Below, one piece after another: positions 1-64,000 of a stretch of DNA of 64,000 bases. The notes below the pieces were generated by a model that saw nothing but the letters and a program-made list of their open reading frames with translations, had not been told where the DNA came from and did not search any database. The DNA is from Octopus vulgaris. Taxonomy: Eukaryota. The position numbers and the translations under genes were made by a program. The stretch's first letter is position 1. Every line of letters starts with the position of its first letter. The stretch covers positions 11,098,001 to 11,162,000 of the forward strand of contig OX597839.1 in NCBI GenBank assembly GCA_951406725.2. Direction: 5' to 3'.

Positions 1-146
1 AATATCTTACAAACTATAGAATTTTCTCAATAAAGCCAAGAGAAAAAGCTGTTTTATAAACACATTCTACCAGTATACGAAGTTTAAAAGTGTTTAGTTA
101 CATGGAAATTATTTTAAAAAACTTCCGTTCAAACCGAAATGATCCG
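1..146 (+). mobile_element. Family M TIR element (MITE), right end only, cut by window edge
   Basis: Matches 3' part of 22177-22595 and 56184-56597; ends in right TIR AAAACTTCCGTTCAAACCGAAATGATCCG. Confidence 0.85.
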
Positions 147-444
147 AGGTACCCTCCATCCATTCAGTGGATTTCTATAGTTTCTGGTCAACCCCAGTTT
201 CACTCACAAGGTAAAGTGTTGACCCGAGGCTAGAGAAAATGACATTTGCCCAGGATGCTACACAGTAAGTTTGAATCTGAGACCCTGTGATTATGATGCA
301 AATTTATTAACCATACACACACACACACAGATATAGAAAAGAAAGAAAAATGTACTCAAATTGTCTCCTTAAGTTTATTCCTATATTCAACATTGGTGTT
401 TCACTCTGTCATCTCTGTGAGCTTCCTTTTATTCATTCTCTAAA

Positions 445-834
445 GGTGCAGGAGTGGCTGTGTGGTAAGTAGCTTGCTTACCAACCACATGGTTCTGGGG
501 TTCAGTCCCACTGTGTGGCACCTTGGGCAAGTGTCTTCTACTATAGCCTCGGGCCGACCAAAGCCTTGTGAGTGGATTTGGTAGACGGAAACTGAAAGAA
601 GCCCATCGTATATATGTATATATATGCGTGTGTGTGTCTGTGTTTGTCCCCCTAGCATTGCTTGACAACCGATGCTGGTGTGTTTATGTCCCCGTCACTT
701 AGCGGTTCGGCATAAGAGACCGATAGAATAAGTACTGGGCTTACAAAAGAATAAGTGCCGGGTTCGAGTTGCTCGATTAAAGGCGGTGCTCCAGCATGGC
801 TGCAGTCAAATGACTGAAACAAGTTAAAGAGTAA
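445..834 (+). mobile_element. SINE family A, full length (tRNA-like head, CORE-like CCTTGGGCAAGT, internal TA/TG microsatellite, GAGTAA-type tail)
   Basis: About 390 bp, near-identical to 44553-44947 and 36094-36469; A-box-like TGGCTGTGTGG and B-box-like GGTTCAGTCCC. Confidence 0.9.
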
Positions 835-1670
835 CGAGAGTGTATGTGTTATTCCGATACTCAGAGCATAAGAGCTTCACTCTCTCGCTACTCTGAGTTT
901 CCTCATATCCATTCTTAATAGTGTGTGTGTGTATCTAGGTGTACTTCAGTGCACCAGTAAATTCCCATCCATGGAAATGCCAAAAATATCTTCAGCTATA
1001 ACACACACACACACACACACACTTACTGTTTCTTTCTTCCTCTCACTTTTCACCTCTCCTCTGCTTTGGCAATGGTGGGAAAAGGCGGTGGGTGTGCTGG
1101 TGAGATGATTATAATATTCCTCCCTCACCACTCCTCCTATACTCTCTTCACAAATCCACTTATTAGTCAGTAGAGAGACACCAGCTATTCAAAGGTGACA
1201 TTTTCAAAAAAAAAACTTCTTTCAATTCAATTAGTAGACATGTTATAGATTTATAACACAAACTGTTTATTACTCTGCTTCCACTGCCTCCTCCTCCTCC
1301 GCTGCTGCTGCTGCTTTTGTGTTTATTCCCCAAGTCTTTTAAACCACCACCACCACCACTACCACCATCAACAGCAATCATCTAGCTATACAGGAAGTAG
1401 CAAAGACAAAGACACCATGAGTGGCAAACTTGTTGAAATTATCATGTTTTTTGTTTATGCTCAAGCTGTTTCACTTAACAAACTACTTCATTTTCACACA
1501 TTTCATTATAAAATCAGGATGATGAAATCTTTTAACCCTGTTCCAACCATATTCCAAATGGAAATATGTAATGGTTTCAATTCGGTTCAGTTTAAAAATA
1601 ATCAAGTATTTGGGGAGATTTCAGCTGGTTTCTGAAGCATAACCAAAGGGTTCTTATTTAAAAATATACA

Positions 1671-1820
1671 GGCACAGGAGTGGCTATGTGGTAAGTAGCT
1701 TGCTTACCAACCACATGGTTCCATGACCATGGGCAAGTGTCTTCTACTATAGCTTTGTGTGTGGATTTGGTAGAAGGAAACTGAAAGAAGCCCGTTGTGT
1801 GTGTGTCTGTTTGTCTCCCC
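1671..1820 (+). mobile_element. SINE family A, internally deleted 5' part
   Basis: GGCACAGGAGTGGCTATGTGGTAAGTAGC head and GGAAACTGAAAGAAGCCCG. Confidence 0.8.
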
Positions 1821-1853
<33 letters not shown>

Positions 1854-1865
1854 ATTTGTATGTGT

Positions 1866-2068
1866 ATAAAGAAGTAATTTCTACTCTTCTCCTCTGGAAG
1901 CCATCTACTCGCAATACCAGAGGGTGCACACTCTCCTTCCCTGATGTAATCTCCAGGGATACAGGCATCCATCAACAGGACCTTCGTAATGCCATGATGG
2001 ACCGTGAAGCCTGGCGTAGCATGGTAAATTCCATTGTCTCGACCACGGTCGAACAACAATGATGATGA

Positions 2069-2070
<2 letters not shown>
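1866..2070 (+). pseudogene. 5'-truncated RTE-like LINE 3' end (ORF C-terminus plus (ATG)n tail)
   Basis: Translation LLLWKPSTRNTRG...DVISRDTG...AMMDREAWRSMV resembles the W-x-P...RG...DR-x-x-WR terminus of RTE-type ORFs; stop followed directly by short ATG repeat. Confidence 0.7.
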
Positions 2071-2111
<41 letters not shown>

Positions 2112-2932
2112 CTTTTTGTGATGCTGAAATTATACTTTGCGTAGAAAGTTATTCTAGTCCATGTAATTTAATTCCCCCACAAATATTGGTGCTAGGTGAA
2201 CCTGAAAGAATGGTAAAGTCAAGTGTCTTATTCAGAAATGCAATAAAACAAACAGATAATCTATGGTATCAATCTAATTAATATCTTATTCACTCATATC
2301 TTAATTTTGCCTGTACAATGTATTCTAATATACTGAATGGGAAAATCATGCCAACGATGATGGATGACAGTTTAATTTAAGCATTTAATGTTTAACTAAC
2401 TCTGTTGACTGTGGTGGCATTTAAACCATTTTATTTGCAAACAACGAGGATCACTGGTTTTTTGGCCTAAGCTGTAATATTGAATATACAACGGAAGTGG
2501 AGTAAAAAAGATTTAATGTAAACCTTCCCCCCCCCACCCGTGGCACTCTCTCATCCTGTGACAGATTACAACATAAAGCGAGGAATTATTTCTGTAAAGT
2601 GGTTAAGCTTGTTAAATCCTAATTATTATTTGTATTGATTTGTACTTGAAATTAAAATCACTTACTTTGAGGTTGTGTCATCATGTATTATCTTCAATAT
2701 TCTGTTGTAGTTTCATTGTGCAGAGTTAGTGAGGCGCCCTCCGTGTGTTTATTTTCTTTATATCGCTAGAATATGTCTCGTGGGTGTGTATATGTGTGCA
2801 GTTCGCTCCTTGGATGAGCTTCTTCTTTCGTAGTTTCCGGTTGTCCTAGGCTTTGTGAATGGAAATTTGTAGACAAATAGACTGCAATTGCACAAAACCT
2901 TATTTATACACACACACACACACATGTATGTA

Positions 2933-2970
<38 letters not shown>

Positions 2971-2975
<5 letters not shown>

Positions 2976-3337
2976 GTAAATAATAGCTTTAATGGTTTTT
3001 AAAAAACCAACAATTATTTATGGGTAGATTTTGGCATGTAAATATAACTATTAACGGTAGGAACTTTTATATATACAAATATATATATATATATATATAA
3101 CAATTTGATAAATAAAACATATGGATACATACATATATGTACATACCTACATCTATATGTATATATACATGCATATATGAGTACAGGACACCACAAGTAA
3201 ACGTAGAATACAACGAGAAACGAAAACATAAAATCAAACAAGGAAACGGACTTTTTTTTTAACAACGAAAAAACAGAGTACAAGACAAACAATACAAGGA
3301 ACATTCCCCTTCTTCAGCTGCCCCTGTTTCGACGGTT
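2971..3337 (-). mobile_element. Unclassified element inserted in (TA)n with partial hammerhead-like words at its 5' end
   Basis: Bounded by (TA)n on both sides; minus strand begins CCGTC-GAAAC-AGGGGCAG-CTGAAGA-AGGGGAATGTTCCTT. Confidence 0.45.
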
Positions 3338-3372
3338 ATATATATATATATACACATATTTATTTATTGATA

Positions 3373-3595
3373 AGCACAGGCATGGCTGTGTGTTAAGAAG
3401 TTTGCTTCTGAACCACATGGTTCCGGGTTCAGTCCCACTGTATGGCACCTTGATCAAGTATCTTAGGCCAACCAAAGCTTAGTGAGTGGATTTGCTAGAT
3501 ATATATCTGTGTGTTTTGTGTCTGTGTTGGTGTACTTACCTCCCTATAACTTAGTGGTTCAGTAAAAGTGATTGATAGAATAATACTACCAAGAC
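3373..3595 (+). mobile_element. SINE family A, diverged
   Basis: Head and body similarity to 445-834. Confidence 0.75.
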
Positions 3596-4528
3596 TGCAT
3601 TTTGCATCAAAAGCAATATGAGACTTTCTCTCGTGGTAACTATTGTAGTGGAGATAAATAGTAACTCTTGGTATTAATACTGCCTCTGTTGCTAATAAAT
3701 AGTGTACACCAGTTAGAAGTCTTTGGCATTTATTGTCCACCTTCCTCTGATAATAACATCTTAAGTGATCACCTGTTTCATTAGTCTAAGACAGGAAGAT
3801 AAGCTGTTATCTCTACAGTGACAGTATTGTTACTTAGCAACCAGTTAAATAAATAAAATAGCACATCCTCCAGGGTCAATATGTGATTTGTTTTAATTCT
3901 TGCAAACAGTGATTGATGACATGTGTGTGTGTACTCGTATGCACACACACACGCACATGGACATGGGTGAAAGAAGAAAAAATACCCTTAATAACACTGC
4001 GTATTAACATCCAAGGTGTTGCAATGTCAGAATCTGGCAAAAGCTTCCATCTTCTCACGTGTTTTTTTTTTGTTGTTTTTTTTTTCTGTACTCGTCTCAG
4101 TCTTTAAACTGTGCCCATGCTGGGGCATTGCCTTGAAGGGTTTTAGTCAAAGAAATCAACCTCAGGACTTACCTTTTTAAGCTTAGTACTTATTCTATTG
4201 GTGTCTTTTTTCTGAGCCGCTAAGTTATGGGAGATGTCAATACACCAATTCTGGTTGTCAAGCAGCGGCAGGGGACAAATGCAGATGCAAAAACAAACAA
4301 ACACACACACACACATACATGTATATATATATATACTTTTTTTAATCCGAGGGGAGGCAATGCGAGCAGCATCTAAAGGAACATTACAAAAACCACAGAA
4401 AGATCAAACACATACATATATTCATATATTCATTTATATCTACAGAACAGATATAAAGCCTGACGTTTAAAAATTGAAAAACTTAGTAATATATAAATAT
4501 ATCATATAAAAATATATCATATATAAAT

Positions 4529-4620
4529 ATACAAGAGAATCAAAGTTGCATATATAACACCTTGAATTTACGCTATACAAGAGAATCAAAGTTGCATATA
4601 TAACACCTTGAATTTACGCT
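4529..4620. repeat. Perfect 46-bp tandem duplication
   Basis: ATACAAGAGAATCAAAGTTGCATATATAACACCTTGAATTTACGCT twice (4529-4574, 4575-4620). Confidence 0.95.
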
Positions 4621-4737
4621 TAAACTCGTAAAACATTTAGTATAAATTTGTTACAATAAAAAAAAAATTGGGGGCAATAAAACATACAATGACATAATAA
4701 AAGACGAATTAAAATTCCAGAGAAATGTACATAGAAG

Positions 4738-4773
<36 letters not shown>

Positions 4774-4775
<2 letters not shown>

Positions 4776-5064
4776 AGGCGCAATGGCCTAGTAGTTAGGG
4801 CAGCAGACTCGCGGTCGCAGGATCGGGGTTTCGATTCCCAGACTGGGCATTGTGTGTGTTTATTGAGCGAAAGCACCTAAAAGCTCCACGAGGCCCTGGC
4901 AGGGGGCGGTGATCCCTGCTGTACTCTTTCACCACTCTTTCTCCCATTGGCCTGCTCGCTTAGCCAGCGGGATGGCATCATTCGAAGGCTAAAAAAAAAA
5001 CAATGCGAACGCATTGTGACCAGCGATGTGTAACAACATCTAATGGTCTGGTCGGTCACGTGAT

Positions 5065-5071
<7 letters not shown>
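4774..5071 (+). mobile_element. SINE family D, tRNA-derived, inserted in (TA)n
   Basis: A box TGGCCTAGTAG, B box GTTTCGATTCC, GC/CpG-rich, flanked by (TA)n on both sides, ends TCACGTGATCACGTGA. Confidence 0.8.
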
Positions 5072-5116
<45 letters not shown>

Positions 5117-6224
5117 TGTGTATATACATACACACACATATGCAATGGGTTTCTTTCAGTTTTCATTTACGAAATCCACTTATAAGGCTGTGGGTCAATC
5201 CAAGACACTTGCCCGAGGTGCCAAACAGTTGGACTGAACCTGGAATCGTGTCATTGGGAAGTAAACTTCTTACCACACAACCTCACCTGCACCTATTGAT
5301 TGGAAAACTTCTTTTTTTTTTACTGGTTATTTATCAAGCTTATTGTTTTAATAGTGCTGTTTCCTTTTATACTTCTCATACAATGCTGTCTTCTACTACT
5401 ACTACTACTACTACTACTGATTCTTATCACCAGCAGCAAAACAATGTTGAAGAATCCTGTTTACTCTGACTTCATTGACATACATTAGGCTTATCTTTCC
5501 TCCCTATCTCCTTCGCTTTTTAGGCACTTAGACTTCATTTTGAGCATGAGAGAGAGAGAGACAGAGACAGAGAGAGAGAAGGTGTGTGAGAGTTAAGAAA
5601 AAAAAATGATTCTTGTTGGTTCTCTGAACATATTTGCTTAAAGGCCAGCTATATTATGATGGGTGTGTCGGAGACTGTGAATGTGAGAGATGTGTAAAAT
5701 CTGGGGAGAAAATTGTTAGCTATATGTACTATATGGATCTAAAGATAGTTTGTTTATGTATTTGTTTATTTAGCTATGAGTATCACACACACACGTGTGT
5801 GTATGTGTGTGATATGTATAGTCTGAGGTGGGGGAAACAAATACAGGTAGATAAACTAAGTACCGAGGTTGATGTAATTGACTATGGATGTTGTCGACGA
5901 GTATGGCCAGAGTCCAGTGACTGAAACCATAAAAGAAGTATGTGTTTGTGTATGTGTGCATATATGCATGCACATACACACTGCTTTATGTGTTGTTTTA
6001 TTTTCCCATTTGTGAACTCAAACATGTATGTGTATGTATGCATATATATGTGTGTTTGTGTGTGTGTGTATGCGCACAAACACACATACTGTATGGATAA
6101 AACCCAACACGTGAAAGCACTCATTTCATAGAAGAGTTTGAAGTGGTCTTTGTACGGTGATCATTAAAACATCTGCCAATAATACAAAAATAATTATCAG
6201 TCTACATCTATATTTCTATCTGTA

Positions 6225-6262
<38 letters not shown>

Positions 6263-7010
6263 GTGTGTGTGTGCTGCATTTAAGTGAGGTATTGATTACA
6301 TTAGATAGCCATGCCACTTGAATCTCATGTACGTGTGTGAAAGTGGATGACAACACATGGTTTGGTTAAATCTAAAAAGACATGATATTGGTCTGGCCAA
6401 AGCAAAGACCAATCTATACTAGCTCTGGTCAAGCAGGCATTCACCAGATATTAATTTATCTCCAGCATTTTTGCAGTTCTGTCTTCTTTTCATTCTCTAT
6501 GAATTCAAGAGTGGCCTACATTTTAGCCTAGCAATCTGCATTTATTGTTAGAACGAAGCTATTTTATCATCCCTCTTGAATGTCTTCTGTTTAAAAGTTA
6601 ATCCTTTTATAAATCACGAGGATCTCCTGAGATAGTGCTTCATTTTGGTTTCTGCAAGTGTGTGCATGGGCATTTTATTTTAAAGTTTGCTTATTGTTCC
6701 TCATGAATGTGCTTGCAGTAAGAATAACAAAGATCCGTAGAAACAGCATTTATTTCTGGCTTCTGGATTTAATTCTTAAATAATTACAAGATGCTAGTTT
6801 ATCATTACTCCTGAATATTTCAGAAATAAGTATTTAGTTGATGGGTGGGGAGAGATAGAATTGGGGAATTTCTTCAAGATATTCTGGGGTTTGTAAAAAC
6901 TTCTAACTCCATCATTAAGTGGGTGGCTGATTTAAATTCACTCTGGGTAGAATATTGCCCTCATACAACAGTTTTCCACTGCAAAATGATTGCTGGTATA
7001 TTCCTGCTAA

Positions 7011-7444
7011 CCTTCAGCATTCAGATTACTCTATCAAATATAATGTTTATTTATTTACATTGTTTTTAATCAATCATCCTTTATCTCGTTGCTTCAAAAT
7101 TTTGATGATGTGATTGTTTATTTTTAGAATGATTTTGCAGGATAGGTGTAAAAGGCTGCATCTAGTCAGTCTGAACTTAAAATATTTGAGCTGGATACAG
7201 TTGGTTTAATCCTTTCGTTACCAACCCGACTGAAACCGACTCTGGCTCTGAGTACAAATGTCTTGTTTTCATAAGTTTTGAATTAAAATCTTCCACTAAA
7301 CCTTAGTCACAATTTATGTCCCTAACACTAGCTTAATGATAACTAAGTAATTTTACTAAATTCTTTGTCATATTTAAAGTAATTGAAAGAAACATAGAGC
7401 ATCTCAAAATAAATACAGTAACGAAAGAGTTAAAAGCTAAATGG
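7011..7444 (+). mobile_element. piggyBac-type MITE family P2 containing nested P1
   Basis: Starts CCTTCAGCATTCAGATTACTC, ends GCTAAATGG then TTAA; homologous to 33582-33800 and (reversed) 60776-60995. Confidence 0.75.
7210..7429 (+). mobile_element. piggyBac-type MITE family P1
   Basis: TTAA at 7206-7209 and 7430-7433; TIR (C)CCTTTCGTTAC / GTAACGAAAG(A)G; same as 27735-27952 and 50712-50931. Confidence 0.88.
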
Positions 7445-8085
7445 TTAAGGTGGGTGACTTGGTAAAATATTGAATAAAGTGTCCTGCCCAATGATGGAAT
7501 AATCCACAGGCTGCATTTCATATTCTATGGGCTTGTACTTTAATATCACATCCATGTGGACCATTTTTTGTCATCCTTGGTAATCATTGTCTTTGAAGGT
7601 ATTTGGATTTATTTATCTGTTTTAAGTGTCAGGAAATAAGGGCACTGCCTCATGATCATTGTAGGTTTTTCCCTGCCTCACACTGATGACATTGAAATGG
7701 TCGAAGTTTTGTTTGAATATCTGTAAGATAACATTTGGCGGAGGTGAGACTGGGGCATACAAACAGAAAAGAAAGAAATTCTTGAAAGTTAATGTTCTGG
7801 AGAGAAATGATTGGCAGTGCTTAGTGTAGGGTATAGGTAGGTAACAAAGAATGAGTATGCCATGTGTCTGCTGGTAGACATAATGTGCAACTAACTTGTA
7901 CTGAGGAGCAGAGCTGTGACAGTTGTAGCAGAAATAGAATAAGATGGTACAATGAGCTGTATTACATTCAAAGCTTGTGTTGGAGCTGAAAACAAAAACT
8001 AGAGGATATTTAGTTAAAGCCTGGGCCACTTAGAGATCCTAATAATTGTGCTCTTTAATCAATGATACACTCTGTGTGTGTGTTA

Positions 8086-8390
8086 AGGTGTGTGGTTTTG
8101 TAGTTGGCTCACAATTATAAGATTGTCAGTTCGATTCCCAGTGGTGCATCATCTCCTTGAGCAAGACACTGTATTTCACATTGCTCCAGTCCACTCAGCT
8201 AGCAAAAATAAATTGTATCTGTATTTCAAAGGGGCGAGTCTTGTCAGATTCTGTGTCAGGCTGAATCTCCTTGAGAACTGCGTTAAGGGTGCAAATGTCT
8301 GTGGAGCGCTCAGCCACTTGCACGTTACTTTCACAAGCAGGCTGTTCCGTTGATCGGATCGACTGGAACACATGTCGTAACCAATGGAGT
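8086..8390 (+). mobile_element. SINE family E (tRNA-like head, CCTTGAGCAAGACAC CORE-like segment)
   Basis: Homologous to 11610-11915; B-box-like AGTTCGATTCC. Confidence 0.7.
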
Positions 8391-10834
8391 GACCGTGTGT
8401 GTGTGTATATATATGAAAGGCTTAAATTTCTTTTCACTATTTGAAGACATTCCTGAAAGGAACTTGTTGTTTTAACATAAATATTTGTCTTGGAATTACA
8501 CTTTCTCTTAGACACATTAACTTTTTAGAAGGCACAAATGCTTTCAGTTTGTATATGCATTTTTAATGAGTAGGTTTATGCATGCGTGTATGTAGGTATG
8601 TGTGTGTGTGTGTGTGTGTGTACTTTACTGGTTTATACATGGTTCTATGCGATTTTAATGTCTACTCCTGTTCATTGACTTAACACAGCCGCTCTCCCTC
8701 TCCCAACCAACAATAAATGCCACTTTGTCTAAGCCATTATTAAAATTGCTACATATTCTCTGATGATTTTAATATTGAATATTTTCAACATGTTTAGAAA
8801 TCTTTGTTTAAAGAAACTTGTCATTGTTCCATGTTTGTTTTGTTTTTTGTTTTTGTTTTTTCAGGGGGTTTTGTTTTTCAAATATTTCAATCATGACAAG
8901 ATTTAAAAGCAAACAAACAATACAAAAACGAACAAGTAAATATCAAAAAAAAAATAATAATAATAAAAGAAGATATTTCAGTTTATTATTGCTACATGTA
9001 AAAATGTTTCTCTCTTCTTACTCCTGCCATCACTCATAGATGACAAGCAGCGCAGTCTTACGCTGCTGCTTTGCTGTACAGTTTTCACATCAAAGATTCG
9101 CTCAGTCCCCTCTCCTTTTTGATTTACTTCCGAGACAGGCTGACAGATGGCAGTAGAATGCAGTCAAATGACATTTAACTTGCAGGCTCTTGACTCTTCC
9201 TCTGTCTTAGAGAAACGAGAGAGAGAGAGGTGGCGGGGGGAGGGAGAAGAGGAGGAGGAAAGAGCTAGAATTATTATTATGGCTGCCATCATTCACTTGT
9301 CTCCTCCTCTCACTGCCTCCCTAAGCAGAAAAGGTGCTAATGAGCTGTCTCTTGTTAATACACTGATAATGTCGTTGGCACACAGTTGATAACTTCGTGT
9401 CTAATTGATCCATTCATATTCGGAACTTACTGATAACATACTGGACCAATAGGTTATGCGCTTGCTATGACCTAATCAAATCAGATTTTCTAAAAGCCTA
9501 CTCTGACAAATAGGTTGAAGCATTCATTTAGAGATATCTACCGTTACAATACCTCTATGGCCACTGTTTTAGCTGACTGAAATTGCTTTCGACATTCTAT
9601 CAAATCAGCCCGTCTCCTTACCTAGCACTGCAGAAACATTTTCTGTCTGTCTGTCTGTCTCTCGATTTTTCTTTTCCTCTCTCTCCACCATTTCCTTTCC
9701 TGTTGTTTCTTCTCCACTCCTTTTGTAAGAAAATCCTATTTTTGTTGAAGCCTAGTGCTAACACTTCTAGACCGCACTCTGATAGAAATATACACATATC
9801 AAGCCATTCATTTGTCAAGGTTAAATTGTGTCTGGAATTAGAATCGGTTGAAAAGAACTTTGGTTGAAATTATTGAAAGTAAAGCAGTAGAGAATATTCA
9901 TTATTTTTTTCTCTCTCTAATTTATTAATTTCAGTTTTTTTTTTCTTTCACATTTTTTTTTGTAGCGCAGTATTGATTTTTATTTTTGTCTTTTTATTTA
10001 TTTATCTTTTTTTATATTTCGTGGTGTTTGTAAATTTTGATTAATTTCATAACATCCATATGTTTCGATATTTTTTATTTTCTTTATATTTTCTCTCATA
10101 TGCAAACAAATAAACAATGTAATTATTTTGTGTTGAATTCGAGTGGAAGGGAAGGGTGAAAAAAAATATGAAAAAGAAAAAAAATACAGGAAAAAAAAGA
10201 AAAAAAAGTACAAACAAAAATAAAACTATTAATTTAATTCTGTTGGCATTTCTTTGCAGTTAATTCAATCAATGTTGTTTTGGTTTGTTATACTCTTGAT
10301 AATTAAAGAATTTTTAACTGAATCTATCTTGGAGAATCTCAAGTTTTTTTTTATTAATATTATTATTATTATTATTATTATTTTGACTATTTCCTGAACC
10401 AGCCCATTAAATGCTGGAAACACTGTGTTCCTCTTTAGATCACATGATCACATCAGTGTCAAGGTTGCTTGCCATGAGAGTGGTTGACCTTTTTGGCGAA
10501 CCCATCTGCTGAACAGTGGGTTCTGTGGAAAAAAAAAACCTAACTAAAACATCATCTGTTTATTTGTTTATATTTTTACATGTTTGTACATCCCATTTTA
10601 CATGCAGTTCACAAATTTCTTGTATATCAGTCTCTCAGTTGTCATCCTCCCATGTGGTCTTGCTTGATGTATCACTTCCTCAACAACTCAGCAGTTTCCA
10701 AGCCAACAGAGTGCGGTGGTGCTAGAAATAGCAACCAAATTGCTCTTAAATCTCTCTTTACTATCTCTTTTTAAAAAAAAAAAAAAAGACAATGAAATTG
10801 TAGATTTACTGTTCTTTACATCAAGATGGTATTA

Positions 10835-11435
10835 GGCGAGCTGGCAGAAACGTTAGCATGCCTGGCGAAATGCTTAGTGGTATTTCGTCTGCCGTTACGT
10901 TCTGAGTTCAAATTCCGCTGATGTCGACTTTGCCTTTCATCCTTTCGGGGTCGATAAATTAAGTACCAGTTACGCACTGGGGTCGATGTAATTGACTTAA
11001 TACCTATGTCTGTCCTTGTTTGCCCCTTCTGTGTTTAGCCCCTTGTGGGTAGTAAAGAAATAGGTATTTCGTCTGCCGTTATGTTCTGAGTTCAAATTCC
11101 GCCGAGGTCGACTTTGCCTTTCATCCTTTCGGGGTCAATAAATTAAGTACCAGTTACACACTGGGGTCGATATAATCGACTTAATTCCGTATGTCTGTCC
11201 TTGTTTGCCCCTTCTGTGTTTAGCCCCTTGTGGGTAGTAAAGAAATAGGTATTTCGTCTGCTGTTACGTTACGTTCTGAGTTCAAATTCCGCCGAGGTCG
11301 ATTTGCCTTTCATCCTTTCGGGGTCGATAAATTAAGTACCAGTCATGCACTGGGGTCGATGTAATTGACTTAATACCTATGTCTGTCCTTGTTTGTCCCC
11401 TCTATGTTTAGCCCCTTGTGGGTAATAAAGAAATA
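10835..11435 (+). mobile_element. SINE family B with body triplicated head-to-tail
   Basis: One head then three units of about 185 bp starting GGTATTTCGTCTGC at 10879, 11063, 11248; GGTATTA at 10828-10834 and 11436-11442. Confidence 0.92.
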
Positions 11436-11609
11436 GGTATTATAGGTGGGTGGGTTTGTCTTGGTTGAAATGCTTTTGATGGTAGTGGCCAAGCAACAGC
11501 AATTCAGCTAATTCAAGTTGGCGGTTTGAAATCAGAGTAATTTGCTGTGTTGGAGTCTCAGACATTAAACATTGTAATGTTTGAACACCTAATCTTCTGA
11601 TCGTTACTG

Positions 11610-11915
11610 AAAGCACGTGGCTTGCTGGTTAGGGTATTTGGCTAATGATTGTAAGGTTATGAGTTCCATTCCTGGCAGTGTATCGTGTCCTTGAGCTAGA
11701 CACTTGATTTTATGTTGCTCCAGTTCACACAGCTGGTGAAAATGAGTCGAACCTGTATTTGAAGGGGCAAACCTTCTCACGCTGCGTCACACTGAACCTT
11801 CCTGAGAACTATGTTAAGGGTACATGTGTCTGTGGAGCTTGCACATTATTTCCACAAGCTCACTGTTCTGTTGATTGGACCAACTGGAACCCTTGTTGTC
11901 ATAACCAATGGAGTA
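11610..11915 (+). mobile_element. SINE family E
   Basis: Homologous to 8086-8390. Confidence 0.7.
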
Positions 11916-11932
11916 ACAGCTGCGATCATTAT

Positions 11933-12178
11933 TCATCATCATCATCATTTAACGTCCGCTTTCCATGCTAGCATGGGTTAGACTGTTCAACCGGGGATCT
12001 GGGAAGCCAGAAGGCTGCACCAGGCCCCAGTCTGATCTGGCAGTGTTTCTACAGCTGGATGCCCTTCCTAATGCCAACCACTTTGTGAGTGTAGTGGGTG
12101 CTTTTTACGTGGCACAGGTGCCAGGCGAGGCTGGCAACGGCCATGATCAGATTGGTGCTTTTTATGTGCCACCGGCAT
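11933..12178 (-). mobile_element. Family C retroposon ((ATG)n tail, probably RTE-related)
   Basis: Reverse complement of 14531-14766; GGAAGGGCATCCAGCTGTAGAAAC motif and CCCATGCTAGCATGGAAAGCGGACGTTAAA-(TGA)n tail. Confidence 0.85.
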
Positions 12179-12336
12179 GAAAACCACTTCAGTGTGCATC
12201 TGATGACTGCAAGGGACCCCTCAGTAAATTTAGACATAGACAGGTGCAGATATAGCTGTTTAGAAGTTTGCAACCTCATACTCTCAGATTCAGTCCCACT
12301 TGGTGAAATCTTGGGTGTCCCCTGTTTTAGCTTTAA

Positions 12337-12536
12337 CCCTTTAGCTTTTAAACTGGTCATATCAGGCCCAAGTTTTCTATCTCTTGTATGTTCAAACCAA
12401 CCAGATCCAGCCTCTCACAATAGCATTCTAATAATAAAGTCACTACATCAAAATCTTGAAGCTATAAGATAATTAATTCAAAACATTGTGAAGAAATATG
12501 CATTAAATTTGACAGAGTAACCTGAATGCTAAAGCG
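12337..12536 (-). mobile_element. MITE family P2
   Basis: TTAA-CCCTTTAGC ... GCTAAAGCG-TTAA. Confidence 0.8.
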
Positions 12537-12787
12537 TTAAACCTCAGCAGTGAAATTGGTAAACTGAAATCTTGTGGAAACTTTGTGTGTGTGTGTTTCT
12601 GTCTTTGTATTGCTAATATCAAGATTGCTATTAGACTATGGTTTCTTGCGTTTCTCATCCAGTCCAGGAATCAAACTCACAACTTCACAATTGTAAGCCT
12701 GATGCTCTAACCACTGAGCCATGGGCCTTCACACATACACACACACACTCATCTTAGTGGAACTTCACAAAAAGTACAATATTTTGA

Positions 12788-12863
12788 TGACTATTCAAAA
12801 TGTTGGTTCTATAATACTTATGATATGACTATTGAAAATGTTGGTTTTATAATACTTATGATA
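12788..12863. repeat. 38-bp tandem duplication
   Basis: TGACTATT(C/G)AAAATGTTGGTT(C/T)TATAATACTTATGATA twice. Confidence 0.9.
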
Positions 12864-13686
12864 TACTGTTGGTTATTGTAAAATGCTAGTGTCTAAGCAG
12901 GGAGAACTGTAAAGTATTAGTAGAGAGAGAGAGAGAGAGAGAGAACTGTGTGCATACAGAAAGGAAGAACTAAAATAAAAGAAAGGGATAACTAAAATAT
13001 TGGTGTATAGACAGGGAGGGAGAACTGTGAAATACTAATGTATTGACAGGAAATGGAAGAAGTGTGGGGCTTTTTATGTAGATAGCAGACTAGATTTTGT
13101 GCCAGACTTTGCTTTCGAAGTCTCCTTATGTAAAATAGTAAAATCTATAGAATAATAAAATAATGGTAAAAACTGCCAAATAACGATTCTATGTGTGTAT
13201 GTGTATATAATACATAGACACACACATATATATACATATATATATATAATTACATTATAATGAGATGAAAATGATGAGCAAATATTTCCTATTGAATACA
13301 GATTGCCGTTATTATTGAGTTTGAAGAATCGTTTTAGAGCTAATGGAAATATTCCATTTGATATCTTGATTGTAGGTTTGTGTCTTTGTGATTGGTAAAT
13401 GTCTAGAATTTTGTCTATTGATTCAATAGACGCTGTATTTTTGTAGGCCAATATTGGTAAAATTGTTCATTGTATATTGTTTGCCGGATAAATTCCGAAG
13501 GAGGGGGACGGTGAACAGGAAGAATAAACCAAAGAAGAAAACGATGATGATGATGATAGTTTGTATTTACTTGTACAATAAGCATAATCAATTTAGAGGT
13601 CTGTTTTTGAAAATCTCTGTTGATATTATTATTATTATTATTATTATCTATCTCTGCTAATTTATTTAACATATTCAAAAGTTGCC

Positions 13687-13727
<41 letters not shown>

Positions 13728-14530
13728 TAAATATTATCATTTAATGATGATGATGATGATGATGGCAACAGCAGTTTTGTATTCTTTTTTTATATATAAA
13801 ATAAATGTTTACAATAATTTTTATTTTATGAATTTATTTTTTTTGCTGTCTGTTTTTAATTTTCTCTCTCTTTGTCAGCTTTTTTTTTTTTTTGCTTTTC
13901 CACTTCCCCCTCCCTATATTTCACTCTTTCTCTCTCTCTCTCTTTACTTCTTTCTCCTTGCCACACTTTCTTTGTCCCTCTATTTCTTACTGCTTTTCTG
14001 ATTCATCCCCCCTCTCTTTCTCTCTCCCTACCTATTTTTCACTCTACTGATATTCTCTCCCTCTCCCTCACACCATTTTCAATTTCTCTTCAAAAATTTA
14101 CAAAAAAAACCGCCCCACATTCCTCCATCTGTGAGTTAAAAAAGTTTTTTACAAATTCTTAGTTACATCTGCTTTGGTATTTAGACAGCTACCACACAGA
14201 GCAGACCCATCAAACCCACACCTGCATGACATAAAACTGGTGATGCTAATGGGCACATTATCGTTAATTCAGTTTATACAGACTGCTTCTGGAAACTAAT
14301 TTTCACTCATTGTTGGATGTTGGGTAGGTAGGGTCTTTTGTTTTCCCTGATAATTACTGTAAGAAAAATCATAATTCATATAAACATCGGTAAAAGAGGG
14401 AGAAGTTGGAGATAGGGAACTCACACTGCAATCATTCTATTTTCTTTCTTCATCATAGAATAGAGAAGAGCAGGAGGGGCAGTAATGTTGTTCATAACGT
14501 GTAGTGGCAGTGGTGGTATTCAGATTTTAA

Positions 14531-14766
14531 TGATGGCATGTAAATAGCACCATCCGATCGTGGCCGTTTGCCAGCCTCGTCTGGCACATAAAAGCACCCA
14601 CTACACTCACGGAGTGGTTGGCGTTAGGAAGGGCATCCAGCCGTAGAAACATTGCCAGGTCAGACTGGGCCTGGTGCAGCTTTCTGGCTTCCCAGACCCC
14701 AGTTGATCTGTCCAACCCATGCTAGCATGGAAAGCGGACACTAAACAATGATGATGATGATGATGA
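14531..14766 (+). mobile_element. Family C retroposon
   Basis: Same motifs as 11933-12178 on plus strand, ends in (ATG)n. Confidence 0.85.
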
Positions 14767-15204
14767 AGGAGGTAAACATGATAGCTAGCATTCCGGTGGA
14801 ATTGTTGCTGTTCAGACCTATGATCAAAAGTGTTCCATTGTGACCATCCTGTTTATTTTGGGTTAGTCTGTCTAAGACTGCACTGCAGAATGTGTTGTAG
14901 ATTTTCATCAGAAGGTAGGGGCTGGTTTAAGGAAGATTTGATTGCTGCCTAGAGTAAACTGACAGCAAAGAGGGGCCACTCAGGTAGAATTGGCTAAGGA
15001 TTATTGGCTGGATGAAACTGTGCATATATAAATATATGTATGTATTTATGGTGGTGGTAGGGGAAAGGTTATGCCTGCTTTTCCATGCTGGTATGGGTTG
15101 AAGAGTCACTAATTACAATGTGTAGGGACATGGCACACCTTTTCCAAATCTGGAATAAACATTATATGTAATGAGCATTGTGGGTATATTACAAGAGAGA
15201 ATGA

Positions 15205-15385
15205 TATTGACAACTGGTGTTGGTGTGTTTACATCCCTGTAATTAGCAGTTCTGCAAAAGAGAACAATAGAATAGATACTAGGCTTAAAAAGTAAGTCCT
15301 GGGGTTAATATGTTCAACAGAAACCCTTCAAGGTGGTGCTCCAGCATGGCCATAGTCAAATGACTGAAACAAGTAGCATCATAAA
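15205..15385 (+). mobile_element. SINE family A, 3' half
   Basis: GGTGCTCCAGCATGGCC...CAAATGACTGAAACAAGTA tail. Confidence 0.75.
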
Positions 15386-15865
15386 AGCAAGGAAGCAAGA
15401 AGGGAAGAACGAAAAGAAATACGTACAGGTCTCCTTCACTGGAAGATTACAATAAATTTAGAAATTTGATGCAGGTTTGATAGTGGTTAGCATTGGTGTA
15501 AGATTAATGTGTTTACTGTGTGGAAGAGGCTGCTGCTAAAGGTGTTCTGTGGAGTGTTGTCATGAGTTTAAACACAGTCTGATAAATGAGATGTAGTGAG
15601 GTGAGAGATGTGACTGCAGGCTTTACTTTTAATCTATGGAATTTCTTAAGTCTCTCTTGTAATTGACTATCGAAATTCATAGGTCTCGAAGAAAATAAAT
15701 CACACAAACACGTGTATGTGTATGCATATATATTTAATACATAAATGTATATATTCGTTTGTGTTTGTGTATGTATGTATGTGTGTGTGTATGTACGTGT
15801 GTGTATGTACACATAGATATGTGAGTGTATATACAAAATGTATAAGGTGGCCATATGTATATAGT

Positions 15866-15905
<40 letters not shown>

Positions 15906-17159
15906 CTGTTGAATGTAGCACTGAGCCTAGTTATGTTTAGCAATAGCCACTTAGACCAAGCTAGGTGGGCTCTACTATTATGAGTTAAGTATCTTGACCC
16001 ATGGTCATAATGGTGTCGTCAGTGAAAGGATATGAACTACTGATCTCTCTCTCTCTCTCTCCCTCTCTCTCCCTCTCTCTCTCTCTCGCACACACACACA
16101 CCAATACTCAACAACTACTTCCATGTACACTGTTTCATACATACACATATATACACTGCTGTACTGCCACATGCAATCATCTATACTCTCATACATGCCT
16201 GAATACATACACCTGTTCTTTCACACGTACGCACATACCACTCCTCTGTACTTTCATAGACAGACAAACTATCATCAGGCACATACACATGCGCCCTGCA
16301 TTCTCATGTGCACTCACACAGCATTCATCTGTACTCTTCATATACACACCTGTCCTTGCATGCAGAAGTGTTTAAACAGTTTGAAGGAAATGTTGCAGTG
16401 TCCACCTCTAATAGGAAACACACACACACACAGAGGCTTGTGCATGCTTTCAGCTTTCGTACTACTATTACTTTCACTATTACTTTCACTATGACAGCAG
16501 AAGGATTTCTGCCTTGCAGTTAATGTATAGCACCCATAGAGTGTGAGATTTTAGTTATTTACTGCCTGTGTCTTCTTCCTCCAATCAAACCTCTCTTAAC
16601 ACCAGCTCAATGCATGTCTGTGTCTGATTGGCTCTTTATATAATGATGACCAAACCAGTGTCAGTCCTAATCCTGTAGGCCTGTGATCGAAAACGTTCCT
16701 ACACTGACCATCATGTCTTTTATTTTTTTATACACAGAACACCTGGAACTACATGATTAATGTGTCCTTCATCTTTTCAAGGTGTGATTTGAGAGAGATT
16801 TTGCTTCTGTTTCTAGCAGGTCAAGCAACCGTTAAAAGATCCCTTATTGGTTTGTTGTGGCAAGTGTGAAAAGAGTATCAAAGTGCATTGTTGTACCAAT
16901 GTGGTCGTGTCATTGATAAATGATGTTCCATCCTCATTCTCCCATTTTGTTTAAGATTAGATGGTGCAGTTTGAGGCAAATTTTGGCTGTTATAACTAGC
17001 ATATAAAGCAAATAAATAAAGGTTACCTTGTTAGTTTGTAATTGAGCAGTTCTTAGGTCATAGTAGAATATATATTTTTTTACTTCCCGGTTTCTCTCTG
17101 TTTGGCATTATGGTATAGTTATTCTAGACATTAAAATACACACACACACACACTGATGC

Positions 17160-17420
17160 CAGGTATTCGTGTCAACCATCTCTTTGACCAGCTATGTTGA
17201 TCTTGATCTTTCTCTTCTTTTAGCTCCTGGATATCGGTGTGCTGTCTTCCATAATATTCTATCTCACTGGCTATGTAGAACATGTCCAAACCACCATCTC
17301 CAGCTGTTTCTCACAAGCCACTCATCGATATAGATAATTTTGGTGACCTCTTGTTCTTTTATTCTGTCATTCCTTTGTACTGTTTTGCTATCTGATGCCT
17401 GAAATTCTCTCTGTCTCTTT
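17160..17420 (-). pseudogene. Decayed RTE-like LINE ORF fragment
   Basis: Minus strand encodes WRWWFGHVL, resembling the RW-x-GHV motif of the RTE C-terminal region; broken frame. Confidence 0.45.
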
Positions 17421-17503
17421 GTTCTTTAAAATACAGAGAAACACCACGAATATGGTTTCTGGACTGTGCTCTGCACACCATCACTGATCTAACCAATGAA
17501 ACG

Positions 17504-17670
17504 TGACCTTATCTTTAGAGATGAAAAGTTTATTCAATATTTACATCTACACAATGTTTAGACGATTTTGATCATTGATTGTCATCAGGTGTCTTATTCC
17601 TTATTAAACCAATCGAAACATAATGTAGATGTAAATATTAAAAAGCGTTTCATCTCCAAAGATGAGGTCA
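17504..17670. repeat. About 55-bp imperfect inverted repeat with degenerate hammerhead-like motif on minus strand
   Basis: Arms about 17504-17559 and 17615-17670; minus 17593->17548 reads GACAC-CTGATGA-...ATCGTC-TAAAC-ATT-GTGT. Confidence 0.7.
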
Positions 17671-18000
17671 ATAGTCTGACACATTAGATAATCTTATTAA
17701 CAATATATTTGTCTCAGATATTTAGTTAGATGTGTTGCATTCACTCTGTTTCATTTATTTGCTAATATTTATACATTTATTAGGTAAAACATTACTTGAC
17801 AGATTTTGAGGTAGATGGATATCAGTGACTAGTGGCTGGGTGGATGTACATATAAAAGTCTTTGACACCTTGCAATTATATAGTGTTACAATAAATCAGA
17901 GGGGTCTCGACCTTTTGTAGCTAACGACTCTTTTCCATCAAATGGTGTTTTACAAATACCCTCTCTTCAGCTTTTGGCAATCAAATAATGATTTTAATAA

Positions 18001-18418
18001 TCCTTTCTACTATAGGCACAAGACTTGATATTTGTGGGGAGGGGATAGACAGTTACATTGACCTCAGTGCTCAGCTGGTCCTTATTTCATCAACCCTGAA
18101 AGAATGAAAGATAAAGTCGCCCTCAGTTTAATTTGGAATTGGAATGTAAAGACGACAAAATGTTGTTAAGGATTTTGTTTAGCATGCTAATGGGTCTACC
18201 AGGTTATTACCTTAATGATAGTAATAATGATCCTTTTTACTAATGGCTTGAGGCCTGAAACCTTGGGCGAGGGGCTAGTCAGTTACATCAACCCCAGTGT
18301 TCAAAGGCTAAAAGGTAAAGTCAATCTTGTTGGAATTTGAACTTGCAATGAAAAGGTGGACAAAATGCTGCTAAACATGTAGTCCAGCTTGCTAACAAGT
18401 TTGCCAGCTCACCACCTC
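18001..18418 (-). mobile_element. Two head-to-tail diverged SINE B2 copies
   Basis: Each shows AAAG(G)TAAAGTC, ATTTG(G)AA and GCTAA...CCAG..CC motifs of family B, with AGGCACAAG-type tail. Confidence 0.7.
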
Positions 18419-18459
18419 AATAATAATAATAATAATGATGATGATAATAATAATAATTA

Positions 18460-18735
18460 ATTCGTTTATTGGCCACAAGGGCTAACAAAAATCAATTAAA
18501 ACATAAAGGGACAAAACACAGGACGAAAGTTACAAAGGGTTTTGTCCGTTTGAAAAAGGTCCGTATACAAAAGCAGGATAACAACAAAATGTAAGTAACA
18601 ATTAAAACTCCCAATAAGGGGAGGTGCTTCGAAAGGTTACTCGTGAAAAAACCCATAAAAGCCACGGGAGCCTGGTCAAAATTGGGGCAGAGAGCCCTTT
18701 TCTCCTTTTATATTTCCTTTTAATTTTCACAGGTG
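18460..18735 (-). mobile_element. Probable LINE 3' UTR fragment inserted in (AAT)n, sharing terminal sequence with SINE B
   Basis: Minus strand ends TTAGCCCTTGTGGCCAATAAACGAA versus SINE B TTAGCCCCTTGTGGGCAATAAAGAA; (AAT)n on both sides. Confidence 0.6.
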
Positions 18736-19940
18736 TAATAATAATAATAATATTAATAATACGCAGATTAGTTTAATGAAACAGAAGCTAATTTAGCATA
18801 ATGGCTCCTTCCAGCATGTTGTTCCTCTTTTTAAATATTTACATGGAATAGTGCTCCCTAAGTTACATTTTTATGGAATTTACTGAAGAAAGTGGTGATT
18901 TATATAATAAAATTACATTCATCCTTGGCTCAACATTAGTCCTGTTTCTCTAATCATTGATATTTGTATTTTATTCTTGACAAAGAATTTTTAAAAAATT
19001 CATGTTTAGTTTTGAAAATGTGTTTGAAATATAATTATTGTATTCAGTTCAAATATTTTATTTCTAAGAGAAACCGTGACCCCTCCAAACACAGTGCTCC
19101 CTTGACATTTACTGCTTCTTTATGAGCTCACAACACTTCCATGGGGTGCTACCATCCAAATTAAAAATGAAGTAAAAAAAAAACGTGTTCTTTAATTATA
19201 ACAACACTAATTATAAATATTTAATTATAATAACACTAACATGATCTGTAACAAATCCATACATGTATAGACAAAAGCCTATGGAGATAAACCTTATATT
19301 GTTACTATGGAAACATAACTTTATATATATATATATATATATATAATGTTACTGCTATGGGAATTTACCTTATGTATATATTGTTACTATGGGAATTTAA
19401 TTTATAATATGTATTATTATGATGGAAAAAATATAAGTAATAGTACTACAGTATATATATGTTTTTAATAGTTACAATATCTTGACTTTACTCCAAGATG
19501 CAAATGTTATTAAAGCTTAACGAGATATTTATTCTTCCTTGTTAATTGCCATCACGTCTTCATGGTTGATGTCCTCAAAGAATCAGAGTGTGTCTGTGGT
19601 GTGCAAAAATAGACAAGAACATTTCTGTAGCTAATTCTAGGGAGTGTATATTGAGTAATATGTGTTTGAAACACTTTAACACTATTCCATTTATTTCACA
19701 TTCTCTGCACTATTTACATAACCATTATTAGATTGACATTTAAGCATATGGCATCTCTTCCCATAAAACAGTGTTCTAGTTTTTTTTTTTTTACCTTATT
19801 TTATTAATAATGTTTGACTTAACCCTGGTTCAGGTTTTACACCACTGGAGCATCACAGTCAAAGGAAAACTATTAATAATATTCATTATTATTAAGATTT
19901 ACAAAACCTTAAAATTTATCATTTCTGTTTTATTTTCCAT

Positions 19941-20306
19941 CTTTTTTACTTGTTTCGGTCATTAGGCTGTGGCCATGCTGGGACACCACTTTGAAGAGCT
20001 TTTTCAGTCAAACGAATCAACCCCCACTACTTATTTTCTTAAGCCTGGTACCTATATTATCAGTCTTGTTTGCCAAACCACTAAGTTACAGAGAAGTAAA
20101 TACACCAGCACCAGTTGTCAAGTAATGGTGGCAGACAAAGACACACACACACAGAGGCTTCTTCCAGTTTCCACCTGAAAATTCACTCAAAAGGCTTTGG
20201 TCGGCCCTAGGCTATAGTAGGAGACATTTGTCCAAGGTGCCATGCAGTGGGACTGAACCCGGAACCATGTGGTTGAGAAGCAAGTTTTGTACCACACAGC
20301 CATGCC
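19941..20306 (-). mobile_element. SINE family A
   Basis: Reverse complement similarity to 445-834. Confidence 0.85.
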
Positions 20307-20532
20307 TTATAGATTGCTTCTTCACAAAGCAGGGGATTTTTTTAATGGGTAAATTAGTTGAGTAAATTAACTTTGCCAATTCTCTGAACTCAGATTGAAA
20401 GCTCCACCCTGTTTTCTAGTATGACTTTTACAATTTAGGTTAGCATCAAAGGAAGCACTACTTGTCTGGATCAGTCGTCTTGTTTGCACACTCCTGGTTA
20501 TGTCCTAAAGCAAAAACAAGGCTTTATCATAA

Positions 20533-20690
20533 GTATGGCTGTATGGCTAAGAAGCTTCTTTTACAATGTGATTTTGGATTCACCCCAACTGAGCAGCATC
20601 TTAGTCAAGTACCTTCTACTATAGGCTTAGGGGTCAACAAAAGCCCTGTGGATTAAAATTTGGTAAAAGGAAACTGCAGAAGCCCGTTAG
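20533..20690 (+). mobile_element. SINE family A, diverged 5' half
   Basis: TGGCTGTATGG head, CTTCTACTATAG, GGAAACTGCAGAAGCCCG. Confidence 0.6.
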
Positions 20691-22176
20691 AGAGACTGAT
20701 CTTGTTTCTGTATGGCATACATTTAATGTATTTCCCTGTTTTTAATACTACCACCTGATCCAATAGCTAGGTCTCCTATCTGGATACAACTTCTTCCCCA
20801 TCAGAATGGAGGTCCTAAAAAAAAGGATTCTGGGTGCTGCTGCCTTTCTACTACTGATTAAACCACCAATCCTTTTGATACCAACCCACATGAAACTGTG
20901 CCTTGTTCTGTGATACAACTCTTCCATTTTAAAGTATTTCAGACAGTAGCTTAATAATAACGGTTATTTTTAACAGAATCTTTTGTTCTTTTCACAATGA
21001 ATTGAAACCATGGTAATCTTATTTCAAAGGGGTTAAAATATCGAGATGAACCTTTGGGAACTATTCTGTCCTGTCATTTCAGACGTAGTTTATATGTGAC
21101 TACATTGTGAAATATGTACTTTTAAACATGGTATGATGTGATTTAAGGGACATTTCAGCTACTATTTCTAACATGTTCAGTGATTAGTTAGAGGCTTGAG
21201 TTCTTAATAATTGTATACATTAGCCATTTGAGGTCTAGTAGAAACATTTTTGGTATCAAGTTTAGTGCTTTTGTTATTAATGGTATGGCACACTTGTCTT
21301 TCTTCATATTCTTGGGAGGTCTAACCTAACTTCTGATTTCTTACACATTTTCTCAGATTCTTCTGAGGCAACATTTTGCTTTCCAGGTGTCAAATAATTA
21401 ATTATATTGTAATTTCCAGTTGTAGTAATTAGTATTAATTACGAGCATTCATTTGGCAACCACATCATTGCGTCTTCTCCGTCTATTTGGTTATTAACCA
21501 TTTGATGACCATATTCCTATTGATATATTCTGCCTTTTGTGATTCAATTGATTCTGAAAATAATCTAGAATTTAGAGCATTATTTCCTGACTGGCTCCCC
21601 TAAAACTCTAGGGTTCTACAAGAGGTCACTAGGGGTTCTTTAAGAAATAGTAATAAACAAGTTAGTTATATGCAAATGATTCTTTGTGCTGCTTGTGTAT
21701 TTATTTCATTAAACTTGCACAACATATTGCTTAAAGTAGTGAAATCTTGAGAAAGACAATTTTATGATTTGTTTAATGTCTTATAAAATTTAACTTTATG
21801 AAAGAGAAAAAAAGACTAGTAAAGGCATATAATTTTTATGTAGGAATTGAGTCAGGGAATGTGTTACATGGGTTCCTCAGTGCTGATTTACAGGCAAATA
21901 ATTATCTTTGACATTAAGCCGATGTTAACAAAAGGTTTTTTTAATGTATATATGATGGTAGGTTTGAAATGAAATATGAACAGTTTAAATTAGGAGGTTT
22001 TGTATCACACAACCGGAAGCCGTCTCAGACCAGTTAATTTATTGAAAGGGCTAAATTCTCATGAGACTTTTTTCCTTGTTTACTTTCCAGTGGTCTTTTC
22101 ACCACACATAGTATCACTTACCAAAGACTAAAAAATCTGCATTTTTCTGGCTTCCATTTTAATCATAGCAACATTT

Positions 22177-22595
22177 CGGATCTTTTCGGTTTGAACGGCA
22201 GTTTTTTCTAGTGGTGTCATATGAAATTGTCACCCATAATTATGACCCTAGAATCGATCTATTGCATTTCAATCTCTTTTAGGGTTGAGGTTAGGGGTGG
22301 GGGAAGGGTATCTTTTTTTCTTCAGAAATGTAAATAAACCCAATCTGTTTCTTAAACGAGGGACATATTCATATGGCACAGAATGCTTTTTAACTCAATA
22401 GACGTCATTGATTGGTTGAAATTGCAGAAATTGAAGGAAAAAAAACCAACAAATATCTTACAATCTATAGAATTTTCTCAATAAAGCCAAGAGAAAAAGA
22501 TGTTTTATAAACACATTCTACCAGTATACGCAGTTTCAAATGTTTGAATTACCTAGAAATTATGTTAAAAACTGCCATTCAAACCGAAAAGAGCC
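22177..22595 (+). mobile_element. Family M TIR element, full length
   Basis: TIR CGGATCTTTTCGGTTTGAACGGCAGTTTTT / AAAAACTGCCATTCAAACCGAAAAGAGCC; flanking AACATTT at 22170-22176 and 22596-22602. Confidence 0.92.
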
Positions 22596-23075
22596 AACAT
22601 TTCTAATCCTTCTGGATTGGTTTAGTATGTGTGTGTTGGGTGAGGGTTTCTGCAACGTTTGTTTTCTCTGTACGAAGTCCATATAACTTAGTTACTCTTA
22701 CAAGTAAATTACATGTATCTGTAAATTTGTGTTGAAATGTTTGATCTTTGATTGTTACAAAATAGCTCTTTTCTCTATTTCTTTCTTCAAATCTTTGTGC
22801 AATCAACTCCAGTATTCTCATCTTAAAATACTTTGTGGTGTGTGTGTGTGTGTGTGTGTGTATACATTCATATATGCAAATATTAAGGTTTGTTTTTTAG
22901 TTCAATTATGATAAAAATTTTTACAGTAATCCGGTGGGTGATTCTATACTTTTGTAGAGTACATACTTATTACTCTTATAGGAAGAATGTTGTTGACAGT
23001 GACTTTGAAGTTTCAGCCTACTAAGCCATCGTTGCACAGTCCAATGATGGCTTAGCTGCCCAAAACTTTACAGTC

Positions 23076-23480
23076 ACTCTTTAACTTGTTTCAGTCATTT
23101 GACTGTGGCCATGCTGGAGCACCGCCTTTAATCAAGCAAATCGACCCCAGGACTTATTCTTTGTAAGCCTAGTACTTATTCTATCAGTCTCTTTGCCAAA
23201 CCGCTAAGTTACGGGGATGTAAACATACCAGCGTCGGTTGTCAAGCGATGTTGGAGGGGGGGACAAACACAGACACACAAACATATACACACACACACAT
23301 ACATATATTCATATATATGACAGGCTTCTTTCAGTTTCCGTCCACCAGATCCACTCACAAGGCTTTGGTCGGCCCGCGGCTATAGTAGAAGACACTTGCC
23401 CAAGGTGTCACGCAGTGGGACTAAACCCAGAACCATGTGGTTGGTAAGCAAGCTACTTACCACACACCCAATCCTATGCC
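23076..23480 (-). mobile_element. SINE family A, full length
   Basis: Reverse complement of 445-834. Confidence 0.9.
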
Positions 23481-23507
23481 TATATCCTTGTATAAGAATA
23501 ATAAATA

Positions 23508-23580
<73 letters not shown>

Positions 23581-24303
23581 TCTAACATTGTCGTTGTTTC
23601 CATTTAACAGTTCTCTTTTTTTAAATCTTGGTAATATTGTACTTGATTCAAACTTCATCATCGTCATTAATGTGTTATTATTGGCAGCATTAGACAAAGT
23701 GTCTTGCTGTATTTTATGTCTTTTTTTCTTCTTCTTAGTGTGTCAGTTCAGATTGCATTAAGGTCATCTTTGACTTCCCACTTTCCAGTTTCTATAAAAT
23801 ATATACCAGAGATATATTGAGGGTGTTGATCTAATTGACCGTTCCCTCTCTTAACATCTACGCCCCCGCTGTACCCACTTCAGAAATTACTGTTATAATA
23901 ACCAAGAAAGATGTGGCAATTTTTTTCTTAATACATAATTCTCTAGCATATTCTCAATTGGAATTAGAGTTTGCTTCTTTTAAAAAGAAGTTTATGGTAA
24001 CAGTGCAGAGATACATATGTATGTAAGGGTGTGCATGCGTATTCACTTAATTATGTTGGTAATTAAGTGTAATGAATGGAAATGGTTTGTAATAAAGTAG
24101 CAAATATGTGAAACAGTAACATAACAGTTATTGTTACAAAGAGGCAACAACAACATATTTTTTTTTTGTCTGGCTTTAAATTAGCTTTCATAATGTTTAA
24201 TTTCATTTTATGTCTCTTCTAAATATAAATTTAAGATTCTCCTGGTTACAGGCTACAAGCTAAAATGTCTCACAGCCAGTGTTATTAAATATTTCAATGT
24301 ATG

Positions 24304-24335
<32 letters not shown>

Positions 24336-26016
24336 CATGCATATATGTATGTATATGTACATTGTGTGTGTTTGTATAAATGTATATATACACATATATG
24401 TACATATATAAATATATAATGGACTGTCAAAAGGGGATAAGGGCTGAATTTTGTCCTTGTATTCAAAGTAGACAGCATGGTGATGGTGGTGGGTGTGTGG
24501 GGTGTCGTTGCCATTCTTGTTGTGGTGGCGGTAGTTGTTTTCTATTGTCCTTTTAGAGCAATCATTAAAATAACTCTTGATATTTATCTTTAATTATCAG
24601 AAAAAGAGAAATATTAATCTAATTTCTGATATGCCACAAATAACAATAAACTTCACATCAACATGTTCCTCCTACACCAGTTGTTATCTGTTCGGCTTTC
24701 CATAAATTTTATCATAAATTAGATGCTTCCCACTGACTTAAAAATGAGGCAATCTTTGATAAAGAAACCCCCCCTACCTTCCCACCAGCACTCAACCCCT
24801 GCTCCAATGCATACTTCATCATGCGCTCCATCCTACCAGTCTCCTAAACACTTCCTCCCCTGCATCAACGTCGTCGAGCAGAGTTGTGTTTTTAGTGAAA
24901 TGTTGCTGATAAAATTATTAAAATGAGCTTTCATTGGGTCTGAAGTACTTTCTTCCCTCGCTCGCTGATCATTTCATATATCATTTGATTGTGGAATTAA
25001 ATTTCTACACTTCTTTATTTTATTCTTTTCATAACGGAGCCTCTTTAATTATACACAGACTTCGTGAAATATTATTACATGAAATTTGTCACAATAGCTT
25101 TTAAATCAATTTCAAAATGTTGTGCACTGTTTCCTTTTTGTGTGAATTAGTTTTAAATGTAATTTGCTAGAGATGTATGTACATACATACATGCATGCAA
25201 TCTCACTTTAATTGGTATATAATTTGTAAACAATACTCGTTACGCGTCTAGCATGCATATGCTCGTGTGTATATGCGTGTGTATGTGAAATGGATATGTA
25301 TGATATATTCAAACATATGTTGAATTAATTGGTGTACATTATTAAACAATATTCATGTATATCACAAGTGTATATATATATTCCTTTGATATATCTATAT
25401 CATATGTAGATGTGTCTGCGCATGTGTGTGTATATGTACACATGTATTCAAACACACATATTACTGGAGTGTATATATTTCTGATATATGATAGGAATAT
25501 ATGTACTCCTGTAGTTTTCTTACCAATTTTATCTTCTACTGACATTTATAGAGGAATGTTATTGATGCACGTACACACACACACACACACACACAGCATA
25601 CTGAATGCAAAGTATATTATCTGCTTAGAATGGAATGCTGATATCAGTTTTCTGATTTCTTATAATAATAATAATGATAATAATAATAATAATAATATAA
25701 TAATAATAATAATAATAATGATACAACAGTTATAAAATAATTCTCTTAATAATTGCATTAGCAAATTGTTTTCACTCAACTCATAATTGATGTTCTCCAT
25801 TAATTTGTGATATGTCATCGCTAATTCACAATAACCATGTATTAAATATTTAAATGCTATAGAACATTGGAGTAGACAAGTGCAACTCTTGATGTTTGTT
25901 TCAGCTTCTATTTAATGCTTTGTTCCTGTCGAACAATGAATGGGCTAAGTTGTTGATAGTAGGTTAGTATTGGACTACTGGCTCGGAGGTCTTCAGTTGA
26001 GTGATATATATATATG

Positions 26017-26050
<34 letters not shown>

Positions 26051-26080
26051 CATGTATATGTCTTTTTTTTTAGTCTTTTA

Positions 26081-26435
26081 GTCTTTTACTTGTTTCAGTC
26101 ATTTGACTGTGGCCATGCTGGAGCACCGCCTTTAGTCAAGCACATTGACCCCAGGACATTTTCTTTGTAAGCCTAGTACTTATTCTATCGATTTTCTTTT
26201 GCCGAACCGCTAGGTTATGGAGATGTAAACACACCAGCATCGGTTGTCAAGCGATGTTGGGATATATATATATATATATATACATACGATGGGCTTCTTT
26301 CAGTTTCCGTCTACCAAATCCACTCACAAGGCTTTGGTTTGCTCGAGGCTATTGTAGAAGACACTTGCCCAAGGTGCCATGCAGTGGGACTGAACCCGGA
26401 ACCATGTAGTTTGTAAGCAAGCTACTTACCACACT
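26081..26435 (-). mobile_element. SINE family A
   Basis: Reverse complement of 445-834, small internal deletion. Confidence 0.9.
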
Positions 26436-27734
26436 ATGTGTGTGTGATGGTCTGTTAATGTTCGTCCCCCAGGTTGGCTTGGGTTGCATGGTTTAGCATG
26501 TTCCAAAGGGTGTGAGGACTGCATTATGCTCCAATGCCTGCTTTATATGTGGCATGATGTGATTAATCAGAGGCTGAATAAAATATTTCTTTAAGGACTG
26601 AGCATTCGATAATTGTATGAGGTTTTTGAAACCAGTTTGTGGGGTGGGGCAAGCCTACTGATTTTCTTTCAAGCTTACTGTTTTCTCCTCAAGGAGGAAA
26701 TATCTATTGACTCAGAACGGCTTCTACAATCATCTGCCACTCTGTACATAGATAAATAAATGAATAACTATCTAGGTGCAGGCATGTGTTCTAGGGCAGT
26801 ATACTACTATAACCCAGAGCTGACCAATGCCTTGTGTGTCAATATGGTAGATGGAAACCCAAAGGAGCCTGTCGTGGCTGCAGTCCACTGACTAGAGAAA
26901 GTAGAAGATAAATAATGGATGGTTATGTATCTAAGATTGCATTATCTCGTATGTCCTTCACTGCATAATGTAGGGAGATAATAGGTATCTGGCTGCTATT
27001 TCTACCAGGCTAACCAACATCATGGAGGCTCCCTCACTGATTCAGTCTATAATCTGGTGTTCTATACAAGACAGGATGTGTGTCTCATCTGCTGATTGAC
27101 CATAAAATTGGAACTATTCCGTGGCCATAAGAAGCACTTTGTGTCAACTGGATGGATGTTATTATTCTCTTCAATGGCATTATTTAGTGCTGCATTATTG
27201 AACATCATTTCTAGCAGAATGTCTAACAACTTCTCTAAGGATAAAACATGTCTTTTCAAAGCAGCAAGGCTATATCTTGTCACTGGTGTTTTATTCCAGT
27301 TCAATTACCGATCTACAGGCAACAGATGTTTTAGAGATATTACAAAACCACTGGAAGGATATGCAAATTAGAAATTCTATGCTGCAATTCTTTACAAAAG
27401 GGAAGGAAGGACAGAATTAAAAAAAAAAAAAGCAACAACAAAAATTAAAAAATGAAACTGGTTCTGCTCTCATCTCCTTAAACTTTCTCATTATGAGCTT
27501 AAATTTGCCTATGGAGAAAAATTCTATTTGTAATTGGAATACGTTAATGAGGGTATTTCTGTGGAAGTGGAGGTTGCTTGATATAGAAATAGCAACTAAA
27601 TTTCCCTCAGAACTGACCTTTCTAGTTAAAATAAAAATGTGTTGTGAAGGACGTTCAGTTCTACAAACCATTCCAAAGCAAACATTGGGGTTTGGTGCAA
27701 TCTTCTGGTTCACTGGCTCCCTTTGAACCATTAA

Positions 27735-27952
27735 CCCTTTTTAAAACAACCTGGCTGAAACCACCTCTGGCACTGTAGTACACATGTCTTGTTTTCATAA
27801 GTTTTGAATTAAAATCTTCCACCAAACCTTAGTCGCAATCTATGTTCTTAACACCAGCTTAATGATAACTAAGTTGTTTTCCTAAATTCTTTGTTATATT
27901 TAAAATTAATTGAAACACAGAGCACCTCAAAATAAATACAGTGACAAAAGGG
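27735..27952 (+). mobile_element. MITE family P1 inserted in an old family C copy
   Basis: TTAA 27731-27734 and 27953-27956; CCCTTT/AAAGGG termini; C-like sequence either side (about 27645-27730, 27957-28020). Confidence 0.85.
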
Positions 27953-28355
27953 TTAAACCCATGACAGTATGGAAAATGCATGTTGAATGGTGATGGTGGT
28001 AGTGGTGCTGATGATGATGATGATAGGCAAATTGAGCGAAATAATCTTATATACGTGATGATTGAATATAAACTAGAATGATTGTGGATAGAATGTTTTG
28101 GATGATAATCTCTTTAATCAGAGGTTAATTAGAATGAGGGTAGGGCTAAAGGGCTAATAACAACAACAGAAGTGGCTGCAGCAACACTAACAATATCTGT
28201 CCAAACATTTGGCTAAATATCACACAGCTGAAGCATTGAAATAAGCACCGATTGTGGCTTCATAATTAGTCTGAATTATTCATAATTAACTGTGAACATT
28301 AATTGTCCTTGGAAGTCCTGCCACCACTGTGCAGGTTAGATATAACTTTTCTGTA

Positions 28356-28392
<37 letters not shown>

Positions 28393-28394
<2 letters not shown>

Positions 28395-28562
28395 CCGGAG
28401 TAAACACATAAATGTGAAACAAGGTGGAAAAAAGAGTACTCAAATACCAGGGGTAGAGTAATATGCTTTATTTAAAAGCAGCAAAACAAAAACTGTCCGA
28501 CGAACGGGAACGTGAAACTCAGAGTAACAGGTTTTGTTGAATTTCTGCTGATTTTAAATAAA

Positions 28563-28564
<2 letters not shown>
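28393..28564 (+). mobile_element. Short fold-back element in microsatellite carrying a hammerhead-like motif (Penelope-like)
   Basis: Between (TG)n and (TA)n; imperfect inverted arms 28461-28496 and 28527-28568 around the motif. Confidence 0.65.
28493..28530 (+). ncRNA. Type-I hammerhead-like ribozyme motif (U4->C variant)
   Basis: CTGT-CCGACGA-ACG(GGAA)CGT-GAAAC-TC-A-GA-GTA-ACAG: all three stems pair, GUA triplet. Confidence 0.65.
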
Positions 28565-28616
<52 letters not shown>

Positions 28617-28749
28617 CAATAAGAAAATGGAGGAGATCAATAGGTGGTTCAACTTTTAGACATTACATTATGTCAATTTAGTTATTTATTTACTAAAATG
28701 ACAATTACAAGAATATACATACATGTATAACATTATGCTTTACATATAA

Positions 28750-28796
<47 letters not shown>

Positions 28797-28927
28797 GTAT
28801 ATATGTATATATATGTATATATATGTATATATATATATATATGTATATATGTATATATATGTATATATGTATATATGTGTATATATGTGTATATATGTGT
28901 ATATATGTGTATATATGTGTATATATG

Positions 28928-28958
<31 letters not shown>

Positions 28959-30344
28959 CAGATGAACAACTAAGGATCACATGGGAAAATCATACATGAG
29001 GGAGATATTCATCCCTCATCAGTTAGCAACCAAGACCATCACAGTTTCACACCATTATTGATGTGTGAGTGTGTGTGTGTATATATGTGCGCACATGTGT
29101 GTATGTGTCTTTATAAATACACACACTCACACACATCAGTTTCTGCTTGGTGAAAGTTTGAATTTGAATTAATAAACTTCTTAGATTTAAAACTTCCCCT
29201 CCCTCTGTTCCTACTCCTGTGTAATTCTTTTAACTCATGGGAGACTTAAATTGCAAATTGATGTTAATATCTGCTATCAGATGAATAATTTCACATTTTC
29301 ATCTTAGTTTAGATAGTCTCTGGGGGCAGAATGTTGGAGCCCCCTCTATATCCCTGCCTCCCTTTTTATCAGTCTTCTTCATAGTGGTGGTATTCCTTCT
29401 GACTCCCCTCATATCCTATCAAATAACACAAATACTAGAAGGAAATACTTATGCTGGGGATTTTTTTTTTTTTTAATGAGGCCTGTTTTTGATGAAAGAG
29501 AGCTAGTGGTACACACACACACACACACATATTTCTGTGTGTGTGTGTGTGTGCCAAGGAGGACAAAATTCTATGACCCTTCTCTTTCACCCTTGTCATT
29601 TTGTTGGGTAGCAGTGGGGTGGGTTGTAATTTTTAGTAAGCACTCCTGAGACAGAGCATATGCACGCACACAAAAACACTCTTAATGAACATGCTCCCCC
29701 AATATACAGGCATGAACATGCATACCAACACACACACACAGACACACTTTCCTTTTTTTTTTCACTTTTGAGAATGTCTTAGAAAATAATTTATATGCTT
29801 TTTGGTTTGTAAGAAATCTAACAAGAGTCAGAGATATTAAGGAATCCTAGATGCAAGACATGCTATTCTGATGCCAGACTGGGATGGGGTTGCAGGAAGC
29901 AGTGCTCATTGCTTTTGTTTACCTCAGTTGTTTTGTTTCTAACGAGCACTTAATTCTTGTAGTCTTTATTTTTCTTTACTTTGGGGTAGATTACCCTTTT
30001 TTCTTTCTTCTTTAATTGTTTTACAAGCTGAAATATTTGGCCTTAAGATGAATTAACTCCACTCAATCAAGAAAATCATGTCTTTTATTTTTTTTAATTT
30101 TCCTTCTCATCTTTTTAGTTTTGTCTGATTTTCTGAATTTTTTTCTTTGTCTTTTTAATTTTGTGTCTGAGATTTGCCTAAAAGTAATGGCCCCCACCTG
30201 GTAAAGCTTTCGTTTTTTTCCCCCCCTGAAAACACACAACAGTCTAGAGTAACCTGGCAAGAAAAGTTACATTGGAAGTCAGAGGAATGAAAGAAAATAA
30301 GAACAGCAGGGAATCCTCAATTAAATTACAACAACAGCAATAAT

Positions 30345-30675
30345 CTAGGCACAAGGCTGGCAATTTTGAATGGGATAGGGTGAGGTTAGTTGATACCATC
30401 ATGTCCAGTACTTGACTGGTACTTTATTTTATCACCCTCGAAAGAATAAAAGATGAAGGTAACTTCAACAGGATTTGAGCTCAGAGCGCAAAGAACGAGA
30501 AGAAATATTCAAGCCATTTTTTACCAATGCTACACGCTACAATTCTTATTTCTTTATTGCCCACAAGGGGCTAAACACAGAGGGGACAAACAAAGACAGA
30601 CAAATGGATTAAGTCGATTATATCGACCCCAGTGCGTAACTGGTACGAAAGGACGAAAGGCAAAGTCGACCTCGG
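30345..30675 (-). mobile_element. SINE B2 copy followed by truncated SINE B copy
   Basis: CTAGGCACAAGG tail at about 30346; TTTCTTTATTGCCCACAAGGGGCTAAACAC at about 30549. Confidence 0.8.
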
Positions 30676-31023
30676 CAACGCCAGGTCATAGTGCTAGTGC
30701 GTGCATATACAGTTGCGTGTGTGCGCACATACACGCGAGTACTGTCCAAATCTCCGACCGATCACATACAGCTAGCTGGCATTCAATTGGTGTATCAAGT
30801 TTCGGGCGTTTTGATTGGGTTTTGGATAGAAAAATTCACAAAAAAGTCACTTCTATTGATTTTTTAATGGCTTTGCGGGGTGACTGGGGAAATGTAAAGA
30901 TGTGCACGACCACCCTTGGACAGTTTTGAATGACCATAGAAAGTGCGAGCCCTCAAACTGAAAAATTGTGGATTTGTATAAAGGACACGCATGCAAACAT
31001 TTTGCCGTTTATATATATAGAGA
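30672..31023 (-). mobile_element. Non-autonomous Helitron-like element, 3' end damaged
   Basis: Minus strand starts A|TCTCTATATATATAAACGGC; other end carries GGCAACGCC hairpin and CTAG; CpG-rich; no TSD seen. Confidence 0.5.
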
Positions 31024-31504
31024 TTATTATTAAATTAGTGGCAGGCTACTCTTGAATTTTTGAAAGCCTCCCGCAACTTTCATGTAGTAGTCTTTTCTAA
31101 GCACTATTCTGGAGCCAAATATGCTTTTAGTAAAATTTGGGGCAGTTTGATTGGGACTCTGGTGCACTGAGAAAAAGTTTCTCACTTTGATTTTGAGTTG
31201 TCTCCCATGCTGTTGTTTGTTTTATTTAATTCTTGTTTGACAATGTTTACCTCTTCCCAAAACAGGTACAGAACCTTTATTAAATAAGGTTATCATGCTG
31301 GTTATATTAAGTGTGTTAGCACTTTACTTCATTTTGTAGATATTGGGTTATCATAACATTTCTTGGTGTGTCAAGTCTGGTCGGACTTTGCTTTGGGGAG
31401 AGGTACTGGTTATAAGTGAGTGTGTGTGTAATTTTCAGATTTCTCACGGAACTAAGTTTGTGACCTAATTTGCTTTCTAAAAGATGCTCTTCCATTACTA
31501 ATAG

Positions 31505-31820
31505 TCATCATCATCATCATCGTTTAACGTCCGTTCTCCATGCTAGCATGGGTTGGACGGTTCGACCGGGGATCTGAGAAGCCAGAAGGCTGCACCAGGC
31601 TCCAGTCTGATCTGGCAGTGTTTCTACAGCTGGATGCCCTTCCTAACGCCAACCACTCTGTGAGGTTACTGGCTGCTTTTTATGTGCCACCTGGCACAGG
31701 TGCCAGGCGAGGCTGGCAACGGCCACGATCGGTTTGGTGCATTTTACGTGCCACCGGCGTGGGAGCCAGTCAAGGCGGCGCTGGCATCGGCCACGATTCG
31801 GATGGTGCTTTTTACGTGCC
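31505..31820 (-). mobile_element. Family C retroposon with internal subrepeats
   Basis: (CAT)n tail; three TGC(T/A)TTTTA(C/T)GTGCC units near 31674, 31738, 31806. Confidence 0.88.
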
Positions 31821-32479
31821 TGAACATCACAACATCTGTCAACAATATAAAAATCAAGAATGCTTTTTTGCACCACAAGTCGATATGAGAGATCTGCTCA
31901 AGATGAATAACAATATTCTGTCTTCAAACACAGTTTCCACATTAAGTTAGGTATAAAGATTGCTTTTTTTTTGGTATCAATACTGCTCAATCACTATTAA
32001 TTATGGTTTTTATATTTCATTTAATTCAATCTCTCATATTACATTCAGTTCAGTTTTATATTCCAACAATGTTTTTAATCCCAACAAGTAAAGGTTATGT
32101 ACGTAATTAGGGTTATTTCATTTAAAATCATTTGTTAAGTTGTTTAAGATACTCTGTCTTTTAGTTTTAATTTTGAAGTATTTTAGATTTTTGAACTGGT
32201 AAATGGAGATGTTTCTGTGTTTCTTCTGTAGTAATTTTATAGCTCATTTCTTTTTTTTTTTTTATCTTTGTTTGGTATTCTTTTGCTAAAACCATTTTTC
32301 TTTTCTTTTTTTTTTTATAATTTATAAGTTTTGTATTCTGTTTAATTCTTTGTAACCTTTTCCATCCATGAAAAAGCCACAACATGTCTTATATAACCTT
32401 TTACATCTACAATGCTTGCTAAAAAGTTGCCTGATGATTTATGCTGACCATGTATATCATTATTTTGATTCTCTGTATA

Positions 32480-32540
<61 letters not shown>

Positions 32541-32557
32541 TCATCATAGCCGTCGTC

Positions 32558-32745
32558 GTCATCATCATCGTTTAACATCCACTTTCCATGCTAGCATGGG
32601 TTGGACGATTTTGACTGAAGGCTGGCGAGCCAGATGGCTGCACCAGGCTCCAATCTTGATCTGGCAGAGTTTCTACAGCTGGATGCCCTTTCTAACGCCA
32701 ACCACTCCGAGAGTATAGTGGGTGCTTTTTACGTGCCACCTGCCC
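32558..32745 (-). mobile_element. Family C retroposon, 5'-truncated
   Basis: Same tail and GCTGGATGCCCTT motif. Confidence 0.85.
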
Positions 32746-32766
32746 GGGGGCCTATATATATATATA

Positions 32767-32995
32767 GGCCTCACATTCAAAATGTGACTGCGTGTGTACC
32801 ATTGGCGATTTTTTTTTCCCTCCCCATCTTCCCTTCTTTGGATCTTTCCTTTTCCTATGTTTCTGACAAAGAGCTCCACTCGAAACGTTAAACCCTCCTT
32901 TTTTCGTTCTTTCCTGAGCGTCCAATTATACTATACTTGTTCCACGTCCTCGCGTTATTGTGTTTTCTCTTTGTGTTTTCATGTTTGGATTAACT
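32767..32995 (+). mobile_element. Pyrimidine-rich element in (TA)n with hammerhead-like motif
   Basis: (TA)n on both sides; similar layout to 38905-39060. Confidence 0.65.
32859..32893 (+). ncRNA. Minimal type-I hammerhead-like motif, degenerate
   Basis: GTTT-CTGACAA-A-GAG(CTCCA)CTC-GAAAC-GTT-AAAC; stem I GTTT/AAAC perfect; G8 position mutated to A. Confidence 0.6.
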
Positions 32996-33013
32996 ATATA
33001 TATATGTGATTAT

Positions 33014-33345
33014 AGGTGGTGTGGCTGTCTAGTAAGAAATTTGCTCCCCAACCACATGGTTTAAGGTTCAGTCTCACTATATGGCACCTTTAGCAAGTGT
33101 CTTTTGCTATAGTCTCAAGCTGATCACCAGTACTTAGTGAGTGGATTTGGTAGATGGAAAAAATGTGGGGAAGCCTGTCATATAAAAAGCACCCAGCAAA
33201 TTCTGTAAAGTGGTTGGTATTAGGAAGGGCATTCAACATTAGAAACCATGCCAAAACAGGCAGTTGGAGTCCAAACAGCTCTGCATGGAGCCAGCTCCTG
33301 TCAAACCACCCAACTCATGCCAACATAGAAAGTGGATGTTAAACG
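33014..33345 (+). mobile_element. SINE with family A head and family C tail
   Basis: A-type head to about 33180 then AAAAGCACCCA...GGAAGGGCATTC...CATGCCAACATAGAAAGTGGATGTTAAACGAT. Confidence 0.7.
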
Positions 33346-33581
33346 ATATATGTATAAGTACCAGGCTTTACAAAAAATTAATGAATACTGAGGTTGATTC
33401 GTTTGACTAAAAGAATTCAAGGTACTGCCCCAGCATGGCTGCAGTCTAATGACTGAAACAAGTAAAAGCTAAAAGACGATTAGTATTAGTCTAATTATGA
33501 GAGCTTGAGTCAGTGATAGATAAAACTAAGGTGTGTACCAACTCTACAGCCCTACTTGATTTAGCAGAGACACAGCTTAAA

Positions 33582-33800
33582 CCCTTTAGCTTTCAGATTA
33601 TTTTGTCAAATATAATACTTATTTATTCACATTGTTCTGAATTGATTATGCACTTATCTCGTATCTTTGAGATTTCAATGACGTTACTTTTTATTCTTAG
33701 AATGATGTTGTAGGATAGGTGTGAGAGGCTGGATGGGACAGTTTCTTTATAAAAATGGGAGAATATTTGGACCAGATATGGCTGGTTTCAATGCTAACGG
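33582..33800 (+). mobile_element. MITE family P2
   Basis: CCCTTTAGCTTTCAGATT ... AATGCTAACGG-ATAA. Confidence 0.75.
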
Positions 33801-34837
33801 ATAACAAGTCTTGGTAATATTGAAATCCCAAACCACAAGGTACAGATAAACCAATGATTGAATCACGATGTGAATCACTTTACCAACTAGAAATAGCAGC
33901 TAAATCTCCTCAAATTGCATTTTACTGCTTTTTAAAATGTGCACTTAACATAATCCTAGGTATATTGCTTGAAAAGTGGAATTAAAAAAAAAAATAGAGG
34001 CAGTTGAAGCTGAAGTACCTTTCAATTTGATCAGAGTGCAGTTTTATATATATCTTTTGATAATTAGGTAAGCATTGGTCTATAGATAAATAAATATTGA
34101 TGTATACACGTGTGCGTGTTTTGCCAGCCTGGATTTGCACTAATATCTTATCTATTTATGTACAATGATCAGGGAATATAATCAAAATAATCTGGATATC
34201 TCAAGTTGACCCGGCAATTACATGTCAGGGATATGGATATGTAAAAAGACACGCACACACACACACTCTCTCTCTCTCTTTCTCTTTCCTTCAGGACTTT
34301 TGCAGTGCCTCCTCTCCTTAATGCTATCCTTGGATACAGTTAAATTACAAGACTATAAATATTACCATATCATGTTTTCTCTGGAATCATTTTGGATTAT
34401 TGTTGTTTTGAATTAGATAGATGCTTCTTATTTGGGTCAAAGGCACTCCTGCAAGAAAATAAATAAGGTTTCAGGAGCATTAACCATGGTTTTGTTTCAG
34501 TTATCATATTGATTTTTATTTGTTTGTTTTACATTTTTTTTTGAGTGAAACAAGAAAGTCCTGTTCTTTGGTTCTTCAGTATTGGTTATGTTCTCTCTCT
34601 CTCTCTCCTTCCCCTTCTCCCTCTCCCTCCCCTATCTCCCCCTCTCTCCCCCTCTCATATGCTTGAGGAGTTGTAATTTCTACTAATCACACAATCTATC
34701 TTTAGATAAGTCCTAACCTCATGGCTTCTTTGTGTGTGTGTGTGTATACACACACATGCATACACAAACTAGTAAGATAGGAGTGTATGTGTGTATATAT
34801 GTAGATGTATGTATACACACACACACATGCTATCATG

Positions 34838-34891
<54 letters not shown>

Positions 34892-35492
34892 CACACTGTC
34901 TTTTATCTTACTCACTAGTTTGTGTGTGTGCATGTACGTTCAGTTATATTTTGGTCATATCCAAATTAACTGTCTCAGCTAGCTCTCCATGTTCATAACC
35001 CACCACATCCTACAAAACCTGCTCCTCCATCGCATATATTTTTATTTTATATGCAAAAATGGTTGTTGCATAGAAATTAGAATTATTGAATTTCTGCATG
35101 GACTTCAATTATATTGCATGTTTTCCAGTAAGAAGATATCATTTTTAGACAGAATCTCACCGCTTTTGCTGTTGTTAGTTTTGTTTAATATTTTCTTAGT
35201 GTTTTATCACCTTTGGGGCTTGGAAATTGATAGCAAAGTAGGTTTTTGTGTTGTTGTTTTCTTTTTGTTTCGTTCTGTTGTTTTCTTTTCTTTTGTTTTC
35301 TTTTTTTTTTTCACTTTTTCCAGAAATGTATTTTAGATTATCAAATCTTGCTACATAAGAATAGTTTCTATTGTTGCCTAATGTAAGCAGAGGTGGGTGT
35401 GGGGTATTATTTTACTCCGGTTCAGTATTGGTGTCTTTACTTTGTGCATAGAATATGACACATGGTAACAGAACACACAAAACTTCCTATTA

Positions 35493-35523
<31 letters not shown>

Positions 35524-35945
35524 TAAATTTAAAAAAAAAATGAAAACAAAACATCTTTGTCCTCCACTTACAGCAAAGAAGGCTTTCTAAGTATCAGGAT
35601 ATGAATTGAGGGTGTCTAGCTTTTGGCAGATCAAACCTGACCCCTTGCATATCAAAAAGTGCCTCAACCTGAAAAAGGAAAATGGCTCTAGACAATGTCA
35701 TGTGTTTTAACTCGCTATGCTTTCATACGAAATATGTCTTCTTTGGTGTCTGCTGTTGCTGTATGTAACTCCAAGGCAAGATCTTCAGCATATACTTTGA
35801 ACTTCTGTTAGGTATATGAATTTCAGTCTAAACGTATTCATGTTCTACTTTTCCATTGTCCAGCCTGTTACATATTTATATATATATGTAACCATGCTGA
35901 TCCTCTGCAAGAACTTGTTCTCCTTCACCCTCTCTTAGTTTAACC

Positions 35946-36219
35946 TAGTGGTTCTCAATCAGGGTCCATATGGCTCCTGAAGGTTCATGTAAGATTTGGG
36001 TGGGGTCCAAACAACATAATAGTAAATTAAGGATCCACAATAGAATTTTAAACTCACCACCACCACCAAAAAAAAAAAAAAAAAAATTGCATAGGTGTAG
36101 GAGTGGCTGTGTGGTAAGTAGCTTGGGCACCTTGGGCAAGTGTCTTCTACTATAGCCTCGGGCCAATCAAAGCCTCGTGAGTGGATTTGGTAGACGGAAA
36201 CTGAAAGAAGCCCGTCGTA

Positions 36220-36270
<51 letters not shown>

Positions 36271-36645
36271 ATGTCTGTGTTTGTCCCCCCAACATCGCTT
36301 GACAACCGATGCTGGTGTGTTTACGTCTCTGTAACTTAGCGGTTCGGCAAAAGAGACCGATAGGATAAGTACTAGGCTTACAAAGAATAAGTCCTGGGGT
36401 CGATTTGCTCGACTAAAGCCGGTGCTCCAGCATGGCCACAGTCAAGTGACTGAAGCGAGTAAAAGAGTATGAGTATGTATTGCAAGAAACAGCTAGATTT
36501 CTTTCTCTAGCATTTTACATAACTCAGCCTACACAAATTTATGTGTGGAAAACATTAATAAATAACATTCTATACAGCTAGTTTTTAAACATCGAAAGGC
36601 AATGAGGTGGGGGTCCACCAGAATGTAGTAATCAAAAGGGTCCAT
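35946..36645 (+). mobile_element. Possible hAT-type MITE relic interrupted by SINE A
   Basis: TAGTGGTTCTCAA start typical of hAT MITEs; repeated GGGGTCCA subterminal words at about 35961, 36002, 36611, 36638; right TIR not found. Confidence 0.4.
36094..36469 (+). mobile_element. SINE family A
   Basis: High similarity to 445-834 with deletion in head and expanded (TA)n. Confidence 0.9.
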
Positions 36646-37382
36646 ATATATATATGTGGAGAGGGGGGGGGTAGTACTAGATGGATATACAGAAAGGGCA
36701 ATAATGGTGGTGGATGATATGCATTCAGTTTATATAAGGTTTGGAGAGTAATGTTTCTAGATAAACATGTTATCCAGTTTAAACTGTAATGAGTCAGTAT
36801 CCTAAACTGGAATAGTGTAACAAGCTAAATAATACCCAACTTGTATTATTTATACAATAATAACAACAACAATAATAATAATAATAATTGTTGTTGTTGT
36901 TTTCCCCTCCTTCTCTATTGAAATAGTTGACAACTGTGCCATTAAGCCGCTGGGCCTTCAGCTGAGTAAAGTATATCATTGAGTTATATTGCATTTCTGT
37001 TACTAGAGCCACTGGGGGGCTGTGGTTAAAGCCCTTTATGGCCCAGTAAATAAACTGTACTTGTGTGTATTTTATAATTGAGTTACATCTTATTCTCGTT
37101 GGATAATACAGTCATTAGATATCTTTATTTTTGAATAAAAGATGAGATGGTCATATCTGAAACTAACCTTTTTTTTTTATCATTGTTCTGCTCCAGCGGG
37201 GTTGACCTAGGGGGTCAATAACAGCAGCAACTGTTTGAGTCACTAGTCTTATCTCACAAAACTGGTAATTCACATTCAGCTCCTCACTGTTGCTTTATCT
37301 TATGTGAATATTTCTTAATGATAGTGGAAATAATCTTTTTTTTTTTTTTTGCTTAAGCTCAGTGTACGCACGCTCTCTCTCT

Positions 37383-37413
<31 letters not shown>

Positions 37414-37436
37414 TTTGCTTGGGCATAACAATATGT

Positions 37437-37682
37437 GGAAGGTGCATGGCTTAGTGGTTAGGGTGTGGGACTTCTGATCGTAAGATTGTGGTTTTGATTC
37501 GTGGACTGGGTGATGCATTGCTTTCTTGAGCAAGACACCTTATTTCACGTTGCTCCTGTTCAGTCAGCTGGTAATGATGAGTAACTCTGTAACGGATTGG
37601 TGTCCTGTCCAGGGAAGCATATATATACCAGAGAAACCAGCCCTATGCTCATTATGAAGTAACATGAAGTGGTACATTATGC
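37437..37682 (+). mobile_element. tRNA-derived SINE related to family E head
   Basis: TGGCTTAGTGG A box, TTGAGCAAGACAC, CACGTTGCTCC. Confidence 0.7.
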
Positions 37683-37686
37683 CCCT

Positions 37687-38245
37687 TGTTTGTTTCGGTC
37701 ATTAGACTGCAGCTATGTTGGGCCACTGCCTTGGGTACTTATTTTTAAGCCTGGTACTTATTCTGTTGGTCTCTTTTGCCGAACTACTGGGATGTAAATG
37801 AACCAACACCGGTTGTCAAGTGTTGGTGGATAACAAACACAAAGACACACACACACACATGCAACTAGCTTCTTTAAGTTTCCGTCTTCTAAATCCATTC
37901 ACAAGGCTTTGGTCAGCCTGGGGCCATAGTTGAAGGGACACTTGCCTATGTTGTTGTGCTGTTGGACTGAACTGTAGATTGCATGGTTGAAAAGCAAGTT
38001 TCTTACCACACAACAATGCCTGTGCTTATATATTGGTTTCGAATTTTGGTATTAGGTCAGCAGGTTTGGGGATGTGGCTGGGTCAATTAAATCAACCCCA
38101 GTGTTCAACTTGTACTTATTTTACCGACCCGAAAAGGATGGAAGGCAAAACCAACCCTGGCAGAGTTTAAACCCAAACTGCAAGGATGGATGAAATGCCA
38201 CTAAACATTTTGCCCTGTGTGCTAATGATTCTGCCAGCTTTCTGC
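37687..38245 (-). mobile_element. SINE A followed by SINE B2, both diverged
   Basis: A at about 37687-38025; B2 at about 38030-38245. Confidence 0.7.
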
Positions 38246-38948
38246 CTTTCTGTGCCTCTATATTGATAAAATGTATTAAACCCTAGTGTTGGGTTGGACA
38301 TGATCAGCTAAACCCTTCAAGCAGTAGCCCCAACAGTCCAGTGACTAAAACAAGTAACAAAATAGAAGAATGTTAAGTTAATTTCAGAGACCAGCATAAT
38401 AATGAAGAAAGCTAATTATTTTACTAAACTTTTTAAATATTGTCAAATACTACTTGGTATTGGGATAGTAACCAGTTAATTACCATCATACATTCTGGTC
38501 CTCTTATCAGTGCTATGTCAGGCATGGTTGTGTTAATCTTGACTGTGTCTGCCTGATTCTATACAGTGGGATCATTGTATGTCATGGTTATCAGATTTTA
38601 AATGCGTCTGGGTTGAATTGGACTTGGTAGAGCATGTCTGTCTCTATGTGGCCCAACTACTCATGGTATCTTACAGTTTAACCCCAGTCAGTGCTGATGG
38701 AATGTATTCCCACCATGACAAGCTCATCTTGTGTGTGTGTGTGTGTGTGTGTTGCACTTTATGTTTGAGAGTCTGATGAAACTATAGGGTGTTACTCAGT
38801 TACTCAGCGATGAGTCCACCACATCTTATTGTGGAAACAGCTGTGAGCTAATGAAGTTCAGAAGACAATCCTTTATTCCTTTGCCATCTCTCGTAACTAT
38901 ATACTTGCTGTTGGCAATTTTTTTTTCTTCCCTCTTTGGACTTTTCCC

Positions 38949-38981
38949 TTTCTGATGAAGAGCTATGCTCGAAACATAAAA
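38949..38981 (+). ncRNA. Minimal type-I hammerhead-like motif
   Basis: TTT-CTGATGA-A-GAGC(TAT)GCTC-GAAAC-ATA-AAA; canonical CUGAUGA and GAAA, perfect 4-bp stem II, weak stem I, stem III mismatch. Confidence 0.65.
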
Positions 38982-39060
38982 AATTATCTCTTTTTACTGA
39001 GCATCAAACTAATGCATTCCTTGTTATTGTTAATTTTAATGTTCATTTATTTGAGTTGAC

Positions 39061-39123
<63 letters not shown>

Positions 39124-39205
39124 AATGTAGGATAACATTTTTTCGAAAAAAATTCTTTTAATGGCCAGCATATTAAAAACTACTTTTAAAGGTTAAATTA
39201 TAAAC

Positions 39206-39515
39206 AACTTATAAATAAGGGCAAATGAAAAAATTTCTAATGCCAAATATGCCGAAAATTGGACATATTGTCCATTTACCATATAATTTTTTTTCCCCCC
39301 AGTACGCACGCTACTCGAACCAAGGGTTCTTTTTGAACTAACCCTCAAATTGGTCCGATATGGTAATAATGGAATTTTTTAAAGATTTTTGTCGGCCTTT
39401 TTTTTAGTAGCGTGCATACTGGGGGAAAAAAAAATTATATGGTAAATGGACATTATGTCCAATTTTCGGCATATTTGGCATTAGAAATTTTTTCGTTTGC
39501 CCTTATTTATAAGTT
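39206..39515. repeat. 110-bp near-perfect inverted repeat with 90-bp spacer (fold-back element)
   Basis: 39206-39315 is the reverse complement of 39406-39515 with few mismatches. Confidence 0.92.
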
Positions 39516-40701
39516 ATATATATAAAAGAGAGAGAGACACACACACACACATTGTTCAGTGTGTCCTTTTTTTCATATAGGGTATGAATTAGGGAGATCT
39601 ACATGCTATTTCTGGCCACCTGAGGAACCATATAGATGCCCTAGCTGTTGGTTTGTGGTGTGTATTTAGAGGTAGGCCGGTAGTTGGTCCAGTGCAACAA
39701 AAGACAAATGTTTTCAGTGTGGATATTATATCATATTTGATAGAGAGAGGGACAAGTTGTGAACTAACTTTAGTCGAATAGACACTAAATTATAGCATTG
39801 TTAATGAGAACAATAGCACTATCTGTATTAGTTGAGTTCTTTCCCATGTTTATTGTTAGTCATTGTTCCTCGTTAGTGAATGGAATAATTATCTCATGCA
39901 TCACATTCTTTAATCAGATATTTGCTGTAACATTAGCGAGTTTTTTTTTTTTCTGTTCATTTTGTTTGTTTTCCTTTGTTTGTTTGTCTGTCTGGATTAA
40001 TTGGTTCCTAAATTCTCACGTTTATCCCTTGCATTTCATTCATAACTTGCCCGCTACCTCCTTCATCTCAGATGATTTATTTCCGGTTGCATGACATTGG
40101 AATCCTTCACCAAAATGTACACACATCAGCGTCCTGTCACCCTAAGCTAAATTATAATTCAGCCTCCTATGCCTGTTGATATTTTTTTAATAGCATTTTT
40201 GTACCCTGTGCGCAGTAATGTTCTGTTTGGCATCCTACATTCTAGCCACTAGTAATTCTATAACAGCCCTGCATATCTATCTCCCTTGCCCTCATATACA
40301 CACTCTTTCAGTATTAAACTTTATATCTTATTACATTCTTTTGCTGTTCACACACAGACACACACTTCCATACTGGTAATAGTGGAATGGATTTTTTTGT
40401 TTTTTCTCTTGGAGTAATTTGTTTTAACAGCTGGAGGCTGATTCCAACATATAACAAACTCAAATTGGATTCAAGTGTGAAACCTGTTGTCAGTCAAGTA
40501 GCCTGAGACAGTCTTGTACCTGGTCCAAGATATATGCTGATTCTCAGCATTTCTGCATGCAACAGATGTAGACAGTTGCATACAGTGGTGCCAATCACTT
40601 AAAGTGGATGGAACTTTCTCCTGACATTTCAGTCCTTGTGAGAAACAATCATCATCATCATCATCAACATCAACAATAACAATAACAACAACAGCAAGAT
40701 A

Positions 40702-41460
40702 GCAAGCTGGCAGAATTGTTAACACCCCAGGCAAAATGCCTGTCTTTACATTTGAGTCCAAATTCTGCTGAGGTTGACTTTGCCTTTTATCCATTCGATG
40801 TTGATAAAATAAGTACCAGTTGAGTACTGGAGCTGATGTACTCGACTTACACCTTCCCCCAAAATTGCTGGCCTTGTGCCAAAATTTGAAGCCATTATTT
40901 TTAAGGTAGCCAGCTGAAAGAATTGTTAAAAGGTTGTAAAAAAAATGCTTTGCATATTTCCTTCTGGCCCCATATGTTCTAAATTCAAATACTACTGAGG
41001 TCAACTTTGCCTTTCATTCATCAAGGGTCAATAAAATAGACATCATGGGGTCAAATTGATGGTGTTGTATCAAAATGGGGGAAAAAATTATTATTATTTT
41101 CAGGGTGGCTAACTGGCAGAATCATTGAAATATTGGAAGAAAATGCTTTGTGGAGGTCAACTTTGCCTTTCATTCATCAAGGGTCAATAAAATAGACACA
41201 TGGGGGTCAAATTGATGGTGTTGTATCAAAATGGGGGAAAAAATTATTATTTTCAGGTTGGCAAACTGGCAGAATCATTGAAATATTGGAAGAAAATGCT
41301 TTGTGATATTTTGTTCAACACTTTACGTTTTAAATTCCAATACCACCAGAGTTAACATTATCTTTCATCCTTTTGAGATCAATAAAACCCAGTACTAGTC
41401 AGGTACCGCGGTTGATGATAACTGACTAATCTCCTCCTTCAAATTTCAAGCCTTGTTTCT
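40702..41460 (+). mobile_element. Stack of head-to-tail SINE B2 copies including a tandem duplication of about 155 bp
   Basis: CTGGCAGAAT-type heads at about 40707, 40914, 41113, 41266; 40997-41152 nearly identical to 41153-41305. Confidence 0.8.
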
Positions 41461-42169
41461 TTATTGGAAACCCCATTATTGCTTTCTCCATCTTTAAATA
41501 AATAGTTGTTTCCTTCTCTAGCAAATTCAGTCTTTAAAAGGAGACAATTGACATTTCGTCTCTACATCTTAATATTCCTACTAAGCAGGTTATTTAGCTC
41601 TCTCTCTTTTTTTTTTTTCTCCCTCTTTCCTCCATGCACTACACCTCTTCAAATCATATCAGGTTTCTGTCTTAATTTACTATTCCTCCTTCTTCCCCGT
41701 CCTCTCCTCTGCTTTAATATTGAACTCCTTTTCAAGATACTCCGATGAATAATCCATCCGGCCTGCTTCTGTTTAATTCACTTGTCTCCTTTGTCACCAT
41801 TCTCTTGAATTCGTTTAGTTCTATTTTATGAACTTCAATGAAACGGTATCCTGAGCTGCCGCTTGCTGTCTACTGCTGTCGCTCTTTCTTAGGATTCCAT
41901 TCTTCTCTGTGAGAGCGTTTGATATCCTTTGTGCATCCACTATCTCTCCTTTTAACAATGGTTGTTTGCTATTTCTGTTGCTGTTTGATATCATTAAACT
42001 ATCTGATGATGTTCATTGATATGGCGTAAACTGTTTTCGTATTTTAACTTATACATACAACTGTTTTGTCATTTGAGACGTAAGCGATTTGATGCTTGAT
42101 TGTCTTTCCTTTTCTATTTTTTCCTTACTTTTTTTTTACAATCAGTGCGTGGTATATTTGTTTTTATAC

Positions 42170-42700
42170 CCAATTTGTTCGCATAGGTATTTGATATCAT
42201 TGATATTTACATAGCTGTTTAATGTTTGATGCTCAGAGAAGTAAAATGTTTGATGTCTGACATAACTGCTTACTTTACCAGAGGTTATTTGCATAACTGT
42301 TTAATATAAAACTATTTGCATATAACTGTTTGCTGCTATGCGAGATCTTTATTTGCATAATCTTTCACCGTGTTATATGGATATTAGCATAACAGTTTGA
42401 TAATCTGCATTTTATCTGCAAAAATTATTTCCCTCTTTTGATATCAGATATTTTGTATATTGCTTTATATCTGATATTTGTATAGCTGTTTTAATACGAA
42501 AGATATTTACATAATTATTTGATATCTGATATTAATATAGCCGTTTGATATTTTAGATATTAATTTAGCTGTTTGATATATTGGATATTAACATAGCCGT
42601 TTGATATTTTGGATGTCAACATAGCTGTTTGATATTTGCAAAACGATATTCACATAACTGTTTAATATCTTTTGATACTCGAATAATAAATAACCTTTTG
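42170..42700. repeat. Degenerate minisatellite (GATATT..CATA(A/G)CTGTTT units)
   Basis: Recurrent CATAGCTGTTT/CATAACTGTTT and TTGATAT words at about 20-30 bp spacing. Confidence 0.75.
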
Positions 42701-43080
42701 ATAAATTTTTAGTCCCAAGGTATTTTTTAATCTGATTAAAGAAAAACTGCATAGTTTTCAGTGATGTTTCTGTTTTTATGTTGTTTATTTATTTGCTGCT
42801 TTTAACAATTTTTGTTTCCTGTTTCTATCTTATTTTTTAATCAAAATTTTAGGATTAAATGAAATATCTTCCTAATTTGATCTATTGCCTAGATAAGGGA
42901 GTCCTGATTTAGGGCATATGCCCCACCAGTGGGGCGTGGTGCCATAGTCGCCAGGCACGAGGTTCACATTAAAGAAATTAATTTTTTTTTCTTAGTCAAT
43001 AATGTACTTTTTGTACTCAGTATTTGTACTCAGTACTTGATGCAAGAGTTTACCTGTTGATTATTTTGTATTAAATAATT

Positions 43081-43500
43081 CTTTTACTTATTTCAGTCAG
43101 TAGACTGTAGTCATGTTACACCTATCTTTCACATATAACATGCTATGTGAGATCTTTATTTGCATAAACAGTTATATACAAACAGTTTTATATCAAACAG
43201 CTATGCAAATAACCTTTGAAGAATTTTTTGTCAAATGAATTAAGCCTGGTGCTTATTCTGTTGATCTCTTAGCTGAAATGCTAAGTTACAGGGACATAAA
43301 CACACCAACACTGGTGGTGGTAGTGGGACAAGCACATACACAAAGACACATACACTTAGGTATATATAGATATATATACAATGGGCTTCTTTCAGTTTCT
43401 GTCTACCAAATCCACTCATAAGGATTTGGTCGGCCCAAAGCTATAATAGAAAACACTTGCCCCAAGTGCAATGCAATAGGCCTGAACCCAGGACCTGTGG
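43081..43500 (-). mobile_element. SINE family A with locally templated insertion
   Basis: A tail at 43081-43117 and body at 43213-43500 separated by sequence copied from 42281-42380. Confidence 0.8.
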
Positions 43501-44552
43501 GAAAATAGGTTGTGCCCTAGATCTTCTTGCTTTTTCATCTTATGGCACATAATTCTTACACTCCAACTCTACTTGGTGACAGTGGTTGGTGGTGATGGTG
43601 GGGGTGGGGATGGAGACATTATAAAACAAACAAATCACTTCTCTGTTGCAGGTCAGGTGGGTGCTTCTGTTGTTCCTCTGCCAACAACCAAGTTTCTCTG
43701 GCGGGGACAGCTCTTAGTCTAAATATCAAGACAGCCGTTTGATGATGATGGCTCTTGACAAACTCTGTTTTCATAGTAATTCTATATTCAGAAAGAAGTT
43801 TCTCCTTTTCTTGTTGTTGTTTAACCCCAGGTCAGAGCCTGTTAAAAAAAAATGTCCCTGTTGTAAAACGGTGACCAAAACAGTCAAGGAAATCCTGCCC
43901 CACCCCCAAAATCCTGTTTGCAATAGTTCTTCCAGCTCTTTAACTTCTGAGCTCAAAATACCACTGAGGTATTTCTCAGCCTTCTAGTAGTAGCAGTAGT
44001 AGTAGTAGTAGCAGTAGTAGTAGTAGTAGCAGTAGCAGTAGTAGTAGTAGTATTGGTATCAATATATTTCTGTAGTAAATATTTTTGCGGCTAGATCATG
44101 TTGCAGGCGTGCTTGTGGTTGGGATGGGGGCTGTGCTTAGGGTGCAGGCACATTTGACACTGTCTAATCATGTTTACCTAAGTACACGGATTATGATAAC
44201 GCTTCAGTGAACTCGCGCTTGCGGGTAGTATTGTGTGGCACTGCGCTTGCATTTGTGTGTGTGTGTGTGTGTCTATATATGCACATTAAAAAATATATAT
44301 TATACAAACTGACAAAGAATACACCAGATATGCAAATATATACACCATGTGTTGGTGGCTTTCTTTCTATGTCACCACACATAGATGAGCATTGCGTGTT
44401 GGATAGAATGTGGAACCAGTGATTACCAAATAATATATGGCAGCACAATAGTGGCACAGCAAAAATTACAAGAATTATATTTGAAAAAATGTGAAAATAT
44501 AAATCAAGCTTCTAAATAACTTGATAATTGTGTTTTATTTATTAAAGAGATA

Positions 44553-44947
44553 GGCGCAGGAGTGGCTGTGTGGTAAGTAGCTTGCTAACCAGCCACATGG
44601 TTCCAGGTTCAGTCCCACTGCGTGGCATCTTGGGCAAGTGTCTTCTGCTATAGCCCCAGGCCGACCAATGCCTTGTGAGTGGATTTGGTAGACGGAAATT
44701 TAAAGAAGCCTGTCGTGTATATGTATATATATATAAATGTGTGTCTGTGTTTGTCCCCCTAGCATTGCATGACAACCGATGCTGGTGTGTTTACGTCCCT
44801 GTCACTTAACGGTTCAGCAAAAGGGACCGATAGAATAAGTACTGGGCTTACAAAAGAATAAGTCCCGGGGTCGAGTTGCTCGATTAAAGGCGGTGCTCCA
44901 GCATGGCCACAGTCAAATGACTGAAACAAGTAAAAGAGTAAAAGAAT
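44553..44947 (+). mobile_element. SINE family A, full length
   Basis: Near-identical to 445-834. Confidence 0.92.
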
Positions 44948-45741
44948 AGATAGTTAATGGTTTTTCTATTGTTTGATGAATTTTTATATAGTGCAGGTGC
45001 TTCAGTATTTTTTTTATAGGTGCAGTTATGGCTATGTGGTAAAAGTTTGCTTCTCAAAGCCTCTCATTTATATGTATGTGTATATATATGTGTGTGTGTA
45101 TGTCTTCGTTGTTTCTTCGTTGATGCTTCTTCTTATCAGTCTTTGAAATCCTGAAATGGATTATGGGCATTGCCTTTCTCACTGGCTAAAAAATAATAAA
45201 GAAAAAGGGATGTCTTAAACAAGTTCCCAGATCAGACTAAATAGCATCTAAACAGGCCTGGTATGAACTTTTATTGCTAGTTTGCCTCCAGGACAGGCTG
45301 AAGAACTTATGTGCAGCAGCAATTTTATCCTTGCTTTTCTATGCTTGTAGGGTTGAGTGGTTTTTCTGAGGCAGGGTTTACTAACCAGTGCCCTTCCTGT
45401 TACCCAAACCCTTCAGTCCTTTTTAGCAGGGACACACATGGTATAGACTGTGTACCTGAATAGATGTGCTATAGCTCCTGCCTTTCCAGAACTGACAGGG
45501 CCTGGGAATGTAAATAGGTGTGGGGTGTAGATCCATTGAAGTCCCTGTATACCACACATCCTGGATGTAAAGACCTGTGGCCTGTTCCATTTCATTCAAC
45601 TGGCTACCCAACTTCTCCTGGAGGTGACCCTTACCTACTTAACAACAACAACAGTTACATTGTACCCTTTGCTGATATACAATAGGGAATTATTGATTGA
45701 AGATTAATTTTCTTCATAGTGTTTGAAAATCATAACAACAA

Positions 45742-45802
<61 letters not shown>

Positions 45803-46000
45803 ATTATTTTTTTTCCTTTCCTTGCAATGATGATGCTGGTGTTGTTTTAGCTATAGTAACAACATCAATGAAATATTCAGTTAACTGATTCAGAAAATAA
45901 CAAAAGAAGATGGACAATGTAATTAATTTGATAAAGCTCATCAAGGTTTTGGAGTTTAGTTGTTTGTTTATTTGTTACATATTTATTTATATTAATTATT

Positions 46001-46004
46001 ATTA

Positions 46005-46086
<82 letters not shown>

Positions 46087-46112
46087 CATCATCATCATCA
46101 TTGTCATTATTA
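46001..46112. repeat. (ATT)n/(ATC)n microsatellite
   Basis: Direct inspection. Confidence 0.95.
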
Positions 46113-46514
46113 TTTTTATTTATTTTGCTTGTACACTCATTCCTGTCACTGATTCAGCTATTAACATTTCATGAAATTACGAGCTCCTTGTGCACATGTT
46201 TAACACTCACATAACACATGCACATGCACACATACACACACACACACACATGCACACACGTGCATAGGCATTCTTATACTTGCGTATATTCCTACATGTA
46301 CATTGCTCATACATTGAAGTACATTTACACTCACACACACACACACACACACAACACATACAAGTTTACATTTCATAAACACAAACGCACATCTTTTGCA
46401 TATACACATGCACATGCTTACAGAACAGGCATATAATAATTATAAATGCAAAAACACAGACGTACCCACGTATCTTCAATACAAACACCAGCTGCACACA
46501 CACACACACACACA

Positions 46515-46700
46515 AACACATTTATATAGTATATATTTATACATTCAAATTATACATTCATATTTACACACATGCATATATATATATATATATGTACACA
46601 CACACACACACATTTATATAATATATATTTATACATTCAAATTATACATTGATATTTACACACACATATATATATATATATGTACACACACACACACATG
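46515..46700. repeat. About 90-bp tandem duplication in low-complexity DNA
   Basis: CATTTATATA.TATATATTTATACATTCAAATTATACATT.ATATTTACACACA twice. Confidence 0.8.
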
Positions 46701-46921
46701 CATATATATATATATGTACACACGCACACACATGCAAGGTTTTAGTCACACACATGTATGCACACACACTTATAGACAGCACCACCATTCAAGAGTAAAT
46801 CTAATTTGCCGGCCTATAAATTTTGCTGTCTATACATTTTAGGGTGGTTTTTTTTCTTTTGTTATTGTTCCTTCTTGTTTATGTGATTCATTCTTGTTGT
46901 TGCAGTTGTTGTTGGTGGTGC

Positions 46922-46969
<48 letters not shown>

Positions 46970-47353
46970 GTCCTGGTCTCTTTTTATCTAATTTCCTCCC
47001 TATTGTGTGTTTACTCTGTTTCTTTCACATAGATATTTTAGCTAAGCTTGCAACAGCAAAAAAATAAATAAAACCCACACACACACACACACACACATAC
47101 AGAATCACACACATACAGAATCACACACATACATTCTCACCACCACCACCACCACTGCTCTATCCATTTCTCTGCTCTGTGTTCAATTAGGTGAGAAATA
47201 TGAACTCTTGTTGGAATTAATATTAACAGTAAAATAAATTATTTATTCATTGTGTATGTATGTATGAATGTTACGAGAGGAAAGGGAGCCACAGTGGGAC
47301 GGGCTGTGGGGATGCATGGCATTGCTCACCCACTCTTTCTCTCTTTTTCCTTT

Positions 47354-47600
47354 TCTTCTTCTTCTTCTTCTTCTTCTTCTTCTTCTTCTTCTTCTTCTTC
47401 TTCTTCTCTTCCCTCTCTGTCTATCTGTCCCTTCTTCTTCTTCTCATCTCTCCCCTCTCCCCTCTGTCTCTTCTTCTTCTTCTTCTTCTTCTTCTTCTTC
47501 TTCTTGTCTCCCCTCTCTGTCTATCTGTCTCTGTATTTCTCTCTCTCTCTCTGTCTCTCTCTCACTCTCTGCCCCCCTCTCTCTTTCTCTCTCCCTCTCC
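47354..47600. repeat. (CTT)n/(CT)n polypyrimidine tract
   Basis: Direct inspection. Confidence 0.95.
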
Positions 47601-48080
47601 AGTCTTTGTTTTTTGATGTCTTAGAAGGTTCATATTTTACTGTTGTTGTTATTGAAGCCTGTATGTTGCTTATTATGATATTTATATAGCTGACCCTTGA
47701 CACCACACTAAAGAAGATAGGCTGAAAACCTATTGTTTTCTGTAGATCTCTTTGTGACTCATTAATTTTTATCTAATTTGACAAGTTCTGTCCTCCTCCA
47801 CCCTTCATTTCCCCTCTCCCCCTTACACTCTCTTTCTCTCTTTTCTCTTCCTCTCTCTCCCACCACTACTCAATAATGGTTACTTGAAATCAATTGGAAG
47901 TTACATTATTGATAAATCAAATGTTGAAGTTGATTGCATTGTCTCTTTATTCACTGGGAAATAGTTGCTGCCAATATTTTATGTTACACTGCTGTGTGTG
48001 TGTGTGTGTGCATATACATGTGGGTGTGTGTCTGTGTGTGTGTATATACATACATGTATATATCTATATGCATATGTGTA

Positions 48081-48144
<64 letters not shown>

Positions 48145-48242
48145 TATATACATGTATATATGTACATGCATATGTGTATGGACATATATATATATGTGTG
48201 TGTATATATATATATGTGTATGTGTGTATATATATATGTGTG

Positions 48243-48273
<31 letters not shown>

Positions 48274-49224
48274 ATATATATATACATACATACACACATA
48301 CACACATGAGTATGTGCATTTCATATACATGAGTCACACACATATACATACATGTGTGAGTGTGTGTGTATATACATACACATGAGTGTATTTGTATATT
48401 TCATTTCATACACGACTGACACACGCATACATGTGTGTGTCTGTGTGTTTTGATCAGTATGTGTGAGAACATACAAATAAACACTGATATATAGTGAATA
48501 ATCAAGATAATGATTTTCTTTGTTAAAAAAGGAAACAAAACAAAACAAACAAAAAAGGAAGGAAACAAATCAAATAACATAAACAAAAGGAAAAGTAAAA
48601 ACAAACAACAACAACGAAAAAAAAACGGAAGCAAATCAAAAAATAAATTAAAAACATTTTTTTCTTCTTCAGATAATAATATTTTGTGTTTTCAGTCTTT
48701 TTGTTTGTTTTATTTTGTAATGATGGGTTTCCTGTCATATTTCAGTGTTCTTCTTCTTATTATTATTATCATCATCATCATCATCATCATTATTATTAAT
48801 GTCGTCCTCGTTTTATTTAATCTGCCTCCATATAAACATGTATGTGCGATTCAGCGTTTGTCTTTGTGTCTCTGTCCTTCGTGGTTTCTTTTCTTCGGTT
48901 GAGGTCCAATGCTTTCAGATCTGACCTATTTGCTTACCTTCAAGGTGTTCCTTAGTTTAACTGCTGCCACTGGGACCTTCCATCACTACAGCCTTGACCA
49001 AGAACCAATAGAAAATCCTGTGTGTAGATGCTCCACTTGTTAGAAATAGCAAATAAATCTCTCTTGAAATCTATTATAAAACAGGAAAACCCATTTTTGT
49101 ATTGAAGTCTTAACTACACTGGCTCTGATGGCCAATGCTGGAACAATTTTTAACACTTTATTTAGCATTGGTATTACTTTGTCAAATGTAATGCTTATTT
49201 ATTCACATTGTTTTGAATTGATCA

Positions 49225-49603
49225 TGGTAAGTAGCTTGCTTACCAACCACATGGTCCTAGGTTTAGTCCCACTGCGTGGCACCTTCGGCAAGTGTCTTCT
49301 ACTATAGCCTCGGGCCAACCAAGGCCTTGTGAGTGGATTTGGTAGACTGAAACTGAAAGAAGTCCGTCATATATATATATGTATGTATGTATGTGTGTGT
49401 GTCTGTGTTTGTCCTCCCAACATCGCTTGACAACCGATGCTGGTGTGTTTACGTCCCCGTCTCTTAGCAGTTCGGCAAAAGAGACCGATAGAATAAGTAC
49501 TGGGCTTACAAAGAATAAGTCCCGGGGTCGATTTGCTCGACTAAAGGCGGTGCTCCAGCATGGCCGCAGTCAAATGACTGAAACAAGTAAAAGAGTAAAG
49601 AGT
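49225..49603 (+). mobile_element. SINE family A following a truncated P2 fragment
   Basis: A body from TGGTAAGTAGC to (GAGTAAA)n; P2 fragment at about 49155-49224. Confidence 0.9.
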
Positions 49604-50136
49604 ATATATATATATATAATCTTTTTCCTCTCTGTTAATCATTGTGCTGATTTGTAAGTGTGTGTATATATACATGTAACAGTAACATGTGTAGCTTGTT
49701 ATCCTCTTTCTTTATTTAATGACCTGTCATGTATTATCTTAAAAATGAGAACAACAAAACCTGCTGTACAATAACCACCAAGTAGCTAACTCTTGACTAG
49801 TACTCTGCTCCCTCTTTATCTCCACTTTCATGTACTACTTAAGCTGCACCAAAGACACTCTGTGTGTGTGTGTGTGTGTGTGTGAGTGTGTGTGCAATGT
49901 CCTGAATAGTGAAAAAGTTTGCCTCACAGCCATGAGGTGCTGGTTTCGTTCTCTCTGCTTAGTCTTCTGTCATAAACTTAGGGATGTCCGCAGTTTTTGT
50001 CAGTGAAATTAGGTAAGTGAATTTGATTGCACCCACGAATCAAAGGACTAGTCTTGTCACATCTGGTGCCATATTGGAGTCAGCCTGCAGTTCGTGTTAA
50101 TGGAATACTCAACCGGCTCCACTATAATTAATATAT

Positions 50137-50360
50137 ATTTCTTTATTGCCCACAAGGGGCTAAACATAGAGGTGACAAACAAGAACAGACAAACGGATTA
50201 AGTCGATTACATCGACCCCAGTGCAGAACTGGTACTTTATTTATCGACCCCGAAAGGATGAAAGGCAAAGTCGACCTCGGCGGAATTTGAACTCAGAACG
50301 TAGCGACGGGTGAAATACCGCTAAGCATTTCGTCCAGCGATCTAACGATTCTGCCAGCTG
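50137..50360 (-). mobile_element. SINE family B
   Basis: Reverse complement of 57649-57875. Confidence 0.9.
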
Positions 50361-50711
50361 CATGGACTGTAATTGTAATTCAGAAGTCCAACATCCTTGT
50401 GTCATGTTGAGTTTACCTGTGGTTTAAATTTAAGGTTACTCAGTCAAACTAACTCACTAAGGTATAATATGTAGGTAGTTCTGATGATCAAATAACTGGT
50501 GTATTCATTCTTGAAATCATTGTGATACATATCTAATCAGCTTAACTGTTTAGTATTTGAACTAGGCATGTCTAGCACAAATATTCTGTTTAACACTTCT
50601 GAATCCACTGCATTTGTTTCAGTTAATGTTGAGAATAATGAGGAATTCAATAAAATAACTAGTGTTTGAGACATAACATGAAATTCTGATGGGGGTTTTT
50701 GAAGGTTTTAA

Positions 50712-50931
50712 CCCTTTCGCTACCAACCCGGCTGAAACTGACTCTGGCTCTGTGTGCAAATGTCTTATTTTCATAAGTTTTGAATTAAAATCTTCCACCA
50801 AACCTTAGTCACAATTTATGCTCCTAACACTAGCTGAATGATAACTAAGTTATTTTACTAAATTCTCTGTTATATTGAAAGTAATTGAAAGAAACACAGA
50901 GCATCTTAACATAAATGCAGTAACTAAAGGG
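50712..50931 (+). mobile_element. MITE family P1 nested in an older, oppositely oriented P3 relative (about 50590-50992)
   Basis: TTAA 50708-50711 and 50932-50935; flanks resemble 61410-61590. Confidence 0.85.
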
Positions 50932-50992
50932 TTAATTTAAAACAGAAAGTTTGTATCATAGAACCAAGGGTGGTTAGTATTAAAGAGGTTAA

Positions 50993-51170
50993 TATTCAAC
51001 TGGCCAGATCTGGTCTCTCACACCTACCCTACGATGTTCATTCTAAAAATAAAACTAATATATCATTTGAAATCTCAAAGCTATGAGGTAATACATTACA
51101 TGATTATTCAAGACAATGTGAATAAATAAATAAGCAGTACATTTGACAGGGTATTGAAAGCTAAAGGGGT
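50993..51170 (-). mobile_element. MITE family P2, partial
   Basis: GGCCAGATCTGGTCTCTCACACCTACCCTAC ... GCTAAAGGG. Confidence 0.7.
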
Positions 51171-51580
51171 CAAATGTTGCTCCCTTCATGCGGCGAGGTG
51201 CAAATGGGTCAAATATCACTCTGTTCATCTATTTGGTGAAGGGGTTTTAAAGTAGAAGGCCTATTGATGGAAACTGATTATTAACTTAACTTGGCTCTCC
51301 TCCCTCCTTACCTTTCTCCCAACCCATCTCTCTCTCTCTCTCTCTCTCTGATTAACAAGTTGGAGTCATTCATAGTGTGCTGTTTATTTTGATGGGGTTA
51401 TGGTTATGTTTGGTCTTTATGGTATATATTAACATTTATGAGTCTGTACCATATATTTGTTCATGTTTGTGTGCATGTAAATACATGCAAAGATTGACGT
51501 GTTCAATTAAAATCATTGAGGTTAATGCCCTAACATGGCCACAATATCCATTGACTGAGCATATCTATTATATTTGTTTA

Positions 51581-52133
51581 TCTTTTACTTGTTTCAGTCA
51601 TTGGACTGTGGCCATGCTGGAGCATTGCCAAGGACTTAGTCAAACAACACCAATGCTTATTTTATTTTTAACTACAGTGCTTATTCTGTTGGTCTCTGAA
51701 CCATTATGGAAACAACACATGTATATACACATACATATATACACACAAACACTATGGGCTTCTTTCAGTTTCTATCTTCCAAATCTACTTATATGGCTTT
51801 GGTTGGCCCAGGGCTGTAGTAGAAGACACTTGCCTTGGGTGTCACACAGGGATTGAACCTGGAGCCATGTGACTGGGAAGCAAACTTTTTTTTTCTTTAT
51901 TGCCCACAAGGGGACAAACAAGGACAGACAAAGGGATTAAGTTGATTACATCAACCCCAGTGCATAACTGGTACTTAATTTATCGACCCCGAAAGGATGA
52001 AAGACAAAGTCGACCTCGGTGGAATTTGAACTCAGAACGTAAAGGCAAACTATATACTGCTAATCATTTCGCCCAGCATGCTAACACTTCTGCCAGCTCA
52101 CCGCCTTCTTATTACATCACCACACCTATTCCT
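51581..52133 (-). mobile_element. SINE A with SINE B (about 51890-52106) inserted near its head
   Basis: A body 51581-51885, B complete, A head remnant 52107-52133. Confidence 0.75.
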
Positions 52134-52344
52134 CTATTTATTATGCATCATATATTCGTGTGTGTGCATATGCGCATATTATGCATCCATATGTATATAC
52201 AGATTTGCATCACAATGATGAGGTCCAGCCTAAGCGTCACGCTGATGGTGTTTGGGTTTTTTGTAAACAAGCTGAGAATACTCAATCTCTTATAAACCAA
52301 TAAGGGGATTGTGGAGCTGAACAAGCAACTCAAAATCTTATTCT

Positions 52345-52556
52345 TTTCTACTCTAGGCACAAAGACCGAAATTTTGGAGGAGGGGGCCGGTTGATTAGAT
52401 CAACCCTAGTACACAAATGGTTCTTAATTTATCAACCCCGAAAGGATGAAAGGCAAAGTTGACCTCGGCAGAATTTGAACTCAGAACATAAAGTCAGACG
52501 AAATAGTGCTAAGCGTTTTGCCTGGCATGCTAATGTTTTTGCCAGCTTGCGGCCTT
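52345..52556 (-). mobile_element. SINE family B2
   Basis: CTAGGCACAAAGACCGAAATTTT tail, CCCCGAAAGGATGAAAGGCAAAG body. Confidence 0.85.
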
Positions 52557-52652
52557 AATTCTTATTGCCAAACCCAGTACAGGATCCATGTTCTGTGTTT
52601 TTTACTTATACATACATACATACATATATACATACATACATACATACATACA

Positions 52653-52719
<67 letters not shown>

Positions 52720-52766
52720 ATGTATGTAATTATGTGTGTGTGCGTGCATATGTATATGTGTGTATA

Positions 52767-52853
<87 letters not shown>

Positions 52854-54832
52854 ATATTTATTTGTATGTGTATAGGTGTGTGTGTCCATATATGCATGTG
52901 TTTGTATATATTTGTACATATGTGAATTTATGTGTACACATGTATCTGTGTTTTATTATTTCTTTGTTGCAGCTCTCTTCTCTGTTGATCCATTTTATGA
53001 TGACTTTTGGCTACAGAGAACAAGATTGGCTCATAAACCGATATTGAACTGTTGCTAATCAATTGATGTTCCACTCTACACAGAACGGAGAGAGAGAAAG
53101 AGAGAGTGTGAGAAGAGAGTTAATGAAAATATTGCTGGATCTTTTAATAGTGTTTAGAAAAGCTCACAACAAACAATGTTAAAGTGTTAAGGGTTAGTGT
53201 GGCTATGATGTTACCATCACTTTTGTACTTTGCCGACTACATGGTGTTATGGTGCAATAGTCACCAGGATGAAATCAATAACTAGATGCTTTATTGTAGC
53301 AATAAAATATCCCCTTTAACAGAGCATGCAAAGTTGATGCTAAAACGATGAGAATGGTAGGGGTATTGATGATGATGATGACGATGATGATGTGGATGAT
53401 GATGGGAGGGTAGCGTGGGGTGGGGTGGGGGAGGGGGCGTTGTGGCTGATGATGACGACTGTGATGGTAATGATGAATGAAGATGGAATTTCAGTAGAGA
53501 ATGGTGGAATATTAGATGAGAGGGAGAGATAGTTGAATGTGTGGAATGTCAGTTCTGACAGAAGCTGATGACTTTAGCTCTTCTGTTGATAATGAATGCT
53601 TTGCTGCAGTTGTTGTTGTTGTTGATGGTGGTGGTGGTGGTGGTGGTGGTGGTGGTGGTGGTGGTGGTGGTGGTGGTGATGATGTCTCTCTGAAATTAGA
53701 ACTCATTTATTAAGTGAATCCACTGAGGAAACTACTTTGTAATACTCCGAAAATGATGATGATGCTGATAGCTTAAGCATGTTTGTTTCTCTCTCTGTTT
53801 AAACAACCATCCGCCCACCTCAGTTTAAATATCTGCCACAGCCCCCCCGAGGGACCCATGAGTGCCAGTTCTTAGCTCAGTTTTCACGGTATTGAGAGAG
53901 AGAGAGAGAGAGAGAGTGAGAAATTAATATTTTTCGTTTGGATAGGACGACGCCAAGTGTGTCTTGAGTTAGGCTTGCGCGAGCTCTGTGTAAGTGTGTG
54001 TGTGAGTATTTATTCCTATGTGGGCCAGGGTTGGAAGATAAAAAGCAAGAAACGAAATTTACTGCTCCAGTACACTATCAAATCCCTGAGGTGGGATTGA
54101 ACTCAGCACCTTTGAGTTGGTAGTACAATACACCTGTTTGACTTTGTTGCATCAGTGTTTGTGTATCATTCCTCTGGGCTGTGTTTTGTCAGTCAAAGCA
54201 GAAAATGAAAAACGTGTCAAAAAAAGAAAAAAAAAACAAAACACCCTTCTAGTGAAAATAATTGTTTTTTTCTTTTGCAACCAGTTGCTTGTGCCGATGA
54301 TCATAACTGTTGCTGCTGTTGTTTAACCCTGAGTCAACCCTAATAGAGCATACAAACCTCTGCTCAAAGCCAGTCTTACTATAACCATAACATCTTTTAT
54401 TCCATAATTTGCATCTACCGCTGCTTTCTTCCATATGTTAAGATGGTAAAATATGATTTGAGTGAAGTTTGGCTGCTGTTTCTTGTATTGATGATATACA
54501 AGCCCAAGCCACTTCTCCATTTCTTTGTCTGGTGTGATGCCATATTAATGCACCAAAGTGCCTAGAAGTCGTTTTAGACCATTTTCTTGTGGAATGTAAT
54601 TCCTGTTCTAATACAGCTTCATTTCAGTTAAACAAACACAATGTGACAGATACAGTGATAGATGATGACATCTCTCAGAGTAAAAGTAGCCACCTTGGTG
54701 GTGAAGATGTGTCTGTGTGTAAGGTGAAACTGGCTTGTCTTGCATGCCAATCCTTATATTTAACAGCCAACAATTACAACTATAGATTTAGCCTCTTACA
54801 GTCAGCATAAAAAACCCCCAAAAAAACTGATA

Positions 54833-55000
54833 GGCACAGGCGTGGCTGTGTGGTAAAAAGTTTGCTTCCCAACTACATGGTTCTGGGTTTAGCCCCACTG
54901 TATGGTACTTTAGGCTAGTGTCTTATATTATTGCCTTGGGCCGACCAAAGCCTTTGTAAGTAGATTTGGTAGGCAGGAACTGATAGAAGCCTATTGTGTG
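54833..55000 (+). mobile_element. SINE family A, 5' half
   Basis: GGCACAGGCGTGGCTGTGTGGTAA head. Confidence 0.8.
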
Positions 55001-56183
55001 TGTGTCTCTCTCTTTTCAATTGCATAAACTAAAAGTCGGAGGGGGACGGGATAAACTACTTGCATCAACTTGCTATAAAAGCAGGTAGTAATTTTACCGT
55101 GTATTTATTCTTAGTGCAAGTTTTGAAGAGTGCAGTTTGATTTTAACAGTTATTTTTTCAAAGCTATGATGTCTGTCCTTGTTTGTCCCCTCTATGTTTA
55201 GCCCCTTGTGGGCAATAAAGAAATACATATATATATATAAAGGTGGTAGGAAAGGATCTATTAGATAATGTAGCCCTAAATACCTTATACCTATATCTAT
55301 ATCTAATTGAGGACTACATTAGGGAGAAAATCTGTGAATGGTAACATATGGAATGCCTTTGATCATGGATCTTAGATCTTCATGATCAGGTTCTGTCAGG
55401 GACTAATCATCATCATCTTACAAACCGACTGGCAATTTTTTTCTTCTTCTGCTTGCTTGATTTATTGTGTGAAGTCAACTTTGATATCTCCTGAACTAAC
55501 TGGGACAGGAAGTTTAACCCCCGACTCCATCCCGTTTAACCTTTTGCTTATGTTGGTTTAAGGATTTCTCTTGATTATGTAACAATGGCATTCAGAGAGA
55601 ACATGGAGTGCAGCCCTTCCCATCCTCCCATCCCCTCTCTCTCTTTTTTGTGCACCCATCGTCAGATCACACTGACCAATCAGCGTTATTCTCCCTCTAA
55701 ATGTGCCTGCTCCTAAACCAACCTTGTTCATATGCATTGATGCACCAAATTTTCTATAGAGTTTAATAGGTGTCTCCATCCAGCAACCTGACATGCTAGA
55801 GATAGCAGCTAGATTTTGAATTCCTATTCTGCTATCTTTAAAACAGTACAAGGAAGAACACATCAGACCGCGGTCATGCTGGGGCACTGCCTTGAAGAAT
55901 TTTATTTGAACAAATCAACTCCACTATTTTTTTTTTTAAGCCTTGTACTTATTTTATCAATAACTTTCATCAAACTGCTAAGTTACAGACTGTAAACACA
56001 CCAACACCAATTATCAAGTGGTGATGGTGGTGAGGGCAAACTCAGCCGCAATGACAAATATTCTTTCTCTCTCTTTTTTCTCTCTTTTCTTAAGTCTTTT
56101 TAAAATTTTTCTTCTATTTCTACTCTCTACTCTGTTTTGCTTTCTATCAATCTTCACTTTGTACTCCACTTATTAAACTGTGA

Positions 56184-56597
56184 TGGATCTTTTCGGTTTG
56201 AACGGCAGTTTTTTCTAGCGGTGTCATATGAAATTGTCACCCATAATTATGACCCTAGTGTCGATCTATTGCATCTCAATCTCTTTTAGGGTTAGGGTTA
56301 GTTAGTGTTAGGGTTAGGGGTGGGGGAAGGGTATCTTTTTTTTCTTCACAAATGTGTTTCTTAAACGAGGGACATATTCATACGGCACAGAATGTTTTTT
56401 TAACTCAATAAATGTCACTGATTGGTTGAAATTGCAGGAAAAAAACAACAAATATCTTACAAACTATAGAATTTTCTCAATAAAGCCAAGAGAAAAAGAT
56501 GTTTTATAAACACATTCTACCAGTGTACGAAGTTAAAAATTTTTTTAGTTACCTAGAAATTATTTTTAAAAACTGCCATTCAAACCAAAAAGATCCG
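56184..56597 (+). mobile_element. Family M TIR element, full length, with TTAGGG-like repeats
   Basis: TIRs as at 22177; ACTGTGA at 56177-56183 and 56598-56604; telomere-like tract 56286-56331. Confidence 0.92.
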
Positions 56598-57648
56598 ACT
56601 GTGAGTAAAGGAAGCTAGAAATGAGAATGTTGAGCATGAAATATATAAAGAACTAGGAATCAAAACCTCACCTTCATATTGTAAACTTACCTCATCACAA
56701 ACTTACTGTTTATTCTGCACCAATTTTCATTAAACTTCAATATTGAAACCAAAACACACACACACACTTTTCTTCTTCATCGGTGAAACCCTTTCTTTCT
56801 AATAGATATCCCTGAAGGCTGTGGCCCCTAGTTCCCCGAAGGCTGTGGCCCTAGATCTTCCTCTCAGCAAACTACCATAGCACTTCCATTTCCAAAGTGC
56901 CTCTTCTGGTTGTTGACATAACTCAACATAAATTAAGGATTTATTTCTAATTAAACTGTCAGTACACCTCTTCAACAGTTGTTACAGCTATTGATTTTCA
57001 TAATGTGTGCCATGTGTTGCGTGTATGGGCATTCATGTGTGTGTGTGTATTTAAATCTTTTTTTAATTATTGTTAATGCCTGTTCACACACTTCGGCCAT
57101 TTCATAGTATGTATATATTTGCCTCCGTGTGTGCATTTGTGGATGCGCATTCTAGTACTTTGTGGGTGTGAATGAGAATTTTGTGAAAGCAAGATTTGAG
57201 AAAGTTGTGTAAAATATTTGTTTTCTGCTTGAGATCACTGATTCTGTGTCAAGAGTGAGAAATAAACCTTTACCTCGTTAGCAAGCGATCAAGTGTTTAT
57301 TTTCTTGTCACCTTGTTCACCTGTTAGGTCCTGCCCCTAGCTATCATTTTATTATAAATTGCTTTACTTACACAGGGCTTCTTCTAATTGAAAACTCTCC
57401 TTCCAGGCCTTTGCATTTTGTAAACTTGTTATAGGCATATTGGACAAATACTTTAATATATTCTGTAATAATGATTGAAACTGAGTAAGAACTTTCTCAA
57501 ACATGGCTATTGGGTTAAAAAGCTTGTTTCCCAATCATGTTGTTTTGAGTTGTGTATCACTGCACAGCAATTTGGGCAGCTGTCTTTTGCTATAGCCCCA
57601 GGCCAACCAAAATCTTGTGAGTGATTTGATAGACAGAAACTGAAAGAA

Positions 57649-57875
57649 AGCGGTGAGGTGGTAGAAACGTTAGCATGCTGGGCGAAATGCTTAGCGGTAT
57701 TTTGTCTGCTGTTATGTTCTGAGTTCAAATTCCGCCGAGGTTGACTTTGACTTTCATTCTTTCAGGGTCAGTAAATTAAGTACCAGTTACACACTGGGGT
57801 CGATGTAATCAACTTAATCCGTTTGTCCTTGTTTGCCCCCTCTATGTTTAGCCCCTTGTGGGCAATTAAGAAATA
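57649..57875 (+). mobile_element. SINE family B monomer inserted in SINE A with 14-bp TSD
   Basis: AGAAACTGAAAGAA at 57635-57648 and 57876-57889. Confidence 0.92.
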
Positions 57876-57954
57876 AGAAACTGAAAGAAGCCTGTTGTAG
57901 TGTGTGTGTATATACCCATGTGCATATGTTCGTCTGTTTACATCTGCAATCGCT

Positions 57955-58230
57955 TACATGGCACCTTGGACAAGTGTCTTCTACTATTGCCTTGGGCCAA
58001 CCAAAGCCTTGTGAGTGGATTTGGTAGACGGAAACTGAAAGAAGCCCGTCTTATATTTGTATATATATCTATGTGTGTGTGTATACATTTGTGTGTCTGT
58101 GTTTGTCCCCACAACATCTCTTGACAACTGATGCTGGTGTGTTTATGTCCCCGTAACTTAGCGGTTCTTCAGCTAAATGCGGTGCTCCAGCATGGCCACA
58201 GTCAGGTGACTGGAACAAATAAAAGAGTAA
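57955..58230 (+). mobile_element. SINE family A, partial
   Basis: GGCACCTTGGACAAGTG to AAAGAGTAA with internal deletion. Confidence 0.85.
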
Positions 58231-58791
58231 GCGCTGGGGTTGAAAGGTGGTCGATCTGTTTGACTAAACCTTTTAAGGCAGGGCTCCAGCATGGCTAGTC
58301 AAATGATTAAAACAAGTAAAAGATAAGATAGATATGCACATACACATGTGTTTGTGTGTGTGTTTGGTATGTATTGTACCAGTTAGTGTCTTTAACAAAG
58401 GAAAAAAGCAAATTAACATAGCAGTAGTTAATGTGCCAGTAGTATATTTGTGCATAAATTTATGTGCACACATGTATGCGTGTGTGTGTGTGTGGCTTCC
58501 TCAGTAGGAATGTTTTGTGTCCCTGACCTGTGCAGGCCCCCAAATACTGGTGATATTGATGCAGCTGGTGTATAGGTTGCTGACTGTAGGAAAGAATGTG
58601 AGCAGGAAGGGAACTGTAGTGGGTTGACTTTCTGGGGTTGAGAGAGGAGGATCGGAATTAAATAGCTAATATGTGTGATTAAATGCGGCTTCTGTCTCTC
58701 TGTTGTCACTTGCAATCTTGTGTGACTTGGTAAAAGAAAAAGAAGAAAGAAAAAACTTTCCTTTTCATGCCTCATGAACAGATATGTGTAT

Positions 58792-58829
<38 letters not shown>

Positions 58830-58925
58830 CCATAAATATTTGGCTCTTGGTTGCCTTTAACAAAGTCCATTCACTTTATTTACATTATTTACATTCGATG
58901 GATATTTGTCCTCATCTTGTTTGTT

Positions 58926-58970
58926 GTGACATGTTTTGGCTGATATATCCTCCAGCCTTCTTCAGGTGTC
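58926..58970 (-). ncRNA. Degenerate minimal hammerhead-like motif
   Basis: GACAC-CTGAAGA-A-GGCTGG(AGGATATA)TCAGCC-AAAAC-ATGTC; GAAA reads AAAA. Confidence 0.55.
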
Positions 58971-59019
58971 TTGGGGGAAATTTCGAACCTGGGTTCTCAT
59001 TGTTTGGTATTTTTCAATG

Positions 59020-59057
<38 letters not shown>

Positions 59058-59181
59058 GTTCTGGTCACTGCTTGGAATCGAACTTGGAATCTTTGGGGTT
59101 AGTAGCTTGTGCTCTTAACCACTATGCCATATGCCCATGGGCAACCTTAGGAATGAGAATCCAGGTTCGAAATTTCCCCAA

Positions 59182-59227
59182 GACACCCGAAGAAGGTTGG
59201 AGGGTACATCAGCCAAAACGTTGTGTT
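59182..59227 (+). ncRNA. Degenerate minimal hammerhead-like motif (inverted copy)
   Basis: GACAC-CCGAAGA-A-GGTTGG(AGGGTACA)TCAGCC-AAAAC-GTT-GTGTT; stem I GACAC/GTGTT. Confidence 0.55.
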
Positions 59228-59443
59228 AACAACAGACAAGATTAGGACAAATATCCGTCTAATGTAAAAAATGTACATAATTCCTCGTCTCTTAAATATA
59301 GAGCCGTATTATCCATTCACTTTATTGCAATCTTTCAAACCATGCAAATCCGTTTCTCTCTTCGCTTATGCTTTTTTATGCGAGCACTGACCTGTTGGTA
59401 TTTATGTTGGATATTTACCGCTTCCTAGGTTCTGCTCATTATG

Positions 59444-59479
<36 letters not shown>

Positions 59480-60039
59480 ATATATATATATGAAATTGTA
59501 ATATTCGTAAGTTGATGATTGAAATGAATTTGTTCCTCCATTTTCTTATTTGTATTATTAATTTACGGTAAAATATTTTTTACCTCGACCCATTCAATAC
59601 AATAAATGAATTAATTGCATTGCAATTATAAGCATTTATGTATTTAGTATTTGGGTACTTCACCAGCAGTATATTGGATAACTGATATCCCATAATGGGT
59701 TACCCTCATAACCCCCTATCTTACTTTGTACTATATATATATTCTGCAGCCATCACACCTGTACTACAGCCATGACAACAATAACCACACTGTGATACCT
59801 TTATCCCTGTCATTGTGCCTCCACTACACCCTCACCTCCCACACTCACACATCTATAAACTATAACTAATCCAGGCCCCATAACTACACCTCAGCCAATA
59901 CAATTATGCTTCAGATGCTACTTGGTAAATCCCAGAAAAAAAAAAAAGAAAAAATCACATGTATCTGATATATTCCAGCAGTTTCTAGTTGGAGGTGGGG
60001 CTGGTGTTGTGTTACTAAATCATTGATGTAGTTGTGAGG

Positions 60040-60187
60040 TTGACATCTTCCATTTGACCCTCCACTTGCTAATTGACAGCAGTTTGACCTTTCATGTAGC
60101 AAAATGATACCTGCTGCTGTTTGACCTTTTCTGAAGTGGTTGACACTTAACAAATTGACACCTATTTGTTGACCTTTCTCTGTTGAC
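60040..60187 (+). promoter_or_regulatory. Homotypic TTGAC motif cluster, candidate enhancer
   Basis: Nine TTGAC on one strand in 148 bp, three as TTGACCTTT. Confidence 0.4.
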
Positions 60188-60775
60188 ATCTGTAAGTGGT
60201 GGTGGTGCTGGCTGAGGTGGTGGAGCCTTTTCTGCTGTTTCTCTCTCTTCCTGTTGTCACATGAAGCAAGAGTTGTCTTCTCTTTGTTGTTATTTCAACC
60301 TCGGAGGAGAGAGAGGGATGAGGAAGAGAAAACCTAATGTGGTTAAGAAACAAACCAAAACAGGTTGCCCTTGTATAGTATTCAAAATTTTAGCATTCTG
60401 GACAAAATGCTTGGCTGTATTTTTTCCAGCTTTACATTCCAAGTTCGAATTCTGCCAGGGTTGACTTTGCCTTTCAACCTCTCAGGGCCAATAAAATAAG
60501 TACCATTTGAGCGTTGGGGCCCTTCCCAATTAGTGCCAACAAGTCCTGGATTTCATTCTTGCTCGAGTCTTAACCTTGCATTTCTTTGTCCCAAAGAAGC
60601 AGGAGTGGGCGGTGGTTACCAAAAACATGTACCAGTAGGATACTGAGTTAATTATATTAACTTAAAATGTCATTGTGTTTTTGGTGGGTTTGGGACACAA
60701 GCTAATCAATTATTAATTGTTAGATACAACATAATTCTTTTCATACCAACCTGTCTGAGATTGTGTCTGTTTTAA

Positions 60776-60995
60776 CACTTTAGTGTTTAAACCGGCCATA
60801 TCTGGTCAGAATATTATTCTTGTTTTATGTTCAAGCTTGTGAGATTCAACCTCTCACACCTACCCTACAATGTCATTCTAAAGATAAATAATCACATCAT
60901 CAAAATCTTGAAGCTATGAGATAAGGCACAATTAATTCAAAACAATGTGAATAAAAAAGTATTACATTTGACAGAGTAATCTAAACACTACAGGG
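60776..60995 (-). mobile_element. MITE family P2 nested in older P3 element (about 60735-61152)
   Basis: TTAA 60772-60775 and 60996-60999. Confidence 0.82.
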
Positions 60996-61369
60996 TTAAA
61001 GTTATTTAAATTAAAACTTTCCACCAAAATTTTAAGTTGATGTTCCAAACACCAGCTTTATAATGACAGTTATTTTCCAAATTTTTAAAATTATTTTAAA
61101 AATTAACTGAAACAGGCATTGTATTTTGACAGAAGTATGGTAACAAAAAGGTTCATAGTTTAGAATAGTTGGTTGTATATGTGTGATGGTCTTCAGAGAC
61201 TAATATCAGAATATGGATCTACAGGAACTGTAAATAAATGAATAGAGGTCTTTGATGCCAGAGTTGCTATGTCTTCCATTTTAGTGTCCAGAATTCAGAG
61301 AGATCAATAAAAAGGAAGAAGGCTGACTGAATTTAATTGTCTTTAAATCTTACATTGTTTTTTTTTTAC

Positions 61370-61588
61370 CTTATTTCTGTTGAAATAAACTGGTTTTGTT
61401 TCAATTAATTTTGAAAATAATGAAGAATTTGATAAAATAACTTTGTCCTTATTAAGTTGCTGTTTGGAATATTAATTAACAAAATTAACATGAAATTTTG
61501 ATAGAAGATTTTAATTTAGATCAATTTAAAACAGGAAGAGCGTATCACAGAACCAAGCGTGGTCTCTGGTGGGTTGGTATCAAATGGG
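61370..61588 (-). mobile_element. MITE family P3 (older P1 relative)
   Basis: Ends GGGTTGGTATCAAATGGG-TTAA; reverse similarity to P1 body. Confidence 0.65.
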
Positions 61589-62562
61589 TTAAACAACATT
61601 GGAGTTAGTTTTTTCCGTCCTTTTCTTGTGAAATTAGGGAGTTGAAATAAAAAAATACCAGTGATATGCTGAGAGAAAGGGGGGTGGCTCAGTTAACGCA
61701 AAACTCCTCCCTATATTTGATCTCTCCCCACAAAATATTGGCCTCTTATTTATTCCACACAAATCACAAAATTCACCGTGACTGTTTTTTGAAATTTAAA
61801 AATTAGAAAAAAAAAAATTTTTTTTAATGTAAAAAATATTGTTCTAGTTTATTTTTAAAAGACCTCCTACCCACCTCCTGCAAAAGGACTTGTTTGTCAT
61901 TAGAGATAATATACATGCTTGATATTTTAATGATAACACTAAATAGTTTAATATCTTCATTTTTGGTACATTCATAACCTCTTCACAATTAATACATCCA
62001 CTCCACCCAACTCTGTCTCTCTCTAGCCCCATTCCTCCTCACCATTTTTGCTTTTTTTTTTTTCTTATTCTATTCTGCTAAAAAAATTTTTTTATCTGTC
62101 ATATATAAACATATTTCATTATTATATAACACCGTGTTATTTATTTTTTTCCTTGGTTATTTTTCTTTCTTTATTATTAAAGTTTAAACAAAAACGACAG
62201 AAACAACGTTTAACAAACTGTATTAATATCAAAAATTTATTTAAGACATTTATTTATCTAATTATTTATTATTATTATTATTTTCAAAGATATGAAATTT
62301 AATTAAAGATAATATTTTATTGCAATTTTATTCCATTTATTTATTTATTTTGCCTTGTTTTTCTTGCTTCTGTCTGTTTTTCTCCGTATTTGCATAGCGT
62401 TCATTTGTATTCACTTACACAGTGTATTGATTTCGTTGTACTTTCTGCTATTCCTGTAGCTTGTTGTCGTAGATTAACATATTCTCTTAGTTGACAGGGG
62501 GTGGAGAGCAGTGGGGGCAAATTGGGAGAGTGACTTAGCAAGACAGGCATTTTGTTATAATG

Positions 62563-62607
<45 letters not shown>

Positions 62608-63897
62608 GGTGTTTGAGAAATGGAAGGGAGTCGGGGTTTTTTTTATGTTGTTTAAATATATTTTATTGTCGTCATTATGCTGTCTTATTTATTGTGCTGA
62701 TTTGAAGTTTGAATGTGGTTATGTTTAGAAAAATGGCCTAAAAGCATTTTTCCTTTCCCCCGCTCCCCTTATTATTTTTTTTTCTTCTTCTTCTTCGTCT
62801 TCTTCTTCTCTCCCCCATATGTGAATTTGTGAACAATATGTCCTTATGCACTAACTGAACAGATATTAATGGTGGGGAAAAACAAGACTGAAACAGCATT
62901 ATCCTTCATCTCTGGGCTTTAGATTACATTGTAATTAGTCCAAAGCCAGCATCTTCCTCTTTCTCTCTCTGTCTGTCTGTTTCTCTGTCTCTCTTCATCA
63001 TCATCACATTCTGAAATGAGTGATTCATCAGCTTCGTTGTTACAATAAGAAGAAGGTTTTTATTGATTTTTCAGGTACAATTTTGCTGCCAAAAGCTCAG
63101 TGTTCTTCTTTTCAGCAAATTCCCAAGTTTATAAGGTTGAGGAATGTCTCTCCAAAGAGAAACATGATTGCTAACGAATGAGCATCATCAATGAGTCATC
63201 GTCGTTCCAATGAGATAGAGAGAGATAGAGATAAAGAGAGAGAGAGAGTGAGAGAAAGGGAAAAGAGAGAGAGAGAGAAAGATTCCAAGACTGTTTCACT
63301 ATCACTGACTTTTGAATAAGGTGACTCGGTTTACAGGAAAGCTAAACTTAGATAAGTTCTAAATTATATCTAAACCACCACCACCACCATCACCTCCTCC
63401 TAACCCTATCTGTGGCAGCTTTTGGCTGGTGAAAACTGATTATCTTTGGAAGGTGTGTGTATGTGTGTGTGTGTGTGTGTGAATTAGAAACAAGTAATTA
63501 ATCTGAGACTGCAAAGAGGAGGAAATAGCCCATTAATAGTTTGTTTTTAAATATAGCTCAGCTACTGTCTACACAGAGTCAATTAATTTTACATGGAAAA
63601 CTGTAATTAATTATGAAAATAGCCTCTCTTTCCTTTTAGTAGATTATGTATTTTTCTCTGATTTGTTTTGTGTAAATTATTTTAATTTTAATTTGTTCTT
63701 CCTATTGAATCTTATTTATTATTGTTATTGTTGTTGGTATTGAAAAGATAGTTGTTGTTTTAGTTCCAAATCTAGCCTGGATTCAGCAGACCTATAATCT
63801 AGGTATTTCCAGAGATGACCATCCTTGTCTTTTATCTCTAACCTTTTATTAACCATTTCAATCAGGTTCTGTGGCCATGCTGGGGCACCCTCATTAA

Positions 63898-64000
63898 CCC
63901 TTTAGCATTTAAACTGATCCTTTGCAACCCAGATATTCTACTCATTTTGTGTTCTAACTGACCAGATCTAGCCTCTCACACCTAACCTACAATGTCCTAC
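63898..64000 (-). mobile_element. MITE family P2, cut by window edge
   Basis: TTAA-CCCTTTAGCATTTAAAC...CCTCTCACACCTAACCTACAATG. Confidence 0.75.

What the first reader, a model, noticed from the sequence alone, without database searches (positions are those of the whole stretch)
17548..59227. Five distinct repeats in one window carry minimal hammerhead-like cores
Seen: motifs at 17548-17593(-), 28493-28530(+), 32859-32893(+), 38949-38981(+) and 58926-58970(-)/59182-59227(+) keep the order stem I, CYGANRA, stem II, (G)AAAC, NUH, stem I'. Stem sequences differ yet still pair (ACAC/GTGT, CTGT/ACAG, GTTT/AAAC, TTT/AAA). Stem III is minimal or palindromic (AAC-GTT, ACTC-A-GAGT), the form known to need dimerisation in Penelope-associated hammerheads. 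Three lie in fold-back structures and three adjoin (TA)n. Inference: this genome hosts a very abundant, diverse set of ribozyme-bearing non-autonomous retroelements (retrozyme-like or Penelope-derived).
Basis: partly seen in the sequence, partly recalled or inferred. Interest (0 to 1): 0.8.

Follow-up and report, generated by a model that had tools for sequence, protein, structure and literature searches.

The report
Octopus SINE with Penelope-type hammerhead end
These motifs are worn copies of a minimal self-cutting "hammerhead" RNA pattern, likely left by Penelope-like jumping genes in octopus DNA (a known kind of thing), but one sits in an abundant short element that starts like a tRNA and has Penelope-style insertion ends, so it is likely a SINE that borrows Penelope enzymes instead of the usual LINE enzymes.

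Summary
All six motifs are at the stated places and exceed shuffles (3 with at most 1 mismatch to the published minimal-hammerhead shape; 0 in 25 shuffles). They form four families, not five (32.9 and 38.9 kb are related), and no copy is fully intact. The DNA is octopus-type. Only the 59-kb family could be tested across copies: 21,881 contigs of one run (17,718, 17,214 and 2,889 in three others) restore a complete minimal core by majority. Minimal hammerheads in dispersed Penelope-like (PLE) ends are published for many animals, so the general finding is ordinary. The 59-kb element goes further. It is a ~290-nt unit with tRNA-type A/B boxes, an (AAT)n linker, the hammerhead and a ~30-nt optional tail, inserted as two back-to-back arms inside a 15-nt target duplication. 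Other copies join the same head to 3' arms of different length. Its end spacing matches the anole Poseidon element. Best reading: a Pol III SINE mobilised by a PLE. The partner PLE, transcription and cleavage were not shown. No tandem, retrozyme-type arrangement was seen.

The parts
17548..17593 (-). Motif 1: most decayed minimal hammerhead (C3 at 17588, predicted cut after 17553); G12 changed, helix II does not pair next to the core
17613..17670 (+). Inverted partial arm of element 1; begins at the 3' half of the core, where it has G12 intact; pairs with 17504-17562
   Evidence: no flanking direct repeat of 6 nt or more found
28393..28563 (+). Element 2: two back-to-back unequal arms between a (TG)n and a (TA)n run; left arm is the inverted, longer 3' end
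28493..28530 (+). Motif 2: hammerhead-like core with C at position 4, 3-bp helix II and a near-palindromic 4-bp helix III; family consensus untested
32766..32994 (+). Element 3: ~230-nt insert flanked on both sides by (TA)n; no inverted arm
32859..32893 (+). Motif 3: minimal hammerhead, G8 changed, palindromic helix III intact
38949..38981 (+). Motif 4: both core boxes and 4-bp helix II intact, 15.2-16.2 pair lost; same family as motif 3; element ends at (TA)n near 39060
58866..58880 (+). Left copy of an exact 15-nt direct repeat (target-site duplication)
   Evidence: chance expectation about 1e-5
58881..59141 (-). Arm A of element 5: full-length, tail-less monomer (261 nt): tRNA-type head, (AAT)n linker, body, hammerhead, 3' end
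59074..59129 (-). Pol III type-2 promoter pattern: A box 59129-59119, B box 59083-59074
   Evidence: only match in the window, 0 in 100 shuffles
59012..59058 (-). (AAT)n linker between head and body
   Evidence: loose ends at 59144
58926..58970 (-). Motif 5A: hammerhead of arm A, G12 changed, 3' stem I strand damaged by a small deletion
59142..59311 (+). Arm B of element 5: 5'-truncated copy in opposite orientation, with tail
59182..59227 (+). Motif 5B: hammerhead of arm B (C3 at 59187, predicted cut after 59222); U4 and G12 changed here but present in the family majority
59281..59311 (+). ~30-nt tail present on arm B only
59312..59326 (+). Right copy of the 15-nt target-site duplication

Best explanation
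The six motifs are decayed minimal type-I hammerheads in four repeat families that were likely spread by Penelope-like elements (PLEs), and the 59-kb family is a tRNA-headed short element with a hammerhead-bearing, Penelope-style end that is likely a SINE copied by PLE enzymes. Proposed working of the 59-kb family: (1) RNA polymerase III would transcribe the ~290-nt unit from its internal A/B boxes (boxes shown; transcription inferred). (2) The 3' part, hammerhead plus ~90 nt, would be bound by the reverse transcriptase/GIY-YIG protein of an autonomous PLE with a similar end (inferred; partner not found). (3) The nuclease would nick both strands of an AT-rich target about 15 nt apart (duplication shown), and reverse transcription would start at two internal sites about 30 nt apart, giving two back-to-back arms, one with and one without the tail (structure shown here and in other copies; steps inferred from the anole Poseidon work, PMC11167929). 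(4) The hammerhead has no stable helix III, so it would cut only as a dimer or with protein help, slowly; it may persist mainly as part of the protein-binding end (inferred). The window copies are likely dead, many by CpG decay. Families 2 and 3/4 sit in (TA)n runs and are likely end pieces or short derivatives of microsatellite-targeting PLEs.
For: Family core: majority letters in four runs give U4 (92-98% of depth), G12 (77-90% on arm B, 73-84% over both arms) and a restored helix II pair (76-94%); no other core position is listed as differing in 20% or more. The result fits the published consensus: short helix I, bulged base after A9, G10.1-C11.1, longer helix II, palindromic 15.2-16.2. Abundance: 21,881, 17,718, 17,214 and 2,889 contigs laid; summed depth in core bins 1.4-2.6 million against 43.8 on the unique flank in run X1 (the tool warns this is no copy number; order 10^4 or more). 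PLE insertion signature: inverted 5'-truncated arm and 30-40-nt optional tail are described for PLEs; here a 15-nt duplication, tail on one arm only, two end classes in contigs (X1: 387+139 loose ends at 58876/58881, 256 at 59302), and spacing from predicted cut to the two ends of 53-58 and 89 nt against about 56 and 90 nt in Poseidon (cut near nt 29, tail nt 85-119). Head belongs to the family: 296/202/230/58 contigs run from arm B's start into the (AAT)n-type linker; 9 of the 27 joint rows shown join the head's start (59121-59143) to 8 different points of the 3' arm (59184-59276); head depth is 0.23-0.34 of core depth in all four runs. 8 of 20 majority differences examined are CpG-type decay. 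Organism: a protein labelled Octopus sinensis begins with this repeat's reading (87% identity over 68% of a 44-aa query).
Against: No autonomous PLE with this end was found; no genome is held and no RT/GIY-YIG frame was recognised among the 71 frames of 90 aa or more listed for the window (by eye). No listed contig spans head, linker and hammerhead together: the tool skipped 59012-59068, and joints with sides of 23-27 nt at 80% likeness are flagged as weak; 226+147 joint rows were not shown. The head is not called a tRNA by ARAGORN or Rfam and the window copy does not fold as a cloverleaf (z=0.15); its tRNA origin rests on the A/B boxes. Absence of TTTT on the sense strand fits Pol III but is weak: 89 of 490 background stretches and 886 of 1000 shuffles also lack it. 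Families 1, 2 and 3/4 have no tested consensus; motif 2 departs from the published shape. None of the seven stretches folded (head and six motifs) is more stable than shuffles. No cleavage or transcription was shown.
Confidence: 0.72

Rival explanations
1. All motifs, the 59-kb one included, are plain truncated PLE ends; the tRNA-type head belongs to a separate SINE and joined the PLE end once or a few times by template switching.
For: Heads have only 0.23-0.34 of core depth; no listed contig spans the whole unit; an earlier unchecked note found such a join to be a one-off in another genome.
Against: Hundreds of contigs per run continue from the body into the same linker; the head start is joined to 8 different 3'-arm points in three runs; lower 5' depth is what 5' truncation gives.
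Confidence: 0.13
2. The repeats are non-LTR retrozymes: tandem hammerhead units that are cut to monomers, circularised and reinserted.
For: Type-I hammerheads in non-coding repeats; retrozymes are proposed to be non-autonomous PLE derivatives.
Against: Retrozymes are defined by tandem units with canonical type-I hammerheads. No head-to-tail copy in the window; ends run into diverse flanks (agreement 0.41-0.47 in the DNA runs); the core is the minimal type. Most loose-end and joint rows were not shown, so a tandem minority is not excluded.
Confidence: 0.07
3. The 59-kb family is an ordinary LINE-driven SINE that once captured a PLE end as its body; the hammerhead is a passenger.
For: SINE 3' parts are often swapped; octopus tRNA SINEs are known.
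Against: The end is a fixed non-repetitive tail in two length classes with inverted arms, not a poly(A) or short tandem tail.
Confidence: 0.05
4. Motifs 1 and 2 (and near-cores such as 42003) are chance matches or parts of fold-back DNA elements and never were ribozymes.
For: Loose descriptors give 1-3 hits per shuffle; motifs 1 and 2 fail the published shape; no relatives could be fetched.
Against: Both sit in back-to-back unequal arms like element 5; motif 1's second arm supplies the intact 3' core box; motif 2 has a near-palindromic helix III that pairs with itself at -7.4 kcal/mol. This rival does not touch families 3/4 and 5.
Confidence: 0.15

Closest known systems
Minimal hammerheads (min-HHR) in pseudo-LTRs of metazoan Penelope-like elements (Cervera and de la Pena 2014, PMC4209133)
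   Same: Type-I topology, short helix I, bulged base after A9, G10.1-C11.1, palindromic 15.2-16.2, many families per genome, mostly single dispersed copies, some pairs on opposite strands 100-700 bp apart; molluscan examples from Lottia and Crassostrea.
   Different: Octopus does not occur in the supplement file searched (one file could not be searched). No tRNA-headed carriers in the text read. No PLE ORF shown here. Motif 2's C at position 4 was not seen in the passages shown.
Insertions of Penelope/Poseidon-clade PLEs (Craig et al. 2021, PMC8557442; Frangieh et al. 2024, PMC11167929)
   Same: Inverted 5'-truncated arm, ~30-nt tail on one end, AT-rich target, near-identical spacing from hammerhead cut to the two ends.
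   Different: Non-coding, ~290 nt, with an internal Pol III promoter pattern in place of the RT-endonuclease ORF and of tandem pseudo-LTR promoters.
Schistosoma Sm-alpha / Sj-alpha SINE-like hammerhead repeats (as reviewed in PMC6765202)
   Same: Pol III promoter followed by a hammerhead in a short non-coding repeat. This is the real precedent for 'SINE plus hammerhead'.
   Different: Those are described as tandem repeats cut from multimeric transcripts, with canonical hammerheads; here the hammerhead is minimal, copies are dispersed, and ends carry the PLE tail/inversion signature. The passages read name no mobilising partner.
Animal non-LTR retrozymes (PMC7229834; bioRxiv 10.64898/2026.07.22.740005)
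   Same: Non-autonomous, type-I hammerhead, proposed PLE dependence.
   Different: Defined by tandem units; no tRNA or promoter mentioned in the preprint (0 occurrences of 'tRNA', 'promoter', 'octopus'). Not tandem here.
Octopus tRNA SINEs of Ohshima and Okada 1994 (OR1, OR2 and a third family)
   Same: tRNA-derived, abundant, octopus.
   Different: OR1 and OR2 are cited as CORE-SINEs. The 1994 paper and its sequences were not seen, so identity of element 5 with one of these families, or with a Repbase/Dfam entry, is untested.

Membership tests
PLE-type minimal hammerhead | Conserved core CUGANGA ... GAAA ... UH in family consensus | tested here: met
   Family 5 majority letters in four runs. 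Families 3/4: the two copies complement each other's defects, two copies only.
PLE-type minimal hammerhead | Same, for families 1 and 2 | tested here: inconclusive
   Single loci; no relatives fetched; not recovered.
PLE-type minimal hammerhead | Bulged base after A9 and G10.1-C11.1 pair, helix II of 4 or more bp | tested here: met
   Motifs 4, 5A and 5B; motif 3 has 3 pairs; not met by the window copies of motifs 1 and 2.
PLE-type minimal hammerhead | Minimal palindromic helix III | tested here: met
   Motifs 3 and 5B palindromic, motif 2 near-palindromic; lost in 1, 4, 5A by CpG-type changes.
PLE-type minimal hammerhead | Self-cleavage as dimer | not testable with these tools
   Needs an in vitro assay.
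Penelope-like element (autonomous) | RT plus GIY-YIG ORF | tested here: not met
   No such frame in the elements; none recognised among 71 window frames. The elements are at most non-autonomous or fragments.
PLE-mobilised insertion | Inverted 5'-truncated arm and optional 30-40-nt tail | tested here: met
   Element 5; inverted arms also in elements 1 and 2; none in 3 and 4.
PLE-mobilised insertion | 3' end shared with an autonomous PLE of the same genome | not testable with these tools
   No genome held; one protein search among longer proteins gave one non-PLE hit.
tRNA-derived SINE | Internal A and B boxes at the 5' end | tested here: met
   element 5 only.
tRNA-derived SINE | Recognisable homology to a tRNA | tested here: inconclusive
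   No ARAGORN or Rfam call on the decayed window copy; isotype not settled.
tRNA-derived SINE | Short, non-coding, dispersed, high copy, target duplication | tested here: met
   duplication seen at one locus.
tRNA-derived SINE | Pol III transcription | not testable with these tools
   Only contigs available; run X15 is RNA by guess and shows no strand or start.
tRNA-derived SINE | 3' tail shared with a partner LINE, or A-rich/tandem tail | tested here: not met
   End is a fixed PLE-type tail in two length classes; no LINE library could be compared, so a LINE match is not excluded.
Non-LTR retrozyme | Head-to-tail tandem units each with a type-I hammerhead | tested here: not met
   shown rows only.
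Non-LTR retrozyme | Circular RNA form | not testable with these tools
   No raw RNA reads.

The most novel reading that the evidence does not exclude
Octopuses carry tens of thousands of copies of an undescribed class of SINE: a dispersed, Pol III-driven, tRNA-headed element that took its 3' end (minimal hammerhead plus tail) from a Penelope/Poseidon element and is copied by PLE enzymes, extending the SINE-LINE partnership rule to the telomerase-related retroelements and giving a ~290-nt natural substrate that defines what PLE protein needs in cis.
Probability: 0.5. Interest if true: 0.65.

Novelty: new variant of a known kind. Interest (0 to 1): 0.45.

Why it matters
The headline claim, many hammerhead-bearing repeats in an animal genome, is published and only extends to octopus. 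The 59-kb family matters more. SINEs are defined as parasites of LINEs; a dispersed tRNA SINE with the PLE tail and inversion signature would show that PLE enzymes also work in trans on Pol III transcripts. With very many copies it offers a natural mutational record of which bases of the PLE end are kept, and so a way to ask the open question of what PLE hammerheads are for, since cleavage was not needed for insertion in vitro (PMC11167929).

Tried and rejected
Own genome: not held. Rfam: no hammerhead or tRNA match; microRNA hits are microsatellite noise. Metagenome pattern scans for families 5 and 3: 0 matches each. Protein-level searches for relatives of families 2 and 3 read as peptides: nothing; these blanks say nothing about the DNA families. 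Search for a PLE protein overlapping element 5's end: 1 candidate, a cysteine-rich protein without RT or GIY-YIG family match. Sequencing runs: no RNA holder on record; not used as evidence on expression. Single-strand folding: not more stable than shuffles, as expected for minimal motifs, so uninformative. TTTT absence: too weak. Relationship of motif 1 to motif 5: weak (z=2.3, 8 of 200), not accepted. Target duplication for elements 1 and 2: none of 6 nt or more in the ranges searched; for 3 and 4 only TA-run repeats. Clustering of 5' truncation at the predicted cut: not evident (1 of 9 shown head-to-arm joints near it). First descriptor script failed and was fixed. Literature: ten full-text searches gave no report of an octopus hammerhead SINE or a PLE-mobilised tRNA SINE; the library lacks most subscription papers, Repbase and Dfam, and three relevant papers were not seen (Lunse 2017, Albertin 2015: not held; Ohshima and Okada 1994: reference lists only).
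Full report
Setting. The window is AT-rich animal DNA (32-40% GC) dense in microsatellites and short repeats. No genome is held. A protein labelled Octopus sinensis begins with a reading of the 59-kb repeat, and runs under several coded species labels hold that stretch, so the source is an octopus or close relative.

Observation. With the published consensus shape, 3 sites pass at one mismatch against none in 25 shuffles, 4 at two against 0.28, and 8 at three against 3.08 (1 of 25). Descriptors without the bulge were weaker (0 strict hits; 3 against 1.15; 6 against 1.95). All descriptors were written after seeing the motifs. Rfam finds nothing. Motifs 3 and 4 are one family (z=8.7) and mend each other: 3 has lost G8 and one helix II pair, 4 has lost the 15.2-16.2 pair. 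So there are four families. No copy is fully intact. The three fold-backs and three (TA)n neighbours are real.

I laid contigs of four runs on 58828-59445 at 80% likeness: 21,881, 17,718, 17,214 and 2,889 contigs. Majority letters undo the window's defects: U4 in 92-98% of depth, G12 in 77-90% on arm B (73-84% over both arms; 45-51% on arm A alone, which attracts copies sharing its change), and the weak pair in helix II is Watson-Crick in 76-94%. No other core position is listed at the 20% threshold. The majority motif is CUGAUGA, a bulged A, a G-C-closed helix II of 5-6 pairs, GAAAC and GUU, with a 4-5-pair helix I. This matches the consensus in the supplement of PMC4209133, where several rows have the same C-G-U-U ending. 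Summed depth over the core is 1.4-2.6 million against 43.8 on unique flank in X1; the tool warns that this is no copy number, so I take only the order, 10^4 or more. 8 of 20 majority differences examined are CpG-type. Families 1, 2 and 3/4 could not be tested this way; pattern and protein searches for families 2 and 3 were empty, family 1 was searched within the window only.

Anatomy of element 5. An exact 15-nt direct repeat (58866-58880, 59312-59326; chance about 1e-5) encloses 431 nt. On the minus strand, 59141-58881 is a 261-nt unit: A and B boxes (only match in the window, 0 in 100 shuffles), an (AAT)n linker, a body, the hammerhead and 53-58 nt more. Back to back with its start, 59142-59311 is a 5'-truncated copy with the hammerhead and 89 nt more, so about 30 nt longer at the end. 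Contigs show both end classes running into diverse flanks (X1: 387 and 139 loose ends at 58876 and 58881, 256 at 59302). PLE insertions are described with exactly this inverted truncated arm and an optional 30-40-nt tail, and in the anole Poseidon element the tail lies between two internal reverse-transcription starts about 56 and 90 nt after the hammerhead cut, with cleavage at an ATT motif; the duplication here ends in ATT. Is the head part of the family or a one-off neighbour? 296, 202, 230 and 58 contigs run from the start of arm B into the same linker; 9 of 27 joint rows shown join the head's start to 8 different points of the 3' arm; head depth is 0.23-0.34 of core depth in all runs. Against: no listed contig spans the whole unit (the linker was skipped), the joint sides are short, most rows were not shown, and the window head is not called a tRNA.

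Mechanism. Shown: boxes, majority core, two arms, tail, duplication, abundance, recurring head-to-arm joins. Inferred: Pol III transcription; recognition in trans by a Penelope/Poseidon-type protein; two-strand nicking and two internal starts; slow dimer- or protein-dependent cleavage. Published work found minimal motifs inactive as monomers and weak as dimers, and cleavage protein-dependent and not needed for insertion in vitro, so the motif may be kept as part of the recognised end. Elements 2, 3 and 4 lie in (TA)n runs; microsatellite bias is reported for Neptune and Naiad PLEs, and Naiads lack canonical hammerheads, so a Neptune-type source is my guess, untested. No tandem unit was seen, so the retrozyme reading is not supported.

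Comparison and novelty. Many diverse, mostly solitary minimal hammerheads per genome, including opposite-strand pairs, are published from cnidarians to reptiles and in two molluscs; that part is a new member of a known kind. A Pol III promoter followed by a hammerhead is known from schistosome SINE-like repeats, described as tandem. Retrozymes have been proposed as PLE parasites, without tRNA or promoter. A dispersed tRNA SINE with PLE tail and inversion signature was not found in ten searches. It may still exist in Repbase, Dfam or the 1994 octopus SINE paper, none of which I saw. Unchecked notes of this scan describe tRNA-bearing PLE-type repeats without ribozymes in other genomes; they are leads only.

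What I saw of each paper. PMC4209133: parts 1-3 of 4 of the text and passages of supplement file 2 (file 1 not searchable). 10.64898/2026.07.22.740005: part 1 of 5 and a term search; its supplements are closed and list the species sampled. PMC11167929: abstract and passages. PMC8557442, PMC7229834, PMC6765202, PMC4824008, PMC4758252, PMC5804259, PMC6962438: passages. PMC3531059: term search; supplement not readable and could list this family. Lunse 2017, Albertin 2015, Ohshima and Okada 1994: nothing beyond reference lists. Hammerhead numbering, the A/B box consensus and the TTTT terminator rule are recalled.

Verdict. Observation partly confirmed; interpretation partly supported. Overall a new variant of a known kind, interest 0.45. 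The novel case, a PLE-mobilised tRNA SINE class not yet described, has probability about 0.5 and would merit 0.65.

Noticed in passing
Passes two of my descriptors; possibly an old fifth family.
   Followed up: partly
window 28955-29030 (-): First core box followed by a small hairpin but no second box, in a ~100-nt piece ending at (TA)n; possibly another decayed hammerhead-bearing end.
   Followed up: partly
window 59152-59311 (+) and protein P0001: The frame that starts a predicted Octopus sinensis protein isoform (a cysteine-rich, probably membrane protein with no curated Pfam match) is this repeat's reading; with the family-majority base at 59243 the frame would stay open through hammerhead and tail. 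Either exonisation or mis-annotation in P0001, and possibly a trace of the partner PLE's ORF start.
   Followed up: partly
window 441-834, 23073-23489, 26071-26434, 44535-44952, 49225-49617 and others: Very abundant ~390-nt SINE-like family, more than 15 pieces in the window; probably one of the known octopus SINEs (not compared).
   Followed up: no
window 10835-11445: Second abundant SINE-like family; here its 3' ~190 nt are repeated three times head to tail.
   Followed up: no
window 7205-7433, 27731-27957, 50707-50935, 33574-33800, 60771-61000: ~230-nt elements with short terminal inverted repeats, MITE-like, in two related families.
   Followed up: no
window 22178-22598, 56185-56599, 1-147: ~420-nt element with ~25-nt terminal inverted repeats and internal telomere-like hexamer repeats.
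   Followed up: no
window 40997-41305: Tandem duplication of a ~156-nt unit, 95.5% alike.
   Followed up: no
table 5c, run X2, 59137 to 58880: A joint at depth 325 with a head-like piece in opposite orientation after the head start, suggesting some copies have two head-bearing arms back to back.
   Followed up: no

What the first reader, a model, noticed from the sequence alone, without database searches (positions are those of the whole stretch)
28393..28568. Best-formed hammerhead fold, with U4->C core variant, capping a long hairpin
Seen: CTGT-CCGACGA-ACG-GGAA-CGT-GAAAC-TCAGA-GTA-ACAG has stems I, II (GGAA tetraloop) and III plus a GUA site. Stem I extends about 35 bp through imperfect inverted arms. 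The CpGs are intact, suggesting youth. The same CCGA change occurs at 59187. Inference: either a natural core variant or a recently inactivated copy.
Basis: partly seen in the sequence, partly recalled or inferred. Interest (0 to 1): 0.7.

Follow-up and report, generated by a model that had tools for sequence, protein, structure and literature searches.

The report
High-copy repeat with C4 hammerhead core
A very abundant animal repeat, likely the tail end of a Penelope-like jumping gene, carries a small hammerhead self-cutting RNA motif whose odd core letter (C for U) is the majority form in all three organisms checked, so it is a natural variant that probably still cuts slowly (untested), and most of the long hairpin is likely just an inverted second copy.

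Summary
The motif is real: a small type I hammerhead at 28493-28530 with stems of 4, 3 and 3 bp, a GUA site, and C instead of U at core position 4 (28498). In contigs of four public runs (three organism codes), thousands of contigs lie on the stretch and C is the majority. T makes up 2-5% of depth in three DNA runs and 15% in one small run. So this is a family-wide variant, not one recently broken copy. The outer 26 bp of the hairpin come from a 5'-truncated inverted second copy, the head-to-head layout known for Penelope-like elements; that junction is rare in the family. The CCGA at 59187 belongs to a different, decayed family whose sister copy has CUGA, so it supports nothing. U4C is already known: in a viroid (slower, still infectious) and in zeta/betaviroid-like RNAs (cleaving in vitro). 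I found no report of it as the majority form of an animal retroelement family, but one key paper could not be read. Cleavage is untested and no parent element was found. Verdict: new variant of a known kind, modest interest.

The parts
28357..28390 (.). (GT)n microsatellite abutting the 3' end of the inverted copy
   Evidence: in other copies the letters before 28391 are mostly (TA)n (loose ends)
28391..28483 (-). Inverted, 5'-truncated second copy of the element's 3' tail (no hammerhead); its inner end is the 5' arm of the long hairpin
   Evidence: In other copies this stretch runs on into the reverse complement of the hammerhead's 3' side (loose ends behind 28476, 28483, 28486); arms 28461-86 / 28543-68
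28484..28492 (+). Head-to-head junction and A-rich leader that pairs with 28533-38 as a distal extension of stem I
   Evidence: Depth at 28484-87 is 1000-2750 against 448,815 at 28498 in X2; fold
28493..28530 (+). Small type I hammerhead motif: stem I 4 bp, stem II 3 bp with GGAA loop, helix III 3 bp, GUA site with predicted cut after 28526
28498..28498 (+). Core position 4 = C (U in the canonical core); family majority
   Evidence: T in 4.8, 4.3, 2.1 and 15.3% of depth in X2, X3, X15, X9
28517..28525 (+). Palindromic helix III strand (4 + 1 + 4), able to pair between two copies; centre 28521 is the most variable letter of the motif
   Evidence: 28521 non-A in 30, 34, 43 and 29% of depth; dimer hammerhead -13.6 against -2.0 kcal/mol for two monomers
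28531..28568 (+). Proximal 3' tail of the hammerhead-bearing copy, ending about 70 nt short of the family's usual end; 3' arm of the hairpin
28564..28616 (.). (TA)n then (GA)n microsatellite abutting the 3' end of the + copy

Best explanation
This is a head-to-head pair of copies of a very abundant non-coding repeat, likely the 3' pseudo-LTR stub of a Penelope-like retroelement, and the + copy holds a small type I hammerhead motif whose C at position 4 is the family's majority letter and which would probably still self-cleave, slowly and best as a dimer. SHOWN: the motif, the abundance, the C4 majority in three organism codes, the inverted layout and the microsatellite ends. INFERRED: (1) an autonomous Penelope-like element elsewhere copies these stubs into (TA)n-type sites and sometimes adds an inverted 5'-truncated copy, which makes the outer hairpin; (2) C4 arose in a master element before its subfamilies split and was amplified with it; (3) cleavage survives because a protonated C can stand in for U in a U-turn; (4) the palindromic helix III favours two-copy folding, while in this copy the accidental hairpin clamps stem I and would help single-copy folding.
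For: (4 of 24 listed runs laid, 80% likeness, 3% threshold): T at 28498 is 2.1-4.8% of depth in three DNA runs and 15.3% in one small run (6 contigs). Non-reference majorities are seen when present (28551 A>C 92-99.8%; 28451 G>A 99.7% in X15). None of the other 10 core letters (28497, 28499, 28500, 28502, 28503, 28514-17, 28526) reaches 3% change in any run. The strongly variable letters are the unpaired helix III centre (28521), the first letter after stem I (28531), and 28529 A>G in X15 (42%), which keeps a U-G pair. Loose-end consensuses give a 5' ATCAC form and a 3' GTGAT form, complementary but not phased. Layout: Craig et al. 2021 (PMC8557442, passages) describe inverted 5'-truncated copies, hammerheads near 3' ends and (TA)n targets for Penelope-like elements. 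Cervera and de la Pena 2014 (PMC4209133, parts 1-2 of 4 and supplement parts 1-2 of 3) describe small hammerheads with palindromic helix III. Activity precedent: U4C lowers activity in vitro yet permits viroid infectivity (PMC3088659, passage). The CCGA-core ZV1 (-) hammerhead self-cleaves in vitro at the expected site, as do both hammerheads of beta-vdl786, one of which has CCGA (10.64898/2026.09.16.752053, passages). C+ replaces U in a riboswitch U-turn (PMC4105743, abstract start and passages).
Against: No cleavage data. No reverse transcriptase or GIY-YIG gene was seen nearby (32 frames of 50 aa or more in 26400-30500, read by eye) and the genome is not held, so the Penelope link rests on layout only. 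Rfam misses the motif. Stem II is only 3 bp and starts with A-U, not the usual G10.1-C11.1. The CCGA hammerheads shown active are type III, probably with tertiary contacts that this one may lack, and canonical-core minimal Penelope hammerheads are already weak. The hammerhead dimer is not the minimum-energy co-fold (-13.6 against -15.2 kcal/mol; -16.8 against -25.6 with flanks). Variable sites are not rarer inside the motif (4 of 38 positions) than in the distal tail (6 of 91), so selection on the fold is suggested, not shown. Contig depth is not copy number.
Confidence: 0.55

Rival explanations
1. Same element, but the ribozyme is functionally dead or irrelevant: C4 was fixed in a master copy and the family spread anyway, perhaps better, because uncut RNA is what gets copied.
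For: For the anole Penelope-like element, hammerhead mutants did not affect insertion in vitro and uncut RNA was the main substrate (PMC11167929, passage). Naiads thrive without canonical hammerheads. In the three DNA runs the core reaches about the same peak depth as the distal tail (X2 2.46 against 2.32 million), as expected if most copies keep the core (depth is only a rough guide). Weak stems plus a damaging core change.
Against: All other core letters stay under 3% change in 4 of 4 runs while unpaired neighbours carry 3-4 common alleles. CCGA cores cleave in other replicons.
Confidence: 0.3
2. The repeat is not Penelope-derived but a retrozyme, a MITE-like fold-back element or a SINE tail that happens to hold a hammerhead.
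For: No parent ORF found. The element looks like a hairpin. A 2026 preprint's title holds that animal retrozymes are themselves non-autonomous Penelope-like sequences (10.64898/2026.07.22.740005, listing and two passages), so that boundary is soft.
Against: Not in tandem here, unlike retrozymes (150-450 bp tandems, PMC7229834, passages). The inverted arms are internal with variable junctions (several opposite-strand joints), not fixed terminal repeats. No tRNA gene in the window.
Confidence: 0.1
3. A single recently inactivated copy of a family with the canonical CUGA core.
For: T at 28498 exists (62, 62, 39 and 6 contigs). Position 4 lies 9 letters from the edge of homology, where contigs with T could be clipped.
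Against: C is 85-98% of depth in 4 of 4 runs. No loose-end pile at 28499 among the 24 loose ends shown (569 more not shown). C4 sits in a CpG, so the T minority can be ordinary decay.
Confidence: 0.03
4. A chance hammerhead look-alike in an AT-rich repeat.
For: A loose descriptor hits shuffled windows 0.48 times on average. Rfam finds nothing.
Against: 1 of 600 shuffles at the site's own quality. The pattern of variation fits the fold. Two other repeat families in the window carry hammerhead motifs in the same kind of element.
Confidence: 0.02

Closest known systems
Small/minimal type I hammerheads in pseudo-LTRs of metazoan Penelope-like elements (Cervera and de la Pena 2014, PMC4209133)
   Same: Type I, short stem I, palindromic helix III suited to dimers, AT-rich flanks, mostly dispersed truncated copies, pairs on opposite strands.
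   Different: Core CCGA. None of the 56 representative rows of their Fig. S3 (text extraction) has CCGA: 53 CUGA and 3 UUGA, though their descriptors fixed the core. Helix II is only 3 bp, starts A-U, has no extra letter after A9; helix III is longer than minimal. No parent ORF shown here.
Natural U4C (CCGA) hammerheads: a viroid variant (Ambros and Flores 1998, seen only as cited in PMC3088659); zeta virus ZV1 and betaviroid-like RNAs (10.64898/2026.09.16.752053)
   Same: Same single core change with all other core letters canonical.
   Different: Those are hammerheads of circular RNA replicons (type III in the preprint) and were shown to cleave. This is a type I motif in animal DNA, the majority form of a high-copy family, and untested.
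Head-to-head (inverted, 5'-truncated) insertions of Penelope-like elements at microsatellites (Craig et al. 2021, PMC8557442)
   Same: Inverted truncated copy directly at the 5' end; both 3' ends abut dinucleotide repeats.
   Different: Only about 180 bp with no ORF; clade not assignable.
Non-LTR retrozymes of animals (Cervera and de la Pena 2020, PMC7229834)
   Same: Small, AT-rich, non-coding repeat with a type I hammerhead.
   Different: Retrozymes are tandem 150-450 bp units making circular RNA; this locus is an inverted pair and circles were not testable.

Membership tests
Type I hammerhead ribozyme | Three helices around the core, ends in stem I | tested here: met
Type I hammerhead ribozyme | Core C3 G5 A6 G8 A9 G12 A13 A14, A15.1-U16.1 pair, NUH site | tested here: met
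   no change reaching 3% in the three DNA runs
Type I hammerhead ribozyme | U at position 4 (consensus; natural U4C exceptions are in print) | tested here: not met
   C at 28498, family majority; exceptions. Filed as a variant, not as a canonical member.
Type I hammerhead ribozyme | Match to an Rfam hammerhead model | tested here: not met
Type I hammerhead ribozyme | Self-cleavage at the NUH site | not testable with these tools
   all runs laid are contigs, which show no RNA ends
Penelope-like element (pseudo-LTR stub) | Small hammerhead with palindromic helix III near the 3' end | tested here: met
   28517-25; about 110 nt of tail downstream in the family layout
Penelope-like element (pseudo-LTR stub) | Inverted 5'-truncated copy adjacent to the 5' end | tested here: met
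Penelope-like element (pseudo-LTR stub) | Insertion at (TA)n-type microsatellites | tested here: met
   (TA)n loose ends before 28391 in 4 of 4 runs
Penelope-like element (pseudo-LTR stub) | Linked reverse transcriptase plus GIY-YIG ORF in full-length copies | not testable with these tools
   no such ORF recognised by eye near the site; genome not held
Penelope-like element (pseudo-LTR stub) | Optional 30-40 bp terminal tail | tested here: inconclusive
   the two copies end about 70 nt apart, one end blurred by (TA)n
Non-LTR retrozyme | Tandem 150-450 bp units | tested here: not met
   inverted pair only at this locus; other loci not examined
Non-LTR retrozyme | Circular RNA product | not testable with these tools
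   no raw RNA reads listed

The most novel reading that the evidence does not exclude
An animal retroelement family shared by several related species has fixed a CCGA hammerhead core that is active and kept by selection, using a protonated-cytidine U-turn to tune cleavage down so that most RNA stays whole for copying. Such families are invisible to CUGA-based searches and to Rfam, so animal genomes would hide a large uncounted class of C4 hammerheads.
Probability: 0.3. Interest if true: 0.55.

Novelty: new variant of a known kind. Interest (0 to 1): 0.36.

Why it matters
If active, it is a natural, massively replicated test of whether protonated C can replace U4 in the hammerhead U-turn, and it shows that searches fixed on CUGA miss whole high-copy families. 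If dead, it is population-scale support for the in vitro result that Penelope-like elements need no hammerhead cleavage to spread. Either result bears on the open question of what these hammerheads are for. Both the element type and the core change are already known separately.

Tried and rejected
Own genome not held, so there is no direct copy count and no search for a parent element. Pattern scans found no relative: 0 in metagenome contigs and 0 in viral contigs. A shorter pattern gave 3 metagenome and 4 prokaryote loci, all 7 matching only 19-20 letters and dropped as chance. Rfam: nothing relevant. ARAGORN: 0 genes. No RNA holder listed on record. X9 is only guessed to be RNA; its higher T at 28498 (15%), T>C at 28525 (10% against 0.1-0.2%) and deeper tail than core rest on few contigs from another individual and are not used as evidence of editing, expression or cleavage. 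C-to-U editing as an activating switch was considered and set aside for lack of support. 'Intact CpGs mean youth of this copy' was rejected (family-wide). 59187 as a second instance was rejected. Papers not held: Lunse et al. 2017 on Penelope-associated hammerhead variants that cleave as dimers (title seen only in a reference list) and Ambros and Flores 1998; the first may already list C4 variants. The not-in-print claim rests on searches of an open-access library; one search (hammerhead + U4C) gave 1 paper. The O. vulgaris repeat paper (PMC13282606, passages) has 0 mentions of 'ribozyme'; its supplement was listed, not read. PMC11014351, PMC10886601, PMC7943196 and PMC6155905 (passages only) added nothing specific. 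Look-ups of earlier findings by sequence and by genome were empty.

Full report
Setting. The window is AT-rich animal DNA full of microsatellites and short repeats. It looks to me like an octopus genome; that label is recalled and comes from no call. The genome is not held, so family evidence comes from public sequencing runs.

The motif. The letters are as described: stem I 28493-96 with 28527-30, core CCGACGA at 28497-503, a 3-bp stem II with a GGAA loop, GAAA at 28514-17, a 3-bp helix III and a GUA site with the cut predicted after 28526. The only core departure is C at position 4 (28498). A descriptor set after the fact at these stem lengths hits once in the window and in 1 of 600 shuffles; a looser one gives 2 against a mean of 0.48 in 60 shuffles. 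Rfam does not see it. Without flanks the fold is weak (pair probabilities 0.07-0.27 for stems I and II) and 2.6-4.0 kcal/mol above the minimum. With the long arms, stem I reaches 0.69-0.93 and the gap is 1.0 kcal/mol. The helix III strand is a palindrome around one central letter, and a two-copy hammerhead scores -13.6 against -2.0 kcal/mol for two monomers, though it is not the best co-fold (-15.2).

Is C4 the family consensus? One search listed 24 runs, 21 holding the stretch or part of it, under five organism codes and ten studies. I laid 4 of the 24 (X2, X3, X15, X9; codes A, B, E, A) at 80% likeness with a 3% threshold. In them 8740, 7293, 3628 and 414 contigs lay on 194 bases, so this is a very high-copy repeat; depth is not a copy number. 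T at 28498 is 4.8, 4.3, 2.1 and 15.3% of depth. The method does see non-reference majorities: 28551 A>C is 92-99.8%. None of the other 10 core letters reaches 3% in any run; U16.1 (28525) does so only in X9 (10%). The common alleles fall at the unpaired centre of helix III (28521, 29-43% non-A), at the first letter after stem I (28531), and at 28529 in X15, where A>G keeps a U-G pair. This fits the fold. But listed variable sites are no sparser in the motif (4 of 38) than in the distal tail (6 of 91), so selection is suggested only. Position 4 lies near the edge of homology and T copies might be under-laid; no pile of loose ends at 28499 is among the 24 shown (569 not shown). C4 is therefore the family majority in three organism codes, and the T minority could be CpG decay or a small canonical subfamily.

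The hairpin. Depth collapses at 28484-87 (1000-2750 against 448,815 at 28498 in X2). In other copies the 28391-28483 stretch runs on into the reverse complement of the hammerhead's 3' side (loose ends). The usual element thus reads hammerhead, about 110 nt of tail, then (TA)n. This locus is a hammerhead-less inverted copy (28391-28483, minus strand) joined head to head with a hammerhead-bearing copy (about 28484-28568). The outer 26 bp are the overlap of the two tails. Other opposite-strand joints occur at other points. The inner part of the hairpin, a short A-rich leader pairing just beyond stem I, seems native: most copies carry such a leader, and the loose ends show a 5' ATCAC form and a 3' GTGAT form, complementary but unphased.

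The 59187 site. It belongs to another family, present as a diverging pair (58876-59001 minus, 59152-59280 plus, 85% alike). The sister copy has CTGA and both have AAAA for GAAA. A third family sits at 32863 and near 38950. The CCGA there is independent decay.

How it likely works. The layout matches Penelope-like elements: hammerhead near the 3' end, inverted 5'-truncated copy, (TA)n targets (PMC8557442, passages), and small hammerheads with a palindromic helix III that act weakly as dimers (PMC4209133, parts 1-2 of 4 of the text and parts 1-2 of 3 of the supplement). No parent ORF was found, so membership is likely, not shown. U4 starts the U-turn and contacts the A6-N7 phosphate (PMC3088659, section 8). 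U4C lowers activity but leaves a viroid infectious (same paper, passage). A CCGA hammerhead of zeta virus ZV1 cleaves in vitro at the expected site, and both hammerheads of beta-vdl786 cleave, one of them CCGA (10.64898/2026.09.16.752053, passages). Protonated C can replace U in a riboswitch U-turn (PMC4105743, passages); applying this to the hammerhead is my inference. I put slow residual cleavage at 0.55. The main rival (0.3) is a dead ribozyme carried along, since cleavage was dispensable for insertion by the anole element in vitro (PMC11167929, passage).

Novelty. The element type and the U4C change are each known. Earlier notes of this scan describe similar head-to-head hammerhead stubs in another genome and recurrent U4C in phage hammerheads (unchecked AI notes). 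In searches I found no report of U4C as the majority form of an animal retroelement family. It is absent from the 56 representative rows of Cervera's Fig. S3, whose search fixed the core. Lunse et al. 2017 could not be read and may cover it. Verdict: a new variant of a known kind, interest 0.36.

Noticed in passing
window 58876-59280: Diverging (5'-to-5') pair of a second minimal-hammerhead repeat family, 85% alike; both copies have lost G12, and the + copy also has C4.
   Followed up: partly
window 59072-59131 (-): Between that pair, a tRNA-like A-box and B-box pair (judged by eye from recalled consensus) followed by (AAT)n, upstream of the minus-strand hammerhead copy; ARAGORN calls no tRNA. 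Could be a SINE head or a Pol III promoter driving a hammerhead element.
   Followed up: no
window 32761-33000 and about 38926-38981: Third minimal-hammerhead family between (TA)n runs: core CTGACAA (G8A) at 32863, canonical CTGATGA in the second copy.
   Followed up: partly
window 28525 and 28498, run X9: In the one run guessed to be RNA, T>C at 28525 is 10% (0.1-0.2% in DNA runs) and C>T at 28498 is 15%; possibly A-to-I editing of antisense RNA or an expressed subset of copies, but few contigs and another individual.
   Followed up: no
window 28529-28540, run X15: Organism E carries a different majority form just 3' of stem I (28531 G>T 84%; changes at 28536, 28539, 28540) yet keeps C4 at 98%, so C4 likely predates this subfamily split.
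   Followed up: partly
window 10879-11441 and 40997-41305: Tandem repeats of about 185 bp (three units, 93% alike) and about 156 bp (two units, 96%) among the short repeats.
   Followed up: no
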